64,000 nucleotides of DNA from Amphiscolops sp. MND2022 (Eukaryota). The stretch lies in NCBI GenBank assembly GCA_964187785.1, contig OZ076409.1, forward strand, positions 9,240,001-9,304,000, in the 5' to 3' direction. Numbering within the stretch: the stretch's first letter is position 1; the number at the start of each line of letters is the position of its first letter. The translations under genes were made by a program, and so were the position numbers. Under the pieces are notes generated by a model that ran no database searches, was not told where the DNA came from, and worked only from the letters and a program-made list of their open reading frames with translations. Below are positions 1 through 64,000 of this stretch, piece after piece.

Positions 1-40
1 ATAACGCCTTTTCAAATGCTACACTTCAGGTATACTCAAC

Positions 41-311
41 CTGTCAGAATAGGTGACCCGTCATTGTATATAGCATGGGCACCTGGCTCCACTGAGCTGC
101 TGAACAGTAGGGTGAGGAAAGAGACGACAATAAGAGTGCAGATACTGATGATGATTCCATAGGGCATAGTCCTGCTGGCATCTATGGTCTCCTCAGTCAC
201 CATCGGCAGTTCCTCGATGCCCAGGTAGAACCAGAGTGAAAACGACAACCCTTTGGCAACCCCATCGACGCCGTCGTTGTAGAGCCAGCGTTTTGGACAT
301 GTCTCATTAAC
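41..311 (-). CDS. APC-family permease, internal exon (TM6-TM7); gene continues beyond the window start
   Basis: VNETCPKRWLYNDGVDGVAKGLSFSLWFYLGIEELPMVTEETIDASRTMPYGIIISICTLIVVSFLTLLFSSSVEPGAHAIYNDGSPILT. Acceptor tttctag| (phase 0), donor |gttgag. Carries the W.YLGIEE...EE...R.MP motif of APC TM6. Confidence 0.92.
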
Positions 312-351
312 CTAGAAACTATGTGAAAATTAGCTGAACTTGTATCTTCTA

Positions 352-1034
352 CCCGGGTCGACACTCCATGGATATCTTAGTAAGATCTTGGCAAGATCTT
401 TGAAAAATATTAGCTAAGATCTAGCCAAGATATTGCCGAGAATTGCAAGATGTCATGGTAAGATCTTATCAAGAGAGCCATGTTCCCAAGAAAACTTTTA
501 TTGTAAAATCCTATTTTGCCAGAAAAAATTTAAAAGGAAGTCAACAAAATCAGTCGTTTGAGAGTATTTTTCTCCGTCTCTGGAATCGACAGGAGTGATA
601 AGTTACAAGTTTTTAAAAAGCCCTTGAAATGAGCTTTCATTTGGTTTTTTTCGCATTTCTCAGTCTTGAACTGGCGAGGAATTATTAGAATTCTCGTCAA
701 AATTTTGGAATATCGTAATTTTTCGCACATTTTTGTATGCAAATTTGTTTCAGCACGTTTAAGCATTTTGATTCTGAAAACGAGTAGAATTAGTCGTTGT
801 TGGGTGAAATGAGCCTTTAGATTGAGCCTTGGCTGCTTGTACCGAAGGTATGCTGTTCTTTTACTATCTTAGAATTTTGTCCATCGTGATGAGATACGAT
901 CTTGGAATAATGTATTATCTTAGTAAGATCTTATCAAGATTCTTGCCATGGGATCCATGGTCGCCAAGATGTAGTAAGAATTTGGTAAGATCTTGCCAAG
1001 ACAACCAAAATGCTAGTAAGAGGGTCAACCCGGG
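352..1034. mobile_element. MITE with CCCGGG termini and TA target duplication
   Basis: ta|cccgggtcgac ... gtcaacccggg|ta imperfect TIRs. Both subterminal regions are packed with palindromic AAGATCTT motifs. Non-coding. Confidence 0.75.
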
Positions 1035-1267
1035 TATGTAAAATGTCAATCAAACAGCATTAGGGGAGGAGGCAAACAGATACTAAGATTGTTCGCTTTG
1101 TGTCCCCGGGTTGGCAATTAATCGCAACCCACTGGTGCTCAGTGATGACTCACCAAAGTCCCAGCGGATCACCGAGGTGGCATCTGCGACCAGTCGGTGG
1201 AGACATTGCAATATTCGTACAAAACAATGCATCAACAGATATGCAAACCTGTAATCTATGTAAAGCA

Positions 1268-1335
1268 TCACCACGGGTTGAAACCCAAATCTCATGTCGG
1301 CCAGGCAGACGCTCTACCAACTGCGCCATGGTGAC
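1268..1335 (-). mobile_element. tRNA-derived SINE head or tRNA pseudogene
   Basis: Minus strand gtcaccatggcgcagttggtagagcg...gggtttcaacccgtggtga shows a Pol III A box (tggcgcagttgg), a degenerate B box (ggtttcaaccc) and acceptor-stem pairing tcacca/tggtga. No clean anticodon arm. Confidence 0.65.
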
Positions 1336-1803
1336 TAGAATTTACTAAATGGATATGAAGTGGAGATTTGGCAGAATTTAGAAAATATCGCAACACAGAG
1401 TATGATTTTCCTCTCCGATTATATGTCGGCGGAAAATAATTAACTTTCTAACTAACTTTTCAGACATTTATAGTGACTGTGTTGTAGTTAATTCAATTTG
1501 TCGTCAAGTGATTACATGTTCTCTCAACAATTTGAAATGAAAGTGCTGAAGTAGAAAAAAAACGTCTCAAATTAAACATTTTTTTTTCAAATTTTCTGGG
1601 ATAAGTTTATTGGTAACGTTTGACCCTAAACGTTTGTTGTTGCTCAAATAGTGACAGTGCTCAGGAAGCTACTTGGTTTTAGAAGAGTTTTTCGGATAAG
1701 GGCTTCACGAAATAAACATCGAAAGTTTCACTCACATTGTTGCAGTTTCCAAGAACCCACTAAAACAAAGAATAGCTTAGTATTCTTCAAACTGTGAATA
1801 TCC

Positions 1804-2327
1804 TTTTTAGTCGGCGCTTTTATAAATAAAAGAGCTCGACTATTACAGTCACTCGTTTTTTTTTGTTAAAGACAGACTCGAAGCGACGAACGTTAAAATT
1901 AACGTTCAACTACTAAATACAGTACTAAACTACTGGACCGGCAAAGGCAAATGGGGAGCGCATTTAGGATAGTGCAAAGGGCCCCCCTTTCAGTTACTCC
2001 ATTTTAATCGTAAGATACAAAACAGGACGAGACTATAGTGTTTGAGTTTTTTTTCGGCACTGTGCGACTTTTTTTCGAAATTTTTTTTGTCTCCGAAGGG
2101 TCCCCCTTCAAGGTTTTTGATATTTTACAGCAAATTGAAGATTCAAAAAGCCCAAAGGGTCTCCCCTTTCAAGTTTTTCGGCACTATGAGACTGGCTCAA
2201 AATTCTTATTTTTCGATTTTTCTTTTTTTTCCAAAAAACCCAAAGGGTCCCCCCTTTTACAATTTCAAAAAGTTTGAGCTTTTTGAGCCTTGGATATGGC
2301 GCCGACTTTACAGGTTTCCGTCTTGTT
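1804..2327 (+). mobile_element. HINE/DINE-1-like non-autonomous Helentron-type repeat, copy 1
   Basis: Starts tttttagtcggcgc and ends ggcgccgact...tcttgtt (subterminal inverted repeats, TT-flanked, CTTGTT end). Internal aagggtcccccc motifs. Related copies occur elsewhere in the window. Confidence 0.65.
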
Positions 2328-2535
2328 ATTAATACCAAGGGTTTAGTAAATTGGGAAATTGAGACAGGGACTATTAAAGCGCATAATTTCAGTGATCTTC
2401 AACAATCTCTAGAAAATCATACTCAAAGTTTTTGAAACTTCCTGAGTTCTAAAGTTGCTTGACATAATTCTCAAGAAGTTTCTCGAAATCCCTGATAACT
2501 GCGTGAGGGCAGTTCAACATTTTTAGTGGGCACTT

Positions 2536-3310
2536 TGTAATGGCACCCTCTGAGACAGCAAAATCAGTCGATATTGGAATTTTGGAATTGTGACATGTTC
2601 AGAAATTTTGTCAAAAATTCTAATTCGATGTTTGACGTGGCACTGAGCATGTGATTGCTCTTTTCGCTGTTTCAACGAAATTGGCAGGTACTTCGACAAC
2701 AAAGAGCAAGATCGAGAAAAAACATAAGGCCAGCCGCCCGAACAGACGCCAGAGACTGCAAAAACCTCTGAAATTAGACTCTTTCGAAGGTGCTAACCTT
2801 GATTTCAGCAGTATGCTACCTTAAGTAGCGAAAACCGTAAAAATGAGTCTTTTCGTCTAATTCACAAATCTGTGCCTGTGGTGCCCCAGCTTGCGAGCTG
2901 AATGTGGATGTTGCCAAATCGCTGTTGTGGACGAGATTGCTGCACATTGTTGTAAGTTTATGGCTATTTTGACAATTTTAGATCTTATTTCGTAATTTTA
3001 GATACTGCCCAAGTCAGTCACCCTGAATAACGAAAATTTAACATAATTTCCTTTTGGAACGTTTTTAAAGGCTGTCTAAGTGTTGGTTTCGAAGAAAAAG
3101 CGTAATGCGCACTACTGATAGCAATTACAGACTGGATCAGGCCGGCGAGCACTTCACAAGAAGCGGAATCCTCCTCTGACGGGACAGTTTTTACCCGAAA
3201 GAGGCAAAATGAGCTCATGGTCATGGGCGCCTGTCCCGGGCAAATACCCATATCATGTGTTCCTCTAACTCTTATGGTTACGGCGACAATGGTGAGAGCT
3301 TGTCGTTACA
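2536..3310 (+). repeat. 5' LTR of element A
   Basis: tgtaatggcacc...gtcgttaca, direct repeat of 10595-11369. Confidence 0.95.
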
Positions 3311-4430
3311 TAGAGACATCATTTTTTGGCGACCACAGAGGGATCGCTTCGAAGTGCTTCCCTTAATGGTTTTAAAAGAGCCGACCCTCTGGTGATTGAC
3401 GCCAAGTACGACCTGGCTCTGGTTGGAGAAGTTTACGCAGAGTTTTTCTTCATTTTTTAAAGTTTGATGTATTGACAGGTTTACTGTGGCAGGTTTTCTG
3501 TCCGTTTTTCAGGTGACTTTCCCAAGTACCGATGGTCTATTAGTAAACGGTATTTGTTGACAGGTATCGTCTAAAATTGCAAGGTTCCCATCAGCGGGTC
3601 CTCTTTTTAGAAGCGTAGTGGACAGTAGCACGTCGCTACTGGTGTTTAACAGGTTTTCTAGCTGTTTTCAGTGATTTGCGCTTATGTACGAGAGGTGAAA
3701 TTGATGGTTGAACCATGTTCCATCCGATTGATAGATGAGCTGAAACGAGTGTTCCCGACTCTCCTTTCCCATTTCTCGTGGAGACGTCCTAGAGGGATGG
3801 TTTTCGGTGAATAGGTAGAACAAGTGCTGACGTTGCCGACGGTCTAAACCGTTTCTCTCTAGCTGGTCTGGGTGTTGAGAAAAAAGACGGCGAAGGTACC
3901 ACCCCTCAGTCCAGAAGTATCAATTTTTCGGAGTATGGTATGAAAAAATTTTTCGATTGTGTAATTTTTGAAGGGGAATCGTTTGCTCATGCTAGTTTTT
4001 CCTTGTTGCAACTTAGTGTGTGCTTTTGCAGCCGTTTTCAGTGAGAAAAGTCCGATTTTGGGTGCAAAAGTAGCAAAAACGTCAATTTTGGCATTTTTGA
4101 GTGTTTTTCTTGGTACGAGCGCGAGCGCTCGAGGTATTAGTCACAACAGTTGCAAAAATGTATGGGAAGTAGCCCAAGACCTCTAGGGTACTGCTACATG
4201 ATGTGTTGTCCACCAGAAAAGGCGTTGGAGTCCCTTTTTGGACGCATTTTGTATGAAAAAACTCGATTTTTGGCGAAATTGGCAAAAAACCACTATCAAA
4301 TGCTACCTGAAGAATGCTGGATAGCACTGCAATCGCCTCTTCTGTGCTGCTAAAAGCTTGGGGCACCTTCCACGGCACAGAAACTAACGTTTGAGTAGGT
4401 TTTTTACGTTTTCATAACAGAAAAAATTTG

Positions 4431-4798
4431 GAAAACCTTGATTTTTGGCCAGTTTCAGGAGTGCCAGAGTGCATAATTAAAACCTCTAGGGCACTTAGTG
4501 TTTTTGAGTCCTGGGAGCCTAAGCGCTCTCATTTTCTGTTTGTGTAATAAAATTAACGCATTGTGGTGAAAACCGCATGCAAAAATTCCTTTTCAGTGCT
4601 GAGAAAAGTTGAAAAACCTTGATTTTTAGTCACTTTCAGGAGTGTCTCAGTACACAATTAAAACCCCCTGGGCACTCTGTGTTTTTGTTAGCTAGGAGCC
4701 TATGCGCTCTCATTTCCTGTTTTTCTATAAAAAATAACGTGTAGTGGTGAAAACCGCACGTAAAGACTCCCATTCAGTGCTGAGAAAAGTGGAAAAAC
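4431..4798 (+). repeat. Diverged ~181-bp tandem duplication inside element A
   Basis: aaaaccttgattttt...cagtgctgagaaaagt occurs twice at ~181-bp spacing. Confidence 0.85.
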
Positions 4799-5263
4799 GC
4801 ACTGAGTTTGATCAATTTTCCACAAAACCGGACTGTCTCTGAGCTAGGGTCGGGTCATCGATTCCTGAACCCTAGCCAAAAAGTGGTTGCATTTTCGTAA
4901 CCACCACCAAAATTAACGTTATTGCCAAAAATTTGGTGAGCGTATCGGTCACCAAAGTCGAGAAAAGCTCTCTGACGTTTTGACTTCGGAGAAGCGTAAA
5001 AGGACCGAAAAAATCCAAAACTGCAAGACTGTCAGTGCCTTATACCTAATGGGCACCACCAATTGAGGGTTTATCCCAGTGCTACGGATAGTGGGGCAAC
5101 ACGTTGGTCCCATTTTGCCCGCCGTATCACTTTCTGAGGTGATCCTCTTGGTCAATTTGTGAAAAAAGTTGTCAAAAACAGTGTTTTTTCGAGTGCAAAG
5201 TCCATCTTGGGTCGAAACCTCAAATAAGCGCTCGCGCTTCAATTCGACCATATCAGTGGCATT

Positions 5264-7330
5264 GTAGGTGCCCACTGGCATAGACTACCAAGTTTGGTGC
5301 CGATCTGTGTGATACTTGTTGAGAAAAAAGGAAAAACGTGGCACCCAAAAAGGTGCGCAAAAAGGCACTTTTTTCTTAATTTTTCCAAGTAACCCGGGCA
5401 CCTTAGCCAACGGGTGGGGGTATATTGCAGCCCATCATTGTAACTTGTGCTAGTTGCTACGTTGTTGCAGAGATTTTGAGCTTCCTAGCTCTTTCCAGTG
5501 GACCGTAGTCTTGAAAAAGACGTGAAAAACAGTGTATTTCGATACAAAGTGGTACCGCACGTTTGTACCTAGGTGAAACTGTGTAAAAGCGGCGCAGCTC
5601 AAAACTGTATTCATTTTCGCAAACCTACGTGTACTTAAGATTTGCTGGTCAATTTTGGGCTTAATACGGCGCTTCCAGCGCACACACGAGCCTCTTGAGT
5701 GTTGTGGTGCGATTTTTGGAAAATCCAAAAATTCTTTGAAATTCTTCCTGTGGGTGACTGGAGACTTTTTGCCCTAAACCAGGTTAATTTTCTGGCCCAG
5801 TGTGCTTGTGGGAAAGCGCTGTGCAAATTTGAATAAGCCTACAAGCCTTAGAACGTGTTTTGAAAAATCTTAGACGTTGAAAAAACATCAATTTTCTTAA
5901 GTCCTCACCGAGACGAGCAGAGGTCCAAATCCTTGAGGAGACCCCCTACAAGCCTACCAGCGTCTGTTTCACTATTCTAACAGCGTGGTTGGCGCCCACT
6001 GGCAGCGCCTGCCAAGTTTGGGATCAATTGGTACTGTATCTGTTGAGAAATTGACTAAAACGGACTACACAAGAAGGTGCGCAAGAAGGCGAATTCTACG
6101 AAGTCTTGTGGGATTGCCTGAACACCCTATTCAAAGAATTCGGCCACATTGCTGCCCACTATCGTAACCAGTGCAAGTATATCGTATTGTTGCCGAAAAA
6201 CGAGCGTGAGCGCTCTTTCCAGTTCGCCAGAATCTGGATTGACACGTGAAAAACAGTACATCTTGGAACGCAGTGATACCGAACGTCTGTACTGTGTTGA
6301 AACTTCACCTAGTCATCTCAGCACAAATCAGCTATTATTCCCTTGTACCTCAACTCACGTGGGATTGTGTGGTTGATTTTGAAGTCGATCCTGCGTTTCT
6401 AGCGTTAGCGCTAGTCACTTGAGTTTTTCTCAAGTGAATCTGAAAAATCAAAAAAATATCTGAAGAACCTCTGACTTGTGACTGGATCCCAGGACCCAAT
6501 TCTGGACTCACTTATTGGGTCAGTGCATCAATCCAGAAGAGCTGTATACCTTTCAGCACGCTACAACCCTTGAAACTAATTTCGACTCCTCTTGGACGTG
6601 CATATTCATTGTTTCAGTTCAAGGGTCCACCGAGACGAAAACTAGGAAAGTGGGAAAAAAGTCATTTCTGCGTGTTGGAAACCTGTAGAAACCCCTAGTT
6701 TGACCTCCCAGTAGTTCGTTCATTGCTGTGCGTGTGATATTTGATCAGTATCGAGTGGGCTGCCTTGCTATATCATAGCATTTTGTTACTTGAAGTGTGA
6801 TATCCTGTGTATTGTAACGAATTGGATCATTTTTTGGAACTGTCGGCGCACCTGCTTGGAAAGTTGGGATTACATTGCCCTGGACTATTCTTACTGGTGT
6901 CAGTTGGTGCACCGTTACCGAAAAAGTGAGCTTGAGAGCTCAGCACTGTGGACTAGAGTCTTTGGTTGCACGTGAAAAACCGAGTCAATTGAGATACGGT
7001 GATACGGCAAGCCTGTACAGCATCTGCAACTCATTCAACAGTCTGAGCCCCAATTGCTTCTCGTTACAGTGTACCTGGCTATACGTGGAACCGCGTGGCC
7101 AATTTTGAGCCCGATCTTACGTTTCCAGACTTGGTACGAGCCACTTGAGTAATTTTCTAAAGATTTTGAAATTTTCAAAAATTGTTAAAAAACACTCTAG
7201 CTTGTAGCTGGAAGTATTTATCAGCCTCGGTAAGTCCTCTTTCCAACTTTTGTAACTGAAGAAACGTGCTGTGCAATTTTCTACCCAGTACGTCTGATAA
7301 AACTGATTTTGACTGTGCCCAGGCACGCAT
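5264..7330 (+). repeat. About three diverged ~725-bp tandem units inside element A (boundaries approximate)
   Basis: Anchors cccactggca at 5271 and 5995, and cgtgaaaaac at 5521, 6245 and 6971, with colinear similarity around them. Confidence 0.75.
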
Positions 7331-8112
7331 TTTGGCCAAAATTCCGAAAAACCGTTAAAAAAAACGAAACAAAAAACTTAGTACTCCCACTATACGGAAG
7401 GCAGAGACCAAAAGCCTTCATTTTCTAACCAAAGGGACCTAGAAGGCCTTCCTGGGTGCAAACGAGGCAAATTCCACGGTTCAAAAAAATTGCCGGCAGG
7501 GGTCATAAATTTTGGACTCCTCTGAGACTTTGAAACTTGCTGCTGAAAAGCCCAATTCAGCAATTTCAAGTGCCTGCGACGAACTCTGGACTACATTTTC
7601 CCAACCGAAAACCTGTATATAATACGCTGTGAGCCTGAGCAGGGTTTTCGATATCCAAAGGAGACCCTGAGGATTCCCACTTAGTCAAAATTACGAGATT
7701 TTGAGAGGAGCAACCTTCTAGTGACAATATTTTGACCGGCTTGCCCGAGTGTGAAGCCTTTGTGAACACTCTGGTTCCTCTATTTGGTGTTATTCAGCAG
7801 TATCGAGTAGCACAAGCTCCGAATATCACGTCAAATTTGCAGAGAACTCTTTTGGGTAATCACAATATACCCATATCCATCGAGGTTGAGAGGTCACTAA
7901 ACCACTCGACTGTCTTTTTGGTGCGCACTATCCAACTTGGCTGCAGCAATTTGCTCGAGAACAACATCTTTTGGCCCACTGAGCAGCTTGCAAAGCGTTG
8001 AACAGTTTTCAGTCAGCTGTGATTGCTAGAACTTCCCTTGACTTTGACCCTGACACTTAATTTGGATACACAGGTGGTTCTAGTGAAGCAGTTCGGAATC
8101 TCGAAAGCTGAA

Positions 8113-9426
8113 ATGAAACGTTGGAAAGTCTTCCACCGCCTCCGTTCCTTTTTCAAAGGAAAAGAGGGTGTCAATGCAGCACAACCAATTAATGTTCATG
8201 ATGTTCAAACTCAAAATGAATCCCCAATGGCAGATGAACATGACCGATCGACGAAGTTAGAGGATTTGAAGTTGGAAGATTGGCCTTTGGAGGATCGTTT
8301 CAAACTTTTCTCCGATTTTCTAGACTCAATGCCATCTAAAACTCAGGATACCGAACCGGAGATTAGCATAAAGACTTCCAGTCCTAGTTCAGTATCGTCG
8401 TCGAAAGGATTCCCTCTCCATGAAACCAGTATTCAGACTTATCAGAAACAGGATCAACAATTAGACGCCCTGGAGCAGCAGATGGATGAATTATCAATCT
8501 TGTTGGCACAAAATGAGACACGTAGGGAGAAATTGTTAGCACGAGTGCTAGCACAAATGCAGTCGATAAATGCAGATGTGCAAATACACCTCAGAAGTGC
8601 CACTATCAATATTTCAAACGACGCCGAAGCAGAACCAATGACACAGCCAACAAAAGACATAGGGCTGGAACCAATATCTTTGGACACCACAACCATGAGT
8701 ATTGCTGACACTTTGCCTGAATTTCACGCCGGTGACAATGGGTTGCTCGAGAGCAACCTCTACTCAAGTGATACAAAAAATGAACGAATATCAGTCTCAC
8801 CCTCCCTTTCCTTATCGCAGGATTCTGTAAGCAACTCTCACTTCCCTGGAACAAATTCCCTATTATTCACTTCGCAGTTGCTGCCGAGTTTGCTGACACA
8901 TTATATTGAGCCAACTTCTGCTGTACGTGGTCTACAGGATTATATTCAGGTGGACCAGCCAATCTTTATCAAATGGTTGCATAGTGGTTCAACCAAATCT
9001 CGACCGATTGGACATAGACGTGGTCGACCACCGCGGACTTCTGGTGAACTCTCATGGCATGAAGTTCTGCTCTCGTTTCATCGTAGACGTCGCCGTGGCC
9101 GTCCACCACGCTCAGTTCTCTTACTACCATGGTCGCATCGACCGAAGGGACATAGGCGTGGCCGACCTCCGAACAATTATCACAGTCTTGAGACAGACCT
9201 AGCCTCAGTTTTCTTTATTGGAAGTCCTGATATTTCATGCTTTTTGTATGGCCTGCTGCTATTAAATAATGATGCCTATCTACAACCCGAGCTACACTCC
9301 ATTTCTTTTCAAGGGGGGAGGAGGTGTCATCAAAGCTCAACTTATCATTCTGCAATTTTTGTGTCGGGCATTCAAGTTTGTCTATTCCTCGCTATCCTCA
9401 TACGAAAAAGACTGCTCATCGATTAA
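8113..9426 (+). CDS. Orphan ORF (437 aa from first ATG) with predicted coiled coil and three RRGRPP AT-hook-like motifs, inside element A
   Basis: Uninterrupted frame 8023-9426. QKQDQQLDALEQQMDELSILLAQNETRREKLLARVLAQMQ is heptad-like. GHRRGRPP, RRRRRGRPP and GHRRGRPP lie near the C-terminus. Confidence 0.6.
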   Translation: MKRWKVFHRLRSFFKGKEGVNAAQPINVHDVQTQNESPMADEHDRSTKLEDLKLEDWPLEDRFKLFSDFLDSMPSKTQDTEPEISIKTSSPSSVSSSKGFPLHETSIQTYQKQDQQLDALEQQMDELSILLAQNETRREKLLARVLAQMQSINADVQIHLRSATINISNDAEAEPMTQPTKDIGLEPISLDTTTMSIADTLPEFHAGDNGLLESNLYSSDTKNERISVSPSLSLSQDSVSNSHFPGTNSLLFTSQLLPSLLTHYIEPTSAVRGLQDYIQVDQPIFIKWLHSGSTKSRPIGHRRGRPPRTSGELSWHEVLLSFHRRRRRGRPPRSVLLLPWSHRPKGHRRGRPPNNYHSLETDLASVFFIGSPDISCFLYGLLLLNNDAYLQPELHSISFQGGRRCHQSSTYHSAIFVSGIQVCLFLAILIRKRLLID

Positions 9427-10594
9427 GGCCTGAGGAGTTGACTAAAGTCCGGGGAGTCTCATGGAGAGACAACACTCTATTCTCTACATTCCACGCTGAC
9501 CACCCACGGAATTTTCCACAATCTAAAGTGATGAAATCCTGACCGCACATTACTTTCAATCGATTCTGATGTATACAATCACAGCTTGATATAAAAACTT
9601 TGTTTTTTTTGTTTCTCGTAAAATTTTATTTGATATAACATTTTCAAGGCTATCAGCGAGGCTTAACAAAAAAAAACAAAGAAAAACAAAAAAAAACAAA
9701 AAAAAACAAAAAAAAGAAACATAAAAGTCCTCGTCAGTGCAACTTTGGCCAGATGCTTTTTCTTATAGTTTCTTCTTTAATTTCATTATCTCTATAGTTA
9801 TACTCCTTGAAGTTTCAATGTTAACTTTCTTTTGATTCAGTGGCTTTTCTACGGAATAACTTGTTTAATGGAGCTCATTAGCCCCCAAATTTTCAATTAC
9901 AGAATCTTGTCTAATTTTGTCTCAGTGCTAAATCTCACATGCAGTCAGTTGGTAAATCGCTTTTCATACTCTCAACGGATGCTACTGATTTTTGTTTTGT
10001 TATGGAGCTGCACATCAGTGCGTGCTGCCTAAACCTAGCCAAACTTTGAACACAAAAAAATATCAGAAACTACCTGTTTTCCTTTTAAACAGTGGTTTTT
10101 CCGCTGAAAAGAAGTTTTACTGAAAACAAGTTTTAACTGTTCTGCAAACTGAGTTTTTACTGGCGTAGAAAAGAAGTTTTTGGAAGAAACCGCGCCAGAG
10201 AGCCCCAGGGCTCCAAAAAAATTCTTGAACCACAAAAACATCAGTGCTATCAAGATCCTATCCAAATTTAGTACAAAAAACTTTGCCAATTGAATGATGC
10301 TCTTAGATTGATATATAGATTAAAGATTATGATTTGTTTGAAGATGCATTTTGAGTGCTCGTTTTCTAGCCCCAGGGCTTGCTCCAGTAACAGCAGCCAG
10401 TGAATAAAGCAGGCTCGATAGATCGCAAGAAACAAAACCTCAATATTGCCCCAAACACCAAAAGATGATTGTGACACAACTCCGATGCAAAATCACCAGC
10501 TTGAACTCCCAGTCGATTTCAATGATGATGAGGAAATGTTTCAATGCCAGCTTCTCCGCATGACAGGGACGTCATGCATAAAGTCCGGGGAGTA

Positions 10595-11369
10595 TGTAAT
10601 GGCACCCTCTGAGACAGCAAAATCAGTCGATATTGGAATTTTGGAATTGTGACATGTTCAGAAATTTTGTCAAAAATTCTAATTCGATGTTTGACGTGGC
10701 ACTGAGCATGTGATTGCTCTTTTCGCTGTTTCAACGAAATTGGCAGGTACTTCGACAACAAAGAGCAAGATCGAGAAAAAACATAAGGCCAGCCGCCCGA
10801 ACAGACGCCAGAGACTGCAAAAACCTCTGAAATTAGACTCTTTCGAAGGTGCTAACCTTGATTTCAGCAGTATGCTACCTTAAGTAGCGAAAACCGTAAA
10901 AATGAGTCTTTTCGTCTAATTCACAAATCTGTGCCTGTGGTGCCCCAGCTTGCGAGCTGAATGTGGATGTTGCCAAATCGCTGTTGTGGACGAGATTGCT
11001 GCACATTGTTGTAAGTTTATGGCTATTTTGACAATTTTAGATCTTATTTCGTAATTTTAGATACTGCCCAAGTCAGTCACCCTGAATAACGAAAATTTAA
11101 CATAATTTCCTTTTGGAACGTTTTTAAAGGCTGTCTAAGTGTTGGTTTCGAAGAAAAAGCGTAATGCGCACTACTGATAGCAATTACAGACTGGATCAGG
11201 CCGGCGAGCACTTCACAAGAAGCGGAATCCTCCTCTGACGGGACAGTTTTTACCCGAAAGAGGCAAAATGAGCTCATGGTCATGGGCGCCTGTCCCGGGC
11301 AAATACCCATATCATGTGTTCCTCTAACTCTTATGGTTACGGCGACAATGGTGAGAGCTTGTCGTTACA
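10595..11369 (+). repeat. 3' LTR of element A
   Basis: Direct repeat of 2536-3310, preceded by ccggggagta. Confidence 0.95.
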
Positions 11370-11952
11370 CTTCATGAAGTGAAACGCGACTATACTAGTG
11401 ACTTTTTTTCAATCCACACGAACTGACCAAAATAGTTCTTAACTTTTACCAAATTTTATGGTGACAAATTGAACCATTTGGGCTAGGGAACTGAACCAAA
11501 AAGATTGTTCCTTTTTTCAGCGATTATACAATACCGGGCGAGACCAAAGGGTGCCCCTTCCACTTGCTTACAGCATTTGTGAGACTTTTTTTCGAATTTT
11601 TTTCTCCAAAGGGTCTGCCCTCATTTTCTTTGATATTTTGCAACAGAATGGATGTTGAAAAATCCCAAAGGGTCCCGCCTTTTATAATTTTTGGCACTTT
11701 GGGACATTTCGAAATTCTCCTTTTTTTTCCGAATTTTTTTCCTCCGAAGGGTCCGCCCTCAACTTTTTTGATAATTTGCAACAGAATGGATCTTGAAAAA
11801 ATCGGAAAGGGTCCCACCATTAGAAGGCGCCAGTTCGGTCCAATTTTCGGGTTTTTTAGGTAATGTAGAAAATACTGGACACTTAGATAGAAGTCCCTGT
11901 GCTATTTGGAGCCTTAGATATGGCGCCGACTTCTGGCGTTCCCGACTTGTTT
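11370..11952 (+). mobile_element. HINE/DINE-like repeat copy 2; its first ~15 bp lie at 2520-2535, split off by element A
   Basis: Rejoined site ttttagtgggcactt+catgaagtgaaacgcg matches the reverse complement of 45720-45759. Ends ggcgccgacttctggcgttcccgacttgtt. Confidence 0.75.
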
Positions 11953-11961
11953 TATTCTTTG

Positions 11962-13366
11962 AACTGACTACTCTGACTAACTTTGTTGAAGTCGAACTTG
12001 GGAATGGCGCCGCAGTAGAACACACTGAGTGAATACATTTTCACTTTTCCAACTGACTACTCTGACTAACTTTGTGGAAGTCGAACTTGGGAATGGCGCC
12101 GCAGTAGAACACACAGAGTGAATACATTTTTACTTTTCAAACTGACGACACTGACTAACTTTGTGGAAGTCGAACTTGGGAATGGCGCCGCAGTAGAACA
12201 CACAGAGTGAATACATTTTTACTTTTCAAACTGACGACACTGACTAACTTTGTTGAAGTCGAACTTGGGAATGGCGCCGCAGTAGAACACACAGAGTGAA
12301 TACATTTTTACTTTTCCAACTGACTACTCTGACTAACTTTGTTGAAGTCGAACTTGGGAATGGCCCCGCAGTAGAACACACAGAGTGAATACATTTTTAC
12401 TTTTCAAACTGACGACACTGACTAACTTTGTTGAAGTCGAACTTGGGAATGGCGCCGCAGTAGAACACACAGAGTGAATACATTTTTACTTTTCAAACTG
12501 ACGACACTGACTAACTTTGTGGAAGTCGAACTTGGGAATGGCGCCGCAGTAGAACACACAGAGTGAATACATTTTTACTTTTCAAACTGACGACACTGAC
12601 TAACTTTGTTGAAGTCGAACTTGGGAATGGCGCCGCAGTAGAACACACAGAGTGAATACATTTTTACTTTTCCAACTGACTACTCTGACTAACTTTGTTG
12701 AAGTCGAACTTGGGAATGGCCCCGCAGTAGAACACACAGAGTGAATACATTTTTACTTTTCAAACTGACGACACTGACTAACTTTGTGGAAGTCGAACTT
12801 GGGAATGGCGCCGCAGTAGAACACACAGAGTGAATACATTTTTACTTTTCAAACTGACGACACTGACTAACTTTGTGGAAGTCGAACTTGGGAATGGCGC
12901 CGCAGTAGAACACACAGAGTGAATACATTTTTACTTTTCAAACTGACGACACTGACTAACTTTGTGGAAGTCGAACTTGGGAATGGCGCCGCAGTAGAAC
13001 ACACAGAGTGAATACATTTTTACTTTTCAAACTGACGACACTGACTAACTTTGTGGAAGTCGAACTTGGGAATGGCGCCGCAGTAGAACACACAGAGTGA
13101 ATACATTTTTACTTTTCAAACTGACGACACTGACTAACTTTGTTGAAGTCGAACTTGGGAATGGCGCCGCAGTAGAACACACAGAGTGAATACATTTTTA
13201 CTTTTCAAACTGACGACACTGACTAACTTTGTTGAAGTCGAACTTGGGAATGGCGCCGCAGTAGAACACACAGAGTGAATACATTTTTACTTTTCAAACT
13301 GACGACACTGACTAACTTTGTTGAAGTCGAACTTGGGAATGGCCCCGCAGTAGAACACACAGAGTA
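11962..13366. repeat. 89-bp tandem array, ~16 units, made of an exon 3' end, splice donor and intron start
   Basis: Units start at 11981, 12070, 12159 ... 13316 (exact 89-bp period). The last unit overlaps the permease exon 13317-13505. Confidence 0.97.
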
Positions 13367-13505
13367 CCAGCAGAGACACGACTGTGAAGAATAGCTCCAT
13401 GTTGAAAGACAGCTTCACTCCACACACATTCAGGGCCGTGAAGAAGAAGAAAAAGGCAAACCACCACAGGGGCTCCCACTTTTTGTCTGTGTCCGTTATT
13501 TCTAC
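13317..13505 (-). CDS. APC-family permease, internal exon (TM4-TM5)
   Basis: VEITDTDKKWEPLWWFAFFFFFTALNVCGVKLSFNMELFFTVVSLLVLCVFYCGAIPKFDFNK, 189 nt. Acceptor tttgcag|, donor |gttagt, phase 0/0, matching both neighbouring exons. Confidence 0.92.
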
Positions 13506-13715
13506 CTGCAAACATCGACCTCACATTTGCAAACTTTTTAAATAAAATCCAATTAGTTCATCTTCGTCTATCAGTTTTTTCAATTTGTCAGAAATCGGTT
13601 TTCATTGAGTTAACTTTCAATGAAGCAAGACTTGAGTCCCTTAATGGACTCTCATTTAGGAAAAGACTACTTCTCGGGAAAACTAGGCATAATTTAAAGA
13701 TATGTATGCATGATC

Positions 13716-13979
13716 TGTGAGCAGAATTAGTGAAGACGCAAGGTAGAGAACTATGTGTTTATTGAAAGATGAAGCAATTCTGTAAGAGCAACAACGCAAG
13801 TGAGACGTAAGGTGTTTCAGGAAAAGTCACATCGATATCGATTGTCGTGACTCTGCTGTGACTCTAGAGAGCTTCCTTTATGGTTTTGAGCAGAGTCAAG
13901 ATAATGCAAGTTAATGCAAAATCTCTATGTTGACCCATGATTCTCCTTTACACCTTCGGAATTCAATTCCGGTCTCACA
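13716..13979. mobile_element. Probable solo LTR
   Basis: tgtgag...ctcaca inverted termini, flanks gatc/gaac (3 of 4 match), and an AATAAA on the minus strand. Confidence 0.5.
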
Positions 13980-14343
13980 GAACGTTTTACTGACGACAGT
14001 AAAAGTAAAAACTCAAAAGGTTTATTTCCAGATATTGAGATATCAACTGAAACTGAAATCATTTACATGAATGGCTTTACTGCACACGAGTTTTCACAAG
14101 TTCCATGTGTAAGAGTTTTGTAAGGCTTTATTATCGAACAAAGTCCGAACCAGACTGTTATGTGAGAGGACAAACTTTGTTGTTAATCATATTGATTTTA
14201 GAGATCTCTGATGTTCTGAAAGAACTGCCAATCATTAGTTGTCACCTGCTTGTGTTGTTTGTCAACAACAGAATGTCAGTTACAAGACACAGTTGTCACG
14301 TTTCTGAGATTACCTAAAGCTCTTCAATCTTTTACTGGGAGTT

Positions 14344-14737
14344 TGAGCTGTTAAAAAGTTGTAGTGTTGTTTTTTTAGATGTTTTATTACAGACATAAGA
14401 AGTCTAAGATTTTAACAGCGAAGTCGTCTTATTTCAAGTCCGTTTAGCTAGCTAGTTCTAGGTCTAATCTTTCTGAGTAAGACCGTTTGGTGGATTAGAG
14501 TCTAATTTTCTCCGAGTAGATATATTCTATCAACTAGGGTAGATTTCATTCATTTACATTAATTAGAAAGTGACAGTAACAGGATGAATCTGAGGAGCTT
14601 GTTACAGGATAAATTAAGTGAAGTTTCTTCTAAGATAATTAGCTTTCAAATGGAATTACATCTATTAATTACTAGAGGTGAGAGTTCAGATATTTCTGAA
14701 TTATGGAATCTTTGAGGACATGCAACGTGGCATCACA
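14344..14737 (-). mobile_element. Solo LTR of a relative of the giant env-carrying Gypsy
   Basis: tgagctgttaaaaag...gcatcaca is colinear with 18404-18801 and 39051-39448. Perfect 4-bp TSD agtt/agtt. Confidence 0.92.
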
Positions 14738-16100
14738 AGTTACTCTTTCATGTATCGCTGTATTGAAATCTCCCAGTATTTGAACATCCTACGGATCTTT
14801 TATCATCTGAAGTTTTTGCGATATTTGCTAGTTCATTTCTTCAGTCGCAATTCCTATAGTTTCCATCATTCTTTCACTGTTTCGTTTTTGTATTTTGTAT
14901 TTCCCATCGATCTAGATTCTTTTCTATTAGAGTTACTCTCTTTATTACGTAAAATGGACAAAAAGTTCGTATCTGTTCCGCTTTTTAAATATTTTTCTCT
15001 GGATTCGTTTCTATTATAATTTCGTAGTATCATATGCATGTTTTTCGGAAATGACATTATGTTCTACTTAATGGGGAGAGTTCTATTTCGCTCTCTGGTG
15101 TTTTGTCTCCTCGTTGATCCCGGTAGAATACAAGACGCCCGCTAAGCACCGGGATATTTTCCGCCCTTTTCGCCTTCACCGACTAAGCCATAGCTATTTT
15201 GGGAGGGGGGAATCGGATCTAAAGAATAAGATCTAAAATTTAGTGATTTTAGATCTTATTCCCGTCCTGAAATTTCAGATCTTATTGCCCTTAGAATTTG
15301 TTCCCTTTTTAACTTTAGATATTATTCCCCTTCTAAGCTAGCTTCTAGCTTCTAAGCTAGCTTCTCCCCTTCTTAGCGATAGAGGAGACAGTCAAGTGGA
15401 GTTTTGGCATAATTTGAAAAAAAAACGCATCACAGATCATGATTTTCCTCCCCCATTTATAAAATGTGGGGTCGGAAAATAATAATTTCTCAAGACTAGA
15501 TTAAGGAATAATAAACAGACTATCCGCAACAGTCTTAGCCACATGAGGGCTATTATATGATACTATATGAAGCATCACGTCAACAGAAATACAAACAGAG
15601 AATACTATGAAGAACTAAGGGTTCTCGTTTTGAAGATTGATAGTTAACAAAATTGTCTTAACAGATACAAATCGTATCAGCAATAATTGATTGTTGTCAG
15701 TAGAAGAATGATCGAAATTTGTAATTGTAATTGCATTTGAGAGTACTGGAGTTTGGGCTTATACTAGTTTTTGTTAACATGACCAGCTAAACATATATTG
15801 TTAAGTTTCTGGATATAACCTCAGTACCCGGAATCCTGGGTACGTCAAACTTACGTTGGTCTAAAAATAGTAATCCGATCACCGCACCCATGACGTCGCG
15901 TTCATATAGGTCAACATTAAAGGGCACATAACTCATACAAGTTAGTATTTGGACCTGTTTAGATACTAAATTTATATGCTGAGTACATTTTTACATGTGA
16001 TCTTTAAGGTACTGTGAACATAACCATTTTTTGGCAGAGTACTACGTAAATGCATGCAGCAAGTAATCATATCAGGTGGCCGTACAACACAGCGTACAAG

Positions 16101-17029
16101 CAGGCATTAGGGCTGTGCAATTAACCGACCGAACTCGATTAACCGACCGAAGTTGTCAATAACCGAAACCGACCGACTTATTATATAACCGACTTCGGTT
16201 AATTTGTTCGACCACTTAGATTGAAGCGGGAAAGAAAAACTGGTTTATTGGAAAGAAAAAAAGACAAGTATTTCCTTTTGTAAGTGTAAAGACCCAGTTT
16301 TTACTTGGAATATCAGCTACAGCAGTTCTCAGTGAACGCCATTGGTCCGATTCAGGCAATATCACCACGCAAAGAAACTTTCCGCGAACTTGTTTTTTTT
16401 GAGAAGTTGCATTAATTAAATTGTTCAAAACTGAAGTTGAAAATTATTGTTTTGTTCACATTTGTTTATAAATAACCGACCGATAACCGACCGAGTTTTT
16501 AAATAACCGACCGATCTCGAAAAAAATGATAATTGCACTGCCCTAGCAGGCATGACAGCTAATCACGCAAATTTTTCGCATAATTCAAGCTGAAAATGTC
16601 ACGCTAAGAAGACAAAAATTACGCCAAATTCACGATTTTTCACACTAAAACACAAAAAAAATCGGTTTTTCAAGTGTTTCAATTCAACTTGGATGAATTA
16701 ACATACAGAAATAAAAGATTTTTCAATGTTTTTACATCAACTTCTTGTCCACTTTCTTGAGAATTTCTCTGTACAAAACCTTAGGTTCTACCGGACGAGA
16801 CGAAAGAAGACATATCCGTGAACAAATAAATTATTAGTAACAGCGTCCAAATGTCTCAAATAAAGGAAATCGAAAAAAGGAAACTCATGCTTTCATTTAA
16901 ACTAGGTTATATTTCACGCCACGAGTGTTCAAATTCAATCAATTACACGGTATTTCACGGGGCAATTTGATCAAATGAAATTCACGGGATTACACGAACT
17001 TACACGCCGTGATTAACTGCCAATGCATG
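16101..17029. mobile_element. MITE with 9-bp target duplication, interrupted in its left TIR by a hAT MITE
   Basis: Rejoined left end caggcatgacagctaatcacg versus right end cgtgattaactgccaatgcatg. Flanks gcgtacaag/gcgtacaag. Subterminal tcacg repeats. Confidence 0.75.
16108..16545. mobile_element. hAT-family MITE
   Basis: TIRs tagggctgtgcaatta / taattgcactgcccta, 8-bp TSD gcaggcat, subterminal aaccga repeats. Confidence 0.88.
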
Positions 17030-17377
17030 GCGTACAAGTTACAATCGCAAGCAGCAGCCTGTTACATCGCTAAAATCCGTTTTTGCAATACCCGATGAAA
17101 TTTAGGACCAAATTCGATATCTTGATGGCAATATGAACGATTGCCGTTATCGGCGATTTGCAAATATATGCAGTCGCATTAGCCAATTCTATCAAATTAC
17201 TCTACATGTTGAAATTATTCGAAAATCTTGAGTACTCTTGATAGGCTACGCAAAAAGAGGGCTCGAACTTGTAAAGAAGAAAATATCAGAATTGCAACAG
17301 GAAGAATAGTGACAAGCTGAAAAAGATTATAGTATAATCACAGAGCGTTGAAAACAGGACTATATAATATTTAAAAG

Positions 17378-17988
17378 CAATAAGGGAACTGCATACGTCG
17401 GCACCGGCTCAAAGCTCAAAAAACGCCAATACACCAAATTAACTCGGACCTGAAAGGATCAACCTTTTTGGAAATGAAAACTCAAAAGATGAACCTTTTG
17501 GTTTAATAAAGTTTCGAATTCAAAGCAGTGTGAAAAAATGAAAGGGCCTTTTTGTAGTCTTTTGAGCTTTTTCACAATTGAGGCGTAAAGAGCGATTTTA
17601 AAAATTATTGTAACATCGTCTAAATTCGGCGCAATAATTAGGGCTCAGAAAGCGCGCAAACTTTTAAATATATGCTCATGGCTTTTTTGAAAAACTCACA
17701 AAATGTTTCACACACAAAAAACTCAAAAACTGTTCCAAAATATTTTTAAAATCCAAAGGGGGACCCTTTGGAGACATTAACAAATTTTCGAAAAGTCTCT
17801 TAGTCCTGAAAAAAATCTAAAGATGGGACCCTTTGGTCTAGTCCGGTTTTGTATGTTACGTTAAAAGTGGAATAAAGGAAAGGGGGACCTTTTGTACCAA
17901 CTTAGATGCATTTTTTTGGCTGGTCCAGTAGTTTAGTAGTAAAAAGTGTCCACTACACCTACATTTTGTTATCTGACAAAAAAACAGG
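17378..17988 (-). mobile_element. HINE/DINE-like repeat copy 3; remainder at 43774-43833, split by element B
   Basis: cgtcggcaccggctcaaagctcaaaa at the left end (boundary approximate), aaagggggaccctttgg motifs, continuation ...cgccgactaaaaa at ~43820-43832. Confidence 0.65.
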
Positions 17989-20312
17989 TGTAACGTCGGG
18001 TAGTCGATGTTACAAAATTTCGATCAAAAATTCGAAATGTGCAGTATCAAATAATCACATTCAAGATGGCCGACCCGGTAGGTACGGAAACCGTAGAAGA
18101 AGCGGAAAAACGTTAAAAAAGATAAACCCCAACCAGCCCGAGAGAGAACACCCTACCATAGGAGTATCCCCGAAATAGCTGAAAGAAGTTTTCATATTTT
18201 CATATTCACTCAGAAGTTTGCATATTTTGCATGTGCCACCTAGCAGGTCAAAGACTAGCTGACACTGACACAGACTTTGAGAGCGCCGGCACGCCGCCAC
18301 GGAGCTCTAACTGAGGAGCCTCCTTTGACGTTTGAAAAAGTCCCATTTAGGAGACCATTTCGGGATTAAAAAATAATGTCTAGGAGTGTAGTAAGGCAAC
18401 GGTTGAGCTGTTAAAAAGAGTTGTGGTGTTTAGTTTTAGATCTTTTAAGAATGACATAAAAAGTATAGACTTTTAACAGCATAGTCGTCTTAATTTTAAT
18501 CTGTTAGCTAACTGGGTCTAAGTCCAAATTATCTGAGATCTCAGTTCTTGAAGTACTAGAGAAAAGACCGATCGTTAGGATGAATTCTCAATTTCTCCGA
18601 GTAGATATATTCTTATAACTAAGGTGGGTTTCATCAATTAATAATGTGACAGCAACAGGATGAATCGAAGAAGCTTGTTACAGGATATATTAAATGAAGT
18701 TTCTTCTAAAATAATTAGCTTTCAGATAAGATTACATTTCTGAAGAGTTCAGACAATTTTTGAATTATAGAATCTTTCAGGACATGCATCATAGCATCAC
18801 AATCAACCGGGAATTTTTGAAAAACAAAAATTATATATATGCACTTTGGGTTTGAGGAGTTCTAAAAGTTTTTGTCTCAAATGTTCAAGTTTCGGTTTCA
18901 GATATTATATGCATGGGTTTATTTCATATGTGTTATGCATGAGTTTCGTTCTGAAATGTACCATACTCAAGGAGTGAGAACAACCTAAGACGATTTTACT
19001 TCTTACATCATTGACGATTCATTTGGTGCAGAGGTTTAAGTTTCTTTCAGTTTCTTTGACTGACAGTTACATTCAAGTTATTGTTCACAACTATTTACTA
19101 TAACTACGTACTTTTTCATGTTTGTTTTTTCGTATCAGCCATCGGCTTGTTTGAAAAATTTTCGTCAACATGAATTAGTCAGCATGAAAATCTCTTTCAA
19201 GTTAAAGATTGAAAGCGTGATATATCATTGAGTTGTGAATCAAATTTGGCGGGTGTGTGAACCAAAAGTGAAAAAGTTTTGAAAAGTCAAGGTTGAGGTG
19301 AGAGTTCATTTTCAACAAAAGTGACGAGGAGAGCAGGAGCAAAGAATTTGTTGAAGCAAAAAGCTTTGACAACTACAAGTTTCAAACTTTAAAAGTTGAA
19401 GGTAATAGATGTGAAAGGTGCTAAAGAAAATTTTTGAAAAATTTTTTGGGAGAGATTTTGGGAAGGTAAAACAAAAGTGGAGAACATGTTTTGTAAAAGA
19501 ATAATTTTTGTCAAAAATCTTAGGAAATTTCTTGTACCATAGGTATGACTTGTGTTCTGTAAAAAATGGGGGTAAAAATATATTTTGTAAGTGTATCATA
19601 GATGTAACCAATAGAGTTAGATAAGAGTATGTCAATGTACTATGCACAAAACAATAATATTGCGGTTAGAGGGTAATAATGGACGCAAATTTTGAGAGGT
19701 TACAAAGATTAGATTAGCAACTAATATGAGCAATTATAAGATTAAATAAGAGTATGTATTATTGGGATTGAAAGGGGAAGATTATACACGATATTTGAGT
19801 TACAATTTGGTTAAAATTGATTACAATAAGTTATACGTTAAATAAGATTGACTGTATTTTTACAATTGAGAATAGAATTGATTATATTAAGTTACAGATT
19901 GGTCAAATTAGAGTTACAGTTTAGTTTTAAAATTGACGAAGTTCAAATCACATTGTTTGAAATTTGGAGAAGAATTCAGTTCATCAAAGTGAGAAGACCA
20001 GTCAAGAAGTCGTCAATGTAGTGGCTGCCGCGAAGAAGACCAGTGAAGAGGCAGGTGGAGAAAGTAGAAAGACCAGTGTCCAGGAAGACCAGTGACGACG
20101 ACATGAAGGTTGGCGACGTCGAAGAACCCAGAGTGACGATGGATGATGTTGACCATCTGGCGGGTGTGCGTGAAGCAGTAAAGAGTGTCAGTGTTTGAAG
20201 GAGAAGTTCTTTTGTAGGAGTGATCGACAGCTACATTTCAAACACCATTGAAGAAAGTTGATGGAGTCAAGAAGAGATGTAGTTGAAGAGTGAGAAAATG
20301 TAAGTAGAATGT

Positions 20313-20765
20313 TTAATTGTACAGAGGATGTTGTTGAGGTGGATGGGCCTGATGTTGATGAGGGTCATAAAGTTCGAGTATTTGTGTATATCCAAAACTA
20401 TGGAGCATTTCATTGAATGCATCAGTGGCTTCTTGTAGAGCAGCATGAAAATATTGGTCTTTTGAAGTGAATGCGGAGTTTAACACAAAAACGACATTAG
20501 AAGCCGTTTCACAAATGGCAATTTTTGGTCCAGCAACGTGAAGCCTTGAATATTGTTGAAATGTGATGTGTTTCTTTTTAATTTGTGCGACATTATATAG
20601 GACTTTCAGAAAGGCAATAAAAGATTTTGGCGTTATTTTGTTGTTGTTTATTTCCAGAGAGAGTTTATAAGCCATTGTATGAAAAATAGCTGCTTTGAGG
20701 CTATGGGCTTTTGAGTGACTGGAAGTCATGTTTATAATGTCTTCTACTTCAGCGTTGGGGGCCAT
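20313..20765 (-). CDS. Unknown 150-aa accessory ORF of the giant Gypsy
   Basis: Intact ATG-to-stop frame with good context (gccATGG), protein-like composition, same strand as gag-pol-env. Confidence 0.55.
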   Translation of the reverse strand: MAPNAEVEDIINMTSSHSKAHSLKAAIFHTMAYKLSLEINNNKITPKSFIAFLKVLYNVAQIKKKHITFQQYSRLHVAGPKIAICETASNVVFVLNSAFTSKDQYFHAALQEATDAFNEMLHSFGYTQILELYDPHQHQAHPPQQHPLYN

Positions 20766-20858
20766 GGCGATGAAGTCCTGTAGAAGAAGAAGATGTGGAG
20801 ATGTTCTGAAAGAGTATGGAAGGAGAAGGAAGAAGAATGGATGTTTCTGTACAAGAGT

Positions 20859-22200
20859 TTAATGAAGATTAGTGGAGTTAAAAAGAGTAATTATAGTTTC
20901 CAAAGCAGATTGAATTGCTTGGGATGATTGAGTGATTCGTTGAGAGTCTAGATCGAGTGTTTGTAGGAGTTTGTGTGTTCCTTCATAGCAGTGTAGTGTA
21001 TGTGTGAGTGTTGTGATAGGTGTTTCAGAAGAATTTCGTTTATATGGTTCAAGTAAATTGGTCATGTCTCGAAGTGTTCGATTGTTTAATACGGAAGAAA
21101 GTTTGTCTGGAGTGTTTTTGATAGCTGAAGAGTGTGATTTATGTTCAATTTTTTACTCAGTTTGTACCATAAAGGAAATAGTTTTCGCAGAAATGAAGAG
21201 AAGTTCAATATAGGAGTACGTTTGTTTGTAGAGAGCGGTATTATAGGTTCTGTCTTTATCGTCAAGTGGAGAAGATACTAGATGTTTAGTAACAGTGAGA
21301 GGTTTTACAATTTGAGTAGGAAAGTTGCAAGGCAACAAAAAGTCATCGTAATGTATGAGATATTCTTGAGGTACAATAAGTGGGCGTGAAGTATTATTGT
21401 ACGGAAGTAGACAGAAGTATTGTTTTAAAGGGTCATAGTTTCTAAGATAGCCTGTTATACAAGAGTGGTCAAGAGTGTACATCTTGTTATTGTGAACGGT
21501 GATGTATATTTGTAATTTACGAAATTGTGATTTTGTGGTTTCGTGTACTGTAGAAACTTAGTGTACGTTTGATGATGAGTAGCTTTTTGTGAAATAGAAA
21601 GGAAAGATGGATCTGATTCATCTGTTTTGAGATCGTAGATAGATGGGCGAAGAAAATTGAATTGTAGAGAGAAAATTTTGACTCCATTGTCATGCCAATA
21701 TTGGTATGGACCCATTATCTTGGAAGCAATTCAAGTGAAAAAGTCTTGGTTTTGTCATATAAGCGAAATGAATAGTCTGTACGGTGCATATAGAGAGAAG
21801 TTAATTGTGCTTTAAAGACGAAATCTTCATGAGAGAGAAGTGGAATCAAATGATCGTCACGATTCGTGCAAAGCGAAATGTTTGAAGGTATTGAAGGAGG
21901 GTAGATTGGTGAAGAAAGAAAGACAGGATCTTTCATTATTTCGTGTCTCTTTTTTGGAGGAGGTGGTGTTGCTTGTGTATGATCAGTATCATCAGGCGGA
22001 TTATCAGTTTTCGGATTTTCGTGTTCAAACTTTGTATGTTCCATTGGTTCAAATAATTTTGGAGGTGTTTGTTCACAAATGTCTATATAGAGAACATGAG
22101 ACTAATTTAGGAGAGGTCTGGTTGTGAGATCTGTGTTTGGTTGTTCAAGCTGTTTTTGTAGATCAATTTGTGCTTGTGTCAATTTGTGAAGAAAAACATC
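20859..22200 (-). pseudogene. Unknown accessory ORF downstream of env, fragmented
   Basis: Abutting fragments 21715-22044, 21455-21715, 21153-21482 and 20859-21065 are joined by frameshifts or stops. Contains an NLS-like PPPPKKR. Confidence 0.55.
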
Positions 22201-22497
22201 AACAATCACAGTGTTATCTATTCCAAGAGGCCTAAGCACTTTAAAGTTAAAGTATTATAAAGTTAACTAACGAGTGGATTTATCAACTTTAAATGAAGAG
22301 GTTTTGAGGACTGTTATGATGAGAGATGTGTTGTTTGATGGAGGAAGATGAATTTCTACAAGAGTTTCAAGAGATGGAGGAGTAGCAATTGTGAATAGAT
22401 GAAAGAGTAGACGAGTGTTCTGGAAGAGAGATTGCCAAAGACTGAAAAGTGTTCAAGAAGATGGAGGTGGGAAAGGATAGTTTACCCGTGAATAAAT

Positions 22498-25050
22498 TTA
22501 TATTGGTGTATCCGTAGTAGAGGTGATAGAATTGTTAATCAAAGTGTCATGTTGAGTAGTTGAAGTGTCATTCGAATGAAAGTTTTTATGAGAATAAATA
22601 GGAAGTGGAGGATGTTGGACAGGAGAGAAAGGAAGTGCAGTAGTTTTTTGATGGGAATTGTGGTGTCTTTTGGGAAACAAGTTAAATTTAGGAAATTGAA
22701 GTTTGTTAGGACGTTTAGTATAGAACGGTGGAGGGGAAGTAACGTCAGGAGGACGAATAATTAAATTTGTGGAAGTGTCAATGAAATTATCTAAGGATTT
22801 GGTTTTTAAAAGTGTACTTTTGGGTTTTTTGTTTTGAGTCTCATTGAGGTCATTGATCATTCGTGCTGTAAGAACATTAAAAAACCATCTGCTATAGAGC
22901 TAAATAGAGTAGTATTGTTTTTAAGATTATATTTAATAAAAATTGTTTTGTATAGTTTGATAATAAGTGTAATAGTTGCTTGTACAAAAAGAAATGTAGA
23001 GAAATATATTCCACATTGAGTGAGAATGTAACAAGGATATCCGAAAAGTGCAATAAAAGCGTCAGCAAACCATGTAGGTGTACAAAGAGGACTTCGGTTT
23101 AACAATCTATCATGAAGTCCAATACGTAATGTGTTATATGGATTATCGTGGGGTGAATTTGCATCATAATCAGGAGTATCAGATGAAATGAAAGAATAAC
23201 TAAGAGCTTTGCCAAGTGATTGGAGTGTAGAATCAGAATGTTTAGAAAATAGGATTTTGTTCCAAAATTGGTCAAGTTCAGCATTTGAATAAATACCAGC
23301 ATCTTGAGCTGTGAAGGTGTTGAGCCGTATAGTTGTTTTAATTTGCGAAGGTGTAAACATCAATGGAGGTTTGCGTTTAATAGGTTCAGGTCCAAGAATG
23401 TAAAAATTTTGATCATCAGAATCAGGGTCAAGTTCAATAATATTTCTTGGATTATTATCACACGTAATTGGAGTAGCATAGTCATAAGTTTGTCTAGTAA
23501 TTGGGTCAACGTACATAAGAGTATCTTTGAAATGGATAGGTATACGGTCAAAGCAACGATCAGCTTTGTATAAAGGAGAAAGAAAATGAGGACAGTCATA
23601 AAGCCAGGCAGTGGAGCCTTCGACGTATAGAAAGTTACTACGATTTCCTGTTAAAAGGAAACCAGCAAGTTGAGGGTTTTGTACTGACATTGCGAGTATT
23701 GTAAGGAGTTGATTTCTTTCTAATTCACAAATTGTATGAAGAGTATTAAGTTCTTGTACAGTCATAGAACGAAAAACATGATTAATAGTATAATCAATTT
23801 TGGTGTTTATATATGCATGGTAGTCAATAGTAGCGAAGTTGTTTGAAACATTTAATGCAGGGAATACGAATTTGTTGTTTGAATTGTCTAATACAATTTT
23901 GCCAGAAATATGTTCATCGATCATAGAATGAGGATTAGGTTGTCCTGTATGCATGTTAAATCCATCAGTGTATGTAACAAAAAGATCAGAATATTGTGTA
24001 GAATAAAGTGGATCTGGTTTGCCACAAAATGTTTGTGCTGTAGGGTATACTTCAAAGCGTGAAAGACTTGGGTTATTAGGATAGTGTGTATGAGGAGCGG
24101 AAACATATGGATGTTCCGTACCTTTATTACCTGAGGAGGTTTTCGGTTTTACGGAATGTGGAGAATGTACAAAAGAATCAGTTTCAATCCAATAGCGATC
24201 TTCAATTTTGGTCATACGTCCAAGGAAATCTTGTAATGTAAAGATTAAACAAAAGTCGTCATTGAACCAAACAAGATTAAAAGGAGTTTTAGTTGTCGGT
24301 TTACAGAAGCCATCTGCAAAATAGCAGGGTAATGTATGTCCATCAATGATCATAACATTTGCTGTATCATCATAAGTAAGTTCGACTTCGGAAATTTCTA
24401 AGCGCCAACTTACTTCAAATTGGTGATGAGCAGGACAATTGTGATAAGGGTTTTAAGTTGGGTCATATATCCAATTTTTGTCTGCAGGCATAAAAGTAAA
24501 AGTGCCTGTGTACATTTTGTTCAATTGATATACAGTGAAAGGAGTTTGGTAGCGTTCCAAACGTTGTTGAAAATAGTGGTCTTCTAAGAGTGTAAAAGTT
24601 TTATTGTTTTGTAGATTGTTTAATATTTTGTTGTTAGTACCATTAAGGTGTCTAATAATGTTTTTACATTATAAAGGATCAAGAGTTACTCGAAGTGGTA
24701 AAGTATTGTGGTTCCATACTGTTCTGTCAACACGGCTGTACTTAATCGATCCTTGAAAGCAATTTTTCCTTTCTTTTTTTAGCATAAGCAACACATTTAA
24801 AAGCTTTAATGCGTTTAGTTTTTGCTCTGACATAAACGCGGGCTTTAACACTTGCATGTTTGATATCAGAAGGAGCTTCAGTGCATTGTTTGACATTAAG
24901 TAGATTGAACTGTCTTAAATTTTGTTGTTTTGCCTAATCGTAATGAGAAACCATAAGGTTTGTAAAGTTTGGGCGTCTGAAGCAAGATAATTGTCTGTAT
25001 CAGAAGGTGTAATGGGTATTGAAATGGTTAAATTATAGAATTGTATTTGG
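22498..25050 (-). pseudogene. env: Envelope-like glycoprotein (herpes gB / chuvirus G-like class III fusogen), disrupted
   Basis: N-part MVSHYD*..QQNLRQFNLLNVKQC..RIKAFKC..NC. Core 22857-24353 has CELERNQLLTILAMSVQNPQLAGFLL...LYDC...CFDRIPIHFKDTLMYVDPITR...ITC. C-terminal TM YILTQCGIYFSTFLFVQATITLII and a cytoplasmic tail. N-glycosylation sequons present. Family call made from remembered motif pattern. Confidence 0.75.
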
Positions 25051-25086
25051 AGTATGAGTTTCGTTATATAGAGTGTTGTATAGAGT

Positions 25087-26330
25087 CTAGAAAGAAGAAG
25101 TATATTTAAGTCCAGAATATGGGTTACAAAAGATAATTTTGCCATAGGTAATAGTGGTTTGTGTTAAATCTTGTTCAAATTCAATATGTACTACTTCGAA
25201 TGGAGCAGGAGAGGTTTTGTGTTCTATTTTTGAAACGTGAAATATAGGATGAGGATTTAATCCTTGAAATTTAACTTTGACTTCAAAATTAGGTTCTAAA
25301 TTAGGAGACTGAAGTCGTTTAAGTTCTGTTTCCTTTCTTTTGTGAGATAGGAGATCGTTATTAGTAATAAAGCGTTCTGCAAGAATTGGAAATCGAGAGT
25401 CGTTTTGTGGATTGTAGATGGGTATTCCATCAACGCGAAGTGGATAGTCAACAAAATTGGGAGTTGGAGGTCTAGAATGATCAGCCGTATAATATTCAGG
25501 AAGTCTAATATGTGCAGGAACAGGAGTAGGTATTATAATTTCTGAGAAGAGGATTCCAGATAGAAATGCAGTTTGTGCATCAGCTGATAGTAGTGAAGCT
25601 GTGTCAAAACCAGAAGTAAAATAAGGAGAAGGTATAAGTTCTGAAGAGTGTGTTTCAGAGGACATTGGTTGTGCGTGTTGTCGTACAAGTCTTAATGCAG
25701 AATTGCTAGAAAGAACGGATAAATTAAGAGTTGAAGTGTCTGTGCTAAGTCTACGTGAAGGAAGGTCTCGAAGATTATATCTATTTTGTGGAATAAAGAG
25801 TGAACTTGTAGTTTCTTGTGACGGAGTTTATTCAGAGGTATTGTCCAAAAGGTTCGAGAGTGATGTAGGTTTTCTGAGGGGTTTTAGTGGAGGAAAAGTT
25901 TAGAATTAGTAGTACTAAGTTCTGATGGTAAATTGAGTGGGGGTAGGGAACTATATTCAGTATCAGGGATGTGTACAAGACTGAGTTGAGGTTGAAGTCT
26001 AACAGTTTTGATTCCTGTAGGGTGTTTGTAATTTACGTATTGTTCAACAGTTTCAGGGTTTGGTATATGTACTAAAGGAGTATTAATGGGAGATGGTTGA
26101 GTACGAGTGGTAATAGGAATTTCAGATATTGGAGTTCTATGAAGGATAGATGAGGAAGATGTTTCGGAAACGTAAGATCTTGGTCTTTTTGACGGAGTGG
26201 TAGGTGTTACATTACGAGAGTTTGTAGTGTTAGATACTAAAGATTCAGGAGTAGAAGAAATACTCGGTGCTGATAGAGATATATCAGAGGAAGAATCCAG
26301 GATTTTTTAATTGGGGTTCAACAGGTTATC
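25087..26330 (-). pseudogene. Unknown ORF between integrase and env (Ser/Thr/Pro-rich N-part plus ~190-aa globular part)
   Basis: Near-continuous frame LDSSSDISLSAPSISSTPES...RYNLRDLPSRR...MSSETH...KYTSSF with few lesions. Same A/C-rich coding-strand bias as pol. Confidence 0.55.
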
Positions 26331-26407
26331 GTTGTGATAACTTGTTAGTGATTTTCTTGTATTCAGCTGTTGTTACTCTTTTTTAAATGAGCCAGTGTGT
26401 CGAATGA

Positions 26408-28231
26408 TTAAGAGTATAGTTGTGAAGGTGGTATAAAGAATCTATAATCTAAATTGGGTTGATGTCGTAGTTTATAAGTAGTTTTGGTAGTTCTGTCAAT
26501 TAGAGGAGGAAGTGAATTTGTTTGGTTTTGAGAAGAGTGTCGTGATCTGTCAGTTGGGATATTAGTGTGAGGGGTGTTAATTACGTTCTTGTACCCTGTG
26601 TTGTCATTGTCATTGGTGGGAGGAGTTAAAGAATTGTGATTGGATGGGATAAATGGTGTACTATTTTGAGAAGAATTCTGATTGGATGTATTAAATGGTG
26701 TTACTGTAGGCCATTTGTCCAATGAGAGTAAGCTGTTCTAGGGGAATGACGAATTCCTATAAGTGTACAAAGGTGTGCCATTTCTTTGTTAACATATTCT
26801 GATCCACGATCAGTGACAAGGTATCTAGGTGGTCCAAATTTAATGATCCAGTGGTGTAAAAGAGTTTTGATTGCAGTTTTGGCGTTATTCGATTTAATAG
26901 GTACTGTAACAACAAAGTGACTGAAAGCGTCGATGATGACATGTATATAAGATTTATTGTGTAAAGGAGGATTGATAGGTCCTTTAGTGTCCATTGAAAT
27001 GCGATAATTAAAGGAAGTAGCATGTTCTGAAAATGCTTGTGTAGGAGCAATTTGATTTTTTTGATTGAAGTGTTTATTGCGTTGACATTCAATACAGTCA
27101 TGGATGAAAATAGAAAGCCATTTTTGTAGTAAAATTGAGAGAATGTATTATATGTAATTTTGATACCAGTATGAGAGTGTTCATGAAGTTTGTTAAATAC
27201 TGTCTTGAATAGTCAAAAAGGGCGGCATATTCTAATTGTTGCTTGTACAAAATCTGGAGTAGGGGATCTGTTTAAACCAATAGGACTTGTAATATAGAGG
27301 CTAATAAGGTTTGTAGAATCATCTATGAAAAGTTGTGCGAATCTTTTGTAGTATGCATGTAAGAAAGGAGTGCCAGTAATGCGTGGTGTTACAGAATGAG
27401 GTTTATTGTTATGAATAATCCAAGAATAAACAGGTCTGAAAACCGGGTCTTGGGATTGTTGTTGTTGAAGTGTTGTTATGTCTAATGAGTCATCTGGAAG
27501 AAAGAAACCTTGAAAATAGTTTTAGTATTTGAAAAATGATGGATCCTAGAAAGGTATAATTTGTGAACAATGGGTAAGAGATGGTGAGTCTGTTTGTACA
27601 TTTATTGCAGAGACACATGTTTGTGAAGTGTTAGATGGCGTCTTGTTTATGGTAGAGTAGGTTTTTGGTTGTAATGTTGTGTCAGATAAAAAGGAGGAGT
27701 CAGATTTTGGAATTATTGTGTATATATGATCTTCATCATCACTTGTGATATCAGTATCATTGAGTCAGAGAGATTGTTGATAAAGAGTTCTATTGTTCTT
27801 TTTTATAGGTGTTTTGAATTTTGTTTGAAAAGAAGTTACAGATTTAAATGAGAAAGATTGTAAAGGTTTGACAACAATGTCATTTCTTTTGTCGTTAATA
27901 CGAATGGAAAATTGGTCGGTACCATAATCAGCAAGAATTGGGTGAGAGTCGTGTTTTTGATGAGGTAGTATTTCTTCATGTTTAATTAAGTAATGTACAG
28001 GTTTGAGCGTGTCGTTTTGTAATATTGCAAAATTGATTTGAGGTGGTACTTGTTTGTGTTTTATTTGATTCAGTTGTAATTCAGCTTTTGTAAAGGAGCA
28101 ACTTAGCATGTCAGCAGCAGAAAAGTTTTTTCCAGGAGTATGTATAATTTTGAGTTTTGAGAATTTTGTTAATTGCATTTGAGCTCTGTAGAAATGAGGA
28201 CTGAGGTTACCTTTCTTTGTAAAACGAAGTA
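26408..28231 (-). pseudogene. pol: Second, more diverged RNaseH(C-part)-integrase copy with internal deletion
   Basis: Repeats 28435-29969 (FTKKGNL...ADMLS, MDTKGP, VTDRGSEY, WTNGL), then jumps to the C-terminal YKLR-containing tail. Confidence 0.85.
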
Positions 28232-31200
28232 TCACGAGTAAGATTTAAATCAAAGGTAAGAGTATTCTAGGTCTTGTGTGAAAAACAATTTCATGTGGTG
28301 AAACATTGAGTTCTGAAAGGGGTTGAGAATTGTGTGCATAAGCATACATATGGACTTGGAAGGCCCAATCTTTAGGTGTATCATGGAGAAACATTCTAAG
28401 ATGTGTACCGAGATTTCTGTTTTGTACTTCTACAAGGCCATTTGTCCAAGGGGAGTAAGCATTTCGAGGAGATTGACGGATTCCCATAAGTGTACAGAGG
28501 TGAGCCTTTTCTTTGTTAACGTATTCTGATCCACGATCAGTAACAGGGTATATGGGTGGTCCAAATTTAATAATCCAATGATGTAAAAGTGTTTTGATTG
28601 CAGTTTTGGCGTTATTTAATTTTATGGCCACTGTAACAACAAAATAACTAAAAGCGTCTATGATGACGTGTATATAAGATTTATTGTGTGAAGGAGGATT
28701 GATAGGTCCTTTGGTGTCCATAGAGATGCGATAATTAAAAGGAGCATGTTCTGAGAATGATTGTATAGGAGCAGTTTGAATATTTTGGTTAAAGTGTTTG
28801 TTGCGTTGACTTTTTATGCAGTCATGTATGAAAATGGAGAGCCATTTTTCAAGGAATGGAATATAGTAGTATTGAGAAAACGTATTATACGTAATTTTAA
28901 TACCAGTATGAGAATGTTCGTGAAGTTTGTTGAATACAGTTTTGAAGAGTCGGAAAGGAAGGCAAATACGAATGGTGGGATGTATCAGATTTGAAATAGA
29001 AGATTTGTTTGTAATATTAGGATTTGTAATATAGAGACAAATAAGTTTTGTAGAGTCATCAAAAAAAAGTTGTGAGGATCGTTTATAATATGCGTGTAAG
29101 AAGGGAGTACCAATGATAATTGGTGTTGAAAAGAGTCGGGTTTGTCGTTATGAATGATCCAAGAATAAACAGTTCTAAGAACTGGGTCTTGGGACTGTTG
29201 TTGTTGAAGTGTTTTTATGTCTAATGAATAGTCGTCAGGTAGAAAAATCCTTGAAAGTAATTTTTGTATTTGAAAAAGGAGGTGTCATAGAAAGGGGCAA
29301 TTTGTGGACAGTGTGTAAGAGATGGAGAGTTGGTTTGTACATTTATCGCAGAAGCAGTTTCTTGTGGAGTAGTAGATGGTAATTGCTGAAGTGTAGAATA
29401 ATTTTCTTGTAGAGTTGTATCGGTGGAAAAGGAAGAGTCATATTTTGGAATTCTAGTGTATATATGATCTTCATCATCACTTGTTATATCTGTGTCATTG
29501 AGTAAAAGAGATTGTTGATGAAGGCTTTTGTTGTTCTTTCTAATAGGTGTTTTGAATTTTGTTTGAAAAGGAGTTATAGATATAAATGAAAAGGATTGTA
29601 AGGGTTTGACAACAATGTCGTTCCCTTTATCGTTAATACGAATAGAAAATTGGTCTGTACCATAATCAGCAAGAATTGGGCGAGAGTCGTGCTTTTGATG
29701 AGGTAATGTTTCTTCGTCTTTAATTAGGTATTGTACGGGTTTGAGGGTGTTATTTTGAAGTATTGCGAAATCAATTTGTGGTGGAAGTTGTTTGTGTTTT
29801 AATTGATTTATCTGTTATTCAGTTTTTGTAAATGAACGACTGAGCATGTCAGCAACAGAAAGATTTTTTCCAGGTGTGTGAATAATCTTTACTTTTGAAA
29901 ATTTTGTTAGTTGCATTTGAGCGCGATAGAAGCGGGGGCAAAGGTTACCTTTCTTTGTAAAACAAAGTAAAAGTGAATTGTGATCAGTGAAAATATGTAT
30001 CGGATGAGGAGAACCAATAATAAGAAATTCATAGATTTGAAGAGCATGTACTATACCAAGGAGTTTTCGATCAAGTGTTGAAAATTTTGGTTCTTGTGGG
30101 TTTAATATACGCGAATTGTACGATATAACTTTCATTTTGTTTTGTTCATTTAATTGGAAAAGAACAGCGCCTAGTCCATTAAACGAAGCATCAACAGTAA
30201 TAAAAAAAGGGTTTTTCGTATTGGGTATTGTAGGTTCTGTTTCAGAAGTAAGAGACGTTTTTAATTTTTGAAAGAGCTGTTCGTGTTCATCTGTCCATTT
30301 CCGTGGAGTGTTCTCATGTAAAAGATCGTAGAATGGTTTGAGATTAATATGTAGTTTTTCAATATATTTTGTGTAAAAGTTGAGTGCGCCGATGAAACTC
30401 ATTAGGGCAACTTTGCCTGTAGGAGAAGGAATTTTGTGAATAGCTTCAATCTTTGAGTGTATTGGTTTAATTGTATTGTAACCAATTTCATGTCCAAGAA
30501 ACATTACTTTGAGAAGCATAAAAAAGGATTTTTCAGGGGCTAGTTTAAGATTGTTTTTTGTACTTATAATGTGTAATTGTTCTATAAGTTGAAACATGTG
30601 TTCTTTAGAGTCAGATAAAAGTAGAATATCATCTATGTAAACGAGAGCAAAACCTTGTTCTATAAGAGTTTTAAAGAAAGAAGACATTTGTTTTGTAAAG
30701 AAATTTGGAAGTCCTTTGAGACCATAAAAGCCTCGGATGAAAGCGAAGAGTTTGTCACCAGATAAAAAACGGTAAGTTAAATAGTGTCTTCGTCAAGAGG
30801 TGCATGTGCATAGGCGTACATAAGGTCAATTGCAGATTTGTACTTTTTATTAGCTCGTGCTAATTGTGGAGCTAGAGGTTCAGTAGGCCAAGATTCATCA
30901 GATTCCTCTGTATTTGAATTAAGATGCCGAGCATCCAATACACACTTTATTGTGTCTTCCTTGGGAACTATAATAAAAGGGTATAAATATGTTGTGCCAT
31001 AAACTGGTTTGTCTTGTGGAGAGGAGCCAATTTGTTTAATAATATTGTGTTTTTCTAGTTTTTTGAGAAGATTATTGAGCTTCTCTCTGTAATGAATTGG
31101 AACTTTAGAAGGACGTTGTGTAAGAAGTTGTGCGTTAGGTTTGAGTCTAATACGAAAAGGGGTTGATATTTTACCAACGTCATTTTCTTGGGTTGCATAG

Positions 31201-33584
31201 TATGTTTTATATTTAAGTAACATGTTACAAAGGGTAATATATTCTGTGTCTGTAAGGTCAGAAAAGTGGAAGTTGAATTTAATAATGAATTTTAAATTAT
31301 CAGAAGTGTACGGTAAGGAAGGATAAATACGTTTTTCAGTAGTATTGGAAGTAGGTTGGACGTTATACAGAGGTGAAGTCTTATGTGGAATGTCAGAATG
31401 TGTCATCTAAATTTGGTGTAGTGAAAATTGAGGAGGAGGAGTTGTGGAATCATCATAATGTACAACATAGTTGGTGGGTGGAACTGGTTCTGTTATGTCA
31501 GGATGATAAGTATGAGTAACATTGTGGATTAAAGTGTTGATATCATTTACCTGATAAAATTTGGGTTTTTCATTCGTAATCGGTACTTCGATGTATCCAA
31601 TATTTCCTGTGGGGAGTGTTGCAATATGTTTAGAGGTGTTCTGAATAATAGTTTTACAAATGTCGGGTTTTTTATCTGTAAATATTTCAATAAAATTGAA
31701 ATTGGTTCGAGATTTGGTGGCAAAATAGGTATGTGGTACTGTAGGAAAGAAATGGTTTTGTGGGGTAGTTGTAAAATGAAGGTTGTAATAATTTTTAATT
31801 AGGAAATGTGCAATTTTAGAGGTTTTAGGTTTTAAGCGTAATTGAGTTTTGGAATTGATCCGGTAGATGTACGAAAAGTATGGGTAGTCTTTTGAGAGGA
31901 GTGTTGTGAATTTTGTGTAATTAGGATGTATTTTTGAATGGTATTTAAATTCTAATGTATATTCTTGTATGTTGATATTTTGTATATTGTCTTCAAAGAA
32001 GGGTGTACCAAGGATATTGTATTTGATGTCAGCTACTGCAAAAGGTACTGAGAAGGAACGGGAATTGTCATCAATTGTTGTATTTAAAATGATATTTGCA
32101 TAATGTATTATAGGAACTTCAGTTTGATTTGCAACAGTTAGTGTTTTTGAAGTGTTCTGTGTTTTAAGATCAGAGGGATGATTTGGTCTGATGTCTAAGA
32201 GTTTTGTAAGAGTAATATAAGTTGGATAGTTTAAAACAGACATTGAAGCACCACTGTCTAAAAGAAAGGCGATTTCGAGTCTGGAAGGGTTATCTCTTTG
32301 TACTATACTTGATGGTGTATGAACATATAACGTATAAAACCAACTGATAGGTGTGACAGCATTTGCCATTGCGGTTAGATGATACATGTGTACTTCAAAA
32401 TTTATTGGTTCAGAGGGGTCTTGTGATTGTACCATGTTGAGTTTGTTTCTAGAGTTGGAATGTGAGCGTGATCTAGAAAATCTAGAATCTCTTGGTCTGG
32501 AAGGTGGTCTGTAAGAATTTGTGTATTTTGAAATGTTGTGTTCTCTTGAATAAGAGCGTGATCTATATCTCGGGCGAGAGTTATTTCTAAAAGGAGATCT
32601 ATATGAAGATCTATATGGGGAGCCGTAAGATCGTGAATCGCGTTTGAAGGTATCATATCGTGATCTAGAGTACTGTGGAGGAGTAGTATTTTTATCATAA
32701 CTAAACCTATCTCTAGATGTAGAACGGTATCGGTTTTGTGAAGGGTCTTTATTATAGGAATTGTTGCGTGAAGTACTTCGACTTCTGTATCGAGTATCAT
32801 AACGTTTTGTTCTGTCATTAGAAGGGGAGCGAAAGTACTGTACAAATGATTTTTGTGGAGATTTTGAGCGAGCATAAGCATCTCGTTTGTCTTCACCATC
32901 TCGTAGTTTTTTGAAGCAAGCAGATATAGAGTGATTTATTCTGTGACAGTAAGAACAATATTTTTTATATGCGGTTTTAGTTTTGTTATTTGGGTCTTTA
33001 GATTGAGTAAACATAAGTTGTTCTTGAGATTGAGGTTCAAGAGTTTGAGTGTTTAACTGTTTTGTAATACTCTTAATTTCAAGTGCAAGATTTTGGGTTC
33101 TAATTTTATCATTTGCGATATCTCCAGCGTCAACAAGTTTTACTAGTGTATGAAACGGAATATAAGGTTCTAAAACAGTAGAAGTGTGTTTAAATTGTCT
33201 AATATTTGCAAAGTCTTTAAGGTTTTTGGGAAGTCCTTCTGTAAAAATTTCATTACATTTGAGGTTTTTAGTAGATGCATTTTCATTACACCAGCCTTTT
33301 TCAACTAGCTGTTGAACTTTGAGTGCAAAGTGTCGTACTGTTTCATTGTCCTTTTTAGATAAATTAAAGGCTTTAACTTGAGCATAATAAGCGTTCTTTT
33401 GAGAAGAGAATTGTTTTTTGAAAGCTTGTACAAAAGCGTGCCAATCTTGATTATAGGTATCATTAAGGCGTATGTACCAACTGAGAGCTGTACCTGTTAA
33501 GGAACATTGTATAAGAGCCATTCGACGAGCGTGCCAAAATTTATATTCATGTTCTGAAGTAGGTTGTAATTTTAGTGAGAATGT
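28232..33584 (-). pseudogene. pol: Duplicated gag(C-part)-PR-RT-RNaseH-integrase with stops and frameshifts
   Basis: LLDSGAS (PR), VYIDDILL (RT), ITVDAS and IFTDH (RNase H), MDTKGP, VTDRGSEY and NGLVEVQN (integrase D,D,E). Confidence 0.92.
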
Positions 33585-36500
33585 TATAAGAGTTTTAAAG
33601 AAAGAAGTCATTTGTCTTGTAAAGAAATTTGGAAGTCCTGTGAGACCATAAAAGCCTCGGATGAAACCGAAGAGTTTGCCACCAGATGAAAAACTGGTAA
33701 GTTTAATAGTGTCTTCGTCAAGAAGTGCACGTGCATAGGCGTACATAAGGTCAATTGTATATTTGTACTTTTTATTAGCTCGTGCTAATTGTGGAGCGAG
33801 AGGTTCAATAGGCCAAGATTCATCAGATTGCTCTGTATTCGAATTGAGATGTCGAGCATCCAATACACACTTTATTGTGTCTTCCTTGGGAATTATAATA
33901 AAAGGGTTTAAATATGTTGTGCCATAAACTGGTTTGTCTTGTGGAGAGGAGCCTATTTGTTCAATAGTATTGTGTTCATCTAGTTCTTTGAGAAGATTAT
34001 TGAGCTTGTCTCTGTAATGAATTGGAACTTTATAAGGACGTTGTGTAAGAAGTTGTGCGTTAGGTTTGAGTCTAATACGAAAAAGGGATGATATTTTACC
34101 GACGTCATTTTTATGAGTTGCATAATATGTTTTATATTTAAGTACCATGTTACAAAAGGTAATATATTCTGTGTCTGTAAGGTCAGAAAATAGGAAGTTG
34201 AGTTTAATAATGAATTTTAAATTATCAGAAGTTTACGGTAAGGAAGGAAAAATACGTTATTCAGTAGTAATGAAAGTAGGTTGGACGTTATACAGAGGTG
34301 AAGTCTTATGTGGAATGTCAGAATGTGTCATATAAATTTGGTGTAGTGAAAATTGAGGAGGAGGAGTTGTGGAATCATCATAATGTACAACATAGTTGGT
34401 GGGTGGAACTGGTTCTGTTATGTCAGGATGATAAGTATGAATAACATTGTGGATTAAAGAGTTGATATCATTTACCTGATAAAATTTGGGTTTTTCATTC
34501 GTAATCGGTACTTCGATGTATTCAATATTTCCTGGGGGGAGTGTTGCAATATGTTTAGAGGTATTCTGAATAATAGTTTTACAAATGTCGGGTTTTTTAT
34601 CTGTAAATATTTCAATAAAATTGAAATTGGTTCGAGATTTGGTGGCAAAATAGGTATGTGGTACTGTAGGAAAGAAATGGTTTTGTGGGGTAGTTGTAAA
34701 ATGATAGTTGTAATAATTTTTAATTGGAAAATGTGCAATTTTAGAGGATTTAGGTTTTAAGCGTAATTGAGTTTTGGAATTGATCCGGTAGATGTACGAA
34801 AAGTATGGGTAGTCTTTTGAGAGGAGTGTTTTGAATTTTGTGTAATTAGGATGTATTTTTGAATGGTATTTAAATTCTAATGTAAAGTCTTGTATGTTGA
34901 TATTTTGTATATTGACTTCAAAGAAGGGTGTACCAAGGATATTGTATTTGATGTCAGCTACTGCAAAAGATACTGAGAAGGAACGGGAATTGTCATCAAT
35001 TGTTGTATTTAAAATGATATTTGCATAATGTATAATAGGAACTTCAGTTTGATTTGCAACAGTTAGTGTTTTTGAAGTGTTCTGTGTTTTAAGGTCCGAG
35101 GGATGATTTGGTCTGATGTCAAAGAGTTTTGTAAGAGTAATATTTGTTGGATAGTTTAAAACAGAGGTTGAAGCACCACTGTCTAAAAGGAAACCGATTT
35201 CGAGTCTGGAAGGGTTATCTCTTTGTACTATATTTGATGGTGTATGAACATATAACGTATAAAACCAACTGGTAGGAGTGACAGCATTTGCCATTGTGGT
35301 CGGATGATACATGTGTACTTCAAAATTTATTGGTTCAGTGGGGTCTTGTGATTGTACCATGTTGAGTTTGTTTCTAGAGTTGGAATGTGAGCGTGATCTA
35401 AAAAATCTAGAATCTCTTGGTCTGGAAGGTGGTCTGTAAGAATTTGTGTATTTTGAAAAGTTGTGTTCTCTTGAATAAGAGCGTGGTCTATATCTCGGGC
35501 GAGAGTTATTTCTGTAAGGAGATCTATATGAAGATCTATATGGGGAGCGGTAAGATCGTGAATCGCGTTTGTGAGTGTCTTTTCATGATCTAGAGTATTG
35601 TGGAGGAGTAGTATTTTTATCATAACTAAATCTATCTCTAGATGTAGAACGGTATCGGTTTTGTGAAGAGTCTTTATTATAAGAATTGTTGCGTGAAGTA
35701 CTTCGACTTCTGTATCGAGTATCATAACGTTTTGTTCTGTCATTAGAAGAGGAGCGAAAGTACTGTACAAATGGTTTTTGCGGAGATTTTGAGCGAGCAT
35801 AAGCATCTCGTTTGTCTTCATCATCTCGTTGTTTTTTGAAGCAAGCAGATATAGAGTGATTTGTTCTGTGACAGTAAGAACAATATTTTTTATGCGGGTT
35901 TAGTTTTGTTATCTGGGTCTTTAGATTGAGTAAACATAAGTTGTTCTTGAGATTGAGGTTCAAGAGTTTGAGTGTTTAATTGTTTTGTAATTTTGTTAAT
36001 TTCAAGTGCAAGATCTTGGGTTGTAATTTTATCATTTGCAATATCTTCAGCGTCAACAAGTTTTACTAGTGTATGAAACGGAATAGAAGGTTCTAAAACA
36101 GTAGAAGTGTGTTTTACTTGTCTTTTATTTGCAAAGTCTTTATGGTTTTTGGGAAGTCTTTTTGTAAAAGTTTCATTACATTTGAGGTTTATAGTAGATG
36201 CATTTTCATTACACCAGCATTTTTCAACTAGCTGTTGAACTTTGAGTGCAAAGTGTCGTACTGTTTCATTGTCCTTTTTAGATAAATTAAAGGCTTCAAC
36301 TTGAGCATAATAAGCGTTTTTTGAGAAGAGAATTGTTTTTTGAAAGCTTGTACAAAGGAGTGGCAATCTTGTTTATAGGTGTCATTAAGGCGTATGTACC
36401 AACTGAGAGCTGTACGTGTTAAGGAACATTGTATAAAAGCCATTCGACGAGCGTGCCAAATTTTATATTCATGTCCTGAAGTAGGTTGTAAACCTAGTGA

Positions 36501-38377
36501 GAATGTAACACGTGCCTCAATATGTTGGAGATATTCTTCAGGTGTATAATTGTGATCTAAGCCATCAAAAGGTTTAATAGGTTCAGATTTTGAAGTAGAA
36601 GAGTTGATATACGTTGGTTGTGGAATAGTATTTTGCGTGATTGTAGATGGTTGTACTGTATTGTATGTAGGAATATTTGAGAGATTTGTAAAGGAAGTGG
36701 CTGATGTGTTGTGAAAGTAAGGATTAGTTCTAATAGTTGTTGAAGGAGGATTTGGTATTTGAAATTGTGAGCTTTGTAACATAGAAGAAAGTGGGTTAGA
36801 AGGTTGTTTAGGAGCAGAAGTATTATTCAGTGAATTAATTGTATTATTATGTGTTAGAGGTTGTTGTATAGGATTTGAGTTTGTACTTGAAAGATTGTAA
36901 GATAAAGGATTAGTTAAAATGGGTTGTAAAGGAGGTCTAGAGAGCTTTCTAGCTGTTGTATAATTGGAAGATGGATTTGAGTGGATATTGTTAATATTTA
37001 AGCCGGTTTGGACATTTTGTATTTGAGTATTTGAGCTGGGGTGTACGTTGAAGTTTGTATTTGAGGAGGCGAAGGTGGAGTTGGTGTTTGAAAATGAACT
37101 GTATGTGTATTTTGAGTATTAGAGGAACCTGGTTGTGGCGAATTATGAGTATTTTTTGAAGTTGCGAATTGAGATGGAATAGAAGGTGGATCATAGTTTT
37201 GACGAGGAGATGCGAGTGTTTGGGATTGTTGTGCATTAGATTGAGATGTAGATAAAACAGAGGAGTTATCCTGAGTTATGTTTGAAATTGTGTCTGGGTT
37301 TTGATTATTATTTTCTTCTGGTGTGATATTATGGGTAGGAATTTGTAAAAGATTTGAGTCATTAGTTATGATAAAGCTTTGCGTGTTTTGCACAGTTTGT
37401 TCAATTTGTTCAGTCACAACAGAGAGTTCTGAAGTATTTTGTGTGTAAGGATGATATTTTTAAAGAATCTGTATTGAAAATTTTATTTGTTCGATATCCT
37501 GTTGTAGCCAGTAATGAGGATTATCATGTCTTTGAATTTTTGTGTCAAGATCTGAGACATCAAAATAGTCAGATTTGTGTCTCAAATCTTCTAAGTGAGA
37601 AGGAAGATAGGAGGGTGTGTCTTGATTTTCATTGAATTCAATGAGTTTTTGCATATAAGTGATGAAAACATCTCTTTGATAGAAAGAGTAATATTTTGTG
37701 GATGAATTGTTCTATAATATGTTCCAGTATTTATTCCTTTGACTGGGTTAAAAATGATTTGAAAAGGACTTTGTGATGGCGTTATTTCAAGTGTTTTATA
37801 TCGAATGTAATATAGATAAGAGTCACAATGTTCTCTTACTAATGGAATAGTGTGTATTGTATGTGGTTCTTTTTCAAATGGAAGTGGGTTGGTGTACTGA
37901 AAAATAAAATTGTTCAAAAAAGGTGTTACATCTTGTGTACGAGATCGATTCTGTCTTTTGTCTGTAGATAGAGTAAATGGAGTAGGAAGCATTATATATT
38001 GTACCATTTAATTAGTATAATAAGATTGCCATAAAAGATAGATTTATTGGAAATTTTGTATTTAGTTCAGAGTTATATGGTACTAGTAGGTCGATGAATG
38101 CAACTTGTAAAAAAAAACTGTAAGTGAAGTACAAAGGAAAAGGAGGAATGGGTTTTGTATATATAGTATTAGAGTGTGAAAGGTGTAATAAATGCTAAGT
38201 AGTCCAAAAAGAGGTAATACTAAAGTTGTTAACCTAAATTGGGATAGTTATACATTAGAATGTTGGTATAAAATGTACTAAAAATCTGTCAAGAAAAAGT
38301 GCAATACCGGCAACGAATGCAACAAAGAACCAAAAACAAACAATTAATTAAACAACAATGTCTACTGAAGACGGCAT
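33585..38377 (-). pseudogene. gag-pol: gag-protease-RT(N-part), first copy, frameshifted, with long N-terminal Gag extension
   Basis: PIKPFDGLDHNYTPEEYL capsid start, YCSYCHRTNHSISAC zinc knuckle, RS-rich tail, protease FLLDSGAS, RT motifs CVLDARHLN and FYGLTGLP. Confidence 0.88.
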
Positions 38378-41300
38378 GTACAATAAAGTCGTCTTAGAGT
38401 ATGTTAAAAATATAAAAAATTTTGGATATGAAGATGTGATTAAATGAAAGTTATATATTTTGTTATATAGTGGTTAATTGTTATATATTTGGATCCGTAG
38501 ACTGGTTTTGAAAGAGTTTGTATAATATATGTACTATATAATATAAAGTAAAGAGATGTTCTGCAAAAGTGTTATGAAAAAGATATATGTTATATAGGTG
38601 TGCCAGCTGTAAAGTTGATCCAAGCGGCTAGAACCAAAAAATTTTACTAGCAGGAATCGCTGGATAGCACTGTAGAAAGGCCAACACGTATCGCACGTCT
38701 GCGGTTGGAACGAAAGAAAGAGAGAAAAAGCCAACACGAATTCACTCAAAGGTGGTTGGAACGAAAGAATAACTGACAGGAATTACGTTAAGAAACGCAG
38801 TCAGAAGCAAGAAAGATGACTGACAGGAATTACGTTGGAGGACGCAGTCAGAACCATAGCAACACGAATCAATTTCTGTGGAAATTGGTTGCAACGTGTG
38901 AAATTAATTATGGTAGGCAATGTTGAGGGGTGGAGAAACTGTGTGTCGAACAAAGAGATATCGGATGAGAAAGTCGAGAAAAGGTGTACAACAGTTGTAG
39001 AGGTGTGAAATAAGAGGGAGAGAAAGAACAATTTTCTTGGTCGCGCCAATTGAGCTGTTAAAAAGTATTGTGGTGTTTAGTTTTAGATCTTTTAAGAATG
39101 ACATAAGAAGTATAGACTTTTAACAGCAGAGTCGTCTTAATTTTAATCTGTTAGCCAACTGGGTCTAAGTCCAAATTATCTGAGATCTCAGTTCTTGAAG
39201 TACTAGAGAAAAGACCGATCGTTAGGATGAATTCTCAATTTCTCCGAATAGATATATTCTATTAACTAAAGTGGGTTTCATCAATTATTAATGTGACAGC
39301 AACAGGATGAATCGAAGAAGCTTGTTACAGGATATATTAAATGAAGTTTCTTCTAGAATAATTAGCTTTCAGAGAAGATTACATTTCTGAAGAGTTCAGA
39401 CAATTTCTGAATTATAGAATCTTTGAGGACATGCATTATGGCATCACACGGTCTCCTGTTTAAGCACCCTAGGCATTATCCCACTTATATGATGTACGCT
39501 GCTAAGTGGACATTACATCTAGAATAGTTTTTATGGTGCCTCACAAGGGACCTTTTTTTTTCATTTTTGCGTCATACTTGGAGTTTTCCTGCTTTCCGGC
39601 CCTGCTAGGTCCGGATCTAGGGAAAACTTTTTGGAGAGTGCTAGATTGTTTTTATTGCCTTTTTTATCCCTTTGGGCCTTTTACTAGTGCTATTCCTGCG
39701 TGTCCTGCATGTTTTCGAGGTCTGGAGCCAGAAATAGACAGTTTCAGGCAATGTACCCTGTGTATCCTGATTATACCTGTTGAAATAGTTAATACGGCAC
39801 ATCCGGAACTGGTTTTAAAGGGTTCTGGAGCCTCAATTTAGCAAATTTGCATTTTATGGGGACCGAGAGGACGTACAGTGAAGGTTCACGCTAGCTGACA
39901 CGAAGACGTGACGTCCTACACGACCACACCTCCCACACCCCTGTGATTGCAGCAACCCCCACGTCAATCGGGTTACACCCCCAAATTTTTCCATTCACCA
40001 ACCAAAAAAGCATATTCCCAGGCATATCCCCACGTAAACTAACTGGAAATAACACCCAGTGGGTGTTCGGATCGTTTGTAAAAAATTGGAGAACGAAAAC
40101 CTTCAAAATAACACCATTTACGCTCAAATTTCAATTTTACCGATTTTAAATGTCAAAATTTTGTGGAATGAGATACGGCCAGTGGGAGACAAAAAACATT
40201 ACAACAGACCTACCAGGTCAGGGACAAAAACCTTTTGTTGGGCCTAATTGTGAAAAGAAAATTGTTAAAAAATCGTCAAATTTGGCCATTTTGACCAAAT
40301 TTGGTGAAGGCGAAGCCTTAGATGTTTGTTACCAAGTTCGTAAAGCGGCCCAGAAGCCTTTTTTCCGCGCCTGGTAATACAGAATACTAATGCCAGGACG
40401 TTTTCTAGTTTTTCGGAAAATAAATTGAAACTTTACCCCTTGACATTTTTTGTATACATAGATCTGAGTAAAGGACCCCATAGACCTGAGCGATATAACA
40501 TCGAAAATAATAATTGAAACTACCCCAGTCCCCTATATTAGGCTGTTGCATCTTTCTACACTATTGTTAAAAACATTTGGAACGTCTTAAAACAGAGAGA
40601 GAAAAAGTTCGTGTTGAATACACGTATTTTCAGTACTGTTCCCAGAGTGTAAAAAGTGTAGACTGAAAATTTTTTGAGTGACCTTATTTGGAACCTGTCA
40701 GGTTTCGCTTGCCTATTTTCTGGTATTAGGGAGCGTAGCGTTACAAACGCAGAGAACTGCGAGTGATTCCAACCAGTGGTTGTTGTGATATTACAACAAA
40801 CGTGTTATTTTTGCGACATTTTCGGAACACTGTGGTAGTGTTCCCATGACAGGTCGAAATCTCTCCTAGTGCGTGCAGTCTAAAACGAATTGCGCCATCG
40901 TGTAGACCTTAAAAAGTTACGTTTGTGGTGTACATTTCGTAGCCCTACCAATACTAGTGCTTGAGAAATCTTAGCCGCAGTTTAGCTCAAAAATCGGAGA
41001 AAAATGTCGAAAAAAATCGAATTTTAGTTCAGCACAGTGCAATACCTTGCAGGTTTCTCAGCACTAAAATTCTGTCATTTTCGTGCAAACGGTACCAGAT
41101 CCTGACGATTTGTGCATTTTGAGCAGTCTGATACTGTCCAACTTGGTGAAAATGACGTTTTTGTGATTTTTGACCCGAAGAAGTGCTACCTAGGATACAG
41201 CATATTTTTTGTCTCTTCGGATCGTAAGATTTTAATCCAGGCACCCCGCCGCCGTAGTTTTCTGTTTTGTGGGAATAAATTACGCCCGCATACCAAATTT

Positions 41301-43056
41301 CAGTTAGCTACCAAATTTCACAACTTTTTTCACAACCTACGGAGCCAATTTTAGCTCAATCGGAGGATAAGTCCCCAAGATTTGGCTACTGTAGTATACT
41401 GTGTAAAATTTTCAGGTCGCTAGGGGCGCTAGAACTGATTTTCAATTTCCCCAAGGTGCATATTGACGAAAAAATTGTTGATTTTGTAACTTTTTGAGAC
41501 AAAACTCACAATTTTTGTCAGCGTATGTGCCATTGAGGGAACAAACGACCTCACTAGTATGCCAGGCACCCTCAGCTGGTCCTGTTGAATTCTTTTAACC
41601 ACTGCTAAACCGATCCTAAGATCTGGGGTCTCTGAGAAAACGGTCCAAGAGACAAAGAGGTGAAAAACCAAAAATCGAAATTCGCCTCCTGACTGCTGTC
41701 AAAGTCACCAAGTGCAATTTATTCCACATGAACACGCATGCTGGTGCCCCGTGTGCCTTGTGGGTGCTGGAGCTTGTGCATAGGCACTTTTAGAGGTTCA
41801 GACCGTGAACGCAGTGCGTCTCAAAACAGAACAACAATAGAGTAGTGACTACCATAGTTGAAAAAGAACGCTTTCTCCGATCGTACTACAATCGTAAGGC
41901 TAGAAATCACTTCAAACTAAGTGTCCTTCCTCCTACTCACCCCCAAAACCTATTCCCAGTCCCTGATCACAATCAAGTCCTCATTTGTGCTCCCCAGAAA
42001 CAGGGCAGCATGAGTGACAAACGGACTTTTCAGACAATCTAGCAACTGTAGCCAAGCAGGAAAAATCAGTGATCATTGCTCAATTCACGCCTAAGGTTCT
42101 CGGTAACACAGTTGTGCAAACCATGTTGATGTGAAAACATCAGACAAGAGATTGGACCGGGGAGTACTTGTACTCTCCCGAAAGAAATCAACACCAAGCA
42201 TGATGAAACACCTGGAGCTTCCAAGCTCTGAGAACTGCTTGACCAGAGCCCTTGCTTTTAAAACTCCAATGATTGTCTTGGAATTTGCTTTTAATGCCCA
42301 AGAATATCTTCATGATCTATCATGCCTGATTTTTGATTTTTTTTGGATCTGCTCTATCATCGCTGTGGACATAATCATCCTCTTGAGAAGCAGTTTAGTT
42401 CCATCTCTTACATGTACGCTGGTGCTTATACTGCCTAGACGTTACCTTTGTCTGAGCATACACTGCTAACAGAATAGACTGAATGGGTCCTTATTTTTGG
42501 TCGTTTTTATGGTTCTTTGAGGACTGTTTCACCATTGGTGTAATTTATTGTGCAGATTCTGTTGGCCATGAAATACAACACTTCAGCAAGACCACAGCTG
42601 TTACATTTACGTTTCGCTATCGTGCTATTTACAAGTGCTATCATGCATTTTGTAAAACCTAACCTATCAGGTGGCCCCTCGGCCAATGCCAAACCGGTTG
42701 TGATGAGTGCTTTTTATACTTATACAAATGCGGTATCAAAGTGCTAGTAATTTTGGTGCGAAATTAAAAGTTAGAAAATGTTTTGAATACAATGCTAAAA
42801 CTGTCTAAAGTTGCTAATACTTTTCCAGTGCAAGAACCCATTGTTGGTGTGGAATCCAAGGAAGCCTGCTAGGCTGCCAAAAACTCATGTTTTTGGCAGT
42901 AACATGCTTTTGGGCAGTAACTTTTTTTCGGGCAGCAACTTTTGGTCGGGTTCCTGAAATGTCATATTGCTGAAACAGTATCCCTGGATGATGACAACCA
43001 AGACGTGAACGTCCATTGTCGTTTGTTGAGGACGAGAAACTACGGCCCGGGGAAGA

Positions 43057-43773
43057 TGTAACATCAGGCAGTCGATGTTACAAATTTTCGATCTAAAACT
43101 CGAAATGTGCGAAATCAAATAAGCACATTCAAGATGGCCAACCCGGCAGGTACGGAAACCGTAGAAGAAGCGGAATAACGCAAAAAAACCCACCCAGCCC
43201 GAGGGAGATTACCCCACCATAGAAGTGTCCCCGAAGTAGCCGTGTGGTGCTATCCCCCTCGGAAGACATCCCAGCTACCAGCGGAACCCGAAGAATGGCC
43301 CAAGAGATGAAGAAACTCAAAAGTTTGCATATTTTGCATGTTCCACCTAGCAGGTCAAAGACTGGCTGACACTGAGGCCTGATGTTATCTCAGTCTGTTG
43401 TACCGTATTTGTGGTTGTTTCAGATATTTGGTGATGTTTGACCCCTAATTTTGTTATATTGAACGTTATTCACTTAAAATAATGTACTTTAGCTAAATCC
43501 CTGTTTTTGGACCTCTGTAGTATATAGGAAGTCGCAGGAACGTTAGGAACCTTAGGATACGTTTTTACAGGCTTGTGGGACGTGTCCAGACTTTGAGTGC
43601 GCCGGCACGTCGCCACGGAGCTCTAACTGAGGAGCCTCCTTTGACGTTCGAAATAGTCCCTTTTAGGAGACCATTTCGGGATTAGGAACTAATGTCTAGG
43701 GCAACGGTCTCCTGTTTAAGCACCCTAGGCATTATCCCACTTCTCTGATGTACCCTGCTAGGTGGACGTTACA
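43057..43773 (+). repeat. 3' LTR of element B (717 bp)
   Basis: tgtaacatcagg...ggacgttaca, homologous to 17989-18403/39453-39517 and to the solo LTR at 46434. Confidence 0.9.
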
Positions 43774-43937
43774 AGGAAAAAACTTGCCACTGTAACAGTT
43801 GCGCTCATGTTGTTAAAACACGCCGACTAAAAACAAATGAAACGACAAAAAGCCATGATCATAGTCGGTCTGTTTATTAAATACAGCATCTATATAGCAT
43901 TATCATATGGCATGTGTGTTCACCATAAAAAAATTAC

Positions 43938-44152
43938 CATGTATGACGATATTCCCACAGCAATTACAGCAGTTGTTACAATCACATTGAGAGATTCTGC
44001 CAGCCCTGTTAGGAAGCCCAGAGGTTTGCCAAGCAGATCTGAAGCGAACGTGTAAGGTCCTCCTGCTTTGGGGTTGTACGACGCCAGCTCCGCTATGCAG
44101 AAACTCAACAGCAGGTACAGAATTGTCACTATTGCCAATGCAATGCAGCCTC
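43938..44152 (-). CDS. APC-family permease, internal exon (TM2-TM3)
   Basis: GCIALAIVTILYLLLSFCIAELASYNPKAGGPYTFASDLLGKPLGFLTGLAESLNVIVTTAVIAVGISSYM contains the APC motif AEL...P.AGG.Y. Acceptor ttctctttag| (phase 1), donor |gtaatt (phase 0). Confidence 0.92.
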
Positions 44153-44202
44153 CTAAAGAGAATACCGATTGGACCACCATTATTTAGTTCAACACCATTA
44201 TA

Positions 44203-44594
44203 CAGTACTGTGATTAAGAAAATGACCCCCGGGCGATTTTAGGCTCGATTTTCTCGAAATCGGTTGAAAATTCCGAAAAACGTCAGACGTAAACGTTTTT
44301 AGAATTTCAGCTAGTTTACATCAGTATTTTTTAAAAAATTTTTGAGACAAAAATTGAGGAAGTTTCAAGTAGCTGATTTTAAGCAAAATTAGGACTTTCG
44401 CAGGTGTTCCGATATTTGACCGCTTTGCTTTATCCACACTTTTTTGGCAAGTTTTATGCTCAATTAACTCCCACAAATCTAATGAATACATTGACGTATT
44501 TTGATTTCAAAAATGATCAACCGTTTCCGAATTATACAGGAATTTTGATTGGCTGAGAACGTCATAGGGGGACGATTTCATTATCACAGTACTG
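44203..44594. mobile_element. Tc1/mariner-type MITE
   Basis: ta|cagtactgtgat..gacccc ... ggggac..atcacagtactg|ta: TIRs with TA duplication. Confidence 0.85.
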
Positions 44595-45059
44595 TATACT
44601 ACTTCCGGTAAAAATATTTTCTTTTCTTGTGAAAATAGCTCGAATAATTTTCCAAATTGTCTGAACTACAAGTATTCTCTACAAGTTTTTTATTTTATAT
44701 CCAATCAACTAACCCCCCTCAAGCACCTTTTTACGAGTTCGCGTTGCTACTATATGATTTCGACCCAGTATGAAACAGTGCCTGCCATGCTAATTGCGTT
44801 TCTGAAACATGTTTATTGCCTACACCAGACCTTAATTCAAAACGATTAAGAAAATCTCCTAAATTGAAAAATCATTTTACGCTCTCATCTGAATACCTAA
44901 TTCCATCTGAAAATAATGGTATTGCGAGGATTGATTTTAGATTGCCAATTAGGATTTAAATTGGAATCAGATTTTTCTTATCCCACTGCGAAGGTGAATA
45001 ATTTGCATCAAGAATTTTTGATAAAAATTAAACTATCGGTTCCATTCCTAAGTTATTGG

Positions 45060-45759
45060 AAACAAGCCGTGACCGGCCCAAGTCGGCGTCATATCCAAGG
45101 CTCAAAAATAGCAAAAGGACTTCCAAGTGTCAATTTACAGTACTCGAAAATCGAAAAAGCAAAAAAATGGACCCAGTGGCGCGTCGGGGCCCGCTAGCGC
45201 GAGCCCCTGGCGCGCTAAAAGGGGGACACTTCCGAAATTGTCAACATTTTTGTCGCAGTTGAAGGGACCCTTTGGAGAAAAAACAAATTTTCGAAAAAAA
45301 GTCTCACAATGCCGAAAAACTGAAAGGGGGGACCCTTTGGGGTTTTTCAACATCCATTCTGTCGCAAAACATCAAAAAATTGAAGGGGTAAAAAGTTTTA
45401 TTTTCGGAAAAAAACCTCAGTGCCGAAAAAAACTGAAAGGGGAGACCCTTTGGGATTTCCCAACATCCATTCTGACGCAAAACAGCAAAAAAATTGAAGG
45501 GGAAAAAATTTTCCGAAAAAAAAGTCTCGCAGTGCCGAAAAAAATTGAAAGGGGGGACCCTTTGTTCTCGCCCGGTATGGTATGCTACGCGGAAAAACAG
45601 GAAAAATCTTTTTGGTTCAGTTCGCTAGGCCAAATGGTGCAATTTGCTGCAATAATATTTTGTAGAACTTTTAAGAACTATTTTGGTCAGTTCGTGTGGA
45701 CTGAAAAAAAGAGTCTCTATAATAGTTGCGTTTCACTTCATGAAGCGCCGACTAAAAAG
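45060..45759 (-). mobile_element. HINE/DINE-like repeat copy 4 (complete)
   Basis: aacaag...aagtcggcgtcatatccaaggctc ... gaagcgccgactaaaaa; reverse-complement homologue of 11370-11952. Confidence 0.7.
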
Positions 45760-45793
45760 TAATTAGATGTCAAATCAGGTCAGGTCAACTCAC

Positions 45794-45916
45794 CAAAAAA
45801 ACCTCCAGCCAGACAAGCCTGCCATCCAAAGAAGTCTCCAGAAATAACTGCACCCACTCCCATTGCCCATAAATGGTAAATGCGCGCATATCGAATCTTA
45901 CCATCGTACTCTTCGT
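45794..45916 (-). CDS. APC-family (ethanolamine-permease-like) transporter, most 5' exon found (TM1)
   Basis: Absent from the ORF track. The minus strand reads EEYDGKIRYARIYHLWAMGVGAVISGDFFGWQACLAGGFF(G). Acceptor ...aaacag| at 45917, donor |gtgagt at 45793. The phase-1 end joins the next exon. An in-frame upstream stop means a further 5' exon exists, which I did not locate. Confidence 0.9.
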
Positions 45917-46942
45917 CTGTTTGTATGTATAAAAAATCAACTCATCAGTTTTGATTCAAATTACTCTTTCCTCTTCGTTTTTTTTTGTCAAACTAAGTCT
46001 CGTTTACGAAGCTTATGTCATGGAAGACTTTTCATTCAGAGTTTGTATCTCCAGTCTTGCTTGAAATTGTCTGCTTTCAGTAATTTCATTAGATTTTATG
46101 CCGAACTGTGAAATATCTAGAACGAATTTTAAGAATTCCATTTTGATATATCATGGTCACAAGTTGATCACGAAACTAGAAGCGCTTAAAATATCCCCAT
46201 TCGATTTTTAGCTTTTTGTAACTGTAAAATGTTTTTGGAGTACAAGAAAAAGCTTTTTGAGCATTTTCAATGCAATGCAACCCTTTGAAATCAAAAGAAC
46301 CTGGATTTCTTGTTGTTTATGGAAAGTTCATAGATACCCGACTTTTTGTAGTTTCTAAAAACCAAGCCCCAAAGCTTATTTGAAAGACTTGGAACTTTTT
46401 GTGCCTCTAGACTTCCTTTCTCATTTCATTCAATGTAACGTCCAGCAAGTGATGACAAAAATTCAATGAAAAATTCGAAATGTGCGATATCAAAAATTGT
46501 CACAATAAAGATGGCCGACCAGGCAGGTTCCAGATATCGAAAAAGAGGACGAAAAAACAAACAAACACACCACCCCGCAGTCCCCGACACCTGAAGACAC
46601 TCAGAAGAGGCTGAAAGAGAGTAAAACCCAGTGTGGTGTCTTTTCACCCAGGAAAACGTCGGAAAAGACCCCCCAAAATCAAGGTGCGACTTGTCAGTGG
46701 ATCTTTTGCAAGAGCTCCGAAAGAAACCATCATGAAGGAACTCTTATCAGTTAATTTCATTTTTCTTAGTGTTTTTAGCAGATTAAGTGATGGTGCCAGA
46801 GCTAGCAGATCTTTGTATTTGTAGTTTTAGATATACTATTCCGGAAATACAATGTACTTTGGCAGAACCTCTGTTTTTGGACCTCGGAGGTATGTAGGAG
46901 TCGCGGGAACACGTTAGGAACCTTAAGATACGTTTTTACAAG

Positions 46943-49900
46943 TGTAATGGAAATCTTTGAATAATTTTCCACTTGCCATTATTAATCATTGTCAATATTG
47001 AATAAAGTGATTCATCAACGTCAAGAGTTTCGACCCCCATTTAAAGTAAGATCATTCCAATTTTCTTCTACAATTTTTGGTGACCCCTCCGACAATTTTG
47101 AATGAACATGCCCACGAAAAAGTCAATCGCCACAATAAAGGCAAAACTTCACATTGCAAAAACTAAAATGGAGTCAGCGTTGAACAGTTTTTCAAAAGAA
47201 TTAGAGTCAGAAAAGCCAAACATTATTGCAATTAGCCATTACAAAAACACAGTACAACTAAGACTTGAAGACTTAGAAGAGAAAACTTATGAAGCAATTG
47301 ACGAAACCCCAGCAGAAGAACAAACCGAACTGATCGACCAGCTCTCGCAATTTCATCTACAAGTCGATGAGCTTGCGCAGAAAAGTATGCACATCAGCGA
47401 AACACAGGCGAACATAACGCCAGCGTCCACTTTTCAAACCATGACAGCTAATCAACAACCCGACGTCGCTAACAATCAAACAGGACGTGCAGCCAATGTC
47501 AGTTTCGACGCCATCAACGATGAAGAAGATCACAGACGACAACAGACCCAACCGGACAACAGCAACTCAACCCCACAGACTGTCAACAATCGTCAAGCAA
47601 ATGCAGCAGACAACCAAGAGGACCGACAAGGGTCACTGCCAACAGCATCCGCAGTCCATGCAGCTACGAATGCCACCGCAGACCACTATGGAATACCATA
47701 TGACCTGACATTTGGACCCTACTTGAACACACTGCCAAAGATGAACATTGAACCCTACACTGGGGACCCTCTACAGTGGTCTGATTGGAGAAGTCGCTTC
47801 GACTTCATGATCGGCAACACGCCACTCAGCAACAGCCAGAAGATCGCGTATCTACAAGGATTAGTTACAGGAAAAGCAAAAGACGCCATTCTTCATTTCC
47901 ACTGCAACGGACAATTCTACAATGATGCCCTGCAGGAACTCGAAAGAAAATTTGGAAAAGCAACGACAATTGTCAATGCGTACATACAAAAACTCCTGGA
48001 CCACCAACCACCAATCAAAGGTAACCCTGAATCATACATCAACTACACAACATTCATCAAAGGAATGATCCGCAATCTGCAGCACTTAGAACACACAGCT
48101 GACCTGGAATCAACAACAAACTTGCGACATGCCATCAAGAAAATACCCACCTCAGATCTTATACGATGGCAACAATACATCGTCAACCGCCGCATCGACC
48201 GACCAAATCTGATTACCTTCTGCGATTGGTTGAAGCCGATAACAGAAGCATACGAGCTACTAGAAGACAATGATAACCAACAACTACATACACTACAGAC
48301 ATTCACAACACAGACCATCAACAGCAAAGGATCAACAAGTCAATCAGCAACCTGCCCTCTAGGAGATGGACGACACCAAATTTTCAAATGCCCAATTTTC
48401 ATCGCACAGAGCCCGGAAGAGAGACAGATGACTACAAGAAACAGTGGTCTCTGTTTCAACTGCCTGAATAAAGACCACCGCATTGCCAACTGCCCTTCAA
48501 AGAAGAACTGCCAACATAGCAACTGCAATAAACGACACAACACTTCACTTCATAGAGACTTCCAGATAGCCGGTAGCTCATCACACCTCACCGGAAGACA
48601 AGGATTCAGAACAAACAACAGAAATCAGCCACTGGAAGCATCTCAAGACAAAAGCCCGAGCCACAAAGGAACAACTGCATCAGTTCAGGTGACACAAAAG
48701 ATATCGACAAACAACTGCCTTCAAAGGAACACAGAAGCCGAAAACTACAGAACAGAGACACATCAGCCAGCAGCCACTTTGCAGATTTTACCAATCAACC
48801 TGCACAATCAACACCGCTCTACAGCAGTGTATGCTCTACTTGACAGTGGAAGTACGTCAAGCTTCCTCACAAAGAACATAGCAGAAAAGCTGAAACTCAC
48901 CCCGAAGACAACAACGACACTGAAGATTAAAGGATTCAACGCAACACAGACAATCAACAGTACCGTAGTTGATCTACAACTATCTGATATCGAAAACAGA
49001 GAAACACATAAATGGAGAAACGTCTACATAGGCGACAACGACCAACTGCCAACAGTTAAAGAACACCCCAAACAGATAGCCGACAAATATGGACATCTCA
49101 GAGACATCCAAATGCCACAGCTCAACAACCTGAACGTAGAAGCACTACTTGGATGCGACATGTATGCTCTCATTATAGCTAGAGAAATTCGAGAAGGAAA
49201 CACAGAGCAACCCATTGCCGTCAGAAGCCGCCTCGGATGGACCGTCGCTGGACCGAATCAGCATTGTACACCAACGAATGATGTGTATTTTTGCCAAACA
49301 TGTGAAAGCCACGACCAACAACTGTTTGAAGATGTCAAAAGTTGGTGGAAAGTGGAATCTTATGGACCCAGAGCAGCAACCGAAGACCCAACGACTAACG
49401 ACGAAGACAAAGCACTTGAAATACTCGCAGACACTTGCCGCAAAACAGATGAAGGACGATTCGAAACAGGACTCCTCTGGAAGTCAACTGAGGAACTGCC
49501 AAACAATCGCATTTACGCCGAAAACCATCTGAAGTCCCTACAGAGGAAACTCAAAGAAGACGACGACCTAGCACAGCTCTACAGAAAAGAAATACAGAAA
49601 GACTTGGACAAAGGATACATCAAAGAAATCAACGAAGAACAAGAGGAAGACAACACCAAGTGGTTTCTACCACACTATGGAATAGTTAGCCCGGCGAAAC
49701 CTGGAAAGATTCGCCGCATTGCGAACGCCGCCGCTGTCTTCAATGGAACATGCCTCAACGATCATCTACTACCTGGACCCGCCCTACTGAACGACCTAGT
49801 TGGAATCATACTACGCAGTCGCGAGAAGCCAATACTCATCACCGCCGACATAGAAGGTTTTTTCATGCAAGTTGGAGTCCGGAAAGAAGATCGCAAATTC

Positions 49901-52720
49901 TTGCGATTTTTGTGGAACGACGACTTGAACAAACCACCGAAGGAATTCGAATACCAAAGACACATATTTGGTGCCAGAGATTCACCCGCTTGCGCCATCT
50001 ACGCTTTACAACAAGCAGCCAGAGACAACGCGGAGAACTATCCAGATGTTCTCGAAACCGTGACAACGGACTTCTACATGGACGATTTTGTGAAATCCGT
50101 TGGATCAACCGAAGAAGCACTACAACTACATCAACGATTAAGACACGTTTTAGGAAGCCACTCCTTCAACCTTATCAAGTGGTGTAGCAATTCCCGAGCA
50201 TTCTGCAATGAACTGGATGAAACCCTATTGACGAACGAGAAAGACGAAATCTTCACAAAGAACAACAGACAAAAGGTACTGGGAGTTTCCTGGTTTCCGC
50301 TCACTGACATGTTTGCAGCTCATATAAACAAACACAACCCGGACATCCTCCAGAAATGGACTCAACGCAAACTGTTAGGACTCATTACACGACTTTTTGA
50401 CCCACTGGGAATAACAGCACCTGTCACAATTGTCATGAAGGTAAAGTTACAAGAGATATGGAGAAACGGACAACATTGGGACGATGAACTACCCGAAGAC
50501 CTTCAACAATTCGTCAAGGAATGGACCACTAATACAGCACATTTGAATGAAATGAAGATCCCTCAATATTACAATCTGCCAACCGCTCAGCCAATAGAAC
50601 TACACGTCTTCTGCGACGCCTCAACTCAGGCCCTCGCCACAGTCATTTTCATCCGATTCGCACACAAAACAGTCTACCAAACGAAATTCGTCATGGGAAA
50701 AACAAGAGTCGCCCCACTGAAACCACAGACCATTCCAAAGCTGGAACTACAAGCAGCCGTCTACTCATGCCGATTACAAAGAGCATTCATCAAAAACACG
50801 ACCCTGTCATTCTCAAAGATCACACACTGGACTGACAGCACAGTTGTCTTACATTGGATCTACAACATTAACAACCGACAGAAAACGAATATTGCCAATC
50901 GACTACACGAAATACGACACACGACAGCTATAGATGATTGGAAATACGTACCTACAAAACTCAATCCAGCCGACGAAGGAACCCGAGGAATCAAGCAACA
51001 GAACTCAAGCACTCACAATGGATGAATGGACCAGCATTTCTCAAGTTGCCTTCACATTTATGGCCTCGAACTATCGAAGACACCACACCCAACACCCTGG
51101 ACAATATGCCGACATCAAAAACAGACGACATACAAACCTACAGCCTAATCTGCAATACACCGCATACCTTCGTGGACTACAAACAATTCTCATAGTGGAA
51201 AAGATTGCTTCGAACTACCTTCTATATTCTCAAGACATTGGATCTTGCCAAACGACGACTATCCACAGTAAAAGAACGTTATCAACGGAGTAAAGACATT
51301 CTTTTCAGAGTCGCACAAAGTGAAAGCTTTCCAGAAGACATCAAGGACATCCAAAGAACACAAACCGTTAAAGCACGCAGCACGATTGTCAGCTTCAACC
51401 CATATCTCGATCAAGAAGGAACACTTCGATCACTCAGCCGACTTCAAAAAGCCCCAATCAACTTTCGAATAAAAAACCCTCAAATCGTAGATGCCAAACA
51501 CTACATCATACGACTCTACATACAGCACATACACGAAGATGAAGGACACGTAGGACTAGAACACAAGAGAGTAATACTGCAACAAGAACACTGGATGACC
51601 CATTTGACAACCACACTCAAACAAATAATCTACAACTGTTTCATCTGCAAACGCCAACGTCAACTACCTAGTCAACTCAAAATGGGTAACCTGCCGGAAT
51701 TTAGATTCGAGAAGACACCTGCAGCTTTCGAAGACATTGGAATGGACTACTTTGGACCCTTTCCTGTATATCAAAGAAATCAACGCACCAGCCAATACGT
51801 CTGCATTTTCACCTGCTTCAGAACAAGAGCAGTGCACTTCGAAGTTGTTGAAGACCTGACAACTGACTCATGCTTACTAGCGATCAGACGATTCACAAGC
51901 CGACGAGGAAAACCAACAAGTATAACATCTGACAACGCGAGTACATTCCACGCAGCAGCCAAATCCTTGGACCTGGGAAAGATAGAAGAAAAACTAGGAT
52001 CCCAACAAATTGATTGGAAATTCATACCCCCTGGAACGCCACATGACGGAGGAGCTTGGGAACGTCTAATCAGGATGGCAAAAAGAATCCTCTACTCAAT
52101 GTCTGGAACCCAAAGTTGGACCCAACAGACATTCAATACCTTCATTTGCCAAGTGGTAGGAATTATGAATAGCAGACCTCTGACAAAAGCTTCAGCAGAT
52201 AGCAACGACATAGAATGCCTCACACCCAACCATTTCATCATCCCACGACGCAGCAACTTCTCAACGACAACATTAGAGGCTAACAAACACACCGATAGAC
52301 TAGTTCAACTAAATAGACAGTGCGAGTCAAATGCCAATCAATTCTGGACAAGGCTCATGAAAGAGTACTTGCCGACTCTCAGGCCCCAATCAAAGTGGCA
52401 TACGACCAAAGATCCCATAATGAAAGGTCAAGTGGTGTGGATTCTTGAAAACAACTCGCCCAGAGGACTATGGCCCTTGGGTCTTGTGACAGAAGTTTAT
52501 CCAGGGTCGGACAACATTGTTCGAAAATGAAAACTCAAAACGAAAACTGGCGAAACTGTCAAGAGTGCCCACCAGTTATGTCCCCTGGAGTGTAATGGAA
52601 ATCTTTGAATAATTTGCCACGTGCCATTATTAATCATTGTCAAAATTGAATAAAGTGATTCATCAACGTCAAGAGTTTCGACCCCCTTTTAAAGTAAGAT
52701 CATTCCAATTTTCTTCTACA
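46943..52720 (+). mobile_element. BEL/Pao LTR retrotransposon, full length (5,778 bp)
   Basis: 130-bp LTRs at 46943-47072 and 52591-52720 (4 mismatches by eye). 5-bp TSD acaag/acaag. PBS tggtgacccc (tRNA-Trp-like). Confidence 0.96.
47102..52590 (+). pseudogene. gag-pol: BEL/Pao gag-pol polyprotein with one frameshift (~51000) and two premature stops (51193, 52528)
   Basis: Three Gag Cys-His motifs (including CFNCLNKDHRIANC and CQHSNCNKRHNTSLH), PR LLDSGS, RT FYMDD, RNase H LHVFCDAS, integrase GMDYFGP/SDNA/GAWERL, terminal LCPLE. Confidence 0.95.
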
Positions 52721-55700
52721 ACAAGCTTGTGGGACGTGTCTGGACTTTGAGACTGCCGGCACGTTGCCTCGGAGCTCTAATCTGAGGAGTCTACTCAGAC
52801 GTAAGTCCCCCTAGGAGACCATTTTGGGACCAAAAACTTATGTCTAGGTTGTAGTAAGACAACGGTCTCCTGTCCAAGCAATCTAGGCATCGTCCCACTT
52901 CTAGAATGTACGCTGCTAGCTGGACGTTACACAATTTCAAAAACAGTTTCGATGATAGAAAATTTGAACATGAACAAATGCACTGCGTTTTCTGAAAACG
53001 TGACCAAAATTAATTTTCAAAGAAATTGAATTAAATCAATTCAGAGAGATTTTTCTAAAAACCAAATTGAGAAAATTTGATGTGAAATTCGTGACCTACT
53101 CAACGACGTGGCGAGGTTGGGAGATTCCGAATATCCGAATAGCAAAAATAATTGCAAATTATTCAAATTTTGTAATTACGTCTGATGAGTTGATTATAAA
53201 CCGTTGTCAGAGACAGTGAATTCCATCCAAAAATTTCTTTAACCCCGATAGTAATTTCAACCTCAATTGAGGATAGCGATGTTTTTCGCAATCAATAAAA
53301 GTTTGCGAAACAGAGAATATACAAAAAAAAACAAAAACTGGTCTTTCTCATCGACAATCTATTGGAATAACTGCGGTGAGTTATTTGTGTCAATATAGTT
53401 TTTTCGGGTCACCGGCAAAAGAGTAACTAGAAAAAGTGAAAAAAGCAAAACAATACTTTTCAAAAAATTTGTTTTTTTTCTCAATATCTGAGCAACTGTT
53501 TGCAGAGTTACTGTCCCACTCTAGTAACACAGTAGGCCATTGAAAACCCATATAGAAGTTTTTTCAATGAAGCTTCAGCTATGAGTACGCCTGTGATAAG
53601 GATTTGAGCTGCGGTTATTATTCGTGGAGAAATGACGCTTTGAAAAATTTTTGCTAAAACTTTGTCACTTTCTGAACTTCGTGTACTGTCGAGGTTGAAA
53701 TCCAATAAACACTGAATGTAATTTTTCTGCTAATTTTGACGCTGGCTGTGTTATAGAACTGAAATGAGAAAACCTAATGGGCTTAGGTCAGCGATGAAAA
53801 ACAATGGTCCCTCAAGCAATGAGTAATGTATTCAACAAGTCTTACTAAAGTCGTCTAAACTTCTTTGTTCGGTGATTGACGCTTGCTGTAAGCTGCACTA
53901 TTCACTAAGTCCAAACATTTAGAAGCTTAAGTGTTCATTCTTCGAGACTTTCATATCAGCGTTCCTTACTGTCTACGAAATTATTGAACTTAATTAATCT
54001 CAGATAACAAGAGCGAATTTGCGTTGGTTTGGTTTAGAATAAAATATTATTTATGTTCAATTTGTTTGTACTGAGAGTTTTCATCATTTAAGACCTAAAA
54101 CAATGAAGTAGTTTACGCACTGTTCGAAAAAGTAAAGTATGCCTTAATCAATTTTGTCCAACTGAGGCTACAAAATTTCGAAATTGATAGGAGAATTAAC
54201 GAAAAAGTTGGAATTTGCTGAGTGATGAAAATTTCAAAATAATACGAGAGGAGAAAATCAAATATATCAAAATGGAACCCAAAAAAATCTCCACCCAAAA
54301 AAGCCAAAGGAATGTTTTTTTGTTTTAAAGACATTGCTTGCCTGAAATTCTCATTTTGCGTAAATGCTAGTCATCTAGTGTGAATCAGAGATGCAGATTT
54401 TCAAAGATACAGGGAAGTTTTACAAAATTTTCTAAGATGCAAGGAAGTTTCACAAGATTTCTCCCTGCATGATCCCTGAAAGACATCGGTTATAACGTTA
54501 TTAATCTTTTGAATTTCAACTTCGTCTCGTCCCCTAGTCGAGCCTCCATGAACTTTTTAGATGTTGCATGAATGCATGCAGGGAAACTTTTCAAAAAACC
54601 TAGAAAATTTAGGTTCATGCAGAGAAAAATCTTGTAAAACTGCAGATACGCTCTATTTCATGAATAAGTACAAAAGAAAGGCGGTACAGTTTAGCTAAAA
54701 AATAAGCAGCTCCGAGTCGAATAAAAACTTCGAGCCACCGATTTACAGAATGACAGTGGGTGGAGGTAACCTTCCGATTTTCAGAAGAAGGTGTATTGTT
54801 CATTGACCAGCATCTCAGAAAATAAGGTTCGCTTTATACCACTGACAATTGCCAAACTTATATGAATGAAACGTTCATCATGATCGTATGTTTTTCCCAT
54901 CGTCACCTGATTTTCATCTCTCATTTTTGTACAATTTTTGTGTCCCCGAGAATATTCCTCAAGAAACGGAGTCATCGGAATTTTCAAAATCATATTTTAC
55001 ATTTTTATTGAACTTTTGCCAACAAATCTGACGTAGCTAATATAAAATCAAAATTTAGGTTTCGTTGTAATTGAAGAGTTCGGGGAAAAAATTTCCGATT
55101 CCGGAAAAGCAATTCAAAATTTTGCTTTTGGTTTAGATTGTGATAATTGCAAATCCTTGCAATTGTATGAAAACCCTAATTGTGTCAAAACTCATTGTTC
55201 TGTAAGTGTGAACATTTCCAGGTCCGAGTTTCAAAGTCAAGAGCTTCAACTCAATGAAACTTAAGGATTTGAGGAAATATGTTCAGAATATGCACATTAA
55301 CCTCAAATCGACGAGAAAAATTCCGTCGCCATTCAGATCATTAGATCTCCTAAACTATTCGAGTCCAACAAACTATTTATATCAAATTATCAGGCAAACA
55401 TATTAGTTTCCGACTACGGAAAAATTGAAATGGAAAGCGTTTGCACACTTTTTCACACCAAAAGATACAGCATTGATTCAGCCGATGGAAAAGGTATGAT
55501 TCCAAAATTCAACAAGTCAGGACCGGCATAAGTCGGTGCCCAGTTCAAGTTTCAAAAAACCAAGCTTTTTAAATGTGCAAAGGTCTCTAATTTTTTAATT
55601 GTACAACTTCTCAGTGCCGGAAAAACCCCAAGTGTCACAGGCTGCCGCCTGTGATGGCCATTGGTATTTTCTATCATACAAGTACTTAAAGTACCGAAGA

Positions 55701-55979
55701 AACTTGAGAAAAAACAGCCTGAAATTTCGGAGTAACTTCTAAAAAAAGCCTGAATTTAAAAAATTGGCAAAAATTTGATAATATTCAATTGAAAGTCTTT
55801 TATTAGCATCAGCAAAACAAAGATAGATAAACATAAAATAATTTACACCTGTATTTTTCCGGATGTGTTTTATCTCACTGTTCATGCGCACTTGAGTAGT
55901 TCCTTCAGAAAGATCGTCACAAATTAAGACGCGGCTCAACCAGCTGTCCTAGGTCACCATTGTGGCAAACGTCCGGCTC

Positions 55980-58900
55980 TCAAAAACGGTAGTCCTAAAA
56001 TATATACAATCATCAAAATGCAACCAGCAATGACAAAGCAATTGAATTTCAATCATTTCCACTCAGTGCTGAGGAAAGGCGCATTGCAGACATTTAGGAA
56101 CATAAACACAATCACCCGTCAAACGCTAGAAGACATACTGGCCAAATTCCGGAAAACATATGTGTAGCCGGGGTGTCAAGATATAGCAAAACACAAATGG
56201 CACAGATTGATATTTGCCCCAAACACAATGAAGTTGCCCGATTTTCTAGAAGGGTTGAATCAAGGCACTGTAGAAGCCTCCGGTGAAAACACACAAAACA
56301 TGAGTGACCGCTTGCTGTACTCCGAACTATCACTAAAGCTGAAACGATCTGTCAATATGGCCTGATTGGAGAACGGTACATATGAAGAGATTAAGGCACA
56401 TCTCGAACGATAATTGGCACCTAATGCATTGGAAGAATTTGATGACCTTTCAATGGCTAGAATGGCATCAGCATCACCCAGTGATCGAAATCTTTTATCT
56501 AGTGACATTGAAACAAACATGAATGCTTAATGCTCAGACTGCGAGGAAGGCGAACAACCATTTTTGGAAAAACTCCCTTGAACTGAAACCGAAACGCGAA
56601 ATGGATGCAAAAAGCAGCTAATAGCCTCAACATCTAACCTATCCCGATTGCCCGACTAGCAGACAAATCAATCACCCTGGAAAGGCCCTGGAGCATATCA
56701 ATGTCCTATTAAGACCAGAAACACTGACAAACACGCTGACACCTCTGGTGATGAACGCAATTCCAAAAAGCCGAATATTGATGCAGCGTCTACATCAGGC
56801 TAATCGACATCCAAGAAGCCTGACTCGAAAAAATAATTTTGCTACGTCTCCAAATACATGACTACATGTCGGTCCCACGATACGTCATATCCGATGTTGC
56901 AATCATCCAATATAGCCAAAGTGTACATAGCCAAAAATACAAATGGATGAATACCCTCTTTCGTATGTCTGGCAGGCAGGAACAGATGTAAAATGCAAAA
57001 AGCTTGTCTCAAAGGTCATGAAAAAAAGTGCAGAACATTCGCGCAGAACCTATTTACTCCATAGATTTTACTGAAGACTTTCCGACCCAATTTCGCACAC
57101 TTCATTTGATCGAAGATTATCACCCTCATTACATCGATCTCGAAAACGGAACTGATCCATCTATACCGGGACTCTTCGTTTTATGAACAACACAAAGTAC
57201 AATTCAGGTGCGAGGACTACCATTCGACAGACGATGAGAACGATCCAGCTGTAGAAGACAAAAAATTCCTGCGGGCCTTTATCGAACTTTGGCAGCTGAA
57301 ACCTGAAATTATTAATTCCGAGAAAATAGAAGAAAACCAACTTGAAGAAGAGCCTCAAGACGAATATGGCGTGCAAGACGAGATTGCCTTCTTGCAAGTA
57401 TTAGGCGCCAAAGAAGGAGAGCCAGCCAATATACCCCTCTCAACGAACCTCGGAGGGACTGAAATATAAAAGACGAATGTTATATTTCCTGATGGACTTT
57501 GGAAAACTGACGATATGTGGACTTATAGACACTGGGGCCCTATCTAGTGCAACACCCGAGGCTGATCTCAGGAAAAGCCGCCTCTCAGCCTCAAAATTTT
57601 ATGTGAAGGGAGGACCCGCTCCTACAATCTAAAATATAGATATAGTCGCAAACCATCAACTAGATAGAATTTCCAAAAAAACAGAGTCGAGTTCAAATTT
57701 GAGATAGGAGACATAGAGCTTCACGGAGTTTTCATTGTCATGGAGAAATTGACTGGCCCTATCATAGGGCTGATGTTTTTACAACGTAATCACACTGTCG
57801 TAGTCGGAATCCTTAGCTTTCTCTACTTTTCTATGCAACTTGAAACGGCTGACCACAAGTACTCGACCGTAATGGAACATATACTTAGTCCTTAACACGT
57901 GACGATTCCACAAAATGACCGTAAGGTCGTTTCCACAAAATCCCAATTTTATCATGAAACTCAGTCATGTGAATCCTACACCCAAATGGCATCCTAACAC
58001 TAAGAACGGGACGTATAATGTTGTACCTTAATTGTCATTCTGTCAAAAGGAACCATGAGAATACCAATTAAGAATTTACCCGACCAACCTTACAAACCAA
58101 AGAAAGGGTACATATTGCTTCTTCTTGGTGATGACACCAGAACAGATGAAGCATGTCAAACCAGTGGTCTCAGCGACCACCTGGCATCGCTTGAACAACG
58201 AGAGTGAAGAACATGCAACTTCTTATATTAGCAGTCTCCTCAAAGCAAAGAAACAATGACCAATATGAGCAAAACTGATTTTCCAACACCAGAAAATCCA
58301 GGAGACGAGGAGTCCCACGCGCTAATCCAAGAACAGATTCGGCAAGATTTGCGTTCCCAACAAGAGGTTGAAAAACTGAACTCGCAAGGTAATGAAAAAT
58401 CGCGACACAGACTCTTGTAACTTTGACTGGTAGAACTCAAGGAAAGAACGAACTTCCTATTTTCCAAAAGACTTACAATGATATCTTGGATTCCTAAATT
58501 ACTTTAGAAGTTACACTCCAAAATTGTCATAGAAGTTAGAACTATTCTTCAAACTGCCCAAAAAGGTCGAAAAAGTACTCGTGACCACCGAATTGGTACA
58601 ACAATTCAATGAAATTATTCGCGATGTTGACAAATGTAGCCAGCTGGCTCTGAAGCAATGCTTGCCAATCAAACAGTTAGTCTTTATCACTGATGGAAGC
58701 TTGATGCAACAGGTTATGCCACCTTGACCGAAGACGGTCCAAATCAGAAATACACTTATCAAACAATCCTATGTCCTATAGCATATGGATCGAAAACATT
58801 TACTCTGTCACAGCCTAAAATGTCTAATTATGCGAAGGAGTCCACCCTCACAGATAACAAATTGGTAACGAGGTTCTTCCAGATCAAATAACTAAACTAA

Positions 58901-60002
58901 GACCTCCGCAACTCTGGAATGCTTGTGATTATATGGTCCAATTCAACTTCACCATAGCCCACATTCCCAGAAAAACAATAGGGCAGCAGACAATCTGCTG
59001 CGAATGGAAATGTAACCCAATGAAAAGTTGGTCTCAAAATCCGCAAAATTGTCAAAACCAGACCAATCGACGTCAATATCCAATCTGCCGGGGTGTCCGT
59101 AGAGGATCAAGTGTTCTTCAGTGATGATGAAAATGAAACATTTTGATTTGGGAGCAAAAGTCATTGAGCAAAAAACAGGATGCAAAGTTGATTGGAGAAT
59201 AACGTCGATGAAGTTCCTAATTTCACCCATAAACGACGCCAGAGGAATCAAATACTATTGGAAAAAACGATAGACCAATTGTGCTTCAAATGAAATCCAA
59301 AATTCACAAAGAAGAACTTTTCGAAGAATTTCGTCAGCAAGGTACAAACATTATTTCAACAATTTCGACCGGAGATTCCACAAAAACAACATCATTACAG
59401 GACAAGTTTATGATTAGACAGGCCCAATCAAATACCATCAGATACTTTTGGCAAAGCACCTATTACAGATCTATCACAAGCACGGGACGGCACACAGGCA
59501 TCCGGGCAAATCTAAAATGCTACAAGATTGTCATCAAAATTACCACTACCCAGGAATTGCCAAACGTGTCAAAAGATGTGTAGAAGACTGTCAAACTTTT
59601 TGCCAAAGACAAGTGACTCCTTACTTATACAATAAGACCTGAATTACTCAGTTTGCCGTAAAGGACGTTGGCCCAGAAGACGCCATGCACATCCACCTGC
59701 TACCAAAACTACCCACCAGTGGTAGATACCAAACGGTAATGACAGCAATTGATGTTTTCTCGTGATACTTCTTCGCCTACCCGCTAAATGAGGCAACAGC
59801 TGCAAATACTGCCGAAGAGATAATTGATATACTGATGAATTACCCATATTTGCCGACAACACTCATCACTGACAAAAGTTCAGCATTTACACCGGCAATT
59901 AGAGCGGAAGTACCACGTATTTTGGAAATACCACTCATGCGCTACTACCTAGCATCCACAAACAGTTGGAAAATTTGAAAGAACGCCCGACTCTCTCAAG
60001 AC
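55980..60002 (+). pseudogene. Heavily decayed Ty3/Gypsy gag-pol remnant (RT core apparently deleted), cut by the next element
   Basis: Gag-like LENGTYEEIKAHLER, protease GLIDTGALSS (~57520), RNase H-like VFITDGS (~58680), integrase zinc finger HPG...HYPGIAKRVKRCVEDCQTFC, LITDKSSAFT. Left boundary approximate. Confidence 0.8.
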
Positions 60003-63000
60003 TGTCGTAAAGTGGGTTTGAAAAGAATTTGTTCTAAACTCAGTTCAATTCAGGTTCTCAATTTTGTGGCGTTATCTTTTTTATGATCCGTAGAAAACAG
60101 TATGTAGTATTCAAAGCAGTGACTAACACCAGTTAAAATACAAGTCTACTTTTAAGAGTTTTATCTGAGTTCTTTCTTTCACCAGTCCTCTGTAACGCAT
60201 ATTGGAAGTCTCCTTTTTTCGGTGTTATGTAACCGAATCTAGGAACCAATAAAATTAAAGTAGCTTCTTCGGTAGCGAACAGTAGTTGTTGACCGAATAA
60301 CATTAAGTGACGATGACGTCATCACATCCCGTCTTTTAGTTGACTCATGCAAATCCTGCTTAATACTTCTGGGTTTGAGTTCATAGTCGTTTCTTTCTAT
60401 CATTGGTTATCGCGGTATGTTCTTCGGTGATGACCGGACTCATCAATGTTACTAGTCTTCGGAGTAACTGGATCTGGAATAGCATCATGTCCAATGTTTG
60501 GCTGAGGTTCCGCTTTCACAACGCTTGATGATGCTAGCGATGCAATTTGGCCGTCACTAGCCAAAATTGTTCGGTTGTTGTCATGAAGCCAAGCTGTGTT
60601 TCGTCCTTTCCGTATAATATAGGTCAGTTCTTTCAACTCATAGTTCGATGTGGGCTTGTACATTACTTTTTCACCAACTTCAGAAAATCAAACACCAAGG
60701 TTTCTCAAGAGTTTTCCTAGCAACTATTTGGCTGGAGTGTCACCTCTAGCCTTGGGAGAATTGAAGAATTTCTATGACTGAACAAAATTTTATCAAACTA
60801 TCTAGTCAGTGGTCAACCAATGTCTTTATTGTAAATTTTCTGTCTTCTTTTCAATGCTTGAACTGCTCTCGTGGCAATTCCATCGCTTCTCGGTGAATAC
60901 AAAGGTGTGTCAATCATTTTGCATCCTTGTGCTGCCAACCAGTCTTTCAGGTCTTTGGATACAAACTCCTTTCTGTTATCGGACACAACCATATATGTTA
61001 TTCCAAACCGAGAAAAGGTTGTCCGGAGACATCTGACCACATTCCGCTTTGATCGGTCCGTGCACGGGAAAGCTTCCAGCCAACCGGAACCAGCATCAGC
61101 AATGATCACAATGTTCCCGTGTTCTGCTTCTTAAAGCCAGTCCATATGCAGCCTTTCCCATGGAGCGTATTCTTCCCATTTGTCGGTGGACTCGATCAGT
61201 CTCGGTCGGTGTTTGCTTAATTCGGTACAATTTTTGACAAATTGTTCGATATCGCTATCCATGAATAGCCACCAAGCATTACTTTTCACCAAAGTGTTAA
61301 AGGCATTGATTCCTTGATGGACGTCGTGGAACTTTTCAATTACTTGTTTTCGGAATGTAATCTGTATGAAAATTCTCGATCCATTATATATCAAATCACT
61401 TTGAATTGTTAAAGCATTCAAAACATTCATAAAAGATTTCTTCATCTTGGTACAGTTTTCCAATATCCAGTTCGGATTCTGTTCATCATCCGTTTCGTGA
61501 ACTCATTCGGTTGTATCTCTTTCCGTAACCTGTCGAAATCAATCACGAGTTTCTCGAATGTAGCCATTGCTACCGCAACTAAGTCGTCTTCATCGTCTTT
61601 GAACTGTAAGCGTGACATCTCATCGGCATGGCCAATATTTGGACCGGGAGTGTATTGTACATCATAGTAATAGGCCATCAGAGTTTTTGCCCATCGTGCA
61701 AGTCTCGCTGATACAACTTTCGGTAGCTGCTTGCTCGGATTGAAGATATATTGTAGTGGCTTGTGATCTGTTCTAAAAGTGAACTTCCTCCCCAATAAAA
61801 ATTGTCGAAGTCGTGTCACTGCGAACACTACAGCAAGCGCTTCCCGTTCAATGTTTCTGTATTACTGTTCTGCAGATGTCAAGTTACGAGATATGTAGAT
61901 AACCGGCTGATCATTCAGCGTCAATACACCACCAATGGTTTTTTCGGATGCGTCCGTTGTGAGAGTTACTTCTTTGTCGTTACAATTAATTGATAAGTCC
62001 GATAAAAGCTTCAACTTCTTTGACATTCTTCGGTGGCTGCAGCTGAAGAGTGTTTTTTGCAGCTGAAAAGTGTTTTTGAACGTGCTTCTGTTACGGCATT
62101 ACTCCTTCCGATGAGAATTCGTAGCCCAGGAAGGATAACGTTGTCCAGAATGAAACGCCCTTGTCTTCATTCACTGTGAAGTTCGTTGCTGCCAGCCGTT
62201 CTTTGACCGCATTGTATCTTTTCAGCAGTTCAACTTCGGTTACACCGAACAACAGGATATCGTCTTGATATGCGACGCAACCATCCAGTCCCTTGAGCAC
62301 TTCCTCGATTGCTTGCTGTAAAATAGACGCTGCATGTTTCAGTCCTTGTTGTAACCTGGTGACTCGAAATAGGCCTCGGGTTGTGTTCACTAAACATATT
62401 TCTTGCGAGTTTTCATCAAGGGAATTTGCCAATAAGCATTAGATAAATCATTTAGCGCCTGACACTTTTGAGAAAATGGTTTCAATACAAAGTAGACTTC
62501 ACTATTAATTTTGCCATTTACATGTACTTTATAGTCAGCACACCTTCGCAGTTTATCACCTTTTTTCACACACACACAACCGGAGAACAGTTAACAACGC
62601 CACAGGCTTCTACCGGTTCAAGGATTCCCAACAATAATAATTCATCAATTGTTTTATTAACAATGCGTTCAAGTGGCAAAGGTACCTTTCGTGCCGCGTA
62701 AAACATTGGTTTAGCATCGGGTTTCAATTTAAATCAAGCTTTAGCACCTTCCACAGTTGGTAACTTTTAGGATACTTCCGCTTTGAAGCAACGTTCAAAA
62801 AAATCTTTGCTATTAGTTAATATATCACGTCCCAATAAACCAAAATTTCTATCAGCATCAATAACAGCAATGTTTACATTAACTTGTTTGTTATTAGAAA
62901 ACACCGTCGAGAAGAAAGCACCGAGATATTCCATTCTATGCTTGTAATATGTTTCAAGTCTAGTGTTCTTTTCTTCAAGTTCGGTTTCCCAATTTGCTTC

Positions 63001-64000
63001 CACAGCTTCTTTGAAATAAGCTTCAGTGATGCTCCAGTGTCTTTCATCATTGGTGTTTCTTTGTCATTCACTGGTATTTTCTCCATTGTACTAATCTTGA
63101 TATAGTCGGTATGTCCAATAAAAAGCGAATAGTCAGAGGGACTGTCATTGTTTTCTTCGGGATTGGCTTTTTCACCAACAAAATGATTCGTTTGTTTCTT
63201 CATCCGACACTTTTTTGCGGATTGGTTCGGCTTCTTGCAGTTGTGGAATGTTTTGCCGAAGGCCGGACAACTCCTTGGTTCATGCTTCGTTCCGAATTTT
63301 GGGCATTCTTGAGCTTTGTTGTGGAAACCGGTTGCACTTTTAACATTTCCTTTCGTAATTGACTGTTCCGCGTAAAGGAAACTGTTTGATTCGGTTCGTT
63401 CTGTTTGTTCACAAAATGTACGGTTTGTTCACGCTGCTGAATAACCGACAAAATGTCGTCTATTGTAGCGTCCGAATTTTGTTTAAGATGTTCCAACACT
63501 TTTAGTTTGTGTGCGGAATTTTGTAATTCAGCAATAAAGCGTAACTATCATGTAAGCTTCCGGGTCGGCAATATCTTTCAAATTACCGAACTCACAATAT
63601 CGTGCTGCTTCCTTTAGACGTGCCAGAAAATCACCCGATGATTCTCCATTCCTCAGGGTAAAAGCCACGAATTTCGTTTGTTCGGCAATAACAAGTCTTT
63701 TTCTCGCGTGCAGGTAATTTTCCAGTACCGTTTCAATTTCATTGAAAGCCATTGTTTCAACTTTTGTCGGCGCAACAAGCGATTTGACCTTCATAAGACT
63801 TTCCACACCACAACGGAAAAGAAATTGATTTGTTACTTGTAGATCGGCTGGTGTTCGTTCATCTGCTTTCTTTTCCTCCACGAACTATTTCCACCGAACG
63901 AACTGAATATAATATTCTCCCTTTCGGTTTAAATGAAATAATGGTAAGAAATCTGCTCTCTCTTCTGCAAAGAATTGTCAAATTTAAGGTGATTTTGGTG
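60003..64000 (-). mobile_element. Decayed Ty3/Gypsy (Mag-like) element; 3' LTR 60003-60326, 5' end outside the window
   Basis: gag 63200-63881, PR KDTGAS, RT CADYK and AYQDDILL, RNase H FRTDHKPL, integrase WERLHMD and VSDN. PPT ctaaaagacggga then a TG..CA LTR. Confidence 0.88.

Follow-up and report, generated by a model that had tools for sequence, protein, structure and literature searches.

Three LTR insertions with 3-bp target site duplications in a probable acoel genome and their probable relation to Ty3/Gypsy retrotransposons

Target site duplications (TSDs) of 3 bp together with CG ends are treated in PMC12440569 (2025) as the mark of a single superfamily, Troyka, other LTR retrotransposons being stated there to make TSDs of 4-6 bp. 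A preliminary description of the 64,000-bp stretch of animal DNA, probably from an acoel, analyzed here (the window) had claimed 3-bp TSDs for three LTR insertions, referred to as element A, element B and the solo LTR. The locus raises the question of whether this footprint is real and, if so, which kind of retroelement leaves it.

The 3-bp footprints

The same 3 bp stand on both sides of each insertion: CTT around element A (2536-11369), AGG around element B (17989-43773) and CAA around the solo LTR (46434-52931). When lengths of 2-8 bp were tried, each of the three insertions gave a match at 3 bp and at no other length, as had been claimed, and the ends of all three are TGTAA..TTACA. The chance of a 3-bp match is 0.018-0.020 per site, and that of three matches at the three sites, uncorrected for their having been picked in the preliminary description, is 6e-6 to 8e-6 (about 1e-5).

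The TSD of element A could also be read from an unoccupied site. Element A interrupts a host repeat, an empty paralogue of which (45758-45594, minus strand) carries a single CTT and gives a gap-free alignment through the junction; the TSD of A is therefore fixed at 3 bp. Both flanks of element B come from a single copy of this repeat, and B is therefore a single insertion, this alignment being too diverged to give a TSD length. An empty site was also sought for the solo LTR and none was found, and element A is the only one of the three insertions with an empty site that fixes the TSD length.

The right junction of element A is also readable as ACTT or CACTT, i.e., as a TSD of 4 or 5 bp, if the last bases of the LTR are counted as target. 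An ordinary 4-bp Gypsy stagger could in this way be seen as 3 bp, with one duplicated base coinciding with, or lost beside, the terminal A of the LTR, and the age of element B and of the solo LTR leaves room for single substitutions. This explanation is improbable. An equivalent reading of the junctions of B or the solo LTR is not possible without separate mutations, and would require that one position had changed independently in B (C rather than A) and in the solo LTR (T rather than A). It would also need an element that ends in TTAC, yet the 5' LTRs of A and B both end in TTACA before the spacer.

Three unrelated insertions in the window served as controls. The TSDs are CGGT for an env-bearing Gypsy nested in the 5' LTR of element B, AGTT for a Gypsy-type solo LTR and ACAAG for a BEL/Pao element nested in the solo LTR (4, 4 and 5 bp, respectively), in keeping with the normal 4- and 5-bp TSDs first reported for the Gypsy and BEL elements.

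Sequence collections were also scanned. A reverse transcriptase (RT) motif was found at 41 metagenome loci, all of them distant (best stretches mostly 39-48% identity), and these loci therefore provide no test of the A/B lineage. LTR pairs were readable at three of the 41, giving TSDs of 4 bp, none and 3 bp; the repeats at two loci (L010 and L032) were not scorable as LTR pairs. A distant RT relative (L034) has a 3-bp match and its apparent family mate (L009) has 4 bp, which indicates that lone 3-bp matches can be unrepresentative. In viral contigs the RT motif had no matches, and an RT stretch gave 10 pattern matches, none of which was confirmed.

The isolated match at L034, the small number of insertions (n=3) and the possibility that they had been chosen for their oddity would be consistent with chance, or with rare departures from the mode in families that normally make TSDs of 4-5 bp. 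Such an origin is improbable, given the chance of three coincidental matches and the 3 bp obtained from the empty site of element A. In addition, off-mode TSDs make up 1.8% of the calls for Drosophila elements in PMC3276498. These do show that normal families produce some off-mode TSDs, which count against a family-wide 3-bp stagger; they mostly differ by +/-1 bp and include one 3-bp call for Dm88. The 3-bp footprint of element A, element B and the solo LTR is confirmed as a real feature.

Structure and age of the elements

The features of the three insertions are collected in Table 1. The LTRs of element A are identical at 775/775 bases, from which it follows that A is young; it is the only young one among the three. 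The two LTRs of element B are 89-93% identical and also differ by large indels. They are matched at 81-84% identity by the solo LTR, and this divergence indicates that the group is old and long-lived. The earlier suggestion of recent activity holds for element A and fails for element B and the solo LTR. The 5' LTR of B is interrupted by the 21-kb Gypsy, and the solo LTR is split by the nested BEL.

Table 1. Coordinates of the features in the window; PBS, primer binding site.
Feature	Position	Strand	Basis
A left TSD, CTT	2533..2535	+	junction comparison, empty-site paralogue
A 5' LTR, 775 bp, TGTAA..TTACA	2536..3310	+	LTR comparison
A LTR-PBS spacer, 16 nt	3311..3326	+	spacer measurement
A putative PBS, starts TGG	3327..3344	+	resembles tRNA 3'-end complement, sequence only
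A long leader, 181-bp tandem pair and degenerate ~725-bp repeats	4409..7280	+	repeat analysis
A ORF, 437 aa	8113..9426	+	Gag N-terminus homology; no capsid, no pol
A internal second copy of polypurine tract motif	9444..9457	+	motif match
A polypurine tract ending CCGGGGAGTA	10580..10594	+	motif match
A 3' LTR, same as 5' LTR	10595..11369	+	LTR comparison
A right TSD, CTT	11370..11372	+	junction comparison, empty-site paralogue
Gypsy-type solo LTR, TSD AGTT	14344..14737		
B left TSD, AGG	17986..17988	+	junction comparison
B 5' LTR, left part, with deletions relative to 3' LTR	17989..18403	+	LTR alignment
Nested env-bearing Gypsy, TSD CGGT (4 bp), 2-nt spacer	18404..39448	-	inside B 5' LTR
B 5' LTR, right part	39449..39517	+	LTR alignment
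B LTR-PBS spacer, 16 nt	39518..39533	+	spacer measurement
B putative PBS, starts TGG, unlike that of A	39534..39551	+	sequence
B polypurine tract CCGGGGAAGA	43047..43056	+	motif match
B 3' LTR, 717 bp, TGTAA..TTACA	43057..43773	+	LTR alignment
B right TSD, AGG	43774..43776	+	junction comparison
Unoccupied paralogue of A host repeat, single CTT	45594..45758	-	alignment to A flanks
Solo LTR left TSD, CAA	46431..46433	+	junction comparison
Solo LTR of B family, left part	46434..46942	+	LTR alignment
Nested BEL/Pao, TSD ACAAG (5 bp), 5-nt spacer	46943..52720	+	inside solo LTR
Solo LTR, right part; 13-bp terminal inverted repeat with left end	52721..52931	+	LTR alignment
Solo LTR right TSD, CAA	52932..52934	+	junction comparison

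Two sequencing runs shared window sequence at a share of 0.05, with no RNA run among those listed. A related copy of element A in one run (X2, record 9) likewise starts matching at 2536, and the matching runs gave no usable flanks of A-related copies. The exact LTR-end patterns were found in 0 stretches of the metagenome, viral and prokaryote genome collections.

In both elements the putative PBS lies 16 nt past the LTR, as had been described, compared with 5 nt in the window's BEL and 2 nt in its Gypsy. As the PBS sequence of B differs from that of A, the two elements probably use different primer tRNAs. The motif CCGGGGA(G/A)(T/G)A stands directly before the 3' LTRs of both; it has two matches in the window against 0.17 expected, the pattern having been derived from those two sites. 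The LTRs of A and B show no significant similarity beyond their TGTAA..TTACA ends, in agreement with the preliminary description, and the similarity of their internal regions was not significant (the best score was equalled by 1/40 block shuffles). No shared fold is claimed for the U5-spacer-PBS regions (folding z = -1.0 for A and -2.1 for B), and Rfam gave 0 matches. No protein remnant was found in B and no pol remnant in A or B, and the window holds no autonomous partner, as had been proposed. Element B is tied to element A by shared structure only.

A leaning towards BEL, based on a polypurine tract thought to be BEL-like, was not sustained. The polypurine tract of the window's BEL is unlike that of A and B, the spacer and TSD of this element differ from theirs, and the ORF of element A links to a Ty3/Gypsy Gag-Pol. 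The nested BEL carries the BEL-type domains DUF1759, Peptidase_A17 and DUF5641, and the closest named matches of its integrase are from the acoel Convolutriloba macropyga (43-48%), the other named matches listed being at 31-38%; an acoel host is therefore likely.

The ORF of element A and its relatives

The ORF of element A has predicted long helices, three RRGRPP motifs and a hydrophobic C-terminal helix; the structure model is of low confidence (pLDDT 44). It has no Pfam family at threshold, no solved (PDB) relative and no usable Atlas match. Among 8000 candidates scored, its family comprised 316 proteins at E<=0.01, in clusters of up to 82 members. The best 120 of the 316 are all from ENA and are 55-94% identical, and two or more RGRP motifs are retained in 97 of these 120. 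The end of the ORF region had seemed to resemble the C-terminus of the BEL integrase; this was not recovered even at E<10 and was dropped.

A search for longer forms with alignment gave two matches among 8000 candidates, P0241 and P0242, in which the N-terminal part of the A ORF is fused with capsid and aspartic protease sequences. P0246, a member of their cluster, extends further, through RT and RNase H, and has an internal deletion. It matches RVT_1 at 3.7e-8 and Gypsy-type RT_RNaseH at 7.8e-11, its best solved match is the Ty3 RT (1e-25), and its capsid region matches Retrotrans_gag/Ty3_capsid clusters at 0.93-0.95. The region of the RT catalytic motif is missing from P0246, and the N-terminal half of its RT is Ty3-like. 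Gag, protease, RT and RNase H stand in Gypsy order in P0246 and not in A or B, the link to which is by homology. The three domains found in the nested BEL are absent from P0246, and a CCHC knuckle of any spacing is absent from 3/3 linked proteins, which are possibly degenerate copies.

A further protein, P0352, matches residues 13-227 of the A ORF with 33% identity (2e-26), and its C-terminal end is the motif that precedes the capsid in P0246; this motif is present in 10/319 family proteins. The match and the position of the motif together identify the ORF of A as the pre-capsid part of the Gag of its lineage, and residues 13-227 are homologous, by sequence comparison, to the part of a Gypsy Gag that lies N-terminal to the capsid. 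Cluster look-ups for the stand-alone Gag N-termini gave no longer members. Over its first 272 aa, P0246 has 94% identity to a family member that lacks the capsid, as would be expected for the product of recombination between co-packaged RNAs. There are two separate links between A and Gypsy, an old one through P0352 (33%) and a young one through P0246 (94%). Proteins of the P0246 type have the appearance of recent chimeras, and may have arisen as by-products instead of serving as the helper.

We consider it likely, with a probability of roughly 0.6, that a single Ty3/Gypsy lineage gave rise to element A, element B and the solo LTR as non-autonomous derivatives. The integrase of this lineage is predicted to cut with a 3-bp stagger, in line with the altered integrase geometry proposed in the preliminary description. 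The ancestor of A would have lost its capsid and pol and kept the N-terminus of Gag as an open ORF. An autonomous relative of the P0246/P0352 type would act in trans to package the RNAs of A and B and to reverse-transcribe them, with priming by a host tRNA at the PBS and by the CCGGGGA tract. Because the PBS sits 16 nt past CA, the linear cDNA would have about 16 extra bp at its U5 end, and these would be removed to expose the CA end. The two strands of the target would then be joined at points 3 bp apart, gap repair would produce the 3-bp duplication, and the solo LTR would have arisen by LTR-LTR recombination with the original TSD kept.

A broader version of this proposal is given somewhat better than even odds: that the elements belong to a long-lived, high-copy acoel Gypsy lineage, that its predicted integrase recognizes TG..CA, trims a 16-bp U5 extension and makes a 3-bp stagger as a second independent origin of this footprint, and that the Gag-derived N-terminal protein of the non-autonomous members is under selection.

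The sample comprises three insertions, and element A is linked to a pol through protein homology. The footprint might be a true family trait and the helper something other than a Gypsy of the P0246 type (a BEL, an element with a Troyka-like integrase, or an unknown pol), in which case the Gag fusion would be an incidental chimera. The near-identity of the P0246 N-terminus to capsid-less members is what a recent graft would leave, no DNA joins the pol of P0246 to the LTR of A, element B has no coding remnant, and a T-rich spacer is also present in the window's BEL. We regard a different helper as unlikely, however, because the older homology of the A ORF to a stand-alone Gag N-terminus, P0352, points to descent and not to grafting alone. 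The window's BEL makes 5 bp, which argues against a BEL helper, and a Troyka-like helper is opposed by the CG..CG ends of Troyka (PMC12440569) and by RT motifs that differ by eye from those of P0246.

If the proposed Ty3/Gypsy origin is true, a Gypsy with TG..CA ends and 3-bp TSDs would uncouple stagger length from end sequence, and would provide a second natural integrase for asking what spaces the two strand-transfer sites. If this is confirmed, integration with a 3-bp stagger would have arisen a second time among LTR retroelements. The conserved 16-nt spacer predicts an unusually long 3'-processing step. LTR finders that demand a TSD of at least 4 bp, a usual default, would miss such elements in LTR-rich genomes such as those of acoels. 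LTR elements are given as about half of the S. roscoffensis assembly in PMC9911081.

Comparison with known systems

BEL/Pao elements (Belpaoviridae) resemble A and B in having a T-rich spacer before the PBS, and the LTRs of A and of the window's BEL both start TGTAATGG. The TSD of BEL/Pao is 5 bp, both here and among the Drosophila elements tabulated in PMC3276498, compared with 3 bp for A and B. A and B also lack any remnant of a BEL protein, and the linked protein P0246 has an RNase H of the Gypsy type and no Peptidase_A17.

By their organization, A and B are presumably akin to LARD-type large non-autonomous LTR derivatives. They have in common with LARD-like elements, and with the cqUNK elements listed for Culex (PMC3286476), a kb-long, non-coding tandem-repeat interior and intact LTR, PBS and polypurine tract signals. 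Unlike LARD-like elements, A keeps an open ORF of 437 aa derived from the N-terminus of Gag, and the TSDs in the Culex rows of PMC3286476 are 4-5 bp, compared with 3 bp for A and B.

Troyka elements and Kuafuorterviruses, as presented in PMC12440569 and PMC11673190, are like A and B in their 3-bp TSDs, aquatic animal hosts and non-autonomous members. Troyka combines these TSDs with 5'-CG..CG-3' ends (CGCCA..TGGCG) and LTRs of 100-400 bp (PMC12440569), in contrast to the TGTAA..TTACA ends of A, B and the solo LTR and the intact LTRs of 775 bp (A) and 717 bp (B). Membership of A and B in Troyka is ruled out by their TG..CA ends and LTR lengths, which supports the preliminary proposal that these insertions form an LTR group of their own that leaves TSDs of 3 bp. 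The Ty3-like N-terminal half of the P0246 RT is, by eye, unlike the Kuafu/Troyka RTs with their IADD-type motif, as shown in the supplement of PMC11673190. The Troyka Gag has a zinc finger (CX2CX8-10HX4C), compared with the lack of a CCHC knuckle in the three, possibly degenerate, proteins linked to A. No acoel host appears in the Troyka table of PMC12440569 or in the supplement text on Kuafu elements (PMC11673190).

The Ty3/Gypsy elements (Metaviridae; Ty3, Osvaldo-like, CsRn1) are like A and B in their TG..CA ends, putative tRNA PBS and polypurine tract, and like the linked P0246 in the Gag-protease-RT-RNase H order and the Gypsy-type RNase H. Their TSDs are typically, although not by definition, 4-6 bp, compared with 3 bp in 3/3 insertions here. 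The TSD is 4 bp for Drosophila Gypsy in the tables of PMC3276498, 4 bp for Osvaldo-like and 4-5 bp for Mag elements of Culex in the available rows of PMC3286476, and 4 bp for the CsRn1-like elements covered in PMC2582038. In the literature searched, with Repbase and most subscription journals outside its scope, no description was found of an LTR group that combines TG..CA ends with TSDs of 3 bp. The most likely placement of the A/B group is as an offshoot of Gypsy, distinct from Troyka, that leaves a Troyka-like footprint.

The Gag-derived protein of element A

The Gag-derived ORF of the LTR element A (8113-9426) retains an open reading frame even in subfamilies of only 55-65% identity. The RRGRPP repeats, which we take to be AT-hook-like, are conserved across the ORF family, and a hydrophobic helix is predicted at the C-terminal end of the protein. 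Together, these features suggest that selection acts on the non-autonomous element's own protein. The PPT motif of element A occurs in two nearly identical copies (9444-9457 and 10580-10594) that are separated by 1.1 kb, the first of them shortly after the ORF.

Several stand-alone Gag N-termini (P0352, a relative of the element A protein, and P0414, P0437 and P0438) stop at, or just past, the capsid-entry motif, and two of the four end on the same residue. These end points may reflect recoding at that site, or a stop that the proteins have in common.

Gypsy elements in the window and in metagenomes

The 21-kb Gypsy element nested in element B encodes a Monjiviricetes-type fusion glycoprotein (PF24664, 2.7e-23) and contains two internal tandem duplications (~2.9 kb, 95%; ~1.7 kb, 82%); no purine-rich tract was found upstream of its 3' LTR. 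Apart from weak RNase H similarity, the two degraded pol regions showed no kinship to A, B or P0246, the protein that joins an A-type N-terminus to Gypsy domains. The metagenome elements at L034 and L009 form a similar-looking pair; both lack a canonical tRNA PBS, and their flanks match over 3 bp (TCT, L034) and 4 bp (AACC, L009).

Positions of the repeat copies and Gypsy-like sequences
Feature	Position	Strand
Dispersed host repeat	1804-2330	
Dispersed host repeat	2520-2535 + 11370-11960	
Dispersed host repeat	17750-17988 + 43774-43832	
Dispersed host repeat	45050-45760	
Gypsy element, 21 kb	18404-39448	minus
Heavily degraded Gypsy-like pol region	about 55900-60000	plus
Heavily degraded Gypsy-like pol region	60700-63900	minus
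Metagenome Gypsy element	L034:7510-12680	
Metagenome Gypsy element	L009:6965-12837	

The host repeat carrying A and B

The sole apparent host gene fragment seen in the window is an exon at 1-310 (minus strand), judged by eye to be amino-acid permease-like. Elements A and B were both inserted close to the same end of the dispersed host repeat. A target preference is weakly hinted at, because two of the three insertions landed in a repeat that makes up ~9% of the non-element DNA (P ~0.025). Just past the repeat lies an 89-bp tandem array (11962-13365; 15.8 copies, 97% match). One end of the repeat is TTTTTAGTCGGCG, and it also contains a GGCGCCGACT motif in inverted orientation, with a hairpin after it; the repeat resembles the Helentron-associated HINE/DINE-1 elements.

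What the first reader, a model, noticed from the sequence alone, without database searches (positions are those of the whole stretch)
20313..22200. Accessory ORFs between env and the 3' LTR of the giant Gypsy
Seen: one fragmented ~450-codon frame (NLS-like PPPPKKR, helical C-terminus) and one intact 150-aa ORF with a strong start context, both on the sense strand. I recognise no family. Inference: an accessory-gene organisation like that of complex retroviruses (possible transactivator, export factor or silencing suppressor), which is unusual for Gypsy elements.
Basis: partly seen in the sequence, partly recalled or inferred. Interest (0 to 1): 0.7.

Follow-up and report, generated by a model that had tools for sequence, protein, structure and literature searches.

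The report
Orphan accessory genes in enveloped retrotransposon
A high-copy, envelope-bearing jumping gene of an animal carries two extra protein genes after its envelope gene, and probably a third before it; they match no known family and give it the layout of a complex retrovirus, but what they do is still untested.

Summary
Observation confirmed. On the minus strand of a Ty3/gypsy element with a chuvirus/gB-type env lie ORF-A (about 22239-20859, broken here) and ORF-B (20765-20313, intact, 150 aa). ORF-A is intact (about 440-470 aa) in many other copies, in clusters of 1036, 502 and 161 members. It also has full-length relatives whose 265-residue core is 38-48% identical while the N-terminus is 13-22% identical, which is strong protein-level evidence of purifying selection. 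ORF-B has 606 relatives; its evidence of selection is moderate, and it sits just behind two of the element's most pyrimidine-rich splice-acceptor candidates. A probable third accessory gene (ORF-X, 422 aa in other copies) lies between pol and env. The layout gag-pol-X-env-A-B parallels fish foamy-like retroviruses, but the RT is Ty3-like. No family, solved structure or confident fold was found. DNA of other copies and RNA data were not available, so codon dN/dS and expression are untested. Most likely role, inferred: self-regulators made from subgenomic RNA (CERV/Rev/Tas-like), about 0.4. Extra ORFs in gypsy elements are known; these protein families appear undescribed.

The parts
39051..39448 (-). 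5' LTR (TG...CA, 398 bp), 96% identical to the 3' LTR; 4-bp target-site duplication ACCG on both flanks
39038..39048 (-). PBS-like stretch starting with TGG, two bases after the 5' LTR; priming tRNA not identified
   Evidence: sequence read directly
26408..38007 (-). gag-protease-RT-RNase H-integrase, broken, with two internal tandem duplications (30661-33584 / 33585-36506, 95%; 26708-28231 / 28435-29969, 82%)
   Evidence: best PDB match of RT and of IN is Ty3
25087..26306 (-). ORF-X: probable third accessory gene between pol and env, broken here; 422-423 aa in 6 of 15 listed members of an 18-member cluster; S/T/P-rich first 300 aa; no family match
22453..25145 (-). env, chuvirus/gB-type fusion glycoprotein (PF24664, E 2.7e-23), broken here; 22899-22453 is its cytoplasmic tail
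20859..22239 (-). ORF-A: about 450-aa accessory gene, broken in this copy (two frameshifts, two stops). Low-complexity N-terminus, basic patch, conserved 265-aa core, helical C-terminus with heptad pattern
20778..20830 (-). Pyrimidine tract with two candidate 3' splice sites (AG ending at 20806 and at 20778), 41 and 13 nt before the ORF-B ATG
   Evidence: compatible translated footprints in 8 of 8 N-extended relatives examined
20313..20765 (-). ORF-B: intact 150-aa accessory gene, predicted mainly helical, no membrane segment
19994..20093 (-). Four exact copies of a 9-nt motif in the 3' untranslated region; candidate cis-acting sites, function unknown
18404..18801 (-). 3' LTR; no purine tract in the 40 nt upstream of it in this copy

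Best explanation
Shown or strongly supported: ORF-A and ORF-B are protein-coding accessory genes of an env-bearing Ty3/gypsy family (my odds: ORF-A 0.97, ORF-B 0.85). This window holds a decayed copy in which only ORF-B is still open. Inferred: they lie more than 16 kb behind the 5' LTR, after three other genes, so they need subgenomic mRNAs. ORF-B is probably made from a fully spliced RNA that uses the strong acceptor just before its ATG. Because that splice would remove gag, pol and env, the element needs a way to make and export unspliced RNA. The most likely job is therefore self-regulation in trans: ORF-A as a nuclear, self-associating regulator (flexible Pro/Ser/Thr-rich N-terminus, basic patch, conserved core, C-terminal coiled coil) and ORF-B as a small early co-regulator. 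Together they would promote transcription or export of the element's own full-length RNA, working like CERV/Rev or foamy-virus Tas, possibly through the 4x motif in the 3' UTR. The confidence value below is for this functional reading.
For: Intact frames in other copies: 99 of the 120 listed ORF-B relatives are 148-151 aa; ORF-A members of 440 aa or more make up 8 of 15, 11 of 15 and 14 of 15 listed in three clusters. Deep conservation of ORF-A: core 100-126 of 265 identical versus N-terminus 10-17 of 79 in 11 divergent rows. Substitutions shared between ORF-A copies are more conservative than singletons (mean BLOSUM62 +0.32, n=166, versus -0.42, n=701; p 9e-8). ORF-B: 12 of 34 differences between P0001 and P0096 need two or more base changes, against about 2 expected under uniform neutral change (p about 3e-6). 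Linkage to env in a second ORF-A lineage: natural chimera P0405. A-then-B order in other copies: P0030 and P0046. Acceptors: 20806 ties for first and 20778 is in the top 6 of 234 YAG sites in the element. Basic triplet before an invariant Tyr in 10 of 14 rows. Heptad pattern over residues 419-454. No membrane segment in either protein. Precedent: CERV is a 517-aa nuclear, spliced, predicted-multimeric export factor of a Ty3/gypsy element (PMC10309623).
Against: No direct evidence of expression, localisation, or RNA or DNA binding. No sequence similarity to any regulator in Pfam or the PDB. The basic patch misses the classical consensus and is absent from 4 of 14 rows (the P0249 lineage and P0406), and the rows are not independent. 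No NES-like match falls at a shared position across lineages. ORF-A has no strong acceptor (best 15 of 20) and the leader has no donor better than 7 of 9. The 3' UTR motif region is not unusually structured (z -0.55) and matches no Rfam family. For ORF-B the BLOSUM test is weak (+0.09 versus -0.33, p 0.03), and an open frame at that divergence has a 17-19% chance under neutral substitution. For ORF-A the multi-base-change test was not significant (p 0.90) and site dispersion was p 0.08. The protein database holds only called ORFs, which inflates apparent intactness. ORF-B was not found outside a 73-93% identity group, because only the best 120 of 606 relatives were listed.
Confidence: 0.4

Rival explanations
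1. Counter-defence genes: ORF-A and/or ORF-B suppress host silencing or restriction (piRNA or chromatin silencing, deaminase-type restriction), working like Bet/Vif or transposon anti-silencing proteins (these comparisons are recalled).
For: Very high copy number: ORF-A clusters of 1036 and 502 members. A possibly nuclear ORF-A. Retention across deep lineages.
Against: No match to any nuclease, ligase-adaptor or reader domain. The strong conservation of the core fits a fixed partner better than an arms race (inference).
Confidence: 0.25
2. Particle-associated proteins: ORF-A, ORF-B and ORF-X act in assembly, budding, env recruitment or nuclear entry of the pre-integration complex.
For: Flanking of env on both sides. 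ORF-X relatives carry PSAP (late-domain motif, recalled), TPSKRPR and RYNLR. The foamy-virus Gag nucleosome-binding site uses Y537, L539 and R540, a Y-x-L-R spacing (PMC9040877 passages). ORF-A has a coiled-coil pattern.
Against: These motifs are 4-7 residues long and lie in ORF-X, not in ORF-A or ORF-B (YxLR search). Neither ORF-A nor ORF-B has a membrane segment.
Confidence: 0.2
3. Co-captured viral genes: ORF-A and ORF-B came in with the chuvirus-like glycoprotein, for example as a nucleoprotein or a small accessory gene of the donor negative-strand RNA virus, and were repurposed.
For: env matches Monjiviricetes_fusion. Chuvirus genomes carry a nucleoprotein gene next to the glycoprotein (10.1101/2020.02.15.950899 passages). 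ORF-A's size is in the range of such nucleoproteins (recalled).
Against: No nucleoprotein family hit for any of 14 ORF-A rows at E up to 10. All relatives whose source was shown are unnamed ENA proteins. gB-type env is reported as an ancient acquisition of these elements (PMC13524379 abstract).
Confidence: 0.08
4. ORF-B, and less likely ORF-A, is a passenger: an open frame kept by recent amplification of a few master copies, with no protein function.
For: Weak BLOSUM signal. A 17-19% chance of staying open at the observed divergence. No distant ORF-B relative seen. Bias of the database towards called ORFs.
Against: Excess of multi-base changes at few sites. Fixed length and start: 102 of 120 begin MAPN. 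Strong start context and top-ranked acceptor. For ORF-A, full-length relatives at about 40% core identity make this very unlikely.
Confidence: 0.07

Closest known systems
Env-bearing Ty3/gypsy elements with HSV/gB-type env ('ancient errantiviruses'; PMC13524379)
   Same: LTR-gag-pol-env-LTR layout, Ty3-like RT and IN, gB/chuvirus-type env, many copies.
   Different: About 1.2 kb coding insert between pol and env and two genes after env. The passages and section read describe no such genes; supplements were not opened.
CERV of Cer1 (C. elegans Ty3/gypsy; PMC10309623)
   Same: Orphan accessory protein of similar size (517 aa) in a Ty3/gypsy element, with helical zipper plus globular domains and a candidate NLS; the best functional model.
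   Different: CERV shares exons with gag and has a Cys loop and a G-protein-like domain. ORF-A lies after env and has no conserved Cys. No direct sequence comparison was possible.
Fish foamy-like endogenous retroviruses, e.g. AciFLERV (PMC5512871), and foamy-virus bel1/bel2
   Same: Accessory genes of unknown family both between pol and env and between env and the 3' LTR.
   Different: Those are Retroviridae. This RT matches Ty3 (E 6.4e-30) far better than foamy virus (E 5.8e-13), and its env is gB/chuvirus-type, so the layout is convergent (inference).
sORF1 and sORF2 of Drosophila MDG1-group elements (10.1101/2025.03.14.642691)
   Same: A pair of accessory ORFs in a Ty3/gypsy element; sORF1 is small, helical and nuclear.
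   Different: They lie upstream of gag in env-less elements, unspliced. sORF2 is a membrane protein; ORF-A and ORF-B have no membrane segment.
Additional ORFs of bdelloid (PMC5408684), planarian Burro (PMC6431247) and plant (PMC7264820) LTR retrotransposons
   Same: Conserved extra ORFs in gypsy-type elements, some nuclear.
   Different: Bdelloid ORF3s replace env and are recognisable enzymes; the plant ORFs in the section read are antisense. Here the genes are sense, additional to env, and unrecognisable.

Membership tests
Ty3/gypsy (Metaviridae) LTR retrotransposon | Paired LTRs (TG...CA), target-site duplication, PBS | tested here: met
   96% identical LTRs, ACCG duplication, TGG-starting PBS-like stretch
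Ty3/gypsy (Metaviridae) LTR retrotransposon | pol order protease-RT-RNase H-integrase with Ty3-like RT | tested here: met
   best PDB match is Ty3; no RT tree was built
Ty3/gypsy (Metaviridae) LTR retrotransposon | Polypurine tract before the 3' LTR | tested here: not met
   none in this decayed copy; other copies could not be read
Errantivirus-like element with gB-type env | env-like fusion glycoprotein after pol | tested here: met
   (PF24664, E 2.7e-23)
Errantivirus-like element with gB-type env | Placement in a named clade of the published POL tree | not tested
   reference sequences and supplements of PMC13524379 were not opened
Spumaretrovirinae / foamy-like retroviruses | RT closest to foamy-virus RT | tested here: not met
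   Ty3 107.8 bits, foamy virus 52.1 bits
Spumaretrovirinae / foamy-like retroviruses | Accessory genes between env and the 3' LTR | tested here: met
   comparison
CERV/Rev-like export factor | Made from a spliced mRNA | tested here: inconclusive
   strong acceptor before ORF-B, weak before ORF-A; no RNA data
CERV/Rev-like export factor | Nuclear localisation and export signals | tested here: inconclusive
   basic patch in 10 of 14 rows; no NES-like match at a shared position
CERV/Rev-like export factor | CERV-type Cys loop and G-like domain | tested here: inconclusive
   no conserved Cys in ORF-A, so no Cys loop; the G-like domain cannot be judged from a low-confidence model
CERV/Rev-like export factor | Binds the element's RNA and is needed for export of unspliced RNA | not testable with these tools
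   needs experiments
sORF2/FAST-like fusogen | Single transmembrane segment followed by a polybasic region | tested here: not met
   maximum 19-residue hydropathy 1.36 (ORF-B) and 1.16 (ORF-A relatives) in 8 proteins
Chuvirus / mononegavirus nucleoprotein | Two-lobed helical RNA-binding fold or profile match | tested here: inconclusive
   no Pfam hit; model too poor for the BFVD search to count

The most novel reading that the evidence does not exclude
An invertebrate Ty3/gypsy lineage has independently evolved a full complex-retrovirus programme. Three dedicated accessory genes are spread around a gB-type env: a spliced early regulator (ORF-B), an old nuclear regulator with a core of undescribed fold acting on a repeated 3' UTR element (ORF-A), and a particle-borne budding and nucleosome-tethering factor (ORF-X). 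Together they switch the element between early and late expression and help explain its amplification to more than a thousand copies.
Probability: 0.2. Interest if true: 0.85.

Novelty: new variant of a known kind. Interest (0 to 1): 0.57.

Why it matters
Complex, multi-accessory-gene organisation is a hallmark of vertebrate lenti-, delta- and foamy viruses. Among animal Ty3/gypsy elements I found a tested function for only CERV and the MDG1 sORFs. A family with two or three conserved orphan genes in addition to env, with hundreds of intact natural copies and lineages down to about 30% core identity, is a tractable case for asking whether retrotransposons evolved Rev/Tas/Bet-like regulation convergently. 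The 265-residue core of ORF-A is also a candidate undescribed domain. Without expression or functional data it remains a well-supported annotation of new genes, not a mechanism.

Full report
The element. The finding lies in a minus-strand LTR element of 21,046 bp. Its LTRs (39448-39051 and 18801-18404) are 96% identical and are flanked by a 4-bp duplication, ACCG. Pfam gives gag, RT, RNase H and integrase, and at 24452-22857 a Monjiviricetes (chuvirus/gB-type) fusion glycoprotein, E 2.7e-23. RT and integrase match Ty3 best among solved structures (RT E 6.4e-30, against 5.8e-13 for foamy virus). Two internal tandem duplications of about 2.9 and 1.7 kb inflate this copy; whether other copies share them is unknown. 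A BEL/Pao element at about 46.9-52.7 kb points to an animal host (established knowledge); the host itself was not determined. All genes except ORF-B are broken in this copy.

The observation. ORF-B runs 20765-20313, 150 aa, in a GCC-ATG-G context. ORF-A is in pieces here: an intact natural relative of 460 aa (P0129) maps to 22239-21739, 21754-21485 and 21482-20862, with two frameshifts and two in-frame stops. The frame at 22899-22498 is the env tail: natural env relatives P0428 and P0430 run through it.

Other copies. ORF-B has 606 relatives among 612 candidates at E <= 0.001. The 120 listed are 73-93% identical, all unnamed ENA proteins; 99 of 120 are 148-151 aa and 102 of 120 start MAPN. ORF-A has 41 relatives among 619 candidates of 407 aa or more, including clusters of 1036, 502 and 161 members. 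In those clusters 8 of 15, 11 of 15 and 14 of 15 listed members are 440 aa or longer. A profile search of the 50%-representative library gave 582 hits at E <= 0.001, of which 150 were listed. One of them, P0249 (447 aa, 39% identical over 344 columns), led to 29 hits among 3516 candidates, with long relatives of 410-602 aa in several deep lineages. The order A then B is kept in other copies: P0030 and P0046 align continuously from ORF-A or its end into ORF-B. The natural chimera P0405 joins an ORF-A of a second lineage (78% to P0244, 47% to P0129) to an env C-terminus 60% identical to the window's, so that lineage is also env-linked. For the other deep lineages the genomic context, and whether they carry ORF-B, is unknown.

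Selection, at protein level only. In 11 divergent rows the ORF-A core (residues 98-362) keeps 100-126 of 265 residues while the N-terminus keeps 10-17 of 79; P0406 keeps 64 of 265 and 7 of 79. Substitutions shared among ORF-A copies are conservative (mean BLOSUM62 +0.32, n=166). Singletons are not (-0.42, n=701; p 9e-8) and look like the neutral expectation of -0.16 to -0.32 computed from ORF-B codons. For ORF-B the same test is weak (+0.09, n=54, versus -0.33, n=263; p 0.03). But 12 of 34 differences between P0001 and P0096 need two or more base changes, against about 2 expected (p about 3e-6), and shared alleles are enriched for such changes (p 0.0003 or 0.04 depending on the threshold). Against: that second test fails for ORF-A (p 0.90); an open ORF-B at this divergence would occur 17-19% of the time by chance; columns are not independent; one chimeric row (P0141) was left in the ORF-A alignment; and the database holds only called ORFs. 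Codon dN/dS could not be run because no DNA of other copies was obtainable.

Anatomy. ORF-A has a low-complexity N-terminus, then a basic triplet before an invariant Tyr in 10 of 14 rows, which does not fit the recalled K-(K/R)-X-(K/R) consensus. Then come a conserved core with invariant K-[YF]-T-S-P, G-x-x-R-x-x-D and R-P motifs and no conserved Cys, and a C-terminal helix pair and long helix with a heptad pattern. ORF-B is predicted mainly helical at low confidence. Neither has a membrane segment. Two candidate splice acceptors lie 41 and 13 nt before the ORF-B ATG, with 18 and 17 pyrimidines in 20; they rank joint first and within the top 6 of 234 YAG sites of the element. Translated footprints compatible with the first acceptor occur in 8 of 8 N-extended relatives examined, though common descent alone would give this. 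ORF-A has no such acceptor, and the best leader donors match 7 of 9. Four copies of a 9-nt motif follow ORF-B at 19994-20093 (5 in the window, 0.84 expected; the motif was picked by eye, so this test is post hoc). The region is not unusually structured.

A third gene. An exact look-up of the 192-aa ORF at 25665-25087 placed it in an 18-member cluster in which 6 of 15 listed members are 422-423 aa. They map to 26264-25090, between the pol stop and env. They match nothing and carry short PSAP, TPSKRPR and RYNLR motifs. The foamy-virus Gag nucleosome-binding site has the same Y-x-L-R spacing (PMC9040877, passages); PSAP as a late domain is recalled. Selection on ORF-X and its distant relatives were not tested.

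How it most likely works. Genes this far downstream need subgenomic RNAs. If the acceptor before ORF-B is used by default, it removes gag, pol and env, and the element then needs a way to make and export unspliced RNA. I therefore favour self-regulation in trans, CERV/Rev- or Tas-like, with ORF-A as a nuclear self-associating regulator and ORF-B as a small early product (0.40). Rivals: counter-defence (0.25), particle or integration roles (0.20), genes co-captured with the chuvirus-like env (0.08), passenger frames (0.07). Only the coding status, order and conservation are shown; every functional step is inferred.

Comparison with what is known. What I saw of each paper: PMC13524379 (abstract, passages, part 1 of 2 of section 5) shows that gB-type env in Ty3/gypsy is widespread. 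The parts read mention no genes after env, its first-round filters capped candidate regions at 10 kb, and its supplements, not opened, may list this family. PMC10309623 (abstract, sections 9 and 15) describes CERV. 10.1101/2025.03.14.642691 (passages) describes sORF1 and sORF2. [quoted passage not shown] PMC5512871 (passages) describes fish foamy-like retroviruses with accessory genes on both sides of env, the closest layout. 10.1101/2020.02.15.950899 (passages) covers chuvirus glycoprotein capture by Pao elements. PMC6451197 (passages) was read on a host guess and is not used. Ten literature searches listed no description of this family, but they work by words and the family has no name to search. 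Earlier scan notes report extra ORFs in other gypsy elements, one also after env; they are unchecked, and they suggest the general pattern is not rare.

Verdict. A real feature: two, probably three, orphan accessory genes in an env-bearing Ty3/gypsy family. The element belongs to Ty3/gypsy, not to the foamy viruses, and resembles them in layout only. Novelty: new variant of a known kind. Interest 0.57; 0.85 if the full complex-retrovirus reading (probability 0.2) holds.

Noticed in passing
window 26306-25087 (-): Probable third accessory gene (ORF-X) between pol and env, 422-423 aa in other copies, with PSAP, TPSKRPR and RYNLR motifs; no family match.
   Followed up: partly
window 18802-18841 (-): No polypurine tract before the 3' LTR; the element has only two purine runs of 11 or more, both internal.
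   Followed up: partly
window 20863 and 20317 (-): The TAA stops of both ORF-A and ORF-B lie inside ATTAAA, a poly(A)-signal variant; may be chance in AT-rich DNA.
   Followed up: no
window 19994-20093 (-): Four exact copies of a 9-nt motif in the 3' UTR; not in a structured region.
   Followed up: partly
window 38676-38856: Short direct repeats in the 5' leader, holding two 7-of-9 donor-like sites (38833, 38786) followed by a 17-of-20 acceptor-like site at 38699.
   Followed up: no
window 30661-36506 and 26708-29969: Two tandem duplications inside gag-pol (95% and 82% identical), so the copy holds two gag-protease blocks and two RNase H-integrase blocks.
   Followed up: no
window 18400-39450: Extreme strand asymmetry: the sense strand has 10% G; GC skew is 0.2-0.5 on the + strand across the internal region.
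   Followed up: no
window 46941-52721 (+): BEL/Pao element with 133-bp terminal repeats (97%) and ORFs of 1307 and 444 aa.
   Followed up: no
window 2536-3310 / 10595-11369 and 11950-13365: A 775-bp direct repeat with 100% identity, 8 kb apart, enclosing a 467-aa ORF (8023-9426) with no Pfam hit; and an array of about 16 units of 89 bp.
   Followed up: no
proteins P0406, P0480-P0485: The most divergent ORF-A relative (about 600 aa, about 30% core identity, long branch), with inserts in the core and a short C-terminus; context unknown.
   Followed up: partly
window 14343-14738 and 60813-63884: A diverged (about 79-81%) partial third copy of the element's LTR, and decayed pol-like frames of another LTR element near the window's end.
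   Followed up: no
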